A stretch of DNA of 64,000 nt. It comes from Geosiphon pyriformis uo1. Lineage: Eukaryota; Fungi; Glomeromycota. The notes beneath the pieces were generated by a model. The model saw nothing but the letters and a program-made list of their open reading frames with translations. It was not told where the DNA came from and did no database searches. The stretch's first letter is position 1; each line of letters opens with the position of its first letter. Of this stretch, positions 1 through 64,000 are shown in pieces. Both the position numbers and the translations under genes were made by a program. The stretch lies in contig JAAOMT010000602.1 in the NCBI GenBank assembly GCA_016748015.1, forward strand, positions 1,005,696 to 1,069,695, given 5' to 3'.

Positions 1-811
1 AGATAAAAGCAATCATTGATGCAAGATACTTCTTTTGGATTAGATAATCAATTACAATTGATGATCTTTCCAGAAACATATTCAAATAAAAAACTTTAAA
101 GATTGCCTAAAAGAATTAAACAAGTATTAATAGAATAAAGAAAATGGCCATCAAAAAGATTAGTATTAGAATGCCAAAAATGCAAAGAAAAAATCAAAGA
201 TTTTTCAAGAATTTCTTGTTGTGCATATCAAGTAATATCTTTGGAATTTGATTTTCTTGCTTAAAAAAATGCAATTAAAGAATTAATTGAAAGTATAAGA
301 CATAAGTGCATTTTTTTTCCAAAATTTCATTGTGAATTAAATTTTATTGAAAGATATTAGAGAGCTGCTAAAAGATATACACATAACAAATGTAATTATT
401 TATGGAAAAAATTACAAAAAACAGTACTTGAAAGTCTTGAATCAATATCTTTAATAACTATTAAATGATTTTCAAGAAAATGTTGGTGTTATATGAATTT
501 TTATAGAAAAAGTCTTAATAGAAAATTAGTAAAATATGCTATAAAAAAGTATAAATCTTATAAAAAAATTCCAGATTATATTCTTAAAAAATTAGACAAA
601 TTAAATAATATTCAAACTTTGTAATACTGTATTTGGTTTTATATTATATAAAATTTAATAAAATTTTATTTTTTATTATAAATAATATATTAAAAACACA
701 TGTATATTAACCAATAAAATTTAATTATATAAATAAAAACATGTAAAAATCATCATTTAAAATTTTGGACTAATCTATATTTTTGATAATTATAAATAGT
801 TTGCACTATAG
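1..811 (+). mobile_element. Right part of an IS630/Tc1/mariner-type DNA transposon (transposase pseudogene C-terminus to ~620, putative right end ~811)
   Basis: Manual translation from 301 gives HKCIFFPKFHCELNFIERY*RAAKRYT...RKCWCYMNFYRK...KKYKSYKKIP, the PKFHCELNxIE motif of fungal Tc1-like DDE transposases, with in-frame stops. The element ends ...TTGCACTATAG, followed by TA (812-813) where LINE coding sequence starts, consistent with a TA target. Confidence 0.8.
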
Positions 812-1145
812 TACATATATTGTGTTATTTTATTAAATTGTGTATCAGTTCTAAGAATAATTTTTTAGTTGGAATTGTGAAAATTTTTTTATTTTGTGAC
901 TTGTTTTTTTTTGCAGCTCTGCTAAGTGTTTTTTATTTTTTTAATGGAATCCCAATGTCTGAGATTCCTGGATGCAATGGTTTCTTTGAAATGGCTTATT
1001 TTCTAAAATGCTATAGTATTGGTTTTGTGGAACAACTGTTAAACAAGAGTGGTAAATGTTTTAAATACTGAAAATATCTAGATTCACAAGGTTTTGTCTC
1101 TGCTTAATTTAGCTTGGCTGTCTGTTTTTTAAGTAACAAGCTATC
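812..1145 (+). pseudogene. LINE ORF2 fragment (region between RT and RNase H)
   Basis: ORF 820-1071 (IKLCISSKNNFLVGIVKIF...VEQLLNKSGKCFK) aligns by eye with 14136-14546 (IKLQVNPRDNFLAGMVK) and 30494-30748 (VSPVNNFLTGVVRIF). Confidence 0.8.
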
Positions 1146-1897
1146 TAACTTTTTCCCAGAAATTGCTTATTTAGAAGCTTATTAAAAATGTGTAGTTACT
1201 TTTGCTGTAAAAATCAATTCTTCTACAGGAATTTCATCTCTAAGCTATCCTAATAATTATACTATGAAAAGTAAAAAAAAATAAAAAAAATGTAAAAAAA
1301 ATAGAATTTTGTCAAGAAAATCGTTTTCTATTCAGATCTGGAGTTGCTAACAGATTACTAAAATTGGTAGCTAATCAATTTCAAAACATTAGTTGAAGTT
1401 TGGGAAATTATCAAGTATAATAATCAACAATTAGATTTTCAAATTTTTATTTTTATTGATTTGTAAAAATGTGTAAGGAATAATTGATTCTAATTAAGAT
1501 ATCTAAAAATAAGATATATTTTCTTGAAGAGAGAAGCTTTTCTTTTATACAACTTGTTGTAGTACTAGTCTTTAAACTTGTACTTTTTTCTTTGCTATAA
1601 TTTCAGCAAACTTAAGATACATTTCAGTAAACTACAAGTTATTTTTATAAATTATTAATTATTTCGGCCAATTTCTACCAATTTTGGCGAATTTTAAATA
1701 TTAAATAGTTTAGAATATTGTGTAATTTAATCATCTTAATTTCTATAATACAATTGGATTATTAATTGAATAATGATATTTGATAATTTGATTAACTAAT
1801 AAGTAATAATTGAAATAATAATAATATATACTAATTAATGCTAGGAATTAAAAGGGTAATTTCATGCTAATTAATAGCTAAAATTTTACTGGTAACA
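1146..1897 (-). repeat. Truncated family-B LTR
   Basis: Colinear with 39990-40774 and ends ...CTGGTAACA at 1897. The other end is missing. Confidence 0.85.
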
Positions 1898-3100
1898 ACA
1901 CCTTATAGTATCATATATAGTCTTAACAAAATGTCAAATATTGCCAAAAATTACCAAATTATTAGCCAGTAAGAATTTTTTCCGAATATTTATTGGGAAA
2001 ACAAGTCTTAAAGATGTAGTATAATTAGCAATTTTATTGTTTAATATGCCAGAATGGCCCTTTATTTTTGTCTAACTTACAGAAATTTTTTTACTTTTAA
2101 TTAAATTATTAATACAATATTACTTAATCTAATACTTATTATAAAAATCAAGTATTACTGATTTTAATTCAGCTTAATACATATTTATAGAAGCTTAACT
2201 ATCAAAAAAAATCACAACATTGAAAAGAACTAGAATGCATTTTAAAGCCAACACTATAGTCTGTAATTCAGCCAAAATTGACAAAAGCAATTCATAAATT
2301 TCTATCTCTACATTTAGACCCAAATTAAAAAAGTAAGTAGCAGTGCTATAAACCATGTTAAAAGACCCAAATTTTTTAACAGAATTATCAGTATAAATCA
2401 AAATCTTAGACAATAATGCTTTTTTTAATTAAAAATGAACAACATAAAAGTTACTCATATTAAACACACATGTATTAAGACTAGGACCAGAAGCAGATCA
2501 AAGATTACAAGCCAGGCCACTATCTTTAATAAACTTCAAAATTTGCACAAACTATGAAAAGACTGGATTTGTAAAATCTAACTATTTTTAATAATAAAAA
2601 TTTTTTCAAAAGAAGTACACTCCATGATTATTTAAAAATTGGTTTACAAAAACTATGCTGAAATGCTTAAAAAATTTATAGACCTGAAAATATTCAACTT
2701 GATCCAAAATATCTATTACAAAGATCTTATTTTTGAAATGAAAAGCATTAAACAAATTATTGTATAAAAAAATATTATTGTATAGAAAAATTTAAGCAAC
2801 ATCAGCAAAAAAGTTGTTTGCTAAATTGACTTTTAATTTAACCAAAAACTAAAAAAAATTATAAGAAACCTAGCTCAATATTTGCAAATTCAATAACCTA
2901 TGTTGAAAAAACCAACCAAAAATACCATAAACATTGGCAAAGTTTATTATTAATACTATTTTTTCTTTTATTTGTACTTGGTCAAAAGACTTCAAATTAT
3001 ACAGAAATAGATAATATATGATTTTATTAGAAAAGTTATTTGGCAAATTGGTCTTAGTTTTTAGGTTTTTTCTGATTAAACAATCTTATTTATTACATGT

Positions 3101-3985
3101 TGTTACAGGTGATTATTTGGAATCTCAAAGCAAATAACAAATCTGTAACTTGGTGCTTAATTGATATAATGTTGTTGGTAATATCTGAAGATGTTTATGG
3201 ATCTGAAGGTTTTGTTATCTGAAGGTTTTGGTTGAGTTCTTTGTATAATGAACAGAGATTTAATAATTGTTTTAGTAGTCTTCTGGAATTGCAATTCTGT
3301 CAAATTTTTTTTTCAGCATGATGGCCAGTAATCTTCCTGGTAAGCTATCTTAAAATCTATGAGTGTTCTACCTTTGTTTCATGGGTTTTTTACCAATCCT
3401 TATGACATCTGTAATTTTAGTACTTAATCTTTTACTTAATTAGTAAATAACAACAAAAAAAAGAAATAAAAATAAAAGAAATAAGAAATAAGAAATAAGA
3501 AATAAGCCAAGGCAATTCAAGTTAGTATTCTATCAATAGCTGTAATCAAGAGCTATTGTTCCAGTGTAGTTAAATATTGGATTTTATCAACATGAAGTGT
3601 TGATAAATAGAAAAGTGATTATATTTTCAAACAAATGACAATAACATAGATTTGAAGAATTGGAGAGATCTTTTATTTATATAATTCTATTTTAGTTGAT
3701 AGCAACTATCTTTGAAATGAGAGTTAATAAAAAAGAAAGAGGATTGTTCTAAATTAATAAAACTTTATTGAATTCTCCAGGAATTGCTTTTTCTGTTTTT
3801 AATACTTTCACTATATATATATAATTTATGTTATATGAGATTCCTTGAATTCCTCAATTCTCTAGCCAAAAATCCTGGAATCCTGCAATTTCTCATATGA
3901 AAATCCTGGAATTCCACATTTACTACATCTCCTTCTGATTGGCTAATTTATATGTTAATATACTTCCTATATTCTATGAGTAACA
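3101..3985 (-). repeat. 3' LTR of mini-element (family A)
   Basis: TGTTAC...GTAACA termini; matches 6930-7915 and 37956-38875. Confidence 0.92.
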
Positions 3986-4263
3986 TTATTCTCTCCTTTA
4001 ATATTGAGCTTCTGCAAAATCTTCTAAATCTCTTTTTTGTATCAATGTTGTTGCTGTAATTTCTATTGCTATTTGTAAATCTAATTTTATACATGACTGG
4101 AGTTTTTAACTATAATAGTCTGTTCAAAATATCTACATTCAAATCTTGCATCTGTATTATGTACATATTCAGACATAATGCTCTCATTATTATCACTGAA
4201 TTTAGTTAATTCTTGCTCCATTGTAAGATCTAGAAGCATGATATATTGTTCAGTGTTTGAAGT

Positions 4264-4460
4264 GGAGTTTGAATTGTTGTTGGCAGAGTTTAAATTGTTG
4301 TTGTTATTTAGTGAAGTTTGAATTGTTGTTGTCATTAGCAGAGTTTGAATTATTGTTGTCATCAGCAGAGTTTGAATTATTGTTGTCATTAGTGGAGTTT
4401 GAATCATTGCTGTCATTAGTAGAATTTGAATTATTGCTGTTATTAGCAGAGTTTGAATTG
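4264..4460 (-). repeat. 27-bp tandem repeat (~7 copies) encoding NSNSANDNN-like peptide in the pre-dUTPase linker
   Basis: Unit GAGTTTGAATTRTTGTTGTCATTAGCA; ORF 4304-4528. Confidence 0.85.
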
Positions 4461-4674
4461 GAATTAAGTTCCAATTTTGATTCCCATTTGTTTTTGCTGA
4501 TTGGCTCTTTTTTGAATATATGATACATAGGAGTAGATTGTGATTACATCCTAATATTTTGACTCAGGGCTGTTAGGTGAGTTTTGATAATTTATTGGTA
4601 CTGTGGAAATTAGGTTTTATTGGGCTATCAGAGGTAAGTTTTTTTGTATGATAGTGGTGTTTGGAATTTATTAG

Positions 4675-5658
4675 TGTTATCAGACAAAATTAGAAATATT
4701 GTTTAGCATGAAATTACCCTTATAAATTTTATTATTAATTAGCATATATTATTGTTTCAAATTATCACTTATTATATTAGCAAAATGTCCAAAATTATCA
4801 TTTAATTAATAACCCAATTTGTACATAACACAAATGTAACCTAAGTGTGATAATCAATCATGCAATATCCCGAAATATGTAACATTCAAAAGTTTGCCAA
4901 AATTTGTAGAAATTTGCCAAAATAATTGATAGTTCACCGAAATATTTAATAGTTCACAGAAATAACTTGTAGTTTACCAAAATATATCTTTAGTTCAGTG
5001 AAATTGTAGAAAAGAGCAAAGTTCAAGTTCATGGAATAGTGTTACAACAAGTTGTATAAAAGAAGAGCTTCTCTCTTCAAGAAAATATATCTTACTTTAG
5101 ATTTATTACTTAAAACCATTTCTACACACACAAAAAGAAATAAATATCAAATAATTCAAAAAACCAAATTCTTTAATTATTGCACTTGGAAAATCTCCAA
5201 AACCCAACTAACGTTTTGAAATTGATTAGCTACCAATTTCAGTAAAACTGTTAGTGACTTCAGGCCTGGATAGAAAATGTTTCCCTTAACAGAATTCTAT
5301 TTCTTTTATATTTCTTTTATTTTTTTTCTTTTATTTTTTTATTATAATCATTAGGATAGCCTACAGACAAGATTCCTGTAGAAGAGTTGACTTTTACAGC
5401 AAAGTGACTACACATTTTTAGTGAGCTTCCAGATGAGCAATTCCTGGAAAAGAGTTGACATTTACTACAATGTAACTACACAAAGCAACTGGCATGAAAT
5501 TGGCCATTCCACTTATAAGCCCAGCAGTTCAAATTATAGGAGATAATTTGAAGATAAAATTCAGTTATCGGAGGTTTAAACACTTTCCATAGTCATGAAT
5601 TAACAGCATTACAACAAACATACAAGAGTTAAGAAGAGACCAAAAATCTCCGGTAACA
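4675..5658 (+). repeat. Solo family-B LTR
   Basis: TGTTATCAGAC...CCGGTAACA; reverse complement of 58735-59696; flanks TTAG/TCGG; no adjacent PBS or PPT. Confidence 0.92.
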
Positions 5659-5769
5659 TCGGACTTTAAATGTTTGGGTTTTTTAATAATTTCTGGAGTT
5701 TGAATTGCTAGAAATTTAACAAGTTTTATCGACAATAAGTTTCTTTATATGATAGCAGGATTAGAATTA

Positions 5770-6800
5770 TCAGGTTTTAAATGTTTGAGTTTTTGAATGA
5801 TCAGGTCTTGAATAATCGGAGTTTTAACAAATTTTAACAAGTTTATCAAATGTAAATTTTGAATGTTCGGGGTTTTAATAATTGGGTTTTGAATAAATAG
5901 AGTTTTAATTTAACAAGTTTTAACAAATTTATCAATGGTAATTTTCGAATGTTTGGGGTTTTAATGATTAGATCTTGAATAATCAGAGTTTTAATTTAAT
6001 GAGTTTTTAATGAATTTATCAAAGATAATTTTCGAATGTTTGAGGTTTTAATGATCAGGTCTTGAATAATCAGAGTTTTAATTTAATGAGTTTTTAATGA
6101 ATTTATCAATAGTAAGTTTTGAATATTTAGGGTTTTAACAATTGGGTTTTGAATAATTGGAGTTTTAATTTAATGAGTTTTAACAAATTTATCAATGGTA
6201 ATTTTTGAATATTCAAGGTTTTAATAATTGGGTCTTGAATAATTGGAGTTTTAATTTAACAAGTTTTTTTAACAAATTTATTAATGGTAAGTTTCGAATG
6301 TTTGGAATTTTAACAATCAAGTCTTGAATAATCAGAGTTTTAATTTAACAAGTTTTTAACAACTTTATCAAAGGTAAGTTTTGAATGTTCAGATTTTTAA
6401 TGATCGGGTTTTGAATAATTGAAGTTTTAATTTAATGAGTTTCAATGAGTTTATTAATGGTAATTTTCGAATGTTCAGAGTTTTAATAATTGGGTCTTGA
6501 ATAATCAGAGTTTTAATTTAACAAGTTTTTAATGAATTTATCAATGGTAAGTTTTGAATGTTTGGAGTTTTAATGATTGGGTCTTGAATAATTGGAGTTT
6601 TAATTTAACAAATTTTTTAATGAATTTATCAACAGTAATTTTTGAATATTCAGGATTTTAATGATCGGGTCTTGAATAATTGGAGTTTTAATTTAATAAG
6701 TTTTTTAATGAATTTATCAACAGTAATTTTCAAATGTTCAGGGTTTTAACAATCAGGTCTTGAATAAGCGAAGTTTTAATTTTGACAAGTTTTTCAAAGG
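5770..6800. repeat. ~87-bp tandem array, ~12 units
   Basis: Anchor (C/T)TTGAATAA recurs at 5807, 5888, 5974, 6061, 6148, 6234, 6323, 6410, 6496, 6583, 6671, 6759. Confidence 0.93.
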
Positions 6801-6929
6801 TAATGATAAAATAAGGATTTTGTGAATCCTAAGTGATTTTCTCTTGGTTTCTCTTGGTCTGTCACTTTCTTGTATGGTTGTTGTTGGTACTAGTTCTCTG
6901 TTGGATTATATCTCACAAAGAGCACCAAA

Positions 6930-7915
6930 TATTACAGATGATTATTTGGGGTCTTAAAGCAAATAATAAATCCATAACTTGGTGTTTAATTAATATAATG
7001 TTGTTGGTAATATCTGAAGATGTTTATGGATCTGAAAGTTTTGTCATCTGAAGGTTTTGGTTGAGTTTTTTGTATAATAGACAGAGATTTAATAGTTGTT
7101 TCAGTAGTCTCCCAGAATCATAATTCCATTGAATTTCTTTCTCAGCATGGTGACTGGTAATCTTTTTAGTAAGCTATCCTTAAATCTATGAGTGTTCTAC
7201 CCTTGTTTTACGGGTTTTTTACCAGTCCCTATAATATCTGTAACTTTAGTGCTTAATTTTTTACTCAATTAGTAAATAACAACAAAAAAAAAGAAATAAA
7301 AATAAAAGAAATAAGAAATAAGAAATAAGAAATAAGCCAAGGCAATTTAAGTTAGTATTCTGTCAATAGTCATGATCAAGAGCTATTGTTTCAATGTAGT
7401 TAAGTGTTAAATTTTATCAACATGAAGTGTTGATAAATGAAAAAGTGATTATATTTTCAAACAAATGACAATAACATAGATTTGAAGAATTAGAGAAATC
7501 TTTTATTTATATAATTCTATTTCAGTTAATAGCAACTATCTTTGAAATAAGAGTTAATAAATAGAGAAGAAAAAAAATTGTTCTAAATTAATAAAACTTT
7601 ATTGAATTCTCCAGGAATTGCTTTTTCTGTTTTTAATATTCTTGCTATATATATATAATTTATGTTATACAAGATTTTTTGAATTTCTTAATTTTTTAGC
7701 CAGAAATCTTGGAATTCCTGGAATTTTGCAATTTCTTTAAGAGAAATTCTGGAATTCTGGAATTCTGGAATCTTGCAATTCCTCATATGAAAATCCTAAA
7801 ATTTCTGAAATCTTATAATTCTTCTGAGAGAAATCCTGGAATTTCACATTTATTATGTCTTCTTTTAATTGGCTAATTTATATGTTAATATATTTTTTAT
7901 ATTCTATGAATAACA
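6930..7915 (-). repeat. 5' LTR of mini-element (family A)
   Basis: Homologous to 3101-3985 with a longer GGAATTC-type repeat block; adjacent PBS reads TGGTGCTCTTTGTGAG on the minus strand. Confidence 0.92.
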
Positions 7916-10900
7916 ATGTACTCCTATTAATAAAGCTAAACTGAGTTCTATATTCAACAATCAATTATAAAACTACAGAAACCAAATATAAAAATTGCTT
8001 GTCTGAAATAGTCTTATATAAGACTATTAATACAAAAAACTTTACATCCAAATTTGTCTTTTTCATAGAAACTCTTGATTAACAAAAAAATGTCCAAATA
8101 TCAGTAAACTTTACCAGTTTTTGCAATTAAAATAGAAAAGCCACTTATATTTAAAAAAACATTACTAAATCTTGGGTTTATTAGAATTATTACTGTCTTT
8201 TTCATGTTTATTGAAATATTTATAATGTTAAAAATTCACTAGCAATATCTAAAATGTCTGAGTTACTGTACAACAATTGCCAACTCAAATTATATCATTC
8301 ACAAAGGCACCAACAGTTAGATAAAATGTTAAATCTGTATTAGTTTTAATTCTGCCAATTCTGAAAATAAATCTAAAATCTACATAATACCCAAAAACCA
8401 AATTATGCTTTCTTACTTTACACAAAAGAGAGTTATAAAAAATTCTTCAAAGAAGAGATGAAAAAATCTTACTTAATCCAAATTATTATATATCATGTAA
8501 TCATTAAACAGACTGAAGTCTGTTATTATTTTATTATTATGGTTATTGTAAATATAACTAAAGAACTTAATAAATTTATTATATATCTTAATTCTTTGTA
8601 AACTTTTTTTCAAATGTGACCATCCTACCAAATCATATGCTTTCCTTATATTTTGAAATACCAACCACACTTTTCTGTCTTTTTCCAAAACATTCTTTAT
8701 TATAAACTTAACAACAAAGATAAAAGATTAAGTCAAAATGCCTTTCAATACCAAGAAATTGTCTTCTCATAGAACACTATATATATTACAAACCCTAGAT
8801 ATCTAATTAGACAAAATTTTTGACAGAATTTTTATTATAGTCTCAACAAGAGCAATTGATTTAGTATTTGTTAAAACATTTTTTTATTTATAAGGCTTTG
8901 GAATTATTAACACCCAAATATTTTTTTAGACATTAAAAACAGATTTAACTATTAAACACAAATTAAGTAAATGTAAAAAAAAATCCAAAACACATTTGTC
9001 ATACTATTTTTATATTTTATTAGAAATACCAAACAGTTTAGCAGTCTTGCCATTAGGAAGACTATTAACTACCAACAAAAACTTATCAAGATCAATGTGC
9101 TCTATGATATCAGAAAATATTCTATCTTTAACATATTTAAGAGCTGTAAACTGCTTGTATCAACAAACAGGAACAATATCTTTAACTGTATATTTTTTTG
9201 TTCAATTTTTCATGATTAAATCAACTCTATACTTAACCAAATTAGATTTCAAAATCAGATTACTTTTGTTTATTAAATAATCTAATATAATTTTTCTAAA
9301 AAGCTTTTTCAACACACTTCTTATTATTTGATATTTGTTGCTGATAAAAACTTCTATGCATTTGGTAATAGCAGTTCTAATTTGAAAATCCTCAGCCACT
9401 TTAGATTCTGCTAATTTATGAGACCTATAAAATTTTTTAGAATAAGTCAATAATTGTTCAATCAAAATTCTGTTGTAACTATCATTGAAAATGTTCTTAA
9501 ATTTTATAGTCTGAATAAAATCCAATTCAATCTATTTGGTAATCAAAGCTTGAACTTTTATCATGTTATCTAGCCTATACACTTTCAAAATATTAGATAT
9601 TAGCAATTTCAATTTGTAAAACCTAGAGAATACAGCATATTTGAGTACATTAAAATCTTGGAACCATGTTTTTGAAAGAACAGCTTTGGTAACAAAACTT
9701 ATTATCTAACTGAAAAATTTTTACATTTTATTAACATCTAGATTTTTTTTACAGTCATTAAAGTTATTAACAGCAGTTAGAGCAGCAACTATTAACAAAT
9801 TTCCAAACTTTTTTCAGATCTTACTATTAACACCACTGATTTTGAACTTTTATTTATTCTTAATAGCCTGCTTACATATTGAAATAAGATAAAAATTGAG
9901 GAGTTTTTTTAAATTGATGTTTGTTAATACAATTATGTAATTGGTATCAAAAAACTCATTTAAACAATAAATTTGTTAATTATAAGAAAAACTCTTAAGA
10001 TTATCACTAACTAAAATAAAGTCTATACACTTCTTAACCTCTTTGGAATTGGATTATGTAGACAATTTACATACCAAAAAACCACTGAAAGAATTACACA
10101 ATTTCATATCTATAAACTTCTTGAAACTTGTATTGTGACCAGACTCATTTTTGTTAAAGTTTTTTCTGAGAATCATAAAAATACTACTATTCAGTATTTT
10201 AATCACCATTGAATTGATTTTACATGACTGAGTTAACTTTTTATCTAAAGTAGTTCCAGCATATAAATTTAGAATAGAAACTAAAAAACAACTTTTAAAT
10301 AGCAAACATATTAACAAAAGCCAACCAGTCATCTTCAAGACTTTGCACATGTATTTTACAATATTACTGTTAATTATTACAGCAACATTAATCTTTAGAT
10401 AATTAGAGTCAACACCTAAAGTAAAAACTTTAATTCTATTAAACTTGCTCATTATTTAAGAACAAATCTTGTCTCTTAGCTTTGTTTCTGTAACAATAGA
10501 TATAAAATTTTTTTGATTCTTATGCCAATAAATAATGTCTTTTTGCTTTGCTAAATTTTTTATATCTTTAATATTGCATATAGCAATTTTCCAAATTGAA
10601 TCACTCATTAAGTTAAAGAGAAGACCAAAAAATCCAAGCCAGCATATAACTAATTTAACTTCTCCAGAACCAAACTAACAGAAATCTCAAAAGCTACTAT
10701 TTTAGATTTCAATCCACTTATTTTGGTAGTTAAAATCTTGAAACTACTTAAACCCAAATCTGAAATCATGATATTAACAACTAAAAAAGGGGAAATAAGT
10801 AACATAAGTGAGTTATCCAAAACCATATTCAAATTCAACTTTAAAATTGAAAGATTAAACACAATAGAAAGAGAGAAATGAAAAAAAAATGCCAGAAACA

Positions 10901-12479
10901 CCAGATTTGTATTGCTCAACTTTCATGCAATATTTAAAACTTAATCAGCCAAAAGCTCTAAAAAATGTTTTAAAAAATTCAGGCAAGCATCAATCAATAA
11001 AAATTTTGGAAGAGCAGACACATTTTTTTTACTAAGTAAAGTATTAAAAAAAGAAAAACTAGAGCCAGAATCAAAGTGATTATTTTCAGAAAAAGCAGCA
11101 AGTAAAACCACTTGTGCTTAAGATTTACCACTAAAGGCAGCAGAATAAGAAATAGTAACACTTTTTTTGACATATAATTTGGCAAACTAAAGACAATTCA
11201 CATCTAAAACAACTTTTTTAAAACTTTTTAAAAAAGAAAAAGCAAAAACACCAAATATATTATACTCTAAAGCAAAATGCCCAAAATGCTCATATTTTTT
11301 ATACTGAACTAGATTTATTTTTGTCCAAAAAAGTTTAACATTATCAAAAATAGACTCTATGTAAAAAGCTGTTCCAATGTTTTATTTAACTTAAAACCAA
11401 TAATGACACAACAAATTTTATTGTCTGTCTCTAATGATTAATTAATGATGCAAGTTTTTTTATTAGCCTCTTCTAAAAGAGTACTCAAATTATAAACTGT
11501 TGTTTTTACAAACAAAATAAACAAAAGTGGCTTAAAACAATTCTTAAACATTTAAGTTTTTCAATTTTTTACAGTTATAACCACACACACCAAATTTTTT
11601 CCAATTAAGAATAATTATCTTGATGTCAACTGCTTAGTCTAACTTAATTCAGCAAATTCTATTACAGTTTTTTGCTACAGCCCAATTAATTGTACTTTAA
11701 TTAACTTAATTTGGCCAAATTTGAATACTACAGTAATGATCATATTTTTAGACATATTTATAAGAATTTTATTGATAATCACAGTCTGATCTGAATATAT
11801 TTTCTGTTTTTTGACATTATTGTTTATGATAATATCTTTTTTTTTGGCCAATAATGTGGTCTTTTTCATACTATTTTTTAAAGTGAAAATAGATTTGATA
11901 ATTTTTTTAAATTTTAAAGGAATAATAATCTCTTCAAAACCATTAACAGTTAAGAAAATTTTTTTGATTAACTGCATCTTTGCTGTTGCTAATTTGCTCT
12001 TTATTGCCAAAAGATTAATATCCAAAGTAAAAAATTTCTTGACTGTTACATCAATTTGAATTTTTACAATTTTAGAATTAACTCATATTTTGTTAAAAGA
12101 GATATTGAAAGAAAGAAAGAAAAACCCAACTTTTTCATCTATTTTAAAATTAAGAAAACCAAAAAAAAGTCACAATTCAAACCAGTAATCACCCTTTTTG
12201 TTTTAGAAATAATAACAGCTGAATTTAGAAAAGACTCACCATTAATATCAGTTATACTACTGTTTTTGTTATCATCAGACATACTGTCTACATTAGAATA
12301 CATACTATTATCAGACCCAAACTTGATTAAAAAAATATCTTTCTTATTATCAGAATGTTTAATATTCTCAAGAACAACTTTCTTTTTTTGTAAAAAAAAA
12401 ACCTTTAGCAGGACCATAAAAAGCATTTTTGGACATCTTTTTTTTAAATATGCTGCTATCTGAAGCAGCTCCCAAATTT

Positions 12480-15400
12480 TTTTTTTTTATTTAGTTTAAT
12501 GAGTGTGGCCCAATTGCTATCTAGAAAACATGTGATATATACATATTACAAAGTTAAATGTGATTTACATATTTATGATATGTAACCAGCCACTCGGACC
12601 AGTCCAGGCTACATTACAAATTAGCCACCACTGATACCATACCTCCCATACTCGAAAAAATCTAACAACTAGTATGCAGACCAGAATACACTTCTCTGGT
12701 CTTATATACACTAAGCAATCTAACAACTTCAACACTCAACCTATCTCTAATAATATCCACTAAATGTGACATACTGTCATTGGCGACTATTTTTCTTGCT
12801 TTTTCCATGAACAATCAGTGGTTAGATCTTCCACACCATATTACAGATTTGTGTAATAAAGCCAGGTCCTTAACAAAATTAATCACCATTACACCAGCCA
12901 CAACAGAGCAACTAAGAGCATCCAAAGCCTTATGGTACCAACCACTTGGCACAAAGCCTTTAACCAACATAGAATAAAACTCAGCATTACCACACCAAAA
13001 AATAGGTCCTATATCATCATAAAAAAAGAGACAATAACATTAGGCAGTAACAACCATCTTGTGCAAAACCCAGACAAAATTTCATTATAAGCCAACATAT
13101 CAGAGAAGCACACAAAAGAATATTCAGATGTGTCAACTTTATCACAAAACAGACACTTGACACTAGGATAAAAAACACAGTACACATGCTTACGGACTGC
13201 TATAAGCAAACAACCATACAATGATTTCATAAAATATGACCTCAAAGCTGCTGACTGATAGCTTGTGTAGCCAAAAGCCATGTGACCATCAGGGTGCCAG
13301 ACTGCAAAAGTTTTCTTCCAATCTACTGAATTAATCTTACAAGTATCGCTGATTTTGGAACCAAACTTATTTTCCTAATTTGTTTGATATAATGTTTGAA
13401 AGAAATTCCTAATGTAGTATTGAACATTGCAAGATAACACCAAATCACCCAATTTTAAAAAAAACTTATTGACATAAGTAAGAAATAAGGTGTCACACCA
13501 GCAGACATCTGAAGTGATCTCATCAGCATGCTCATTTCCCAGAACGCCAGAATAGCCTTTAACTTAGAGCCATGTCACAGCAAATAACTTCCTCCTAATA
13601 AAATTGACTATCTGTCTACACTTCATCTATAAATTTTTCTTAAAATCAGAACGAGCCAAAAGCAATTTGTCTAAACAAACAAAAAAAGCCACCTGGCTAT
13701 CAGAGTAGATAAAAACACTACTACTTGAAGGGACACAGGTGAGTGCGAAAGCAATAGCTTTAAGTTTCCTAAAGTAAATGACATGATCTCTTGAATTTTT
13801 GTACCAACACCAAGACCCAACTTTGAGAAGAATGCAGCAGCCCCAGTTACAACAAAACAAGAGCCAAAATGTTTTACAGAACCATTTGTAAACACATCAA
13901 ATGAGACCAAACCAGAATCCAAAAGAATAGTTTGAGCCTCACTAATTGCATTGGTGACAATAAAACTCACTGGATGATCAACAGACATACATGGCCTAAC
14001 ATCAGCAGCTAGCAAACAAGCACCCAAAAAGTGAATGGCCAAGTCAAACCAGACCAGAACAGGGCCATGCAGATTCAACCACTTTCAATGCTTAAAGCAT
14101 TTCCAGTTGAAACACTTACTCTTTTTGTTTAACAGTTAATCTACAAAAGTGATTCTATAGTGCATTAGCAAACGGGCCACTCCAAAGAATATACTGTTAC
14201 TGAAAACTTCAGAGATTAGCATTCCAACAGAGTGATAAAAAGCTGTCAGCAGAGTAGAAAAGGACAGTCCACAGAATGAAAAATTTTTTACCATCCCAGC
14301 TAAAAAATTATCCCTAGGATTGACCTGCAATTTGATAGAATGGCACAATAGATGAACAGATAACCAGCTGGCAACTTGCAAATTCAAACTCCAATGAATG
14401 AAAAGTTGTCTTAAAATACCTGGAGCATTTGCAAAATTAATAACAGATGACAATTTATTTTCAGACTGTACCTGGGCAAATATTTTGACACCATAAAATG
14501 AAGAATGTGACAATGCAGTCATAGAAAAATCATGAGAGAGATGCATCTTAAATTTTAAGTCTCTCCTAATAATAGCATCTCATCTAGAGTAAATGACATT
14601 AGGAATGAAACTAAACTGGGTCCTGTAGCTGATAATAAGTTGCAAGACGGATAACATCAGATAGCAGAATTGTTTATCAGATATAGTTTTGTGCAAAACC
14701 ACATTTGAGAAGAAATGCACATCTGAATGTGTCTTTAGTAAACTTGGCTTTGAAAGCCCTTCTATTGATAAAAAAATGCCCAAATAATGATAAGATTCAC
14801 TCTTTCTGGCCACAGCAATTGGTATGCCACTAATGGTCAAGGAAATGTCTTTTACTCTTTGATTAAAAGAAATAGCAACAGTTTTCTTTGTGTTTATAGA
14901 AATATTATTGAGAGCAAAAAACTCACTTACAACATCCAAAATACATTGGATGGCAGCTTGACTACTGCCCACCCAGATTGTATTATCCACAAAAGCCCCA
15001 GCAACAAAAAAAGATGTCATTTCTGTCTGTAATTCTACTCTGCCTAACTTAGCAACAAATTTTGAGTCAATTTTGTATTCACACAAGTGTTTTTGACTTT
15101 TGATTTCACACAAAAAAAGATCATAAAAAATTCTCCAAAGAAGTGGAGAAAACACTTCACCTTGGTCAAGCCCATCCAACACCTTATAACCATCAGAGAG
15201 ACCAAAATCTGTTATAACCCTGTTGGTTCTGTTCAAATGGATATTCTCAAAAAATTTAATAAATCTATTGCACATTTTAATGCATCTCAAACTAGACTTC
15301 AGATGAAACTATTTTACAGAGTCATAAGCCTTTTACATGTCTTGTAATACCATTTAAAGTTCCTTACTCTTTTTTAAAGCATCTTCTATAATTGATCCAA

Positions 15401-18400
15401 TAATGAACACAGGCAACTGAGTTGAAGTACCTTTCAAGACTGAAAAATTGTCACCTCTGAAGATGTCAAATGTGTTATAAGCCAAAGATATACAGTCAGA
15501 CAAAATTTTTGACAAAATTTTATAAGCAGTTTTTATTAAAGCAATTGGCTATGTATTAGTGAAACATTCTTTCCATTTGTATGGTTTAGAGATCATAGAG
15601 ATCCAGGTGCATTTTCACAAAGCCAGAACATTTCCATACACAAGACAAGAATTCAGTAAGTCCAGAAAACAACTTAATACCAAATCACTATTATGTTTCC
15701 AAAGTTCATTTGAGACACCCAAGAGACCAGCAGCTTTGCTATCTGGCAAATTCTTTACAACTGCACATAAATCACCCAACCTGATTTCATTCATCACACC
15801 AGAAAAAGTATTGTCAACCACATAGTCTAAAAAGGCATACTGATGAGACCACAGATCAGGCACTGATTCAAGTACTTTGTGTTTTTTAGTCCAATCAACC
15901 ATGATATTATCAACTTTGGTCTTTACTTCAGCCAGTTCTAGAATTAAGTCTCCATCCAATACCAAGTGATCAAGAACAACCTTGTAAAAGAAGCACTCTA
16001 GAATACTACTGATCATATTACCCTTTCTTAAAACAAAGTCATCCATGTGTTTACTAATTGCCCTATTGATAGAGACATTTTTAACCAGCTCAGATTCGAT
16101 ATACTTAACCTTATGATAATGTTTTTTAACAACTGACAATTGTTTGAAAACCTCTACAGAATTGCTACATGCATCAAGCAAACCAGAAATTTTAGAGGAT
16201 TCCACATCATCCAGAACTGACCAAATTTTAGCAAGACAGACAAATCTCAGAGAATCACCCACACTCAAAGCCTTAACTATCTTGGCAATTAACAATTCAA
16301 GTCTGTAGAACCTAGACAAATGTTTGTTCCTAAAACAGTCAAAAATACTGTACCAATATTTAGAAAAAATGGAGTCTACTGACTTTGTTAACACCTTTTC
16401 CAAAAGTTCCCACATAGCATTCAAGTCACCAAGATTCTTAGCAGCAGTAAAGTTATCTTTCAAAAGCAACATATCAACAGTAGTACAATTATCAAAACAT
16501 TTCCATTTAGCAGTATCTGAGTCCTTAAAATTAAACTTCCAATGGTCTGTGTTCGCAAGCTTGTGCAATGTATTTAACTGCTTGTCTAAAAGGCCACCCA
16601 GCCCCACTGAGATTGATACAGCCAAATAATCAGTATCAAAATAGTCAGAAACTCTACCAACACATTCACCAAACACAGCTGATGAGAGATAATTGCTCAC
16701 AAAAATGAAATTAATAGTCTTTTTCACCTCTCTGAAATTGCATCACATAGAAGACTTGGATATGGGACCTGCTAAAAGTACATTGTGTAAACCCAAATCT
16801 GAGCATTTTTTGAAATTCACACTACGCTTAGCCCCATTCTCATTAAAATCACCACCGAGAAGAATATAAGAGCTAAAGCTAATTGCTAATGCAATAAGAG
16901 CATTGACAACAGAAGCCTGCTTGAACCTTACACCAGCTGAAGCACCAGTATACAGACCCAAAATCATAACAGAAGCCTTGCCAGCAAAAAGAAGATAAAC
17001 AGAAATAAGACGTTCAGAGACTTCTGAAATTTTACACACATGATAAGTAAATTCATCATTCAAAACAATTGCAACCCCTAACCCACAATGTCCAGAATTC
17101 ATCCCAGAGTTAAAAACTTTTAAACCAGAAAACCTATTCTTAATTTATGGCTCAGCACAATTTTTGAACTTAGTTTCAGTAAAAACAGAAACCGAATTGT
17201 AAAAATCTTTATGTCATCTAATAGTATCTTCCTGTTTAGCTAAATTGTTTAAACCCCTAACATTACACATGGCAAATTTCCAGACCAAATCACTTATTGA
17301 GAGATAATAGAAGCTGGTGAATCCAAACCAGAACACAATCAATTCAACTTCTCCAAAACTGACTCAACTGACACTTCCAAAGCTACCAACTTAGATTCCA
17401 ATCCACCCATCTTGGTGGTTAAAACCTTAGAACTACTTGAGCTAAGATCAGCAACTGTGTCTGCAACAACTAAAAAAGGAAGAACAGGAGATGCCAACAT
17501 ATTATTTATAGCCATATCTGAATTCACAACAGAGTTCAAAGGTGCCGGAATGATCAGAGGTGAGACAGATGACTTGGATGCCAAAGGCACCAATTCCACA
17601 AAACTCAGCTTCTTCATAATATTAGACACCTGATCTGCCAAAAGCTCCAAAGACCTTTCCAAGACCACTAAATAATTACTTAAGCCAGAAGAGACTGTAA
17701 ACACAGGAGAAGAGATACCACCAAGACCTAAAAGTCCATAAAAAGAAAGACTAGGACCAAATCCAGAGTGAACACTACCAGAAGACTTAGAGAGTGAGAC
17801 CACTTGGGCCCAAGATTTGCCACCAAAAGCAGCAGAACAAGATATTGGAACACATTTTTTTTCATACAATTTAGCAAGCCAAAAATGAAGTTTCTCTAAA
17901 GCACCCTTTTTGTATGATCCCTTAGATGATGGCAGCATGATTGCATCTGGTGTATTACATTCAAGAGCTGAATGTCTAAAATGCCCACATTTCTCATAAC
18001 AAACCAAATCCATTCTAGTCCAAGAAAGTTTCATCCCATTGAAGATAGGCTCCATGTGAAAGGCAGATTCTAAATCATCATCAGAGACAAAACTAACTAC
18101 TGTACAGCAAATTCTATTACCAATTTCTATGGACCTGTTTATGATACATGTTTTCCTACCAGTTCTTTCCAAAAGATTGCCCAAATCATAAATAGTTGTT
18201 CTCACAGGTAGAGTAAACAGAAGTGCTTTGAACTGATCCCTAGATGCCCAAGTTTCACAATTTTCCACTGTTTTGGCTACACACACAGAATCTTTACCAA
18301 TCAGAAATGACCACTTTGAGACCAACAAATCAGCTTAGTTTAATTCAGCAAACTCCATCACAGCCTTTTGCTACATTCCAATTAATTGAATTTTGATCGA

Positions 18401-19310
18401 CTTAATTTCCCCAAATTCAGATATTGCAGCAATAATCATATCTTTAAGCATATTCATGGGAATTTCCTTGATTATTACAGTCTGATTTGACCTCATTCCT
18501 TGTCTCTTAAGATTGCTGTTTACATTAATCCCTTTTTCTCTGGCCAATGATGTGGTCATATTTATGTTTTTTTCAGAAGTAAAGGTAGATCAGATGATCT
18601 CTTCAAATTTTGAGGGGGTAATAGTCCTCCCAAAACCATTAACTGATGAAAAATTTTTTCTAATTAACTGGGTTTTTGCTATTGCTGATTTCCCTTCCAC
18701 AACACTAAGATTAATATTAAGAGCAAAAAATTTTTTGGCAGACACCTTAACCTGAGTCTTAATAATTTTTGGGTCAATTTATTTCTTTTCCAGAAAAATT
18801 GAAAGGCAAAAAAAAAGAGAAACATCTTTATCATTATCCATGACAAAATTAGGAGATCCAAGAGGTGAACCAAAAATAGCACTAGTATTAACATGCTTGG
18901 CTTTAGAAGTGTTGGCAGCTGAATCCAGAAGAGACCCAACATTAATGCCAGTCATGTTAGCACTTTCTTTGTCACCAAACACACTATCCACATCAAAAAA
19001 CATATTGTTATCAAGCTCAGACTTGTTTAGAAAGATATCTTTTTCATAACCTGAGTGTTTAATGTTCTTAAGCACAACTTTTTTTTTCTGCAAAAAAAAG
19101 CCACCAGCAGAACCATGAAAAGCACTTTTTGGTGTCCTCTTTTTAGACATGTTGCTACTAAAAGCAGTCTCCAAGTCTACGAAAAATGGGTTATTAGAAA
19201 GAGAAATTGTGAAATACTAACAAGAAAAAATAAAAAACTTCTTTTTCAGAAAAGTGCTTTTTGAGAATTTGTGGATATAAGAGAAAAAAAAGTTTTTTAA
19301 TATTAACATC
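12480..19310 (-). mobile_element. LINE copy 2, full length (~6.8 kb): ORF1 (RRM-like plus CCHC knuckle) ~19174-17300; ORF2 APE-RT-RNase H-Cys motif ~17297-12620
   Basis: Motifs: CEKCGHFRHSALEC; APE LLGGDFNE; RT GLDQGEVFSPLLWRIFYD and FVDN(D); RNase H VFTNGS...SDSQ; CLFC at the C-terminus. Poly(A) tail appears as a T-run at ~12477-12490. TSD CTCCCAAATTT (12469-12479) / CTTCCAAATTT (19311-19321). Confidence 0.93.
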
Positions 19311-19321
19311 CTTCCAAATTT

Positions 19322-19440
19322 ATAACAAAAGAGTTATTAAGTAAAAAAATAGTAAAATATATTAACAAAAAAAAACAAAAAACTTTTTTTTCAAAATTGA
19401 GTTCTTTAGAGAATTTTAGACATAAAAAAAAAAGAAATTT
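19322..19440 (-). mobile_element. Displaced 5' UTR of LINE copy 1
   Basis: Parallels the LINE 2 5' UTR (19180-19290) and joins 12479 through the TSD. Confidence 0.75.
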
Positions 19441-19587
19441 TTTATATTTTTAAAACTTTAATAATTACAATAACATTTATAACAATATTTATTTTTCAAT
19501 TATTAATAAAAAAAGTACTATAATAAAAATAATAATTATTTAAAAATTGTTTTTATTAATAAATAAATTTAAAAAAATCATTAGATC

Positions 19588-20337
19588 TTTTTTTTTAATA
19601 AGTTTATTAATAAATTTAATCTAACTACTATTTAATATACAAAACAAACTAAGTAATTTTAACTAAATATGACTTATATACTTACTATATGTAATTAGTT
19701 ATTTAGACCAATTAAGACAATACTATATACTTATATAAATTTTTGTATTATTGTCTATACTTAAAAAAAACAAAAAAAATTTATATAAACCAAAACTAAT
19801 AGTAAATAATTCAATAATATTAAGTAAATAAATAGTTTTAGCTAACAAAAAATCAAATAAACTACAAAAAACATTGGATATTATTCTTGTATTATTAATT
19901 AAGCTACCTTTTTTTATATTTATTCTAAATTTAGATTTAAACAATTACAACTTATTATAATATTTCTTAATCAAATAATAAATAAAATCAATTATTATTA
20001 ATACAGTCTTTTTTTTATTACTGAAAATCAATACTGCTTTATTAACTTAGTTCTTAAAAACAAACTTTTTATATAAAATAGCATAAATACTTATATTTAA
20101 TATTTTTAATAAAAAAATATACAAAACCAAGAACATTAATAAAAAACAAGCTTTTATTAAAAATTTTTACAATTTAATACAATTAAACAAAATCTTAAAA
20201 CATACAAAAGTATTTTTTAAACAAATAAAAACATAATTAGATAACTTAATATTACTATATATTAAGCACAAAACATCTAAATAGTCTTTGTTATAAAGTC
20301 TCTTTTTAACAGCTACTGATAACTTTTTATGAACTAT
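19588..20337 (-). mobile_element. 3' end of a very decayed LINE copy
   Basis: Minus strand from 20337 reads VHKKLSVAVKKRLYNKDYLDVLCLI, matching 31606-32244 (VHHKLSVVVCKRLYDKKYPGVLCLL). The 3' UTR resembles 32277-32400; T-run at ~19588. Confidence 0.8.
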
Positions 20338-23300
20338 TATTATAAATTATTTTCTTTTAGTAATTATATTATAATTAATTTTTATGGCTTTTTTAGATTA
20401 AGCAATAATATAAAAAATTATCTAATTTTAATATAAAAATAAGTATATTAGTTTTAATTAGCATTAATTTTAAGTTATATTGAATTTTTATTTAATAGAT
20501 TATTATTATTTTTTTTATTTAAAAATCTAAAAATTAACTTAGTAAATTTTCCTTAATTTTTTAGCAGATATTAAATAATTTTTTTTGGTAAGTGTTTTTG
20601 TTATTGAATTTAATGTCTAATATAATGTTTTTATTGAAATTACTGTTAATAGTTACTGCTATACTAGTTTTTTAAGAAGAATTTTTGTTGTATTTCTATA
20701 TTTTTAATTGTGTTTTTTTTTGAGATTTTTACAGAAATACTCTTTTTATCTCATGTTAATACTAAACATCTATATTTTTTATTTGTAATAAAATAGTATT
20801 CTATTTCTAATAAATTCAAAAAAAATTAAAAATAAAACATAAAATTCAATAAAATTAGTATTTATAAAATAATTTTAACTAGAGATTATTGTTCAAAAAT
20901 ATGAAGAACTTGTTTCAGATTTTTAAGTCAACTGTTAATTTTGTCCAAAGTATTATTATAAGTAATTTCTAGATAATTTTATGTAGTTAATATCCTTTTA
21001 ATGTGTTTTTAATTTTGTTAATTTTAAGTCTTATTTATGTTTTTGTTAGTATATTAAATGTTTTTATCATTGTTTTTATTAATGAAAAGACAATAGTAAA
21101 AAAAGTAATGACTTTTTAGGTTATTTGTAGAAAACCAGATTATAAAGAAAGATTTTCAATTTTACTAATTTTAATATCAATAGATATTATAATACAAAGC
21201 TTAAAGAGCATATTTTTTAGTTTTTTTTGGAATTATAATTTAATTTTTTAATTTTTTCTTTATTTATTTTATCTAATTAACTTTTTTTGTTTTTTATTAT
21301 ACTTTTTTTTTGTCTGTTTTTTTTTAATTAGAAAGTTATATATATACATATTTTAAGTTATATATAATCATGTTTATTCTAATTGATTAGTAAATAATTA
21401 CTAAACTATTGGGTTTTTTGTTTGATTGTAAGTGTTTTTTGGCTTACTTGTTTATAATTGTATTAAATTAGATGTATTTGTACATGTTTTATATTCTATT
21501 ATATACACATTTTTTAATTTTATTTGTCAATTTGTACTATTTATACTATTATTTAATAATTAATTAATATATTATAATATTATTATTTTTGATTTTTATT
21601 AATTTCTATTGAGTAATATTATTCTTTTCTTAAGATTAAGCTTCATTAAAATTAATATATTTTTTTTTAATATTAACATTTAATATTAAGATCTGTATAT
21701 TTGTTTGAATTATTTATTTTTTAAGTTTTGAAATTTGTTATTAGTAAGCTTTTCAATTTTATTAAAAGTGAATATGTTTATTTTGTTTGTTAACAATACT
21801 TTTGAATAGTATTAAAACAGTATATAAAATTAGTATATTGTTCTAAAATAGTGCTTAAAGTTGCTTTTTTCAGTTAGTTTTTTAAATTTTTGGAGTTTTG
21901 TTTTATTAATTTTCTTGTTATTTTTTTAATATAGATTGTTTAAAAATTTAATTATGTGGTTATTATAAAGTGTATATAGCAAGAGAAAGCAATTAAGTTT
22001 TTTTTTGGGTATTGTACTTTTTAAGAGTTAGAATTTTTTCATTATTTTATTAATTAATATATTAATATTTTTTTATTTTTCATAGTAAAGATTAAAATGA
22101 TTTGTGTTTGACTTGTTTTTTGTATGACCAGATTTTTTTTTATATAATATTTCAGAATTATTAAAAATAATTTCTAATAGAAAATTATTTTTTTGTAATA
22201 GTTAAAATAAAAGTTAAAAAGTATTTATGATATTTTTAGGTATATTTATAATAAAATAAATTATTTTTATATATAAAAATTAAAGAAAGCTTTTAATAAT
22301 TTAATGTTTTTAATTTTTTTAATTATTTTTGGAATTGTTTTAATTTCTTTTTAAATATTAATAGTAATAATTTAAATGTAATTAATTGGATTAATTGTTT
22401 CTTAAATAATGTTTGATAATTATTATTGGTTCTAAGTTTTATGAGATTTGATTAGAAAATACAATTGGTATATGTATTTTTAATTTAAACATTAACAGAT
22501 TAGATAATTGTTGTTGTTGGTAGATTTTTAATTGGTTACTGTATACAACTTTTTCAAAATTTTATCACTTAAACATAACTTATATATTCTTTTATTTAAG
22601 ATATTATAAATATAAAAGAGTTTGTCTTATTTGTTATCAAATTTTCTGTTTTATTGTTTTTTTTGTTTTTGTTTAGTGTAATAAAACTTTGTCTTTTATT
22701 TTGTAAACAATAAGTTTTATTAAATAGTTCATGATGACTGCAATATATTAATTATTTTTGGTAATAGTTAATAATTTTACTAAATTAATTCCTGTTTTAA
22801 TAAATAATCTTCTTATTTTAATAAATTATAACAGTTTAATTACTTTTGATTTTTCTTTTTTTTAACATATATCATAATTGTAAATATATTAAATAATATT
22901 AACATATATTCTTGACTAGTAGTACAAACTAGTTGTTCATTAAATTGTGGCTTTTTTTGTAAAGTGTTCTGTATTTGAATTTAAGTGTATATTGTAGAAA
23001 ATAATTTTTTTTCAATTTTAGTAATCATTCAGAATAGATTATATTAATAGTATTAGTATAATATATTGTTTTTAACTAGGTAATATTTAATTTGTTTTTG
23101 AATTTTTGTTTGTTCTTTTAATAATAATTTTATTGGTAATTTGAGAATTGTAAGATAATTTATTAAGTATTAATATGTTTTAGTGTTTATTTTGATTAGG
23201 TAGTAAATAATTCTTAGTAGTTATATATGTTTTATTCAAGATAAACAGTTTGTATTTATGTTTTTGGTTTTTTTTATAAATAATATTATATATGTAGAAT

Positions 23301-23580
23301 TGTAAAGTAGTAACTTATCTGGTATAATGTTTTTTAAAAAAATTTTTGTTTATTAACCAAGTAAGTTCTTTGTAATTTATAATAATATCAAATAAATTAT
23401 TTAATAAATATTGTTTAAAATATTTTACAGCTTATATAATTACAAAGCATTTTACTTTATAAGCTGTATAATTCTTTTTAGCTATGGTTAAATTTCTATT
23501 AACATATATAACTATGTGTTTTTTTTCTTTTTTATCTTGTTATAATAATATAGTACTTAGACTTATTTTAGAAACATTAG
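20338..23580 (-). mobile_element. Ancient Gypsy element C, 3' half: RNase H ~23580-23221, internally deleted integrase ~23190-22410, ORF3 remnant ~22380-21640, PPT ~21619-21631, 3' LTR ~20338-21618
   Basis: Minus strand gives a decayed RNase H (HIVIYVNRNLTIAKKNY...AVKYFKQYL) and an integrase C-terminus colinear with 41620-41900. GAGTAATA-TTATTCTTTTTC at 21611-21630 mirrors the LTR/PPT junction of family A. The LTR left end is tentative. Confidence 0.65.
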
Positions 23581-24538
23581 TTATAAGTACAAATTTCTTG
23601 GTAAAGTCAAAATATACTAAGATAGAAGTTTTAATATAATTATTACTTACTATTTAATCAAAACTATCAAATATTACTATTCAATTAATAATTCAATTTG
23701 TACAATAAAAATTGGAATGATCAGATTACATAATACTTCAAACTATGTAATATTTAAGAATTTGCCAAAATTTGCTAAAATAATTAATATTTCACTGAAA
23801 TAGTCAATAGTTTGTAGAAATAACTTGTAGTTTAACAAAATATATCTTTAGTTTATCGAAATTATAGCAAAAAAAAAAGTTAAAGTTTATAGACTAATAT
23901 TATAACAAGTTGTATAAAAAAAAGTTTTTCTCTTTGAAAAAATATATCTTATTCTATCTATTTTATCTTAAAATTATCTTACTTAAAATTATCTTAATTG
24001 AAATAAATTATTTTTTATACAAAGTAACAAAATTAAGATATTTTAAAAACTCAAATTCCTTAAATTATTTACACTTAAAATTTCCAAAAACCAATTAATA
24101 TTTTAAAATTGATTAGCTACCAATTTTAATAATCTGTTAGTAATTCCAGACCTGAATAAAAAATAATTCTTTTAACAAAATTCTATTTCTTTTATATTTT
24201 TATATTTTTATTTTATTTTCTTATTATAATTATTAAAATAACTTACAAATAAAATTTTTATAAAAGAGTTAATTTTTATAGCAAAATAACTACATATTTT
24301 AGTAAGTTTTTAGATAAGCAATTTTTGAAAAAGAGTTGATTTTTATTACAAAGTAATTATATTAAATAACTAATACAAAATTGGTTATTTTATTTATAAG
24401 CCCAGCAATTCAAATTATAAGAGATAATTTGAAGATAAATTCAGTTATTAGAAGTTTACTAACTTTCAATAATCATGAATTAACAGCAAACTAACATTAA
24501 CAATATTCAAAAAAAAAGACCAAAAATCTTTAGTAATA
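23581..24538 (+). repeat. Decayed family-B LTR with unrelated flanks
   Basis: Colinear with 4675-5658; ends AAAATCTTTAGTAATA. Left flank is element C RNase H, right flank is B gag. Confidence 0.8.
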
Positions 24539-25065
24539 TTAAAAAAAATGTGATTAAAAATAGTAATTTGGAACTGGTTTTTTGTTCTAGTATTTACAAG
24601 TGTTAAAAAGTTGTTTTTAGTATATTAGGTGTTGTTTAAACTGTTTATGTGTTTTTTTTGCCTTTTCTGTTTGTTTTAAATTCAAACTCAAATTCAAAAA
24701 TAAATTATGAGTTAACAAGATATTTTTTTTACAAAATTTAATAATGTTGTAATCAAGTTTTTCAAAATAAGTAGCATAACTATTAGCACTAATGTTTTTT
24801 GGGTCTCTGTTTAAATAGTATATGAAGTTTTCAAGAAAATTTTGCTTAACTTCTATAATGTCGTAATTTCCAAAAAGTTAATTGTTAATTTGGTTTTCAA
24901 TGTATTGAAAAAGTGTTTTTTAAAAGCTGTAATTCTGTTTCAAATTTTAAATTGTTGTTTACAGTAAGTGTAAATTGACTAATAATATTTTAACTTTGTT
25001 ATATTTGATGCAATTACTATTTTTATTTAATTGTTGTTGTATTATTTCTATAGGAAAGCACCAAA
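24539..25065 (-). pseudogene. 5' gag-extension region and PBS of an old family-B element
   Basis: Colinear with 58195-58734; PBS reads TGGTGCTTTCC on the minus strand at ~25053-25063. Confidence 0.8.
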
Positions 25066-28000
25066 CATTATTGGAGGTTTTTAGTCTCTTTTTTTGAATA
25101 TTGTTAATATTATTTTGCTGTAAATTTGTTATTATTAAAAGCTGTTAAATCTCTGATAATTGAATTTATTTTTAAATTATTTTCTATAATTTAAACTGTT
25201 GGACTTATAAGTAAAATAACCAATTTTGTACTAGTTATTTATATAGTTATTTTGCAGTAAAAGTTAAATTTTTTTCAAAAATTGCTTGTCTAAAAGCTCA
25301 CTAAAAATGTGTAGTTATTTTGCTGTAAAAATCAACTCTTTTACAAGAATTTTATTTGTAAACTATCCTAATAATTATAATAAAAAAATAGAAAATAAAT
25401 AAAAAAAATATAAAGAAAAAAAAATTTCATTAAAAGAATTATTTTTTGTTTAAGCTTAAAGTTACTAATAAATTATTAAAATTAATAGTTAATTAATTTC
25501 AAAATATTAATTGAGATTTGGAAAATTTTAAGTATATATAATTTAAAAAATTTGAATTTTTTAAAGTATTTAATATTTTTTTATTATTTTTGTAAAAATA
25601 TGTAAAAAATACTTGATTCTAATTCTAATTAACAATTCTAAAATAAAATAAGATATATAAAAAAAAACTTCATTATCTTGTTCATCCCAAAATTCTCAAA
25701 AAGAGTCAGTAGTTTTTTTGAAAGAAGTTTTTTCAATATTCAGTACAATAAAACCAAATTGTTTTTTGATTTCAAGGCCACTGTTGGCCTTAGTATTGCT
25801 GTTATGAAGAAAGTAGTTAAAGAATTTAGATTTGGAGGTGGTTTCAAGCCTGTTTTGTCAAGGAAAAAGAGAAAATGTGTTGTTTTGGAGGAGAGTATTA
25901 GTAGTAAAGAAGTGCCTACTATAATGCCAAGTGGTTGTTTTTAGGATTCTAAGACTGGTAACACCACCAAGTCTGAAAGCATTGATATAGAAAAAAAATG
26001 TCTGGTTGAGGAAACCAGCTTTGACTATGGTAAGAGAGGCACCATTATTGGTAGGGATCATAATTATATATCTAAAGAGCCAAATGTCAAAACTACTAAA
26101 GCATTGGGCAAGCCATTGGATAAGATAAATTTCTCAAGTTATGATGATAATGATGATGTTCTCTTGGATACCTCTTTGGAGCTTCCCTCTCCTTTGAAGA
26201 ATTTAGTTACTGTTTCTGTTAGAAAATCTTTCACTTTAGATATTGATTTGGATAAAATAGTTGGGAAATCTTCTCAAGAAAAGTTGATGGTGATTAGGAA
26301 ATTATTTTTAAAGATTAATGGTTTTGGAGGGACCTCTACCGCCTCAAAATTTGCTGAGATTATTAGAGCATTGTTTACTTCTGAATCAAGCTTAGCACAG
26401 GCTTCCAAAAAGGCTGAAGATGTGAAGATCTTGGTAAACTCTAATCTCAAGAAATCAACTGGTCATTTAGATCAGACTGTAGTGGTTAAGGAAATTCTAG
26501 TTGAAACATCAGCTGAGGCTGTGTGTGCTGTGCTATCTGAGTTTGGAATAATTAAGTTAATCAAGATACAATTAGTGGAGCTGTGGCAGAAAGCAGTAGT
26601 GGAATTTGAGCAATTAGATCATGCTGATTTGGTTGCAGCTAAGTGATCTATCTTAATTGAGAAGGATATCATCCATGTTATCAGGACTGATTTAGACAAA
26701 GAGACATGGGATGCAAAGAATTATCATAGAGCACTGCTTTATACACTGCCAATGGGGACTAATGCTCATGGCATTTGGAACTTTGTTAGATCTGTAAGTG
26801 AGAAAACTTGTATTATTGATCATTATCCAATTACATATGCTTGGATTAGGTGTACTGTTGTTTGTTTTAATTCTGCTGAATTATTGGATACTGCCATGGA
26901 AACTACACCAGTGCTCAAGGACTAATTTACATTAGTTTAGTTTTGTTTCTGCCAAATGCACCAAGTGTAAGAAGTCAGATTATATATCATTAAGTTGTGC
27001 TAAGGATGAAAAGGTTTCTTCTGGTAGTTTATTGCATAAGGTGCTTTCAGATGCAGATAAAAGCAGGCTGGCTGTGATATATACCAAATGTTCTGCTCCA
27101 GTCACTCATCCTGTTTTTTTTGGTGGTCTTTCTTGGACAAAGATTATAAGTGGGTCCTCTTTTCCTCCTCTTTTTGGCCAAGTTGTTTCATCAAATATTG
27201 GCTCCTTTTTGGAGATGAAGTCATTCCTACCAGTTGCAAATGAAATCAATAATAGGTTTGCCACTCTTGAACACAATCTTGTCAGTCTTGTAGAGCGTGT
27301 TGATATGCTGGCTAAGAGATTAGAAACATCTGAGCCAATAGTTTCCTAGCTTAGCCCTAAATGTCAGCTGTTGGTAACTCCTTCATCACAGAATCAAAAG
27401 ATAGATATAGTAATGGGTGAGGGTTCAGGTGTGGCTACTGGTGGTAAAACTGTTGTGAAGACAGTGGTTTTTGACTTTTTTGTTATTAGGAAAATAGAGA
27501 ACACTTTAAAAAATCTTGCAATTACAGTTATGGGTCTTTCAGCCAAAATGGACAATGCTGGTTCCTGCTGCTTCCTTTTCTCAATGACAGAGCTAGTATA
27601 AAAGTTTGTTACATGTAATATTCAAAGTATTAATGTTCCTGCCAAGCAAGAAGATGTTGTTTGTTGGCACATAAAGTCTGAAAATATGGTTTTTATTGTT
27701 ATGGAGACAAAATTGAGGCCTAATACAAGGCTATGGATTATGAACAGATTTGATGGAATGAGAATATTCTCTTCTAGTTTAGACAAAGATTTTCTTGGTG
27801 CTGGGGTGGCAATTATTCTGAACAATTCTCTTGCATATTATGTTGTAAAGATTGAGGAAATTCCTAGTCATCTTATATCTATTTGGCTTCTTTTTAAAGG
27901 CAAGCTGTCAATAACAATCTTGGGTCTATATGCTGGAGCTTCTGCTGAGACTAGGTTTGGTCAGTCTTCTGTGATCAATTTTTTTATCACTAAGACTGTT

Positions 28001-31000
28001 AATTCCTCCATATTTGTGGTGCTAAATAGAGATTTTAATGAGAATAGGTCTAGGAAAAATGCAAGTTTTAAGTTTTGCTCAGAGTTGGGTTTGGTCAATG
28101 CTTTTAGTGGGCATTCACTAATTAATGCTTCTACTTGGGGCAACTTGAGGGGTGCCATGAAAGTTATTGATTATATTTTTGTGAATAGAAGTTTGTTATC
28201 TGCAGTGGCTGGTGACAAGATCATTTCTGTTTTGAATTTCTTTGATACCAATCATAATGCTGTTATGGTGTCTATTGGTTTGGGTGGGCTCTTGGATATT
28301 CAGTTGAATAACTTGTAAAAACAGGCTAACAGAGATTGTTAGAAGTTTAATATTAAGGATGCAGATAATGCCAAATGGTTATGTTATAAGGACTGTTCAT
28401 CTGCCAGGCTTTTGGGAGTAAAGAATAGGTTTTTTGCTACTGCTGTGAACAATAATTTGAACTCAATGTGGTCAGTACTAGAAGAGGTAATGGTGGGATC
28501 TGTAAATGAAATTTTTTCTAAGCATTAGTTTAGTGAATTTTAGTGTTCAAAAAATAAACAATTCTCTAAATTTCTGGGGCTTGAGTTGCTGATTGCAAAA
28601 ATTGTCAAAAAGTTGAGTTTGACTAACATCCTTGGTTTCAATACCCTTATGAGGAAGTAGTTAACATTAGATGCTAATAAGGCTCTCGTTGTTACTTGTA
28701 TGGTTCAGGCTGGTGAAAAACAGATGGACATTCTCAAACATTTATCTCTTGTCAAAAGAAAATATAAGAAATCCAAGATATATAAGTTGAAATTGGCTAA
28801 AAAGGCATCAATTAGGAATACAATTGAAAAATGCATGGAAAAGTTTTGTCTAGACAAAGATGGCATGATTAAAAGTGTTTTGAATTGTTCATTTCACAAG
28901 GTGGTGTTGGACTACTTGGTGATAGATGATGAGTTGGTTTTGGAACCAAAAAAAGTAATGTCAGATGTAGATAAGATCATGGAGGGTTGGATGAGAAAAT
29001 GTTTAATGCTTCCGGTGCTGCCTGATCTGTGGACTTGCCAGTATGTACCACTGGGCTATGTTAAAGATGATGTCTTTTCTGGTGTAATATTTGCAATTAA
29101 CATGAGTAAATTGGTCTTGGTTATTGGTAGTTTGCCTGATGGTAAGACAGCTGGTCTGTTGGATATTCCCAATGAATTATGGAAGCATGGTAGTAAAAAG
29201 GTATTGAAATGTTGATTGGTGCTATTGAATGCATATTTGACTGTTGGTGGAGTGCTTACTTTGTGGAAAAGAACATGGGTTTTGATGATTTCTAAGCCAT
29301 ATAACTGGAATGGTGTTCTTATGAACACTCAACCAATAGCACTAATTGAAACTGCTAGAAAAATTCTGTCTAAGATTTTGTTTGATCATATTTCATTGGT
29401 ATGTAGCAAGTTCAATGTTCTCTAGAGTGACAATTTTTTGGTGCTAAAGAGTATGTCCATATAGTCTCTGGTATTTGCTGTCGAGTTGATAATTGAGGAT
29501 GCTCTTAAAAAAAATAAAGAAATCTGGTTAGTTCTGCAAGACATATAGAAAGCATATAATTCTGTTGGGTAGCATCACCTAAAAACTAGCTTGTGGCATG
29601 TCAAAATGTGTAGCAGGTTTATTGAGTTTTTTGGGAATATACATGAGAATAAAATTAACAGAGTAATAACTGATTTTGGTCTGTCAGATGGCTACAAAAT
29701 TCATGATGGGTTGGATTAAGGTGAAGTCTTCTCACTTCTTTTGTGGAGGATCTTTTATGATCCACTCTTGTGTAAGGTTAAACAATATAAACAATTGTGT
29801 GAGTACAGAATTAATACTAAATTTGTTTCAAGGACAGGTAGAATTGAGAGTGGTAGTGAGATGACATCTTATTTTGCAGCTGACACATTTGTTGATAATA
29901 TTATTTGGATTGGGAATTGCCAGGTCTTCACTTAGTATGCTTTGAACATTGTTAGTAAGTTTTTTGTGGTTAATAATATTTCTATCAATAGTGAGAAGAT
30001 GGTAGCTATTCTCATCAATCAAGATATTAGAATAGCTTCTTTGAGTATTTGTGGACAGCCAATTTTAATAGCCAAAAAAGGTGAGACATATTGTTACTTG
30101 GAAATTTTTTTGTTCACAAAGGGGTTGTCCAAGCCTAGTGTTAACAGAGCTCATTCTGGCATTCATTTTTTCACCAATGTTTTGCTTAAGAAAGCTGTTA
30201 TGAATAAACAGTTTTTGTACTTGGTTTTGGCTGTCTTACAGTTTATAGTTGGCTACCAAACTCAGTTTAGTTTTGTTTCATTAAATGTTTGTCACAAATG
30301 AGACATTATGATTAGGAAGGGCCTCAAGTCTAAAGTATGTTTACCATGTAATTTCCCTAGTGAGGCTTTGTATTATCCATCTTTGTATGGTTTAAAATCA
30401 TTTGAGCAAGTCCAGGCTGAAAGTAAATTGGCTGCTGTAATCTTATTTTCTAATGCTCATGGAATTCTTGGTCATTTGTTTTATTACTAGTTCTTGAATT
30501 TGCAAGTTTCAGGTTGGGCTCCTTTGAATCCTTTGCGGTTTCCTGTTAGATTATATGTTAGTCCAGTAAACAATTTTTTGACTGGTGTGGTTAGAATTTT
30601 TTTGGACAATAAGCTGTCTTTGGCAAATAAGTTACTTAATGCCTTCTATAATCCTGGTGTTTTTCTGATGTCCTTGGTCTTGGGGAAATCTTTGTTCTTT
30701 GATTTTGTTTGTTATTTAAAGTGTTTTGGGGTCACCTTTAATAACTGACTGTATAATAAGAAAGAGAGAGTAATGGACTGAAAAACTTTCCACTACTAGA
30801 AGAGATTGGATCCTAGAGGCCCTGTGTCTTATTGGTTTGTGCTTACTTCTAAATTTTTGAATGATAAGAGTTTTTTTGGATCTGTCTTGGTGAGTTTTTT
30901 TTTTCTTTGCCTGGTTTGTGCATTTTGAATTCCAAAGAATTTTTGGATATTCAGGATGGCTTGCATGAAATCTGGTCTGGTAATTTTGAAGTCTATACTG

Positions 31001-32750
31001 ATAGTTCATTGAAAAATACTGGTTCTAATGAAGGTATGTATGGGACAGCTGTATATTTTCTGGTTTTGGACATGGATATTGGCATTGGGATTTGGGACCT
31101 TCTTTTTTCTACAATGGCTGAATTACAAATGGTTGCCTTGGCTTTGGAGTGTGTTCCATTCTCATGTGGTGTGGATGTATATTTTAATAGTCAAGCTGCT
31201 ATTGATGCATGTGTGTCTGAAATAGTGCTTGTCTCTCCTGACTTTCGTAATTGTTGCTAGATGAAGAGTAAACATATTTACAATTTGGTCTGAGATAAAG
31301 ATCATACTATACATTGAATTAAGGTCAAGGGTCATTCTGGAGTGACCAGTAATATGAAGGCTAATACTCTGGTCAGTAAAGCAGCAGACTCTCCGGTTTT
31401 TTTGCCCATGGGTGTGCAAGAACAATTTTTAATGACTAAGAACTTGGCCATATCTGGCAATACTTGTCACTTTGTTTGGAATGTGTTTAAATCTGTTTGT
31501 AGAGCTTATTGAAAAATGAGTCCTGGTCACAATATGATTTCAAGAGTGTTGGTTGGCAATGTGGATTGGGTCACCACCTCAAGGGTGTGACACCCTGATT
31601 TACACATGCTTGCAGAATTTACTAGTCAGAAGTCAGCCACTTTGCGCATGTATATAATGAAAGCTGTGCATCATAAGTTGTCTGTTGTTGTTTGTAAGAG
31701 GCTTTATGATAAGAAGTATCCTGGTGTGCTTTGTTTGTTGTGCAGAGAGATGGAATTGCTGGATCATGTCTTTACTTGTGTTCGAAATAGTAACATTCGA
31801 AGGAAAGTTTTGTTTGAGACTTTTGTTTTCTGGGCTTTCTTAGTTGGTACTCATTACTTGTTTTCATCTGCTGTTTCCTGGGTGCTTGATCTTTGTTATT
31901 TGGATGTTGGCTTGTATTTGGTAATATGCAAGGGTTTTGTGCTAAAGAATTGGTGTGAGAAGACTATTAAGGTTTTTGACAGGAGAAAAAGAGCTGTTAA
32001 CTTTGTCATTGATTTGGTAGAAAGATTGATTGAGCTGCATCATTCTAAAGTGTGGTTGATGAAATCTGAGTTTAGAGTGTATATAGAGAAGATTGGTTTG
32101 GTTGGTAATAGTGGTGTGTTGTTGGGTCTTTTATGTTGTGCAAGTTCTGTATTGTCAGACAATATGGTCAGGTTTCTTGGTGTGCTAGAATCTTTCATTG
32201 TTAGCTTTGATTATTGCAGGCCTTGTCTTTTTTTTTTGGTTTGAATGGTAGTTCCTGTGTTAATATAGGTGTGTAGTATTGCCTTGTCTGGCCTGAGTGG
32301 CTAGCCACATGTAAAAAATATGTAAATTGTGTTTAATTTAAACCACTTAGTTTGGTTCTATATACTAGATAGTGGTTGGACTTTGCTTATTAAATGCATA
32401 AATAAAATAAAATAAAATATATTTTCTCAAAAAAAAAAGCTTTTTTTTTATACAACTTATTATAGTACTATTCTATAAACTTAAACTTTTTCTTTGCTAT
32501 AATTTTGATAAACTAAAAATATATTGTAACAAATTACAAGTTATTTTTATAAACTATAAATAATTTTAATAAACTATTAAGATATTTTGCAAATTTTTGA
32601 ATGTTATAGAGTTTAGTATATTATATAATCTAATTATTGTATTTGTATATTATACTAATTAAGTTATTAATTAAATAGTAATATTTAATAATTTGGTTAA
32701 CTAATAAATAATAATTAAAATAATAATAATATATGTTAATTATTAATAAA
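25066..32750 (-). repeat. 5' LTR of the old B element, split by LINE copy 3 (25066-25658 and 32405-~32750)
   Basis: Both halves align consecutively to 58735-59696. The outer end is approximate. Confidence 0.8.
25659..32404 (+). mobile_element. LINE copy 3, full length: ORF1 ~25780-27601; ORF2 27584-32276 (APE-RT-RNase H-Cys motif)
   Basis: Motifs: APE VMETKL, DFNE, IDYIF, DTNH; RT WRIFYDPLL and FVDN; RNase H VYTDSS...AELQ...KVKGHSG; CLLCREMELLDHVFTC. ATTAAA lies near the 3' end. TSD of ~18 bp: AAATAAAATAAGATATAT (25641-25658) / AAATAAAATAAAATATAT (32405-32422). Confidence 0.93.
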
Positions 32751-33331
32751 AATTATTAAAAATTCCAAAAATTATATATATATATTTTTTTTTATAATAT
32801 TATCCAAATAAAAAACCCAATTCAAAAGCTATTAAAAAAACATTAAAACATGATAATATAGAAAAAACATGATAATATAAAATAATAAAGAATAATATAT
32901 AATAATTCAGAATAATACTAAATAACACAATAACATAAAATAGTACAAAATAACTAGTTATAATATAAAATAACTAGTTATAGTATAAAAAAACAAAACA
33001 ACAACAATAATAGCAAATAATAATTAATAAGAATAAATAATTAAAAGCAATTTTGTAAAACTAGAAAATATATATAAAAACAAGTATTTTTAACAAAAAA
33101 AAAAGATAGACAAATAAATAAAAATAAATATTTTTTATCTATATTCTATATTTTATATCTATATTATTTCAAATAAAAAAATTATTCAAAATCTAATTAC
33201 TTATACATTATTTACAGATTCTTATGTTTAATCTGAATTAATTATTTTTTTATTTTTATTTCTGGCCAGATGTTCTTAACATAAAACACTTTAAAACAAT
33301 AATAACTTGAACCAATTATTCTTGATTATGG

Positions 33332-36300
33332 TGTTACAGGTAATTATTTGGAGTGTTAGTATAAATAACAAATCTGTAACTTAATGCTCAATAACTTAAT
33401 GGTATTGGTAATATCTGAAGATTTTTGTGATCTAAAGGTTTTAGTAAAGTTCTTTGTATAATAAACAGAGATTTAATAATTGTTTTAGTAGCCTCCTAGA
33501 ATAATTATTCTATTAATTTCTTTTTTCAACATAATGATTAGTTTATTCTGGCAGTTGTGTCCTTCTGGTAAGCTATTCTTCAATTTTTAGTTCTCTATTC
33601 TTATTTTTGGGTCTTTTACTAAGCTATTTTTGATGTCAAAATACTTAATACTTAATTCCTTTAATCAGTTAGTAAATTAATAAAACAAACAAACAAAAAT
33701 TAAAAAAAAATTAAAAAATTAGTATCTTATTAATAGCTATAATTAAGAGCTATTGGTTCAATATAATCAAGTATTGGATTTTATTAATATAGAGTATTAA
33801 TAGTATAGAAATATTTAATATTTTTTAATTAAGCAATAATAATATAAATTCAAGTAGTAATTGATATTTTATTGATATATAATTTAATTCTGCTTCAAGT
33901 TGTAAAAAACTATCTTTTAAAAAGAGAAGTATGAGATAATTAATAAGTTAAGATATTAATTCTAAACTGAATTCGGTTTTTTCTGTTTCTAATATTTTCA
34001 TTATATATACATATTTTTTGTTTTACAAAATTTTATATTTTTTTAAGCAATGTGCTCTAATTTACTAATATTGCTTATATTGTTAAACAGTATGCTCTAA
34101 TTTATTGATATTGTTCATATTGCTAAGCAGTATGCTCTAGTTTACTAACAATGTGTTATAGTTTTTTGATATTGTGCTTACATGTTAAGTACTATTTTTC
34201 TATTAATCTATTTATCTGTTTTTTCAGCTTTTTTTTTTGTATTTTCTATAAATAACATTATTTTCTTTTTTTTAATATTAAGCTTTGTCGAAATCTTCAC
34301 TTTGAATTAAGTTTATTACTTCTTTTTCTAATATTGTTTGTTTAATTCTGTTCCTTATTTCTTCATATTAAGAGTTGTTCATTTTTCCTTACTGGTTAAT
34401 GGTTATTGTTTCCATTTCTTAGTGTAGTAGTATTTTTGGATAGTTTTAAAATATGATGTATAATCAGTAAATTGTTTTAATATATATTCTTAAATTTGTT
34501 TTTTTTCCAATAAACTCTTCAATTTGTTGTATTATTTCTTAATTGAATATTTTTTTAGATTTATTAATATATAATTCCTGGATATTCAGCTTTTGTTCTA
34601 ACTAATAATAACAGTATGTTACTGAAAGTTGTTTTATTTATAGCTTTTAGTTTTTTTTGATTAGTTTCTCTGTTGGAATTATTCTTGGTATTTTTCCAAA
34701 AGTGTTTTTTACTTTTTCCATAATTTTATCTGACCAATATTTTGTTTGAGTTTGTGGTTGCTAATATGAAGTTTTTTTTTTTTTTTTTTTGTTTTTTTTT
34801 TTTTTTTTTTTTGTGTTTTAATAGCAAATTGTTTGGTAATTGATAACAATTTTTATGTCTAATTATTGTTAATTTATGGTTTAAAATAATTGTTGAGCTA
34901 TTGTGTAAATGTGATTTAGAATTTTCATCTTTTATTATTGTTGTTGTCATGTTTATTATGTTTTTATATACTATTTTGTAGATCAATTTGACATGTTTGT
35001 ATTGATGATTATGATTGGTTTTAGATCTTATAGAATTTCATCTGATTAAATTAGTATTTGTTGTACTTTCAGTTGTGAAATATTACTAATAGATGATAAT
35101 GTCATATTGTAATATGATTTTAGTCAATCTTTATGTGCTGTTTTAGCTAAGATTTTGTTATTCTATCTTAGTTTATAAGCTCTATTTTCTAGAATTTTTT
35201 TAATATAAAATGGTCTATCTTATTTGGAATTAAATTTTCCACTCCATTGTTTTTTCATTTTAGTATAATATAAGAGTATTTTGTCTCCAATCCTAAATTT
35301 AACTGGTTTATTTAGTAGTTGGTTATCATGTTGTTCTTTTTGTTTTTCTTGTAATTTTTGAATGTTATCAACTGCTCTTTACCTTTTGTTTTCTAAAGTT
35401 TCTATTAATTTGTATGTTCTTTTTAGCAATGTTCTTTGGAAGTTGGCTTCTGTTATTGGTTCTGTTAGATATGTGTTGATGTTTATTTCAACTGGTAATG
35501 TTGCTATTTTATTATAAACAAGTTCAAATAGTATTGCTTGTATGATATCTTGTTTTATTGTTTAATAAGCAAATAGTACTAATAGTATAAACAAATTTTA
35601 TTTATTCTGGTTTTCTTGACTGATTTTGGCTATTGCTTTACATAATGTTTTGTTGAATTTTTCGACTAAGTTATTTGTTTATAAATAGTATAATGATGAT
35701 AATGGTTTTTAATTCCAAATTATTGACTCAATTCTGTTAGTGTTCTGTTTACAAAGTAAGTTTTTTGATCTGATAATAGTTTTTTTGGACATTTATGTTA
35801 ATAAATCAAATCTTAGTAAATAAATTCAGCTATAAATTCTGCATTTGCTCTTTGAATTGTTTTCACTTCTGGCCATTTTGTAAGATAGTTCATAGCTACT
35901 GCTATATAATAATTGCTTCTGCTAATTATTGTTAATGGTCTGACTAAGTCAATTCTAATTTGATCAAATATTTGTTTTACTTTAATTAATCTTAGCAGTT
36001 TACTGGATTTTGTTCTTTCTTTTCTTTGATAAGCATTACAATTTTGAATGTATTAGATAATGTTTGGATACATAAATAGTCAATAGTATCTTTTTCTGGT
36101 TTTTTTTATAGTTGTTTCTTTATGAAAATATTCTGTTATTGGGTTTAAATATATGTTGAATAGTATTGTTTCTTTCTCTGATTCTGTAATTACTCTGAGT
36201 AATTGATTTGAATATTTTCTGTTTTTTTAATAAAATATTTTGCTTTTTGTTTTATGTTGTTTTGTTCTTTTTAAAATAATTTCTTCTTGAATTGTTGAGT

Positions 36301-37955
36301 ATTAACATAATATTAAAGTTGTTAATATTTTTGTGTATTCATTTTTTTTTGTTATATTTTTGAGTTAAAATGTTCTTAGATTTGTTTTATTTATGACAAA
36401 TTGTCAGTATTTCTATTTTTTTTTCTTCTTTTATAATGTACTATATAATTAAATAGTAATAGTTCTATTTTCTATCTTGCATGATAGTTGTTTTCAAATT
36501 CTTGTTTCTGGATTAATATCAATTCTTTGTGATCAATATATATATTAAACTTTTAATTCAAATATTTTTTCTATTTAATAATAGTCTAATAGATAGCCAA
36601 ATATTTTAATACTGAAATTCTATAGTTTTTTTCAACTGGTATATACTATTAAGTATTTTCTTTTATCTGGCTTTTTTTGTAATAGTATTGTTCTCAAGAC
36701 TTGTCCTAATGCATTAGTAGTGATGATAAATAGTTTATTGTAATCCAAATAGATCAGTACTAGAGCTTAGATAAGTTTTCTTCTTAATATATTAAAAGCT
36801 TCTTGTTGCTTCTTAATTCATTCATATTTGATGTTTTTGGCTTGGAGTTAATGAAGTGGTTGAACCAGTTTGGAGAAGTTTTGAATAAAGTAGCAATAAT
36901 ATTTAATGAATCTCAAAAATGCTCTTAATTTTATAAGATTTGTTAGTATTGAAAAGTTCTTAACAATCTTGATCTTATCTGAATCTGTTTTGATGTCATC
37001 TTTGCTAATGACATATTTTAAAAACTTAAGTTCAATTTTCCCAAAGAAACATTTGGTTGTATTTAATTTTAATATAGCTTTTTTTAGTCTTTTAAATACT
37101 TGTTAAAGATAATGGAAATAATTGTTGAATGTTTTAGAGAATATATTAATGTTATTTAAGTAAATAACTACTAATTTCCAAAATAATTCTCTATAAACAA
37201 TTTTTATTAGCCATTAAAAGATAGCTGGAGTATCTATTAAGCTAAATGGCATAATATCAAATTCAAAGTTTTTTTTTTTGATGGTGAATGCTGTTTTTTT
37301 TTATTGGCTGAGTTTATAACTACTTGCTAATAACCACTATTTAAATCTAATGTTGAAAACCATTTTTTTCTTCCAAATACATCAAATAATTCTTGAATTT
37401 GTGAAGTTGAATAGCTGTTTTTATGAGTAATATTATTAAGATTCTTGTAATCTACACAAATATGAATTTTTTTATTCTTTTTATGGACAAGTACTATTAG
37501 TAATAATCATAAACTTATTGATAATTAAATTAATTTGTTGTTCAACATTCTGTTAATTTCTTGTCAGATAATCTTATGACTTGTTAATAGTATTCTGTAT
37601 GCTTGTTGTTTTATTGGTATTATATCTTCAATTTTGATTTGATGCTGAATAATATTAGTTCTGTTAAATTCATTTTCACTTGTAAAGATATTAGTGAAGT
37701 CATTAAGTAGTATTTTGAATTGTATATATTGTAGTGAATTTAAGTTTTCTAAATTTATTTGTTTCAATTATTCTAATTAGAACAAATAATATTCTTCTTA
37801 TCCATATATTGTTTGTAATATGATATCTACATATTTGCACAGTTGTAAAAAATCTGAAATTCTGTTTGGTGGTTGGTTTTCAATTTCAGTATTTAAGTAT
37901 TTAATGATAATTTTACTTAGTATTTTAATGGGGTTTTCAGTTGTATTATAAATGG
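33332..37955 (-). mobile_element. Old family-A Gypsy copy D, 3' half: RT-RNase H 37955-36376, integrase 36342-~34990, ORF3 ~34950-34275, 3' LTR 33332-34257
   Basis: ORFs 37564-37767 and 37798-38001 match 50456-51316; colinear with 50760-55320 throughout; LTR termini TGTTACAGG...ATAACA. Confidence 0.88.
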
Positions 37956-38875
37956 TGTTACAGGTGATTATTTGGGGTCTCAAAGCAAATAACAAACCCA
38001 TAACTTGATGCTCAATTGATTAATGATATTAATTCTGAAGGTGGTTATGAATCTGAAGGTTTTGGTTGAGTTTTTTGTATAATAAACAGAGATTCAATAA
38101 TGGTTTTCAGTAGTCTCCTGAAATTGCAATTCTGTCAATTTTTTTTTTGGCTTGGTGGCTGGCAATTCTTTAGTAAGTAATCCATAATTCTTTTATGTAC
38201 TATACTCACTCACAGAAGTCTTTTACCAGACAATCTTTGATGTCAATAATTCAGTGCTTAATCTTTAATCAATTTTAGTAAACAACAAAAAAAATAAAAA
38301 ATAAAATAAAAGAAACAAAAAAAATCAAAAAATAAGTCAAGGTAATTTAGCAAGTTAGTATCTCATTAATAGTTGTGATCAAGAACTATTGTTTTAGTGT
38401 GATTAAGTATAACTTACTATCAACATGAAGTGTTGATAGTGAAAAATGAATTGAGATAGTAAATAATTATTTATTAATATTTGTGATGTAAAAGGTTGCT
38501 TAGATCAAATCTAAACTGAAAAGTCTCTAACTAAAGAATTCTAATAATTATGACTTGTGAATCTAATTGACTCTAAGAGTCCTACTGACTCTGGAAGTTT
38601 TTCTGACTAATTTTTTAGCTTCTAATACTACTGCTATATATATATAAATTTTATTGTACAAGATTCCTTGAATTTCTCAATTCTCTAACCAGAAATCCTG
38701 AAATTTCTGAAATCCTGCAATTTTTTTGAGAGGAATTCTGGAATTCTGGAATTCTGCAATTCCTGAAATTCTGCAATTTCTCTAAAAGAAATTCTGAAAT
38801 TCCACTTTTTATTATGTTTATTCTGATTTGCTAATTTATGTACTAATATTTAATTCCTATATTCTATGAGTAACA
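37956..38875 (-). repeat. 3' LTR of element E (family A)
   Basis: TGTTACAGG...GAGTAACA; homologous to 3101-3985. Confidence 0.9.
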
Positions 38876-39791
38876 TTATTCCCTCCTTTAATATTGAGCT
38901 CTTGCAAAATCTTCTAAATCTCTCTTTTGTATCAATGTTGTTGTGGTAATTTCTATTGCTATTTGTAAATCTAATTTTATATGTGACTGGGGTTTTTAAC
39001 TGTAGTAGTTTTTTCAAAATATTCATATTCAAATCTTGCATCTGTATTATGTGCATGTTCAGACATAATGCCCTTATTATTATTACTAAATTTAGTTAAT
39101 TCCTGCTCCATTGTAAGATCTAAAAGTGTGATATATTGTTTGGTATTTAAAGTGAAGTTTGAATTGTTGTTGGAGTTTAAATTGTTGTTGTTATTAGCAG
39201 AGTTTGAATTGTTGTCATTATTAGTGAAGTTTGAATCAGGATTAAGTTCTAATTCCAATTTTAATGTACAGCTGCTGATTGGTTTTTTTTTTTCTGAGAT
39301 CATGTAGATTGTGCATAGTGGTGGATTGTAAATGAAGTCACATTCATTACAATATTGGAAGTCATAGGGAATTAAACAATATTGACATAATCGAGTATTC
39401 AACTGTTTTAAGTATTGCTTCTGTTCTTCTCTAGTGAGTGCTAAGTTTTGATAATGTTTATGGAATTTTTCTAGACCTGTTTCAATATCCAAAAATGTTT
39501 CTGGATTGGGGATCAAAACAATGTTGACTGGTTCTGATGAGTTGTTCTTGATCTCTAAGATTTTGCTAAGTGTGGCTCCTTCAACTTTGGTATTGGTCAT
39601 ATGTCAGATCTTATCTTCATCATGTGAATACCTATTCAAACAATTGATTGCTTGGTGTCAGGCTGCAGTAATAGGCATTCCATGACTCATCCAGTCACTA
39701 ATGAGGATTATGTATTGGCATAAAGCATCACATGTTCCTTCTTACCCAGGAATGTCATTCCACATTCCTTCATTGAGCAACTGTTTGCCAC

Positions 39792-40774
39792 TGTTACCGG
39801 AGGTTTTTGGTTTTTTTTCTTGAATGTTGTTAATGTCTGTTTGTTGTGAATTCACGTTTCCAGAAAGTAGTTGAATCTCCAGTAACTGAATTTATCTTCA
39901 AATTATCTCCTATAATTTGAACTTGCTAGGCTTATGAGTGGAATGGCCAATTCCGTGCCAGTTGCTTTATGTAGTTACATTGTAGTAAATGTCAACTCTT
40001 TCCCAGGAATTGCTCATCTGGAAGCTCACTAAAAATGTGTAGTTACTTTGCTGTGAAAGTCAACTCTTCTACAGAAATCTTGTCTGTAGGCTACCCTAAT
40101 GATTGTAATAAGAAAAAAAAATAAATAAATAAAAGAAATGTAAAAAAAATAAGATTTTATCAAGAGAAACGTTTTTCTATCCAGGTCTAGAATCACTAAC
40201 AGTTTACTAAAATTGGTAGCTAATCAATTTTAAAATGTTAGTTGGGTTTTGGGGATTTTCCAAGTGCAATAATTAAAGAATTTGGTTTTTCGAATTATTT
40301 GATATTTATTTCTTTTTGTGTGTATAAGAATAGTTCTAAGTGATAAATCTAAAGTAAGATACATTTTCTCGAAAAGAAATGCTCTTCTTTTATACAACTT
40401 GTCATAACACTATTCTATGAACTTGAACTTTGCTATTTTCTACAATTTCACTGAACTAAAGATATATTTCAGCAAACTACAAGTTATTTCTGCGAACTAT
40501 TAGATATTTTGGTGAACTATCAATTATTTCAGCAAATTTCTACAAATTTCGGCAAACTTTTGAATGTTACATAGTTCAGGGTATTGCATGATTGATTATT
40601 GCAATTAGGTTACATTTGTGTTGTGTACAAATTGGATTATTAATTTAAATAATAATTTCAGACATTTTGCTAATGTAATAAGTAATAATTTGAAATGATA
40701 ATATATGCTAATTAATAATAGGATTTATAAGATAATTTTATGCTAAATAATATCTCTAATTTCGTTTGGTAACA
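39792..40774 (-). repeat. 3' LTR of element B
   Basis: TGTTACCGG...TGGTAACA; adjacent PPT GAGGAGGAGG on the minus strand at ~40778-40787. Confidence 0.95.
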
Positions 40775-41462
40775 TAACCTCCTCCTCAAGACTGAGCTCT
40801 GTTGAAGTCCAAGTACTGTCTGTAATTTCCAAATAGTAATCCAAAATTATTGAAGAAATTTGGTCTGAAAATTGTTGAAATTTCAGTTCTGTGAGCTTTT
40901 TAATGTATTGAATCTTCAAAGATCATAAAATTGGGTTTTGTAAGATATTTTCACAGATGTGGAATAGGTCATAGAGTCTAAGAGCAGCTCTAAGCTTATA
41001 GCAACTGTTTCTTGGTCCAGCTGTTGTTTTGAATTTGTTGTGGAGTTGTTTCTGAATAGCTTCTTTTGTGAAGTTTGCTGTTGTAAATTCCAGTTTCTGT
41101 TCATAGAGTGTTTTTCCAATGTGGAAATATTTATAGATTGGAGGATATTTAGTGTTTTCCTTATTAAGACACAGTTGAAGTCTTTGTTGAATTGTAGCAT
41201 TTGGTGGAATACTAATTGGAGTGAGCATTAGGTTTTTTCTTAAAACAAGCTTTAAAAGTTCTGGCAGGTGAATTCCAGAATAACTTCTTGTGTTCTTCTT
41301 ATATGGGTGATATTTTCATGAATTTGGGGCTAAATTTGTAACTACTTCTGTTTGGGTATAATTAATGTGGTTTCCAGTAACAGTAATGAATAATTCGGGT
41401 ATTGTTTTTAAAACTAACATTAGTTTTTGGGATATTTGTTGAATGTTTTGAGGAATAGTCAT
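40775..41462 (-). pseudogene. ORF3 of element B (unknown ~230-aa protein downstream of integrase)
   Basis: ATG at 41462 (MTIPQNIQQISQKLMLVL...) is in frame with ORF 40923-41228. Two internal TGA codons; the frame continues to the PPT. Confidence 0.75.
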
Positions 41463-41589
41463 TATAAGAGATTTGAAATAAAAGAAAATTATTTTTGGTG
41501 TATGAGTTTTTATGTTATTTTTTTTTTTCTTTGTTTTGTTTTTGGTAAGATTGTTTTTAAATTATAAGAGAATAACTAGTAAAATTAAA

Positions 41590-42962
41590 TTAAGTGTTCA
41601 GGTTAAAAGGTTGTTCAATAACAACTATTGGTTCTAAGTTTTAGGGAATATCTTCAGAATTGACTAAAGAGGAATGTGTACCAATTTGTGGAATTAATGG
41701 TTCAGGATTGTTTCTGGAATGATAGTGTTTCAAACGATCTCCATGTGCAACTTTTGCTAAGATTTTGTCATCAAGTTTTAGCTTGTATGATCCGTTGCCT
41801 AGGACTTCATGGATAAAGAATGGTCCATCTCATTTATTTTCAAATTTTTCACTCCATTGTTTTTCAGCTTTAGTTCTGTGTAAGAAAACTTTGTTTCCAA
41901 TTTTAAATTCATTGATGACTGAAGACAATTTGTTATTATGCTGTTCTTTTTGTCGAGCTTGGAAATGTTCAATATGGGTGGCTGTTATTTGTTGTTTTCC
42001 TTCCAATGTGCTAAGCAGAGTGTAGGCTTTTCACTGAAGCGTTTCTTAGAAATTGTTTTCATCGATTGGTTGTGCTGAATATGTTTCCACTGTGAAACTA
42101 ATTGGTAATGTTGCTGTTCTTTTGTAAGTTAAATCAAATGGTGTGTGTTTTGTGGTATCTTGTTTTAGTGTTCTGTATGCTAGCAACACTAATGGAATAA
42201 AGATATCCCACTCTTGCTCAAAATCGGTTGAGACTTTGGCTAATGATTCATACAATATTCTGTTAAAATGTTCCACAAATCTGTTTGTTTGTGGATGATA
42301 GGGCGAAGACAGAGGTCTTTTGACATTGAATTGTTTACAAATTTCTTATATTAAGTTGTTTATAAAGTGTGTTCTCTGATCAAATAAAAGTTCAATTAGA
42401 CATCCGTGTCTACAAATGATGTCTTTATAGATGAAATTTGCTACTGATTTCGTATTTGCTTGTTGAATAGCTCTGACTTTGGGCCATTTAGTAAGATAGT
42501 CTACAGCTACTGCAATATAACAGTTTCCTTAAGTGGTGATAGATAGTGGTCCGACTAAATCAATATCAACTCAGTCAAAGGGTTGTCCAACTTTGATTGG
42601 ATTTAATGGTTCAGTAGGGCGTGTTCCTTTTCTTCTTTAACAATTATCACAAGATTTGACATATTCGTGAATGTCTTTTCTTATTTGAGGCCAAAAGTAG
42701 TATTCTAGTGTTCTTTGGGTGGTGTTATCTTTTCCAAAGTGTGCTGATAAAGGATCTGAGTGCATGTTGTATAATATAGTCTCTTTTTTCTGTTCTTGTA
42801 TTAATCTGAGTGGTTTGTTTGGGTTTTTGAAATTTCAATAATAAATAATGTTGTTGTGTAGAAAATATTGTTTGGCTTGCTGTTGTAGTCGATGTTTTTC
42901 ATCTGGAGACCAATCTGTTGGGATTGTTAATGTTTCCAAATATTGTAGTTTTCTGAATTCAT
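41590..42962 (-). pseudogene. Integrase of element B
   Basis: HSDPLSAHFG, CD.C, YHPQTN, FNRIL, TPFDL and GPFFI motifs; broken by stops. Confidence 0.92.
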
Positions 42963-43013
42963 TGTTTGTTGGCTCTTTTGGTTGGTTAAGTTGAGTGTTG
43001 GTTTTTGTGTTTT

Positions 43014-44330
43014 CTAATCTTGTCTCATTCTGGAGAGACAATCAATATTGGTGTGGAGTTTTCCTGATTTGTGATGTACTATGTATTGATAGTTTGCTAG
43101 AAATCCTGTCCATCAGGTTTGTTTTGCATTTAGCTGAGTATTTTTGTTCTGAAGCTATTTGAGTTCAATATTATCAGTGATAATATCGAATTCTTTAGGC
43201 CTGAGATAAAGGTTGAAGTGGTGTAGGGCCCAAATTATGGCTGCTGTTTCTAGTTCTGTGGCAGGGTAGTTTTTCTCAGCTGGTTTTAATGTTCTGCTAA
43301 CATAAGTAATTACTCGCTCATTTCCATTGTCATCTAGTTGTGATAAGATGGCACCAAAGGCAGTATACGAAGCATCTGTAGCTAGTTGAAATCATTTGCT
43401 GAAATCCAGGTAGGCGAGGATTGGAGCTGTTGTCAGTTTTTTCTTGAGAATTCCAAAAGCTTTTTGGTGTTTGGTAGTCCATTTGTATTCAACGTTTTTG
43501 GTGGTAAGCTGGTTGAGGGGTTTTGCAATTTCCAAGAATTCTTTGATTAACTTCCGATAGTAGAATGCTAATCCTATGAATTCTCTTAGTTTTGTAGTGT
43601 TTCGAGGAGTTTTGAAGTTTTTGACAATGCTGATTTTTCCAGGATCCAGTTTGATTCTATCTTTACTAACAATATGACCAAAAAAGGCCAGGCTTGTTTT
43701 TCCAAAGTAGTATTTTTCAATGTTGAGTTTTAGTCCTGCTTTTCATAATTGTTGAAAAACTTCTCGCAGGTGTTTTAAGTGTAATTCAAATGATGGAGAA
43801 TAACCATCAGTATCATTAAGATAAACGACTACTGACTTCCAAAGGAGTCCTTGGTACACAACATCCATTAATCTCTGAAACATTGCTGGTGTATTGCATA
43901 ATCCGAAAGGCATTATATTGAACTCGTAATTTCTACCTTGGGTGGTGAATGCTGTTTTGGAGTGATCTTTAGAATTCATAGCAACTTGCCAGTAACCGTT
44001 TTCTAAATCTAGTGTTGAAAAATATTTGGATTTTTCAAGAGCATCTAACATGTCATCAATCTGGGGAAGGGAGTAGGCATCTCTAATTGTAACATTGTTG
44101 AGTTGTCAATAGTTAACACAAAATCGGATCTTTCCATTTTTTTTTTTTAACTAGTACTACAGGTAAAGCCCAAGGACTTATGGAGAGTTGGATGAGCCCA
44201 TTGTTAAGCATTTGTTGTATTTCTTCTCAGCTGAATTGGTGGCTTTCTGGAGCAACTTGATATGCTTGTTGTCTTCTTGGTTTGGCATCTTCTGTATAAA
44301 TTTGGTGTTGGACCAAATTGGTTCTTCCTA
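43014..44330 (-). pseudogene. Reverse transcriptase and RNase H of element B
   Basis: FSTLDL..GYWQV, KTAF, MPFGLCN, YLND (decayed YLDD); RNase H TDAS, TDN, DCLSR. Confidence 0.93.
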
Positions 44331-44849
44331 AGTCATTGTTGTTTTCAGTAAAGATATCGGCAAATTCTGCAATTAGCTCTTTGAGCTGAGTTTGTTGTTG
44401 TGGTTCAAGTTGTTTCATGTTGATTCGAGATAGTTTTTCCATGACAACATGGTAGTTTTCGGAGCTGGAGTTTGGGTTGATTTTTGGTAGTGAATGTCCA
44501 ATAATTTCAGAAAAATCGGAAACTGTTTGGAGTAATTCTTGTTGAAATATATTACTGTGAATAACTCCAATTTCTAAATTATTTAATAAAATTATGGGGT
44601 AATTATTGGAGTTGTAAAAAGTAACTTGGACTTTTTTTGTTCCTTCTGGAATATAAATGTTTGAGATTAAAATATTATGTTCCAAGCAGACTTGTTCATT
44701 GGACTCAAAAATTTGTTGTGTGATTGTTGGCTTTGGACAGGTGTAGATTTCCGGATGTTCTCCAAAGGGTGAGATGGTAATTGGTTGTGGAAGTCTGAGA
44801 ATCTGGTGGGATTCATTCTGTGTATTAAGAGCTATATTAACTGGAACTG

Positions 44850-45263
44850 TGAATTGTCCAGTTGAACCAAAACCTTGGGTTCTTCTATTGCTTTTTCCTA
44901 ATTGTTCTCTTTGATTGACTAGTTGCAAACCCGAAATGTTGATTAAGGGTAGGTAAATAGCTTGGGCAATTTTTTCAGCATGTTCGATCTTGAATGGTTT
45001 GTCAGTTTCATTTTGAAGCATTACTGTAATGTCTCCAGTATATTCAGCATCGATTATTCCTCTTCTGACATTGATTTCTTTGCTTGCCAGAGAGAACTGA
45101 GAGGTGATTTGAACCATTGCTCCTGGTGTGATTTTGAGTGCAATTTTGAGGTTGATTTTTGTAAGAGATTTGGGTTTGAGAACAAAAGTATTCTTGCCTG
45201 GATATCTTAAGTCATATCCAGCATCAATTTCATGTGCTTTTTCGGATTTTATTCCTTGTCCAT
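44850..45263 (-). pseudogene. dut: Trimeric-type dUTPase of element B (first residues lie beyond the A insertion, at 55321-55350)
   Basis: DAGYDL, SQFSLA (decayed SRSSLA), GIIDAEYTG, IAQ and RRTQGFGSTG correspond to dUTPase motifs I-V. Confidence 0.92.
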
Positions 45264-46099
45264 TGTTACTCATAGAAATATAAGAAATATATTAGCATAA
45301 TTATTAGCCAATCAGAAGTAAGTGTAGTAAATGTGGAATTCCAGAATTCTTATCAGGAATTGCAGAATTCCAGGAATTTCAAGATTTCCAATAAGAAATT
45401 GCAGGATTCCTAATTATGTATATATAGCAGTAGTGGTAGAAACAGAAAAGACAGAATTAATACCACAGAATCCTTAGCCTAAAAATGCAATCATCAAATA
45501 AATAATTATTTTATATCTCCATCCACTTCTCTCACTATCAACCCTTCATGTTGATAGTAATTGATACTTGACCATGCTGGAACAATAGCTCTTGATCATG
45601 GCTATTGATGGAATACTAATCTGCAAATTGCCTTGGCTTATTTCTTTGCTTTCTTTATTTCCTTTTATTTCTTTTTTTCTTTATTTTATTTTGATTTGTT
45701 GTTATATACTAATTGATAAACAATTAAGCGCTAAGTTATTGACATTAAGGATAGCCTGGTAAAAGACCCAGAAATACAGGTAGGATTTTTATATATTATT
45801 GGATAGCTTACCAGAAAGGCACGACTGCCAGACTAAATCCAGCCACCACACTGAGAAAAAAATTGGGAAAACTCTTGGAAAATATCTCTACTATCGACAC
45901 TATTGAATCTCTGTCTATTATACAAAAGACTTAATCAAAACTTTCAGATCAACCAAAACCTTCAGATCAACCAAAACCTTCAGATCCATCAAAACCTTCA
46001 GATACAGCATCTTCAGAATAGCCTCAATGGAAATAGCTTTTGAGCACCAAGTTATGGGTTTGTTATTTAATTCAACAGCAAAAATAATCACCTGTAACA
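45264..46099 (+). repeat. 5' LTR of element A
   Basis: TGTTACTC...CTGTAACA; TATA-like TATATATAG at ~45419; 18-bp repeats at ~45935-46005. Confidence 0.95.
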
Positions 46100-46101
46100 T
46101 T

Positions 46102-46118
46102 TGGTGCTCCCTGTGAGA
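46102..46118 (+). promoter_or_regulatory. Primer-binding site of element A
   Basis: TGGTGCTCCCTGTGAG lies 2 nt after the LTR; TGG pairs with the tRNA CCA end. The tRNA identity was not determined. Confidence 0.85.
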
Positions 46119-46161
46119 TATAATCCTACAGAAAACCAGCACCAACAACACCAAACCAAAA

Positions 46162-48200
46162 GTAGCAGAATCAGAAAACATAGGAGCAAACCATTTAGGA
46201 TTTGCAAAATCCTTATTTCAACACTATTGTCAATACTTGGGATTAAACCACAATCATATATCTGCCAAATCAGCCTTCAATTTCTACATCAATGAAAAGA
46301 TTTTCTCTTTATTAGAAACACCAGTGAATACTGAATCAACAAGAGAAACTTTCTATAAAAAATTAATTCAAAACACCAACCTACCAACAAATCATAATTT
46401 TGCATCCATCATCACTGAGATCAACAAAAAAATTGAACACCACACTCAACAAAAATATCCAATTACATATACTAGTAAAGACAAGGGAAAATTACAAACA
46501 CCAGCAGTAATACCCAGAAAATTACAGCCACCTGCTTGGAAGAAAAACAGAGTTGAATCCCCAAGCAATCCATCTTACTACTATACACCTGGAAGCACGA
46601 TCAACATATCATTAACCAACGCATTCTCATCAACTGCGACATCAGCATTTGGACAATTCCCATTCCAAAGTAGACAAAAGAAAACAGAATTGTTAGGACC
46701 ATATGATGAATACTTTAAGGAATTTAATTCACAATCATCAACCCTATCAGGACTTTGATCACCACTGTCTCCACCAGATTTTGGAATCTCTGATCCATGG
46801 GAAGCAGTGGAATCAGAAAAGGAAGAAGAAGAATCAGAGAATCAAGAATTCACTTACCAGCACCCAATCACTGAAAACCCGGAAGTTGAAACCCTAAACC
46901 TTCAAACTCAGCAACAGTTAGAAAATCCAGAAATCAAAACTCCGAATATTCGAATGCCGCCAAATCCAAGAAATCAAAACCCCGAATTAATTAATCAGCA
47001 AAACTTATCTCCAGTAATCATTATCGATCAACTGCCGATTAATTCCATAGCTGAACCCATACAGCAGCCACTTTAACTACCACCCCAACAACTACTTCAA
47101 CAGCCACCACAACCACTTAACTTAGACCCAATGGCCTATGCACCCATCACAAAACTCGACAACTTTACTGGCAAAGAGAATGATGCTCAAATATGGCTGA
47201 ATGATATAGAAAAGGCCATTGCAGCCAACGGATGGAATGATGCTTAAGCAATGCAAGCCATTCCCTACTTTCTCAAGGATACTGCCAATTTATGGTATCA
47301 GAGTTTGGTTAATAAACCACAAGATTTCAATGCCTTCAAAGCAGAATTCCTAAGATATTTCAGCAACAACAATAGCATTAATCACCTAGTTAATACATTT
47401 ACCACCATAAAACAAGGAGAAACTGAAACAGTTACCACTTACTTGGGATGCTTCCATTGAAACTTGCACCAAATTCAAGCAATTGATGATGACTATTTCA
47501 CAGCACCACAGATACTCAACCAGTTTATCCGTGGTCTATGCAGCAGTATCTTGCAACATGTACGTCCATTGCATCCTGGCATGCTTCAAGACGCAGTTAC
47601 ATGCACCAGAAATTTTGAATTTGCTAAGTCAGAAGCTAACCATGCCCAAGCTGTTAATCTAGTAATGAACGGATCATCTAAATTGGATTCCAAATTGGAG
47701 AAGTTCAGTGAATCAATTAATAAAAGATTGGAAGGATACTTAGCTGACAATCACGCCATTTATCAGCCTCCACAATGATGCAATAATCAAGGACATCCTA
47801 ATTGTGGCCAAAATCAACCACATCTATCTTCATCAACTGATCAATAGTGGCAACAGGAAATGTGTATCTGCCACTATTGTGGTAACTAAGAACATATCCA
47901 AATTGACTGTCGCCAGCATTTAAATAACCAATAATTGGGAAATCAATATCGAAACCCTGATTACCAGTTTCAAACTCCGAATTATTATCCAAATCAAAGT
48001 CAAGACCAATATCGGAATAATTACCTGCCAATAATGCAGCAATCAATTTATTAACTGCCAGTATATCAACCTCTGATTTATCAGCTGCAGTCACAAGTAA
48101 TATATCAACCGCAGCCACAAATCATCTATCAACTCCAACCAATTTAAACACCACCTCAGAATCTAGCTCAAATGACATCAGGCAACCTTTAATCCAGAGT
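46162..48200 (+). pseudogene. gag: Gag of element A: AUG-less N-terminal extension 46162-47130, capsid from ATG 47131, CCHC knuckle ~47868-47910
   Basis: All fragments are in one frame; MAYAPITKLDNFTG...WLND, ANLWY, QFIRGL; CHYCGN*EHIQIDC. Confidence 0.9.
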
Positions 48201-48499
48201 TACTCAAAACTGGAGATCGGCAATAGTTGTTCACCAACCAATTCTCCGTTTGCTAGACCCACCATCAAGATCACACACCCGGAATTTGGATACCAATCAC
48301 ATCCAAAACCCAAATTCCCAACATTATTTAAGTCTCCTGGTTATTCCAGAAAATGCCACATCCAACAACACAGAATCCAATCAGCACGTACCTACCAACA
48401 CAATTCTACTGGCAACCATTTCTAGCAACAAATTCTTAGCAGCCATTTTTCCTTTCGAACTCGAAAAAAACACACCAATACTGTTATTCAGTGGAGCCA

Positions 48500-48900
48500 C
48501 CCTCAAAGAGAAACCCATAACAGCAATATACATGGATGCCAGAGTTAATGGTCACTCCATCAAACTCATCCTAGATAGTAGATCAGCTGGCAGCATAATC
48601 ACATGACAATTCATGGATCAATTAGGTCGCCAAGTTGATTAAGCTGCCAGCACCAGAATCATCACAGCCGATGGAGTGACCAAAACTCTAATCGGTGAAA
48701 TCGACGAGTTTCCTTTTGAAGTCAATGGTATTGTGACTCCCATTAAAGTTCTAGTAATGGAAACCACTCAATACCAAGCTTTCGTTGGTAATGACTGGCT
48801 ATCTAAAGTCAATGCAATGTTAGACTAGAACACCCAGAAACTCCAGCTAATGTATTAGGGCCAACACATACATGTCCCGGCCACGTGTGGCCACTTCAAA
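48500..48900 (+). pseudogene. Retroviral-type aspartic protease of element A
   Basis: IKLILDSRS (decayed DSGS) and VGNDWL. Confidence 0.9.
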
Positions 48901-49244
48901 ACATCTCCAAGAGAGAAACTATTGATCAAACTGAAGGAGGAGAAAAAAAAGCCTATCTGGGAAGCCTACCAAGTATTTTGGGCTGACGAAGAGCACAACA
49001 AACTACTGCCAATACTCTCCTGGGACGACAGCAACAAAAGAAAAGGGAAACAAAAGGAAGAACTTACCTGGGAAACTGATAACCTAACATGGACTGACAA
49101 CGACGAGAACGAACCGACTTTAAGCTGAGAATAGAAAGAGGACAAAGAAAATAAAAGAAAAGGGAAAGAAGAAAAGACCACCCAAACCATCACCACTTAT
49201 CATAATACCTACACTATTCCACAACGATCTACTTATCATCAACC

Positions 49245-49865
49245 TAAGCTTATATGTGTCAATTGTGACAAGAAATTGTTGTCAATGGGCACATGCTGTG
49301 GCGACGATAAGGAATACCACACTGCAACAAAATTCTGCTGTCATCCATGCTTACTTGAATGCTTCGGACAACCAAAGAGGCAAAAAAAATGGGATAACCA
49401 ACCTTGTCTCACTTGTGGGGAGACCCTGCTAGATGAAAGGATGTGGAACGACATCTCAGAATGAAGAGAAACGTGTGACGTGTTGTGTCAATACATGATT
49501 CTAATAAGTGACTGGGTAAGGAAAGAAACCCCAATAGAAGCAGCCTGGAGAAGAGCCGTGCAGCGACTAGACAGTTGTCTACATGATGATGACAAAATTT
49601 GGTGAATGGCACTTACCAAAATCAAAGGAGCGATGCCAGAAGAGATAAAAATGATCAAAGACAACTCTCCAGAACTTTTAGAGCTTGACTGGAATACAGA
49701 ACCCATCATAAACCTCCTGGATCCAGAACAATTCCACGAACACTACTAAGAATTAGCACCTACAAGAGAAGAATAAGAACAACAGTTAGAGCAGTTGAAT
49801 GCTCAACTATGTCAACACTGCCTAATTCCCTGTGACTTCCAGTATTGTAATGAGTGTGACCTCAT
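49245..49865 (+). pseudogene. Unrecognised Cys-rich domain between protease and dUTPase
   Basis: CVNC, CHPC, WDNQPCLTCG, CDVLCQY, CQHCLIPCDFQYCNEC; the same pattern occurs in B (55460-56070) and E. Confidence 0.75.
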
Positions 49866-50109
49866 TTACAATCTACCATCACACATGATCTACACAATCC
49901 CGGAAGAGGAAGAACCAATCAGCAGCTGTGCATCAAAATCAGAATCACCAATCAATCGCGATTCAAACTCCGACAATGATGATGACAACAATAGTTCAAG
50001 CTCCGTTCAAAATGGCAATGACAACGACAATAATTCCGACTCAGATACAAACTCCGATTTAAACTATGAACAATACATTGTACTACCAGATCTCTCCAAG
50101 GAACAAAAA

Positions 50110-50525
50110 TTGAAATGGTATAGTGACAATGGGGAAGGTATTATGCCAGAACATGTGCATGATACTGATGCAGGGTTTGATCTGAGATATCCAGAAAAAG
50201 ATGCCATCAAATTAGAACTGTATTCACATATCTGCATTGATCTGAAAATAGCACTAGAAATTCTGGCAACAACAATGGTTCAATTAGCATCTAGGAGTAG
50301 TTTAACAAAAAGAGGGATCAATATAAGAGAAGGAATAATTGACGCGAGATATGTAGGAAATATCATCACCATGCTACAAAAAGACCTATATAATAGAGCC
50401 CAACAAAAAGATAGCACAGGCAATATTCCTGCCTCTGATTAGAGTAGCTCAGTTAGTGTCAGTGGGAAAGAAAGAGGAATTGGGAATAACAGCGAGAGGA
50501 ATACAAGGATTTGGATCAACAGGTA
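50110..50525 (+). pseudogene. dut: Trimeric-type dUTPase of element A (frameshifted near 50380)
   Basis: DAGFDL, SRSSL, GIIDARYVG, IAQAIF, RGIQGFGSTG. Confidence 0.93.
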
Positions 50526-50929
50526 GAATAAAAGTACCAGTTAATATGGTGGAGGAAGAAATTGTTGGCCAAGGAGAAATTATCTCAACTGGTCAAGCTA
50601 TTTTCATTCCACCATATAGCCAGTACATGTTAGCAATAGAAAGGAAGGAAAAAGAGCAAGAACAGATTTTTGAAGTGGAAGCAATCTTTTGTGAATCAGA
50701 AGAGATTGGGTTGATTAATCTCCACATACCAGCCAAAAGCTATAGCAGCATAAAAATTCCCATCTACAACAACACTGGTAATGTCATCAACATACCAGAA
50801 GGAACCACCATCGGATATCTAACCACAAAAATAGAAAACCAACCACCAAACTCCATTCCAGACTTTTCACAACTTTGTGGATATGTTGACATCACATTAC
50901 AGACAATTTATGGATGAGACAAATGTTAT

Positions 50930-52346
50930 TTGCTCCAACCAGAACAATTGGAACAAATGAACATAGAAAACTTAGATCTACTTCAATGTATGCAGCTCAA
51001 GATGTTACTCAACAATTTCAATGACATCTTTGCCAGCAAAAATGAGTTTGGCCGAACTGATATCATCCAGCATCAGATCAAGACTGGAGATGCAATGTCA
51101 ATCAAACAAAAAGCATACAGAGTGCCGCCAGCCAGCCATAAGATTATTCGTCAAGAGATAAATAGAATACTTGACAACAGGTTAATTCAACTATCAATGA
51201 GCCCATGGTCATCACCAGTGGTACTTGTCCATAAGAAAAATGGAAAAATCCAGTTTTGTGTAGACTACAGGAAACTCAATGGTATAACTCGTGGAGACAG
51301 TTATCCAACTTTATGAATACAAGAATTATTTGATGCTTTCGGTGGGAACAAATGGTTCTCCACATTAGATTTGGACAGTGGTTACTGACAAGTAGCCATG
51401 AATCCAGCTGACAAAGAGAAGACAGCATTTACTACTAGAGAAGAAAATTTCAAATTTGAAGTAATACCATTCGGCTTAACCAATGTCCCAGCAACTTTTC
51501 AACAGCTAATGGAAATGTTTATACTGGCTTATTGTGAAAATCAGTAGTTGTATATTTGGATGACACCAATGTATTCTCAAAGACGTTTGATAATCATCTT
51601 CATCATCTTCAACAAGTGTTCCAAAGACTGAGAAGAGCAGGACTGAAGTTAAATGCGACAAAATACTTCTTTGGCAAGACGGAACTCAAATTCTTGGGAC
51701 ACATAGTCAGCAAAGACAGCATCAAAACAGATCCAGAGAAAATAGAGATAGTAAAGAACTTTCCAGTGCCAACCAATATAACAGAACTGAAATCATTTTT
51801 GGGATTTGCCAGCTACTATCGTCGTTTTATCAAGAACTTTTCCAAGATAGCGCAGCCACTCAATCAACTGCAAAACAAAAATGCAAAATATAAATGGACA
51901 GAAAGTCAACAAGAAGCTTTTAATATTCTGAGGAAAAAGCTCATCCAAGCTCCAGTACTGATCTATTCAGATTACAGCAAACCATTCATCATCACCACCG
52001 ATACATCTGGCCAAGCATTGGGAGCAGTATTATCTCAGAGAGGACTGGATGGCAGAGAACATTCAGTAGCATATGTTTAACACCAGCTAAAAAGAACTAT
52101 GGAACACTGAAACAAGAACACTTAGCAATATACTGGGCCATCATGAAATGAAAAGAATACTTGAGCCAGAAGTTTGAAGTATACACAGATCACAAGAGAT
52201 TAACATCACTCCAAAAACAAAAATTTGGAGATGGAAGACAAGCAAGATGGAAAATAGCACTCGCACCATACAATTATACTATACATTACAAAAAGAGAAA
52301 AGACAATAGAAATGCTAATGGTTTATCGCAAATAAGACAAATCTAA
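50930..52346 (+). pseudogene. Reverse transcriptase and RNase H of element A
   Basis: SPWSSPVVLV, FCVDYRKLN, PFGL, YLDD, FLGH, FLGFASYYRRFI, TDTS, YTDH, ANGLS. Confidence 0.95.
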
Positions 52347-52409
52347 GAACATTTCAACCCAAAAATATAATAAAACCAGAACAATACCAACGGAAAAATA
52401 CAACAAAAG

Positions 52410-53792
52410 ATGAATATACAAAAATATCAACAATTACAACATTATCTAAACACTCAACAATTCAAGGAGAATTTATCTCATCCGGAACGAAGGAGTATCA
52501 AACACCAATCAAAATATTTCATCACTCACCAAAATATACTTTTTTGGAAAAATAGAAGGGATCCAAATCAACCAACCAGAGTAATTATGGAGCCAGAAAA
52601 AGAGACAATATTATTCAACATGCACTTAAATCCAACAGCAGGACATTTTTACAAAGAAACAACCATGGAAAGGATTAGAAAAAGATACTATTGGCCATCA
52701 ATGTACCCAGACATCATTCAATATGTTCAAAATTGTGACACTTGTCAGCGAAGAAGAGGAACAAAACCCAGTGAACCATTAAGACCAATCAAAGTGGGAC
52801 AACTATTTGACCGTATGAGAATTGATTTAGTAAGACCATTAACAATCACCAGCAGAGGAAACAGATACATAACAGTAGCTATGGACTATCTCATTAAATG
52901 GCCAGAGGTGAAAACAATTCAAAGAGTGGATGCAGAATCCGTTGCCGAATTTGTTCATCAGAATTTGATTTGTTGACATGGATGTCCAAAAAAATTATTA
53001 TCAGACCAAGAAACTCATTTTGTGAACAGAACATTAACAAAATTGAGCCAAAGATTCGGAATCAAGAGACTATTATTATCATCATACCATCCACAAACCA
53101 ATGGATTAGTAGAAAGATTCAACAGAACATTGTGTGAAGCAATAGCCAAGCTCAGCCAAGAAAACCAGAATGATTGAGATTTGTTTATACCATCAATACT
53201 ATTTGCTTATCGGACAACAAAACAAGATACTACACAAACAACACCATTTGAATTAGTATATGGAAGAATAGCAACATTATCAGTAGAGAGAAAAATTAAT
53301 ACATATCCAGCTGAACCAATAACAGAGAAAAATTTTCAAGAAACATTGCTGAAAAGAACATATGACTTAATGGAAACATTGGAAAACAAACAAAGAAGAG
53401 CAGCTGATAATATCCAAAAATCCCAAAAAACACAGAAAGAAAAACATGATAGTCAACTATTAGACAAACCAGTTGAATTCAAGATCGGAGACAAAGTATT
53501 ACTACATCATACCAAAGCAGAAAAACAATGGAGTGGAAAATTTGACCCCAAATGAGACGGACCATTTCACATAGAAGAAAGTCTAGGAAATGGAGCTTAC
53601 AAATTAAGATTGGATAACAAAATTTTAACCAAAGCAACACATGGAGATTGACTGAAACCATATCACAACATTATACTACCATCTACCAATAATATTCCAC
53701 AATTAGGAGTACAGAGAATACTAGTCCAACCAGATAAGATTCTACAAGATTGGGAACCAATCATTATTATCGACAACAACACATTAAATTGA
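52410..53792 (+). pseudogene. Integrase of element A (HHCC, DDE and GPF modules; no chromodomain)
   Basis: HLNPTAGH, YYWP, CDTCQR, IDLV, SDQ, YHPQTNGLVERFN, GPFHI. Confidence 0.95.
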
Positions 53793-53816
53793 TCCATTAA
53801 AAGAATATATAAAGAC

Positions 53817-54476
53817 ATGGTAGACACAACAGGAAGTATCAGAAAAATGAAAATTACAGACAATATTCACTCACTAGCACAACAACTCTTTCAATTAATC
53901 CAACACCAGGAAATGGAGATTACAATCAATCAACAAACCATTCGATATTAAGATACTAGAAAGACATTTCAACTCAGAACACAGAAGAAAACTGAAAATA
54001 CTGTGGATAAAATTATGGTAAAAGTAAAATTAGCAATAAAAGAATCGACAAAAGAGTCACTATATCAAGAGTTGACTAAAGAAACTTGGAATTGGTAGAT
54101 ACAACAATTTCCATGAAACTATTGTTATTTTTACTTAAGATAACATGTAAATATCCAGAATCTATATACGGATAAAACAAAGTGATTATTCAACCAAGGA
54201 GTACTACAACAATTAGAATATTTTGTGGAAAAAAACAACTTATCCACACAAGCCTGAGCCATATACCGAATACATACAGCATTTCAAGATAAACCAAAAA
54301 TATTGCTCAACAGAGCAATGGATCTGATTATCAGTAATCAATTGGGAAAAATCACTAATGCTTAATTTGAAGAATTACAGACCCAAATAACACAAGTAAT
54401 TCTCGAAAACAAAATCCAGGAAATACTTTAAGAGGGGGAATCACATGAGTTAGATTTTGACAGAGCTCAATATTAA
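53817..54476 (+). pseudogene. ORF3 of element A (unknown, 219 aa plus stop)
   Basis: A single frame runs from ATG 53817 to TAA 54476. All internal stops can be explained as CAR/CGA>stop. Homologous to B ORF3. Confidence 0.75.
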
Positions 54477-54490
54477 AAAGAAGGGAATAA

Positions 54491-55320
54491 TGTTATTCAT
54501 AGAAATATAAGAAATATATTAGCATAATTATTAGCCAATTAGAAGTAAGCATAGTAAATGTGGAATTCCAGGATTCTTCTCAAAGGAATTGCAGGATTCC
54601 TGTCATGAAGAATCAAGGAATTGAGGAATCCCAATTATGTATATATAGCAGTAGTGGTAGAAACAGAAAAAACAGAATCGATACCACAGAATCCTTAGCC
54701 TAGAAATGCAATCATCAAATAAATAATTATTTTATATCTTCATCCACTTCCCCCACTATCAACCTTTCATGTTGATAGTAATTGATACTTGACCATGCTG
54801 GAACAATAGCTCTTGATCATGGCTATTGACAGAATACTAATCTGCAAATCGCCTTGGCTTATTTTTTTGCTTTCTTTATTTCCTTTTATTTCTTTTTTTC
54901 TTTATTTTATTTTGATTTGTTGTTATATACTAATTGATAAACAATTAAGTGCTGAGTTATTGACATTAAGGATAGCCTGGTAAAAGACCCAGAAATACAG
55001 GTAAGATTTTTATATATTATCAGATAGCTTACTAGAAAGGCACGACTGCCAGACTAAATCCGGCCACCATGCTAAGAAAGAAATTGGAAAAACTCTTGGA
55101 AAATATCTCTACTATTGACACTATTGAATCTCTGTCCATTATACAAAGGACTCAACCAAAACCTTCAGATTAACCAAAACCTTCAGATCAACCAAAACCT
55201 TCAGATCCATCAAAACCTTTAGATACAACACCTTCAGAATAGTCTTAACGGAAGTAGCTTTTAAGCACCAAGTTACGGGTTTGTTATTTAATTCAACAGC
55301 AGAAATAATCACCTGTAACA
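54491..55320 (+). repeat. 3' LTR of element A
   Basis: Matches 45264-46099; preceded by the purine tract AAAAAGAAGGGAA. Confidence 0.95.
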
Positions 55321-58300
55321 CCGTTGTTGTTGAAGTATTTAAGTTGTAAGGCAGGCTGATTTTCGATAAGGTAGATGGGTGTTGTTTCAATTTCTTCCAT
55401 TGCTTTAGGTTCTCCAAATTCAATTTCGTTCTCATTATTTTCGCTGGGCAAGGGGATACTAAGAGCATAACATTTAGGACACTACTGTTCATCACAAGGC
55501 ATAATGCATTCTTCACATAGCTTAATGTTCATTTGTTCTAATTGTTGAGTTTCTTGGGTTGAGTAGGTGTGACTTGCAATTTGGTGGTAGACTTCTACTT
55601 CATCTTTGTAATTGAATCCAGCTAATTCTATAGTGTATTCAATGTATTCTGCTTTTTTCATTTGACAAACATTTTCTTTAGTAGCTCCATTAATTAATGT
55701 TATTGCTAGGTCAAAAATCATCTCGGCATTATGAGAGTAGTGATAAAGTTTGTTGAGAGCACTGTTGTATGCCACATTAAAGGGTGTTCCTCTTTTTACT
55801 TTTTCTGAAATTAATAAAGCATATTGGCAGGTTTGATCACAGACTTCACCTCTCATTGCTATATCAATTCAATTGCATTCTTCCAGTAGCATATCTCCAC
55901 AAGTCAAACAAGAGATGTTGTCTCATTTTCTACTTCTTTTTATTAGATGGCCCTATCATTCTCTGTGGCAAGTCTTACAGTAATAACAAGTATGATTTTC
56001 ATATTCTTCTTCAGGTGAAATGCAGGCTTCCATTGACGATAGTTTCTTGTGACAGTCTTTACATTTAAGGGGAATATAGAAGTGTTGTTTCCTTGGTTCG
56101 GGTTTTGAGTAAGGGATATTCCATTCAGAGGTTTTGAGTTCAGAGTGTGGAGTAAAATGTTCTTGTTCCATTTCATCAGCCCAGTTAGACGTTAATCCAA
56201 GAGCCATGAATGTTTCAATAAAGGATTTTTCCTCTTCCGGTTCAAATTCAAAAGCCGGGGCTTTTTCAGAGTATTTGTTGAATGTACCACAAGTGGCAGG
56301 TACCCAGACATGTTGTCCTTGGTAGGAGATTGTTAACTTTTGTGTTTCCCAATTCAGATTAGCATTGGCTTTTTGAAGCCAATTATTTTTGATAAGAGCT
56401 TGGTACTGGAGTGCGTCCATTACAAGAACTTTGACTAGAATGATGATTCCATCAAAAGTGAATGGAAAATTGTCAATTTCTCCTATTGGGGTCTTTTTCA
56501 TGTCATCAGCAGTGACAATTACTGTTTGAGCTGGTCAGTCGACATTTCTCTTCAACTGTTGCATTAACTGGTAGGTAATAATACTTCTGGTGGATCCACT
56601 GTTTAGGATCAAGCAAATTGTCTTTCCTTCGACTTCTGCTTCAGTGTACATAGCTGTGATTGCTTTTTGTTCATTGGTGGCTGCATTGCTAAGCAGGAAT
56701 GGTGACTCATTTGCTTCAAACTCAAAAGAGAATATATCTGAAAGATTAGCGTTTTCAGCAATTCTGGCTGGTGAGATTGTGGTAGGAGTATAGGAAAGGT
56801 TTTGTTGTTATGCTGCAGCTCTACCTCCCTAGAGTGCAGTATAGTGAAAATCCTGTTCTTCTGGCATTGTTAAATAACTGGGTTGAGTGTGGTAGTAGTT
56901 GGGTCTTGGTTGAATGGAATTTTGGGGAACTAATTGGTTGTTCAAACTGATTCTATTGTTGTTTACTTGGTACCAGTTTTGTGATGTGAATTGATTTTGT
57001 GTAATCAGTCTTCGAGCAGGTACTTGATAATGTTGTGTGAGTGGTTGTTGGTATTGCTGTTGAATTGGCTGTGCGGCAGGTTGATAATAGTTATTTTGGT
57101 ATTGGGGTCTTGGTGGATAGTAAACTGGTAGTGGTGGTTGATAATAAGATTGCTTTGGTGAAGGGTAACATTGATTACTCCTATTTTGTTGGTCTTGTTG
57201 TAGCTTTCTGCAATCTCTTTTCCAGTGGCCAGAAATTTCACAATAATAGCAATTCTGAGACTGGTTATTGGAAAGTGGTGCAAAGTTATTTTGATTTCGT
57301 CTTTGGGGTGGTTGATATCTTTAGGGTTGCTGTTGTTGTTGATTGGTGAAATAGTTTTCAACCTTCTTTGTGAGTTGGTCAATTTTTTCCTCAGCTGCTG
57401 AGCTGGTTTCTCTAATTGCCAAATTTACAAGTTTTGTGGGATTGGCCTCTTCTATGGCCATTTCATATCTTTTCGCATGCTGTATGGCAGAGTTTAAATC
57501 TTTTGGCACATGTGGGCGAACCTTTTTAATTAGTTTATCTTTTAGACCAGCAATAAATTGATCCAAAATTTGAGCATTGGAATAATAATCATTTGTTTCG
57601 AGTTGGTGAATTTGTCTGAGAAGTTTGTTGAATTTCCTGATATAAGTCATAACAGATTCAGAAAGTTCTTGTTTAATATTTTGAAAACAATTGCAAAGGG
57701 TGATGGAGGTATTATTGTCAGTGAACTGTTTAAGGAAGGCTGCTTTGAAAGCATTCCAATCATTGAATGGGGTGGCCAAGTTTTTAAACCATTCTCCTGC
57801 TGTTCCTTTGAGAAAGTAGGGAATTGTTCTTAACATTCTGGCAGCATTTTATCCATTTGCATTTCCAGCTTTAGTAACTTGGTCGAGCCATTCTTGGGAA
57901 CTGGTCTCAATGTCTTCTCCATTAAATTCAGAGATTTTTGCGATGTATGTTGTCATTTTGTCTTTTTTGTTTTCACTGTCTATTGATTCTTCTTCAGATA
58001 TTTCAGGTTTGTTTTCTTTGTTTGCTGCTGTCTGAGAGTGTTCACTTTGATTTTCAGCTAAAAAGTCAAGGAGATTGGAACTAGTTTGAAGGGGTTCTTG
58101 TTGTCTGATGGGACTTCTGAGTGATGTAAAATCTTCTGGTCTTGCAAATCAATTCAAGGGTGAATTAGGCGTTTGTGCTTGTGCAAGTGAAGCTAGAAAA
58201 AGTGTGATAGTAAGTGGAAGTTTTGAACTGGTTCCTTGTTCAGGTGTTTGTAAATGTTTGGCAGTTGTTTTTGGTAGTGTTGGAGTATTTGGAGTGGTTT

Positions 58301-58688
58301 TTGAGTCTTGTTTTAATTTGTTTTTGCCTTTGTTGCTTGTTTCTGTTTCTGATTCAAAATCAATAGAGTATTGAAACTGCACTGGATATGTTTTTTCACA
58401 GTATTTAATAATGTTAAAATTAAGTTCGTGAAAGTAAGTGGCAAGTGTTTTGCTATTAAGGTCTTCAGTTCTCAACTGTGAATAGTGTGCTAAATTATTG
58501 TAAAGATTGCTTCTAACTTCTGAGATATTGTAATTTCCAAAAAGATAATTGTTGATGCAGTTTTCAATGTATTGGTATACTGATTTCTTGACAACTTCAA
58601 TTCCATCTGAAATGTTGAATCTTTGCTTGCAGTGGGTGTAAATTGATTGGTAATACTCTAGAGTTGTTGCATCTGGTGTGATTGCCAC
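55321..58688 (-). pseudogene. gag: Gag extension, gag (ATG 57956), protease and Cys-rich domain of element B
   Basis: MTTYIAKISEFNG..EWLD, AGEWF, QFIAGL, CYYCEISGHWKRDC; protease LILNSGS; CKDC, CKTC, CLTC, CDQTC, CEECIMPC. Confidence 0.9.
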
Positions 58689-58714
58689 TTTGAATTTTGT
58701 TGTTGCTGTGTTAT

Positions 58715-58732
58715 TTCTGTGGGAGAGCACCA
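58715..58732 (-). promoter_or_regulatory. Primer-binding site of element B
   Basis: TGGTGCTCTCCCACAG lies 2 nt from the LTR end. Confidence 0.85.
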
Positions 58733-58734
58733 AA

Positions 58735-59696
58735 TGTTACTGGAGATTTTTGGTCTCTTTTCTTGAATGTTGTTAATGTCTGTTTGTTGTGAATTCACGT
58801 TTCCAGGAAGTAGTTGGACCTCCAGTAACTGAATTTATCTTCAAATTATCTCCTATAATTTGAACTTACTGGGCTTATGAGTGAAATGGCCAATTCCATG
58901 CCAGTTGCTTTATGTAGTTACGTTGTAGTAAACATCAACTCTTTCCCAGGAATTACTCGTCTGGAAGCTCACTAAAAATGTGTAGTTACTTTGCTGTAAA
59001 AGTCAACTCTTCTACAGGAATCTTGTCTGTAGATTACCTTAATAATTGTAATAAGAAAAGAAAAGAAAAAAATAAAAGAAATGTAAAAGAAATAGGATTT
59101 TATCAAAGGAAACGTTTTTCTATCCAGGCCTGGAGTCACTAACAATTTACTGAAATTGGTAGCTAATCAATTTCAAAATGTTAGTTGGGTTTTGAGGATT
59201 TTCAAGTACAATAATTAAAGAATTTGGTTTTTCGAATTATTTAATATTTATTTCTTTTTGTGTGTGTAGAAATGGTTCTAAGTAATAAATCTAAAGTAAG
59301 ATACATTTTCTCAAAGAGAGATGCTCTTTTTTTATACAATTTGTCGTAACACTATTCTATGAACTTGAACTTTGCTATTTTCTACAATTTCACTGAACTA
59401 AAGATACATTTCGGCGAACTATAAGTTATTTCGGTGAACTATCAATTATTTCGGCAAATTTCTACAAATTTCGGCAAACTTTTAAATGTTATATAGTTCA
59501 GGGTATTACATGATTGATTATTACAATTAGGTTACATTTGTGTTGTGTACAAATTGGGTTATTAATTTAAATGATAATTTTGGACATTTTGCTAATGTAA
59601 TAAGTGATAATTTGAAATAATAATATATGCTAATTAATGATAGGATTTATAAGATAATTTCATGCTAAATAATATCTCTAATTTTGTCTGGTAACA
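58735..59696 (-). repeat. 5' LTR of element B
   Basis: Matches 39792-40774 but lacks one ~22-bp internal repeat unit. Confidence 0.95.
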
Positions 59697-62487
59697 CCAC
59701 AAGTGAGACATGATTTGTTGTCCCACTTTCCTTGACATTTTGGGTACTTGTATCATTCTCTATGGCATGGCTTACAATAATAATGTGTATATGTTCAGTA
59801 GTCTTTGTCTGGCACTACCCAAGCTCCCATAGAAGAAAGTTTCTTTTCACAGTCTTTGTATTTAAGAGGTATGTATAGTGGTTGTGGCAGTGGCTTGTGA
59901 ACTGAGTATGAATTTGTCTAGCCACTGTTTATTTTTTTAGTGTCTATGGCTTTTTTGGATATGTTTTTTTCTTTTCTCTCTTTTCCCTTTCCCTTGTTAT
60001 CCTCTTTTTACTCCCAAGTTGACTGTTTGTCCTAGTTATTGTCAGTTCCCTATGTTTGATCAGTATTCCAGATATGTTCTTTTTGTTGTTTTTTTTTCCT
60101 GTTATTGTCCCAAAAAAGTATAGGTGGCAGTTCATTGTGGTCATTGTCAGCTCATGAGACTTAATATGCTTCCTAAGTTGGTTTTTTTTCTTCTTCCTCA
60201 AAGTCAATAAGTAGTACTGGTGGGTTGTTGGTTTTGAAGTGACCACACATAACTGGTATTCATGTGTATTGGCTATTTTGGCTAAGTTGAAGCTTCTGTG
60301 TTATCCAGTTGAGTATGGTATTGGTTTTAGATAACCAGTTGTTTTCTACTAATGCTTAATATTGAGTTGCTTTTATCACTAGGACTTTGATAGGAGTGAT
60401 GATGCCATTGACTTCAAAAGGAAAGTCATCAATTTCACCAATAGGAGTTTTGGTTGCTCCATCAGCAATGATAATTTGTGCACTGGCAGCTCGATCAACT
60501 CAATGATCTAATTGGTCCATAAGTTGTCTTGTAATGATGCTGTCAGCTGATCCACTATTTAGGATTAGTTTGATAAAGTGGCCATCGACTTTGACATCAA
60601 TGTACATGGCAGTGATAAATTTTTCTTCTAGGGCGGCTCTACTAAACAACAGCATGGTTGACAGTTCCTTGAGTTCAAATGAAAAAATGACATCCAGTGA
60701 TTTGTTTTTGGTAATGGTAGCTGGTAGAATGTTGCTGATAAGTGTTGGTTATTGGTTAAATGCCAGGTTATTGAGTTGGGTGTTTTCTGGAGTAACCAGG
60801 AAACTTAAATAGTATTGGAAATTTGGGTTTTGTGTGTACTTGGTTCCCGAATTCCAAAACCATGATCTTGATTGTTGTGTAGAGAAGCTGGGAATCAGTT
60901 GGTAAACAACCATTGCCAATCTCCAATTTTGAGTAACTTTTAATCTAGAGTTTTCTAATGTCACCTGAGCTGGGTTTGATGACAGTGGTTAAACTATGGG
61001 TGTTTGATAAATTGTTTGTGATTGCAGTAGTTGATAGATTACTTGTGGCTGCAGTTGATAAATTGGAGGTTGATATATGGGTGGTTGATATAGTGGCTGT
61101 TACATTATTGGTAGGTAAGTGAGTTGATATTGGTCTTGATTTAAGTAATAATTCAGAATTTGAATTCTATGATCAGGGTTTCAGTATTGATTTCCCAATT
61201 GTGAATTACTATAAAAATGGCAGTTAGCTCTAATGTGACCTTGTTTACCATAGTTGTGGCAGACTCGCATATCTGACTGCCATGACTGATTGGATAATAA
61301 TAATAGATGTAACTGATTTTGGAAATAATTCAGGTTTCCTAAATTATTGTATCATTGTAGTGGTTAATAAATTGCACAATTGTCAACTAAGTATCCCTCA
61401 ATTTTTTGATTGATCAAATCACTGAATTGCTTTAGTTTGGAATCCAAGTTAGATGATCTATTCATTACTAGATTTATGGCTTGGGCGTGGTTAGCTTCTA
61501 ATTCAGCTGATTCAAAATCTCTGGCATATGTAACTGTGGCTTGAAAATCTGCTGGATGCATTGGGCATACATGTTGAAGAATGCTACTGCATAATCTGTG
61601 AATAAACTGATTCAGGATCTGGGCTGTGATAAAGTAATTGGCGTCAATAGCTTGTATTTGGCACAAGTTTCAATAGAAACATCCCAAGTAAGTGGTAACT
61701 GCTTCAGTATCTCCTTGTTTGATGGTGGTAAAAGTATTGGCCAAGTGATTAATGCTGTTGCTGTTACTAAAATATCTTAAAAATTCTAATTTAAATGCAT
61801 TAAATGTTTGGGGTTTTTGAGCTAAACTATAATACCATGAGTCAGTGGCATTTTGAAGAAAATAGGAGATTGCTTAGAAGGCTCTGGTATCATTCCAGTT
61901 ATTGGTGGTGATAGCTTTGACAACGTCATTGATCCACATTTGGGTGTCGTCCTCTTTGCCAGAAATTTTTCTAGCTTTGTGATTGGTGCGCATGCCATTT
62001 GTTGTTTTTATTGTGGTTGTTGAAGTGGCTGTTGAAGTTGTTAAAGTAGTTGCAGTAGTTGTTAAATAAGTTGCTGAAATGGCTGTTGTTGAATTAGTTC
62101 AATAATTGGTTTAATTGGTGGCTGATTGATGATGATTACTGGAGATAAGTTTTTCTGATTAATTGTTTTGGAGTTGGTATTGTTTTGAGTTTGCTGGATT
62201 TAAATATTTGGAGTTTCAACTTTTGGATTTTCCAGGATCGAGTTTTGGTAAGTAAATTCCTAATTCTTACTTTCTTTTTCTTCCTTTTTTTCTGATTCTG
62301 TTATTTTCCATAAACTCGCAGTTCTAAAATCTGGTTGATGTGGCAATGATTGAAATCCTAATGGCATTGGTGATCACAATTTAAATCCTTTAAAGTATTT
62401 ACTGTATGGCCCTAATAGTTCTGCTCTTCTTTGTTTACTTTGAAATAGAAATTGTTTAAAGGTTAAGATTGTGTTTAATGCGGATGT

Positions 62488-63470
62488 TGTTACTAGACAA
62501 AATTAGAGATATTATTTAGCATAAAATTATCTTTATAATTCCTATCATTAATTAGTATATATTATTGTTTTAAATTATCACTTATTACATTAGCAAAATG
62601 TCCAAAATTATCATTTAATTAATAACCCAATTTGTACATAACACAGATGTAACCTAATTGTGATGATCAATCATGCAATACCCCGAAATATGTAACATTT
62701 AAAAGTTCGCCAAAATTTGTAGAAATTCGCCGAAATAAGTGATAGTTCACCAAAATATTTAATAATTTGCAGAAATAACTTGTAGTTCACTGAAATGTAT
62801 CTTTAGTTCAGCGAAATTGTAAAAAAGAGCAAAGTTCAAGTTCATAGAATAGTATTATAACAAGTTATATAAAAGAAGAGCTTCTCTCTTTGAGAAAATG
62901 TATCTTACTTTAGATTTATCACTTAGAACCATTCCTACACACACAAAAAGAAATAAAATATCAAATAATTCGAAAAACCAATTTCTTTAAATATTGCACT
63001 TGGAAAATCTCCAAAAACTCAACTAACATTTTGAAATTGATTAGCTACCAATTTCAGTAAACTGTTAGTAACTCTAGGCCTGGATAGAAAACGTTTCTCT
63101 TGACAGAATTCTATTTCTTTTATATTTCTTTTATTTTTTTTTATTTTCTTATTATAATCATTAGGATAGCCTACAGACAAGATTCCTGTAGAAGAGTTGA
63201 CTTTCACAGCAAAGTAACTACACATTTTTTTTAGTGAGCTTCCAAACAAGTAATTCCTGGGAAAGAATTGATGTTTACTACAACATAACTACACAAAGCA
63301 ATTGGTACGGAATTGGTCATTCCACTTATAAGCCCAGCAATTCAAATTATAGGAGATAATTTGAAGATAAATTCAGTTACTGAAGGTTCAACTACTTCCT
63401 GGAAACGTGAATTCACAGCAAATCAACATCAACAACATTCAAGAAAAGAGACCAAAAACCTCTAGTAACA
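62488..63470 (+). repeat. Solo family-B LTR inserted in the gag extension of E
   Basis: TGTTACTAGAC...CTAGTAACA; TSD ATGT/ACGT. Confidence 0.94.
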
Positions 63471-64000
63471 ACGTGTCTACTGCAAAGATATTGATAACAT
63501 TTCCTGGTGTATAATAGTATGATGAATTGATAGGTGATTCAACTCTGGTTTTCTTCCAAGTGGGTGGTTGTATCTTTTTGGATGTTATTACTGGTGTTTG
63601 CAATCTTCCTTTCTTTTTGTCTGCATAGGCGATGGGAAATTGTTATTGGATGTACCTTTTAATGGTTTGATTGATTTCCCTGATAATTGGTGCAAAACTG
63701 TAGTTTCTTAATAAACTGGTATGTTAAAATAACTTTGTATAAAGATTTTCTCTTGTGGATTCAATGTTAACTGTTCCTCCTAAGGAGTCTGTAATTTTAT
63801 TGTTGACATAAAAGTTGAAGACTGATTCTGCTGGAAAATGGTTATTGTTTAATCTTAGCTGTTGGCTGTACTGTTGAAACAGGGATTTGGCAAATCCTAG
63901 ATGGTTGGTTTCTATAATTTCTGGTTCTGCCACTTTTAGATAATTGTTGTTGGTGCTGGATCTCTGTAGGATTATACCTCACAGGAAGCACCAAATGTTA

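Follow-up and report, generated by a model that had tools for sequence, protein, structure and literature searches.

Pyrimidine–purine target centres with a CpG bias in two Ty3/Gypsy retrotransposon families of Geosiphon pyriformis

We analyzed a 64,000-nt stretch of the Geosiphon pyriformis genome (GCA_016748015.1; hereafter, the window), in which elements of two LTR retrotransposon families, A and B, are inserted into one another. A1, a non-autonomous family A element on the minus strand (3101–7915), has LTRs at 3101–3985 and 6930–7915 that are 88.9% identical, lies between the TSDs ATGT (3097–3100) and ATGT (7916–7919), and shows the PBS complement at 6920–6929 and the PPT side at 3986. Nested in A1 is a plus-strand solo LTR of family B (4675–5658; TSD TTAG 4671–4674 and TCGG 5659–5662), whose empty site, once reconstructed, can be aligned through the junction to paralogs carrying TCAG. 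B2, a family B element (39792–59696, minus strand), has LTRs at 39792–40774 and 58735–59696 (92.9% identical) and the TSD CCAC at 39788–39791 and 59697–59700. Its ORF at 44227–45273 (minus strand) encodes a dUTPase and a segment matching the Pfam spumavirus A9 protease family; the product is 87–88% identical to annotated G. pyriformis proteins and served as bait for related loci. Between the gag and dUTPase of B2 lies A3, a plus-strand family A element (45264–55320) with gag, dUTPase, RT-RH and IN fragments and LTRs at 45264–46099 and 54491–55320 (91.4% identical). The A3 TSDs are CCAT (45260–45263) and CCGT (55321–55324), and because paralogs of the host sequence read CCGT, CCAT or CTGT, its target is an ancestral CpG site.

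Further right, a second plus-strand solo LTR of family B (62488–63470; TSD ATGT 62484–62487 and ACGT 63471–63474) is nested in an A-like element, A2. A single comparison of this site with A3 is uninformative alone because A3 is itself CpG-decayed, and a comparison with multiple paralogs was used instead. The 3′ LTR of A2 lies at 37956–38875 (minus strand; flank ATGG 37952–37955, CCAT in element sense), and its interior extends rightward across the B2 and solo-B insertions up to the window end. Three older remnants each keep one usable flank: the 3′ part of a family A LTR (33332–34014, minus strand; outer flank ATGG 33328–33331), a family B LTR fragment that retains its 5′ terminus (1147–1897, minus strand; flank ACAC 1898–1901, GTGT in element sense), and an old, decayed family B LTR with the terminus GTAATA (23638–24538, plus strand; outer flank TTAA 24539–24542). 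An earlier sequence-only reading of the window had listed all five two-sided TSDs, and both the LTR ends and the flanking tetramers are exactly as it gave them. Four of its one-sided flanks (1898, 33328, 37952 and 24539) adjoin LTR ends located by profile HMMs; a fifth, at 20334, had no A or B LTR match (nhmmer, E ≤ 1e-3) and was dropped.

Beyond the window, the sample comprised 12 loci (~246 kb) of the same genome, making 310 kb in all. LTR profile HMMs (nhmmer, E ≤ 1e-3) were used for detection only, to locate the LTR ends of the two families. The added loci, which differ from one another in their flanks and are therefore distinct, yielded 11 two-sided TSDs and 12 one-sided flanks. The full set is 32 insertion events, 16 two-sided (6 of family A and 10 of family B) and 16 one-sided, of which 23 lie outside the window; it is a small sample of 16 pairs, and its targets are TE-rich by construction because all added loci were retrieved via TE genes. 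A third LTR family, sought as a within-genome control, gave no scorable LTR pairs in the 310 kb. A protein search of JGI metagenome contigs found no relatives of A or B, and 120 metagenome stretches matching an exact 16-mer of the LTR-end/PBS junction were treated as chance matches, as none fitted the LTR profile of either family.

Families A and B are Ty3/Gypsy elements. They are organized as gag-PR-dUTPase-RT-RH-IN, with Pfam matches, in order, to Retrotrans_gag/Ty3_capsid, Asp_protease, RVT_1, RT_RNaseH_2, Integrase_H2C2, rve and SH3_Tf2-1, and they share with Ty3/Gypsy elements (Metaviridae) the pol order PR-RT-RNase H-IN after gag as well as TG…CA LTRs, a PBS, a PPT and a short TSD. The LTR termini, TGTTAC…GTAACA, are confirmed by the inner junctions, where a PBS common to both families (TTTGGTGCTC) directly follows the 5′ LTR and purine-rich tracts (PPT) precede the 3′ LTRs. 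All 16 TSD pairs are 4 bp long. The two families are well separated, with 48% identity between the N-terminal halves of their integrases and ~35% between their dUTPase-PR regions. Among solved structures, the integrase of prototype foamy virus (PFV) is closest to that of family A (E = 2e-10), followed by Ty3.

Neither family has the chromodomain at the integrase C-terminus that characterizes chromoviruses, in line with the sequence-only reading: the ORF pieces from the IN core to the 3′ LTR, all from partly degraded copies, gave no Pfam match to a chromodomain at E ≤ 1 (family A, loci L007, L008, L009 and the window; family B, loci L003 and L005). Family B pol ends ~45 aa past the GPF/SH3 module and is followed by a further ORF of 239 aa when intact; the B2 copy (40752–41462, minus strand) has two stops and overlaps the 3′ LTR by ~30 nt. 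This post-pol ORF had no Pfam match, and its AlphaFold model, built from a 22-sequence alignment, was unusable (mean pLDDT 41.6).

The central dinucleotide of the target was pyrimidine–purine (Y-R) in all 32 events, in both families, against a background Y-R frequency of 0.225 (P ~2e-21; lower 95% bound 0.91). The 12 independent loci replicated the pattern in 23 of 23 events (P ~1e-15). The constraint falls on positions 2 and 3 only, since all four bases occur at positions 1 and 4. The Y-R steps are also used unequally: 36% of local Y-R steps are TA, but TA was seen only twice among the one-sided flanks and once in a TSD copy whose partner has CG (P = 1.2e-4), and it was the target in 0 of 16 two-sided pairs (P = 8e-4). 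The rule that describes these targets is N-Y-R-N, with CG > TG/CA >> TA, and its near-absolute Y-R requirement together with the CpG bias makes it an unusually strict target preference. The sequence-only reading had held that many young insertions with centres outside CG, TG, CA and TA would speak against its proposal; none was found among the 32 events, a count that covers the window and 12 loci only.

Reading the original targets requires an account of what happened to them after insertion. CpG is rare in the window, as had been noticed earlier, with 267 CG dinucleotides and an observed/expected ratio of 0.19. Differences within LTR pairs comprised 675 transitions and 37 transversions, CpG loss per copy was ~0.52, and C>T changes per site-copy were 0.37 at CpG versus 0.11–0.14 at other cytosines. 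Neurospora-type RIP was rejected as the source of the transitions, as the rates showed no CpA bias (CpA 0.125, CpT 0.107, CpC 0.144). From the LTR-pair comparison we derive ~19 CpG per 930-bp LTR at birth, or ~2% of dinucleotides; the density is ~1.2% in the youngest pairs and falls almost to zero in the oldest. Mismatches between TSD partners follow the same course: as the sequence-only reading had seen in its five pairs, they are confined to the centre, where all nine mismatched positions of the 16-pair set are transitions, while none of 32 outer positions differs between partners (Fisher P = 0.002). TSD mismatches are CpG decay.

When the elements inserted, CG was the centre of at least 7 of the 16 two-sided targets (six retain CG on one side and one is a discordant TG/CA pair). 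The sequence-only reading had suggested reconstructing pre-insertion sites from host copies, and where CG targets could be checked in this way, paralogous host copies carry CG at the same site; several other targets turned out to be plain CA or TG. The excess was tested against backgrounds that bracket the CpG content at insertion, namely the present-day local share of dinucleotides (0.44%) and the share after maximal paralog-based restoration (≤2.45%). Under a null in which only Y-R matters, 7 of 16 has P = 1e-8 (present-day) and 8.5e-4 (restored), and the replication set has P = 4e-5 and 0.025; under a null in which CG, TG and CA are equivalent, the corresponding values are 2e-7 and 0.0099 for all pairs and 2.4e-4 and 0.095 for the replication set. 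The implied per-site preference for CG over TG or CA is ~6-fold on the restored background and 38-fold on the present-day one.

This strong over-representation bears out part of the original proposal, that CpG is favoured as a target; its strict N-CG-N consensus fails. A strict CpG rule predicts an even split of doubly decayed pairs into concordant and discordant ones, and the pairs without CG were instead split 9:1, nine concordant (TG/TG or CA/CA) and one discordant (P = 0.011), so the rule is rejected. Maximum likelihood puts the share of CG targets at 0.55 (0.27–0.84), and the likelihood when all targets are CG (pi = 1) is lower by 5.6 log units; CG/CG pairs numbered 0 against ~2 expected. 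Paralogs point the same way at several targets: the B2 host site (win_B2) reads CA in 11, TA in 2 and CG in none, the site at L004 reads CA in 17 and TA in 6 with no CG, and the site at L006 reads TG in 5 with no CG.

We propose, as the best and in our judgment likely reading, that the integrase itself prefers central steps in the order CG > TG/CA >> TA >> non-YR, and that CpG decay blurred the record later. The enzyme would make a 4-bp staggered cut, tolerate only a pyrimidine–purine step at the dyad centre of its target, and further prefer C:G pairs at that step; N-CG-N would then offer two optimal half-sites, N-TG-N or N-CA-N one, and N-TA-N none. After insertion, both TSD copies would lose C by C>T change, with CpG changing at ~3 times the rate of other cytosines, and CG/CG would thereby become the CG/TG, CG/CA and TG/CA pairs of today. 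Selectivity may arise in the integrase–target DNA complex, through a sharp central bend and base contacts as in the PFV intasome, and we infer that the preference lies in the integrase rather than in a cofactor.

An unlikely alternative is that central flexibility suffices, any Y-R step serving as it does in retroviruses, and that the CG excess merely reflects young TE targets with still near-normal CpG content. Retroviral integration universally favours a central YR step, most strongly with 4-bp TSDs (PMC4422553), LTRs at birth had ~2% CpG dinucleotides, and the CG excess of the replication set is modest on maximal restoration (P = 0.025 and 0.095 under the two nulls). This alternative fails to account for the near absence of TA, for an excess of CG that holds in the full set even on the maximally restored background under the YR-only null, or for a Y-R requirement that is essentially absolute where PFV centres show 39–43% (PMC4422553).

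Methylation offers another route to a CpG bias, one that we consider doubtful. Here the intasome or a partner would read 5-methyl-CpG, steering insertions into methylated, silenced TEs; in an equally improbable variant, a 5-methyl-pyrimidine followed by G would be read by the integrase, or by the intasome together with a host partner, with methylated CpG as the optimum and TG as a look-alike. T and 5-methylcytosine both bear a 5-methyl group, which would explain the tolerance of TG/CA. CpG is the most favoured centre, the strong CpG decay of A and B indirectly implies that the elements were methylated, and TEs of the related Rhizophagus irregularis are heavily CG-methylated (bioRxiv 10.1101/2021.03.30.436303). 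Paralogs of every empty site occur at other places in the 310 kb, which puts all two-sided insertions in repeated DNA, but that all targets are TEs is uninformative under TE-rich sampling. Against methyl-CpG reading, a Pfam search (E ≤ 1) of pol, its tail and the post-pol ORF detected neither a methyl-binding domain nor any other reader domain, and TA is avoided despite its two 5-methyl pyrimidines. If methylation were read, these chromodomain-less Gypsy elements would gain a methylation-guided route into silenced young TEs, and a self-reinforcing 'safe haven' could build the deep nests of this genome.

That the pattern is chance, ascertainment or mis-set LTR ends, a worry raised by its post hoc recognition in only five pairs and by the commonness of TG, CA and TA in this genome, is scarcely credible and already refuted by the 23 of 23 replication at loci that are not mutual duplicates, with termini fixed by PBS/PPT junctions, 32 of 32 outer TSD positions matching between partners, and reconstructed empty sites aligning unbroken with paralogous host copies.

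To our knowledge, LTR elements and retroviruses outside the Drosophila errantiviruses are generally described as having weak palindromic preferences only. Retroviral integrases, especially those of PFV and gammaretroviruses (Serrao et al. 2015, PMC4422553), resemble those of A and B in their 4-bp cut, dyad-symmetric preference and central Y-R step, with PFV, a vertebrate virus rather than a fungal Ty3/Gypsy element, as the structural archetype of integration that combines a 4-bp TSD and a central YR preference (PMC4422553). The two families share the 4-bp TSD and Y-R enrichment at the dyad, but the PFV bias is weak and retroviral analyses pool Y-R steps as a class (PMC4422553), whereas base identity within Y-R matters in A and B, with TA under-represented and CG over-represented.

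Errantiviruses and their relatives in Drosophila target TATA, CGCG (the ZAM/Tirant subgroup) or ATAT (Nefedova & Kim 2017, PMC5408687; Linheiro & Bergman 2012, PMC3276498). Like A and B, they are Gypsy-group elements with a 4-bp TSD and a strong palindromic motif set by integrase lineage, and the target of one subgroup contains CG. Their motifs fix all four bases, with R-Y centres in TATA and CGCG, while A and B constrain only the central two; their LTRs end in AGT…AnT and they carry an env-like ORF3, while A and B end in TG…CA. The parallel with Tirant CGCG drawn in the sequence-only reading is therefore loose, given the different LTR termini and R-Y target centres (PMC5408687). Sequence-specific integration has been called exclusive to errantiviruses and their derivatives (PMC5408687); the fungal case falls outside that group. 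Fungal Ty3/Gypsy elements bearing a dUTPase (Novikova et al. 2010, PMC2864245) are like A and B in having it inside pol, in some families between PR and RT, in their TG…CA termini, and in diagrams with additional ORFs of unknown function, but they are chromodomain-bearing chromoviruses without a reported target-sequence rule (PMC2864245).

Target-site choice determines where retrotransposons accumulate and what damage they do. In this heavily CpG-depleted genome, two diverged fungal Gypsy lineages require a central Y-R step almost absolutely and show a marked bias to CpG, a clean and testable substrate rule for integrase biochemistry. Because CpG density falls with LTR age, a CpG-favouring integrase would preferentially strike young, still CpG-rich TEs, so that nesting, and the LTR expansion reported for Geosiphonaceae (PMC11952901), would be promoted in a simple way at the sequence level. 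TSDs of these families will often look imperfect in CpG-decaying genomes, and programs that accept only exact TSDs when searching for LTR elements will consequently miss or mis-date A and B.

Self-comparison of the window combined with profile searches resolved two LTR families, A (LTRs of ~830–990 bp) and B (~980 bp). Family A is represented by two LTR pairs (3101-3985/6930-7915 and 45264-46099/54491-55320) and by LTRs at 37956-38875 and 33332-34014; family B LTRs lie at 4675-5658, 62488-63470, 39792-40774 and 58735-59696, with older fragments at 1147-1897, 23638-24538, 25066-25585 and 32409-32756. Every LTR of both families starts with TGTTAC and ends with GTAACA. The families also share a PBS, TTTGGTGCTC, after their 5' LTRs and have purine tracts before their 3' LTRs, and because these junctions define the LTR boundaries, the boundaries were set independently of target-site duplications (TSDs). 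We recovered the same nested order that a sequence-only reading had described: a solo B LTR lies within the non-autonomous element A1 (3101-7915, minus strand), element A3 (45264-55320, plus strand) lies within B2 (39792-59696, minus strand), and an A-like element, with its 3' LTR at 37956-38875, hosts both B2 and another solo B LTR. A tandem array of ~12 copies of an 86-89-bp unit (5774-6800) occupies much of the A1 interior, and the solo-B insertion site (4671/5659) falls in sequence related to this unit.

The sequence-only reading had proposed that both families insert at CpG, with a 4-bp TSD of the form N-CG-N. Its five two-sided TSDs proved exact as written, as did four of its five one-sided flanks; at the fifth, a tentative site at 20334, no A or B LTR adjoined. 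Because the pattern had been recognized post hoc in five pairs, we fetched 12 further loci of GCA_016748015.1 (~246 kb) for replication, using annotated pieces of the dUTPase ORFs of both families as entry points, and placed LTR ends with profile HMMs derived from the element copies. These loci gave 12 further one-sided outer flanks and 11 further two-sided TSDs, namely TCGG/TCAG (L002), CCAT/CCAT (L003), ACAC/ACAC (L004), CCGG/CTGG (L005), GTGC/GTGC (L006), TCGT/TCAT (L011) and ATGA/ATGA (L012) for family B, and ACAT/ACAT (L007), ATGC/ATGC (L009), ATGC/ACAC (L010) and CCAA/CCAA (a solo LTR in L011) for family A. Across window and replication loci, the centre was pyrimidine-purine (Y-R) in 32/32 insertion events (Y-R fraction with a lower 95% bound of 0.91) against a background of 0.225 (P ~2e-21 for all events, ~1e-15 for the 23 outside the window). 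TSD partners agreed at the outer positions in 32/32 comparisons and all nine mismatches were central transitions, which upholds the earlier remark that mismatches are confined to the centre and makes the 4-bp TSD and the N-Y-R-N rule solid. The original observation is therefore confirmed and replicated in independent loci. One flank is less secure than the others: it lies in L008, where an inverted duplication of an A-element interior (1-5296 vs 7161-12455, 93% identical) directly borders the outer end of an A LTR (6254-7160). This duplication reflects either genomic rearrangement or misassembly. In element sense, family A 3' flanks repeatedly read CCAT or CCGT (window 33328, 37952 and 55321; L007 3716), which may mean that the target motif reaches past the central two bases, as M-C-R-T; position -3 is also W-rich (41/48).

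The window is AT-rich (29.6% GC) and strongly depleted in CpG, as had been visible by eye (267 CG, observed/expected 0.19), with TG and CA in excess (1.21 and 1.28). Differences between all paired A and B LTRs (e.g., window 39792-40774 vs 58735-59696) comprise 675 transitions and 37 transversions, with a CpG loss probability of ~0.52 per copy; the youngest pairs have ~12 CpG per LTR and the oldest ~0-1. Measured per site-copy relative to family majority states, C>T rates were 0.37 at CpG, 0.125 at CpA, 0.107 at CpT and 0.144 at CpC, and the T>C rate was 0.018; C>T rates are high throughout (0.11-0.14 outside CpG, three times more at CpG) and ~7 times that of T>C. A Neurospora-RIP-like CpA bias was absent from the context-specific C>T rates in A/B LTRs. 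This spectrum suggests widespread deamination of cytosines in repeats of the Geosiphon pyriformis genome. Such C>T decay, fastest at CpG, accounts for the restriction of TSD mismatches to the centre and for the passage of one TSD copy from CG to TA (TTAG versus TCGG).

One side retains CG in 6 of the 16 two-sided pairs, and one further pair has TG versus CA, the mark left when a CG decays on one strand in one copy and on the other strand in its partner. When we reconstructed pre-insertion sites, all seven CG targets aligned continuously with paralogous host-element copies; where several paralogs exist, they show a CG/TG/CA mixture at the exact target, as for that of A3 and of the insertions in L002, L005, L010 and L011 (family B), and the target of the window's second solo B LTR has one CG paralog. 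We took the local background from 150 bp on each side of the 16 sites, either as present today or with CpG maximally restored, each TG, CA or TA with CG in any paralog being counted as CG; the two versions contain 0.44% and 2.45% CG, 14.0% and 12.3% TG+CA, and 8.0% and 7.7% TA. Under a null requiring only Y-R, seven CG targets in 16 have binomial probabilities of 1e-8 (present-day) and 8.5e-4 (restored), and the replication set (4/11) 4e-5 and 0.025; under a null of equal CG, TG and CA use, the values are 2e-7 and 0.0099, and 2.4e-4 and 0.095. Since the restored background is deliberately over-generous, assuming no pre-insertion decay, and the count of seven is too low, double decay to the same product being invisible, CpG is genuinely favoured. 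The effect size is uncertain: when each element's own rate of CpG decay enters a likelihood model, the CG-target share comes out at 0.55 (95% interval 0.27-0.84), equivalent to CG being preferred over TG/CA per site ~6-fold with the restored background and 38-fold with the present-day one.

A strict CpG rule is ruled out. If all targets had been CG, pairs without CG on either side should split equally, but 9 were concordant and 1 discordant (P=0.011), and setting the CG share to 1 costs 5.6 log units of likelihood. At several targets no paralog carries CG and the site is simply CA or TG, as for B2 (11 CA, 2 TA), L004 (17 CA, 6 TA) and L006 (5 TG). Paralogs at three concordant pairs (L009, L012 and, weakly, A1) carry the opposite decay product, marking ex-CpG sites at which CG may or may not still have been present at insertion. 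The CpG interpretation is thus partly supported, CpG being favoured (7/16) and not required. TA makes up 36% of local Y-R steps and occurs only in two one-sided flanks and one copy opposite CG (P=1.2e-4). The hierarchy of central steps is CG > TG/CA >> TA >> non-YR. A simple multiplicative half-site model fits this order, with C preferred in each half-site, T tolerated (weight ~0.03-0.18, by our arithmetic from local dinucleotide frequencies) and purines excluded at TSD position 2.

The solved structure closest to the integrase is that of prototype foamy virus (PFV; E=2e-10), with Ty3 next. Retroviruses with 4-bp TSDs, PFV among them, prefer a flexible central Y-R step because target DNA bends sharply at that point, yet their central Y-R occupancy is 39-43% at most (PMC4422553), in contrast to the invariant Y-R centres here. 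The Geosiphon elements behave like an extreme form of this central-step rule with base discrimination added. The protein-DNA deformability scale of Olson et al. (1998) reportedly ranks CG > CA > TA, which would match the observed order. Among LTR elements, Drosophila errantiviruses, whose termini are unlike those of A and B, have strong tetranucleotide targets (TATA, CGCG, ATAT), and sequence-specific integration has been called exclusive to that group (PMC5408687); according to Linheiro and Bergman, the motifs of every Drosophila LTR family are AT-rich (PMC3276498).

Recognition of methyl-CpG in particular, which the sequence-only reading raised as a possibility, is conjectural. CpG hypermutability in A and B elements implies methylation, and CG methylation of TEs is documented in Rhizophagus irregularis (bioRxiv 10.1101/2021.03.30.436303). 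A link between CpG preference and nesting is plausible, since CpG per LTR declines with age and an integrase drawn to CpG would strike young TEs more frequently; the loci sampled, reached via TE genes, are TE-rich by construction.

Coding remnants occur in the order gag, aspartic protease, dUTPase, RT, RNase H and integrase (H2C2, rve, SH3_Tf2-1), by which A and B are Ty3/Gypsy elements. Their proteins match only Geosiphon pyriformis annotations, one of them being 100% identical to the window's own gene (G9A89_010377, on a 1.64-Mb contig of GCA_016748015.1). A and B represent distinct lineages, with identities of ~35% in dUTPase-PR and 48% in the N-terminal half of integrase. Searches of both families turned up no chromodomain, as the sequence-only reading had stated, and no other reader domain; family B pol ends ~45 residues past the GPF/SH3 module. 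Both families carry dUTPase between protease and RT (window 44227-45273, minus strand, and 49795-50442, plus strand), a known but uncommon accessory domain in fungal Gypsy elements (PMC2864245), and one worth noting where repeats decay mainly by C>T.

Family B also has a separate 239-aa ORF downstream of pol, starting ~120 nt past its conserved stop and reaching ~30 nt into the 3' LTR (window 40752-41462, minus strand; L003 11673-12392; L004 13983-14702; L005 8497-9216). Dozens of intact versions are annotated, all in Geosiphon pyriformis, with pN/pS of 0.3-0.5; the ORF had no Pfam match and its AlphaFold model was unusable (pLDDT 41.6). At the matching position, family A shows a ~174-aa open stretch (L007 14090-14611). 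One B copy of just 7.2 kb (L003 6168-13349) lacks RT-RH-IN, retains intact gag, PR, dUTPase and post-pol ORF, and has paired LTRs with 95.9% identity; this copy resembles a non-autonomous derivative that arose by deletion and was still mobilised.
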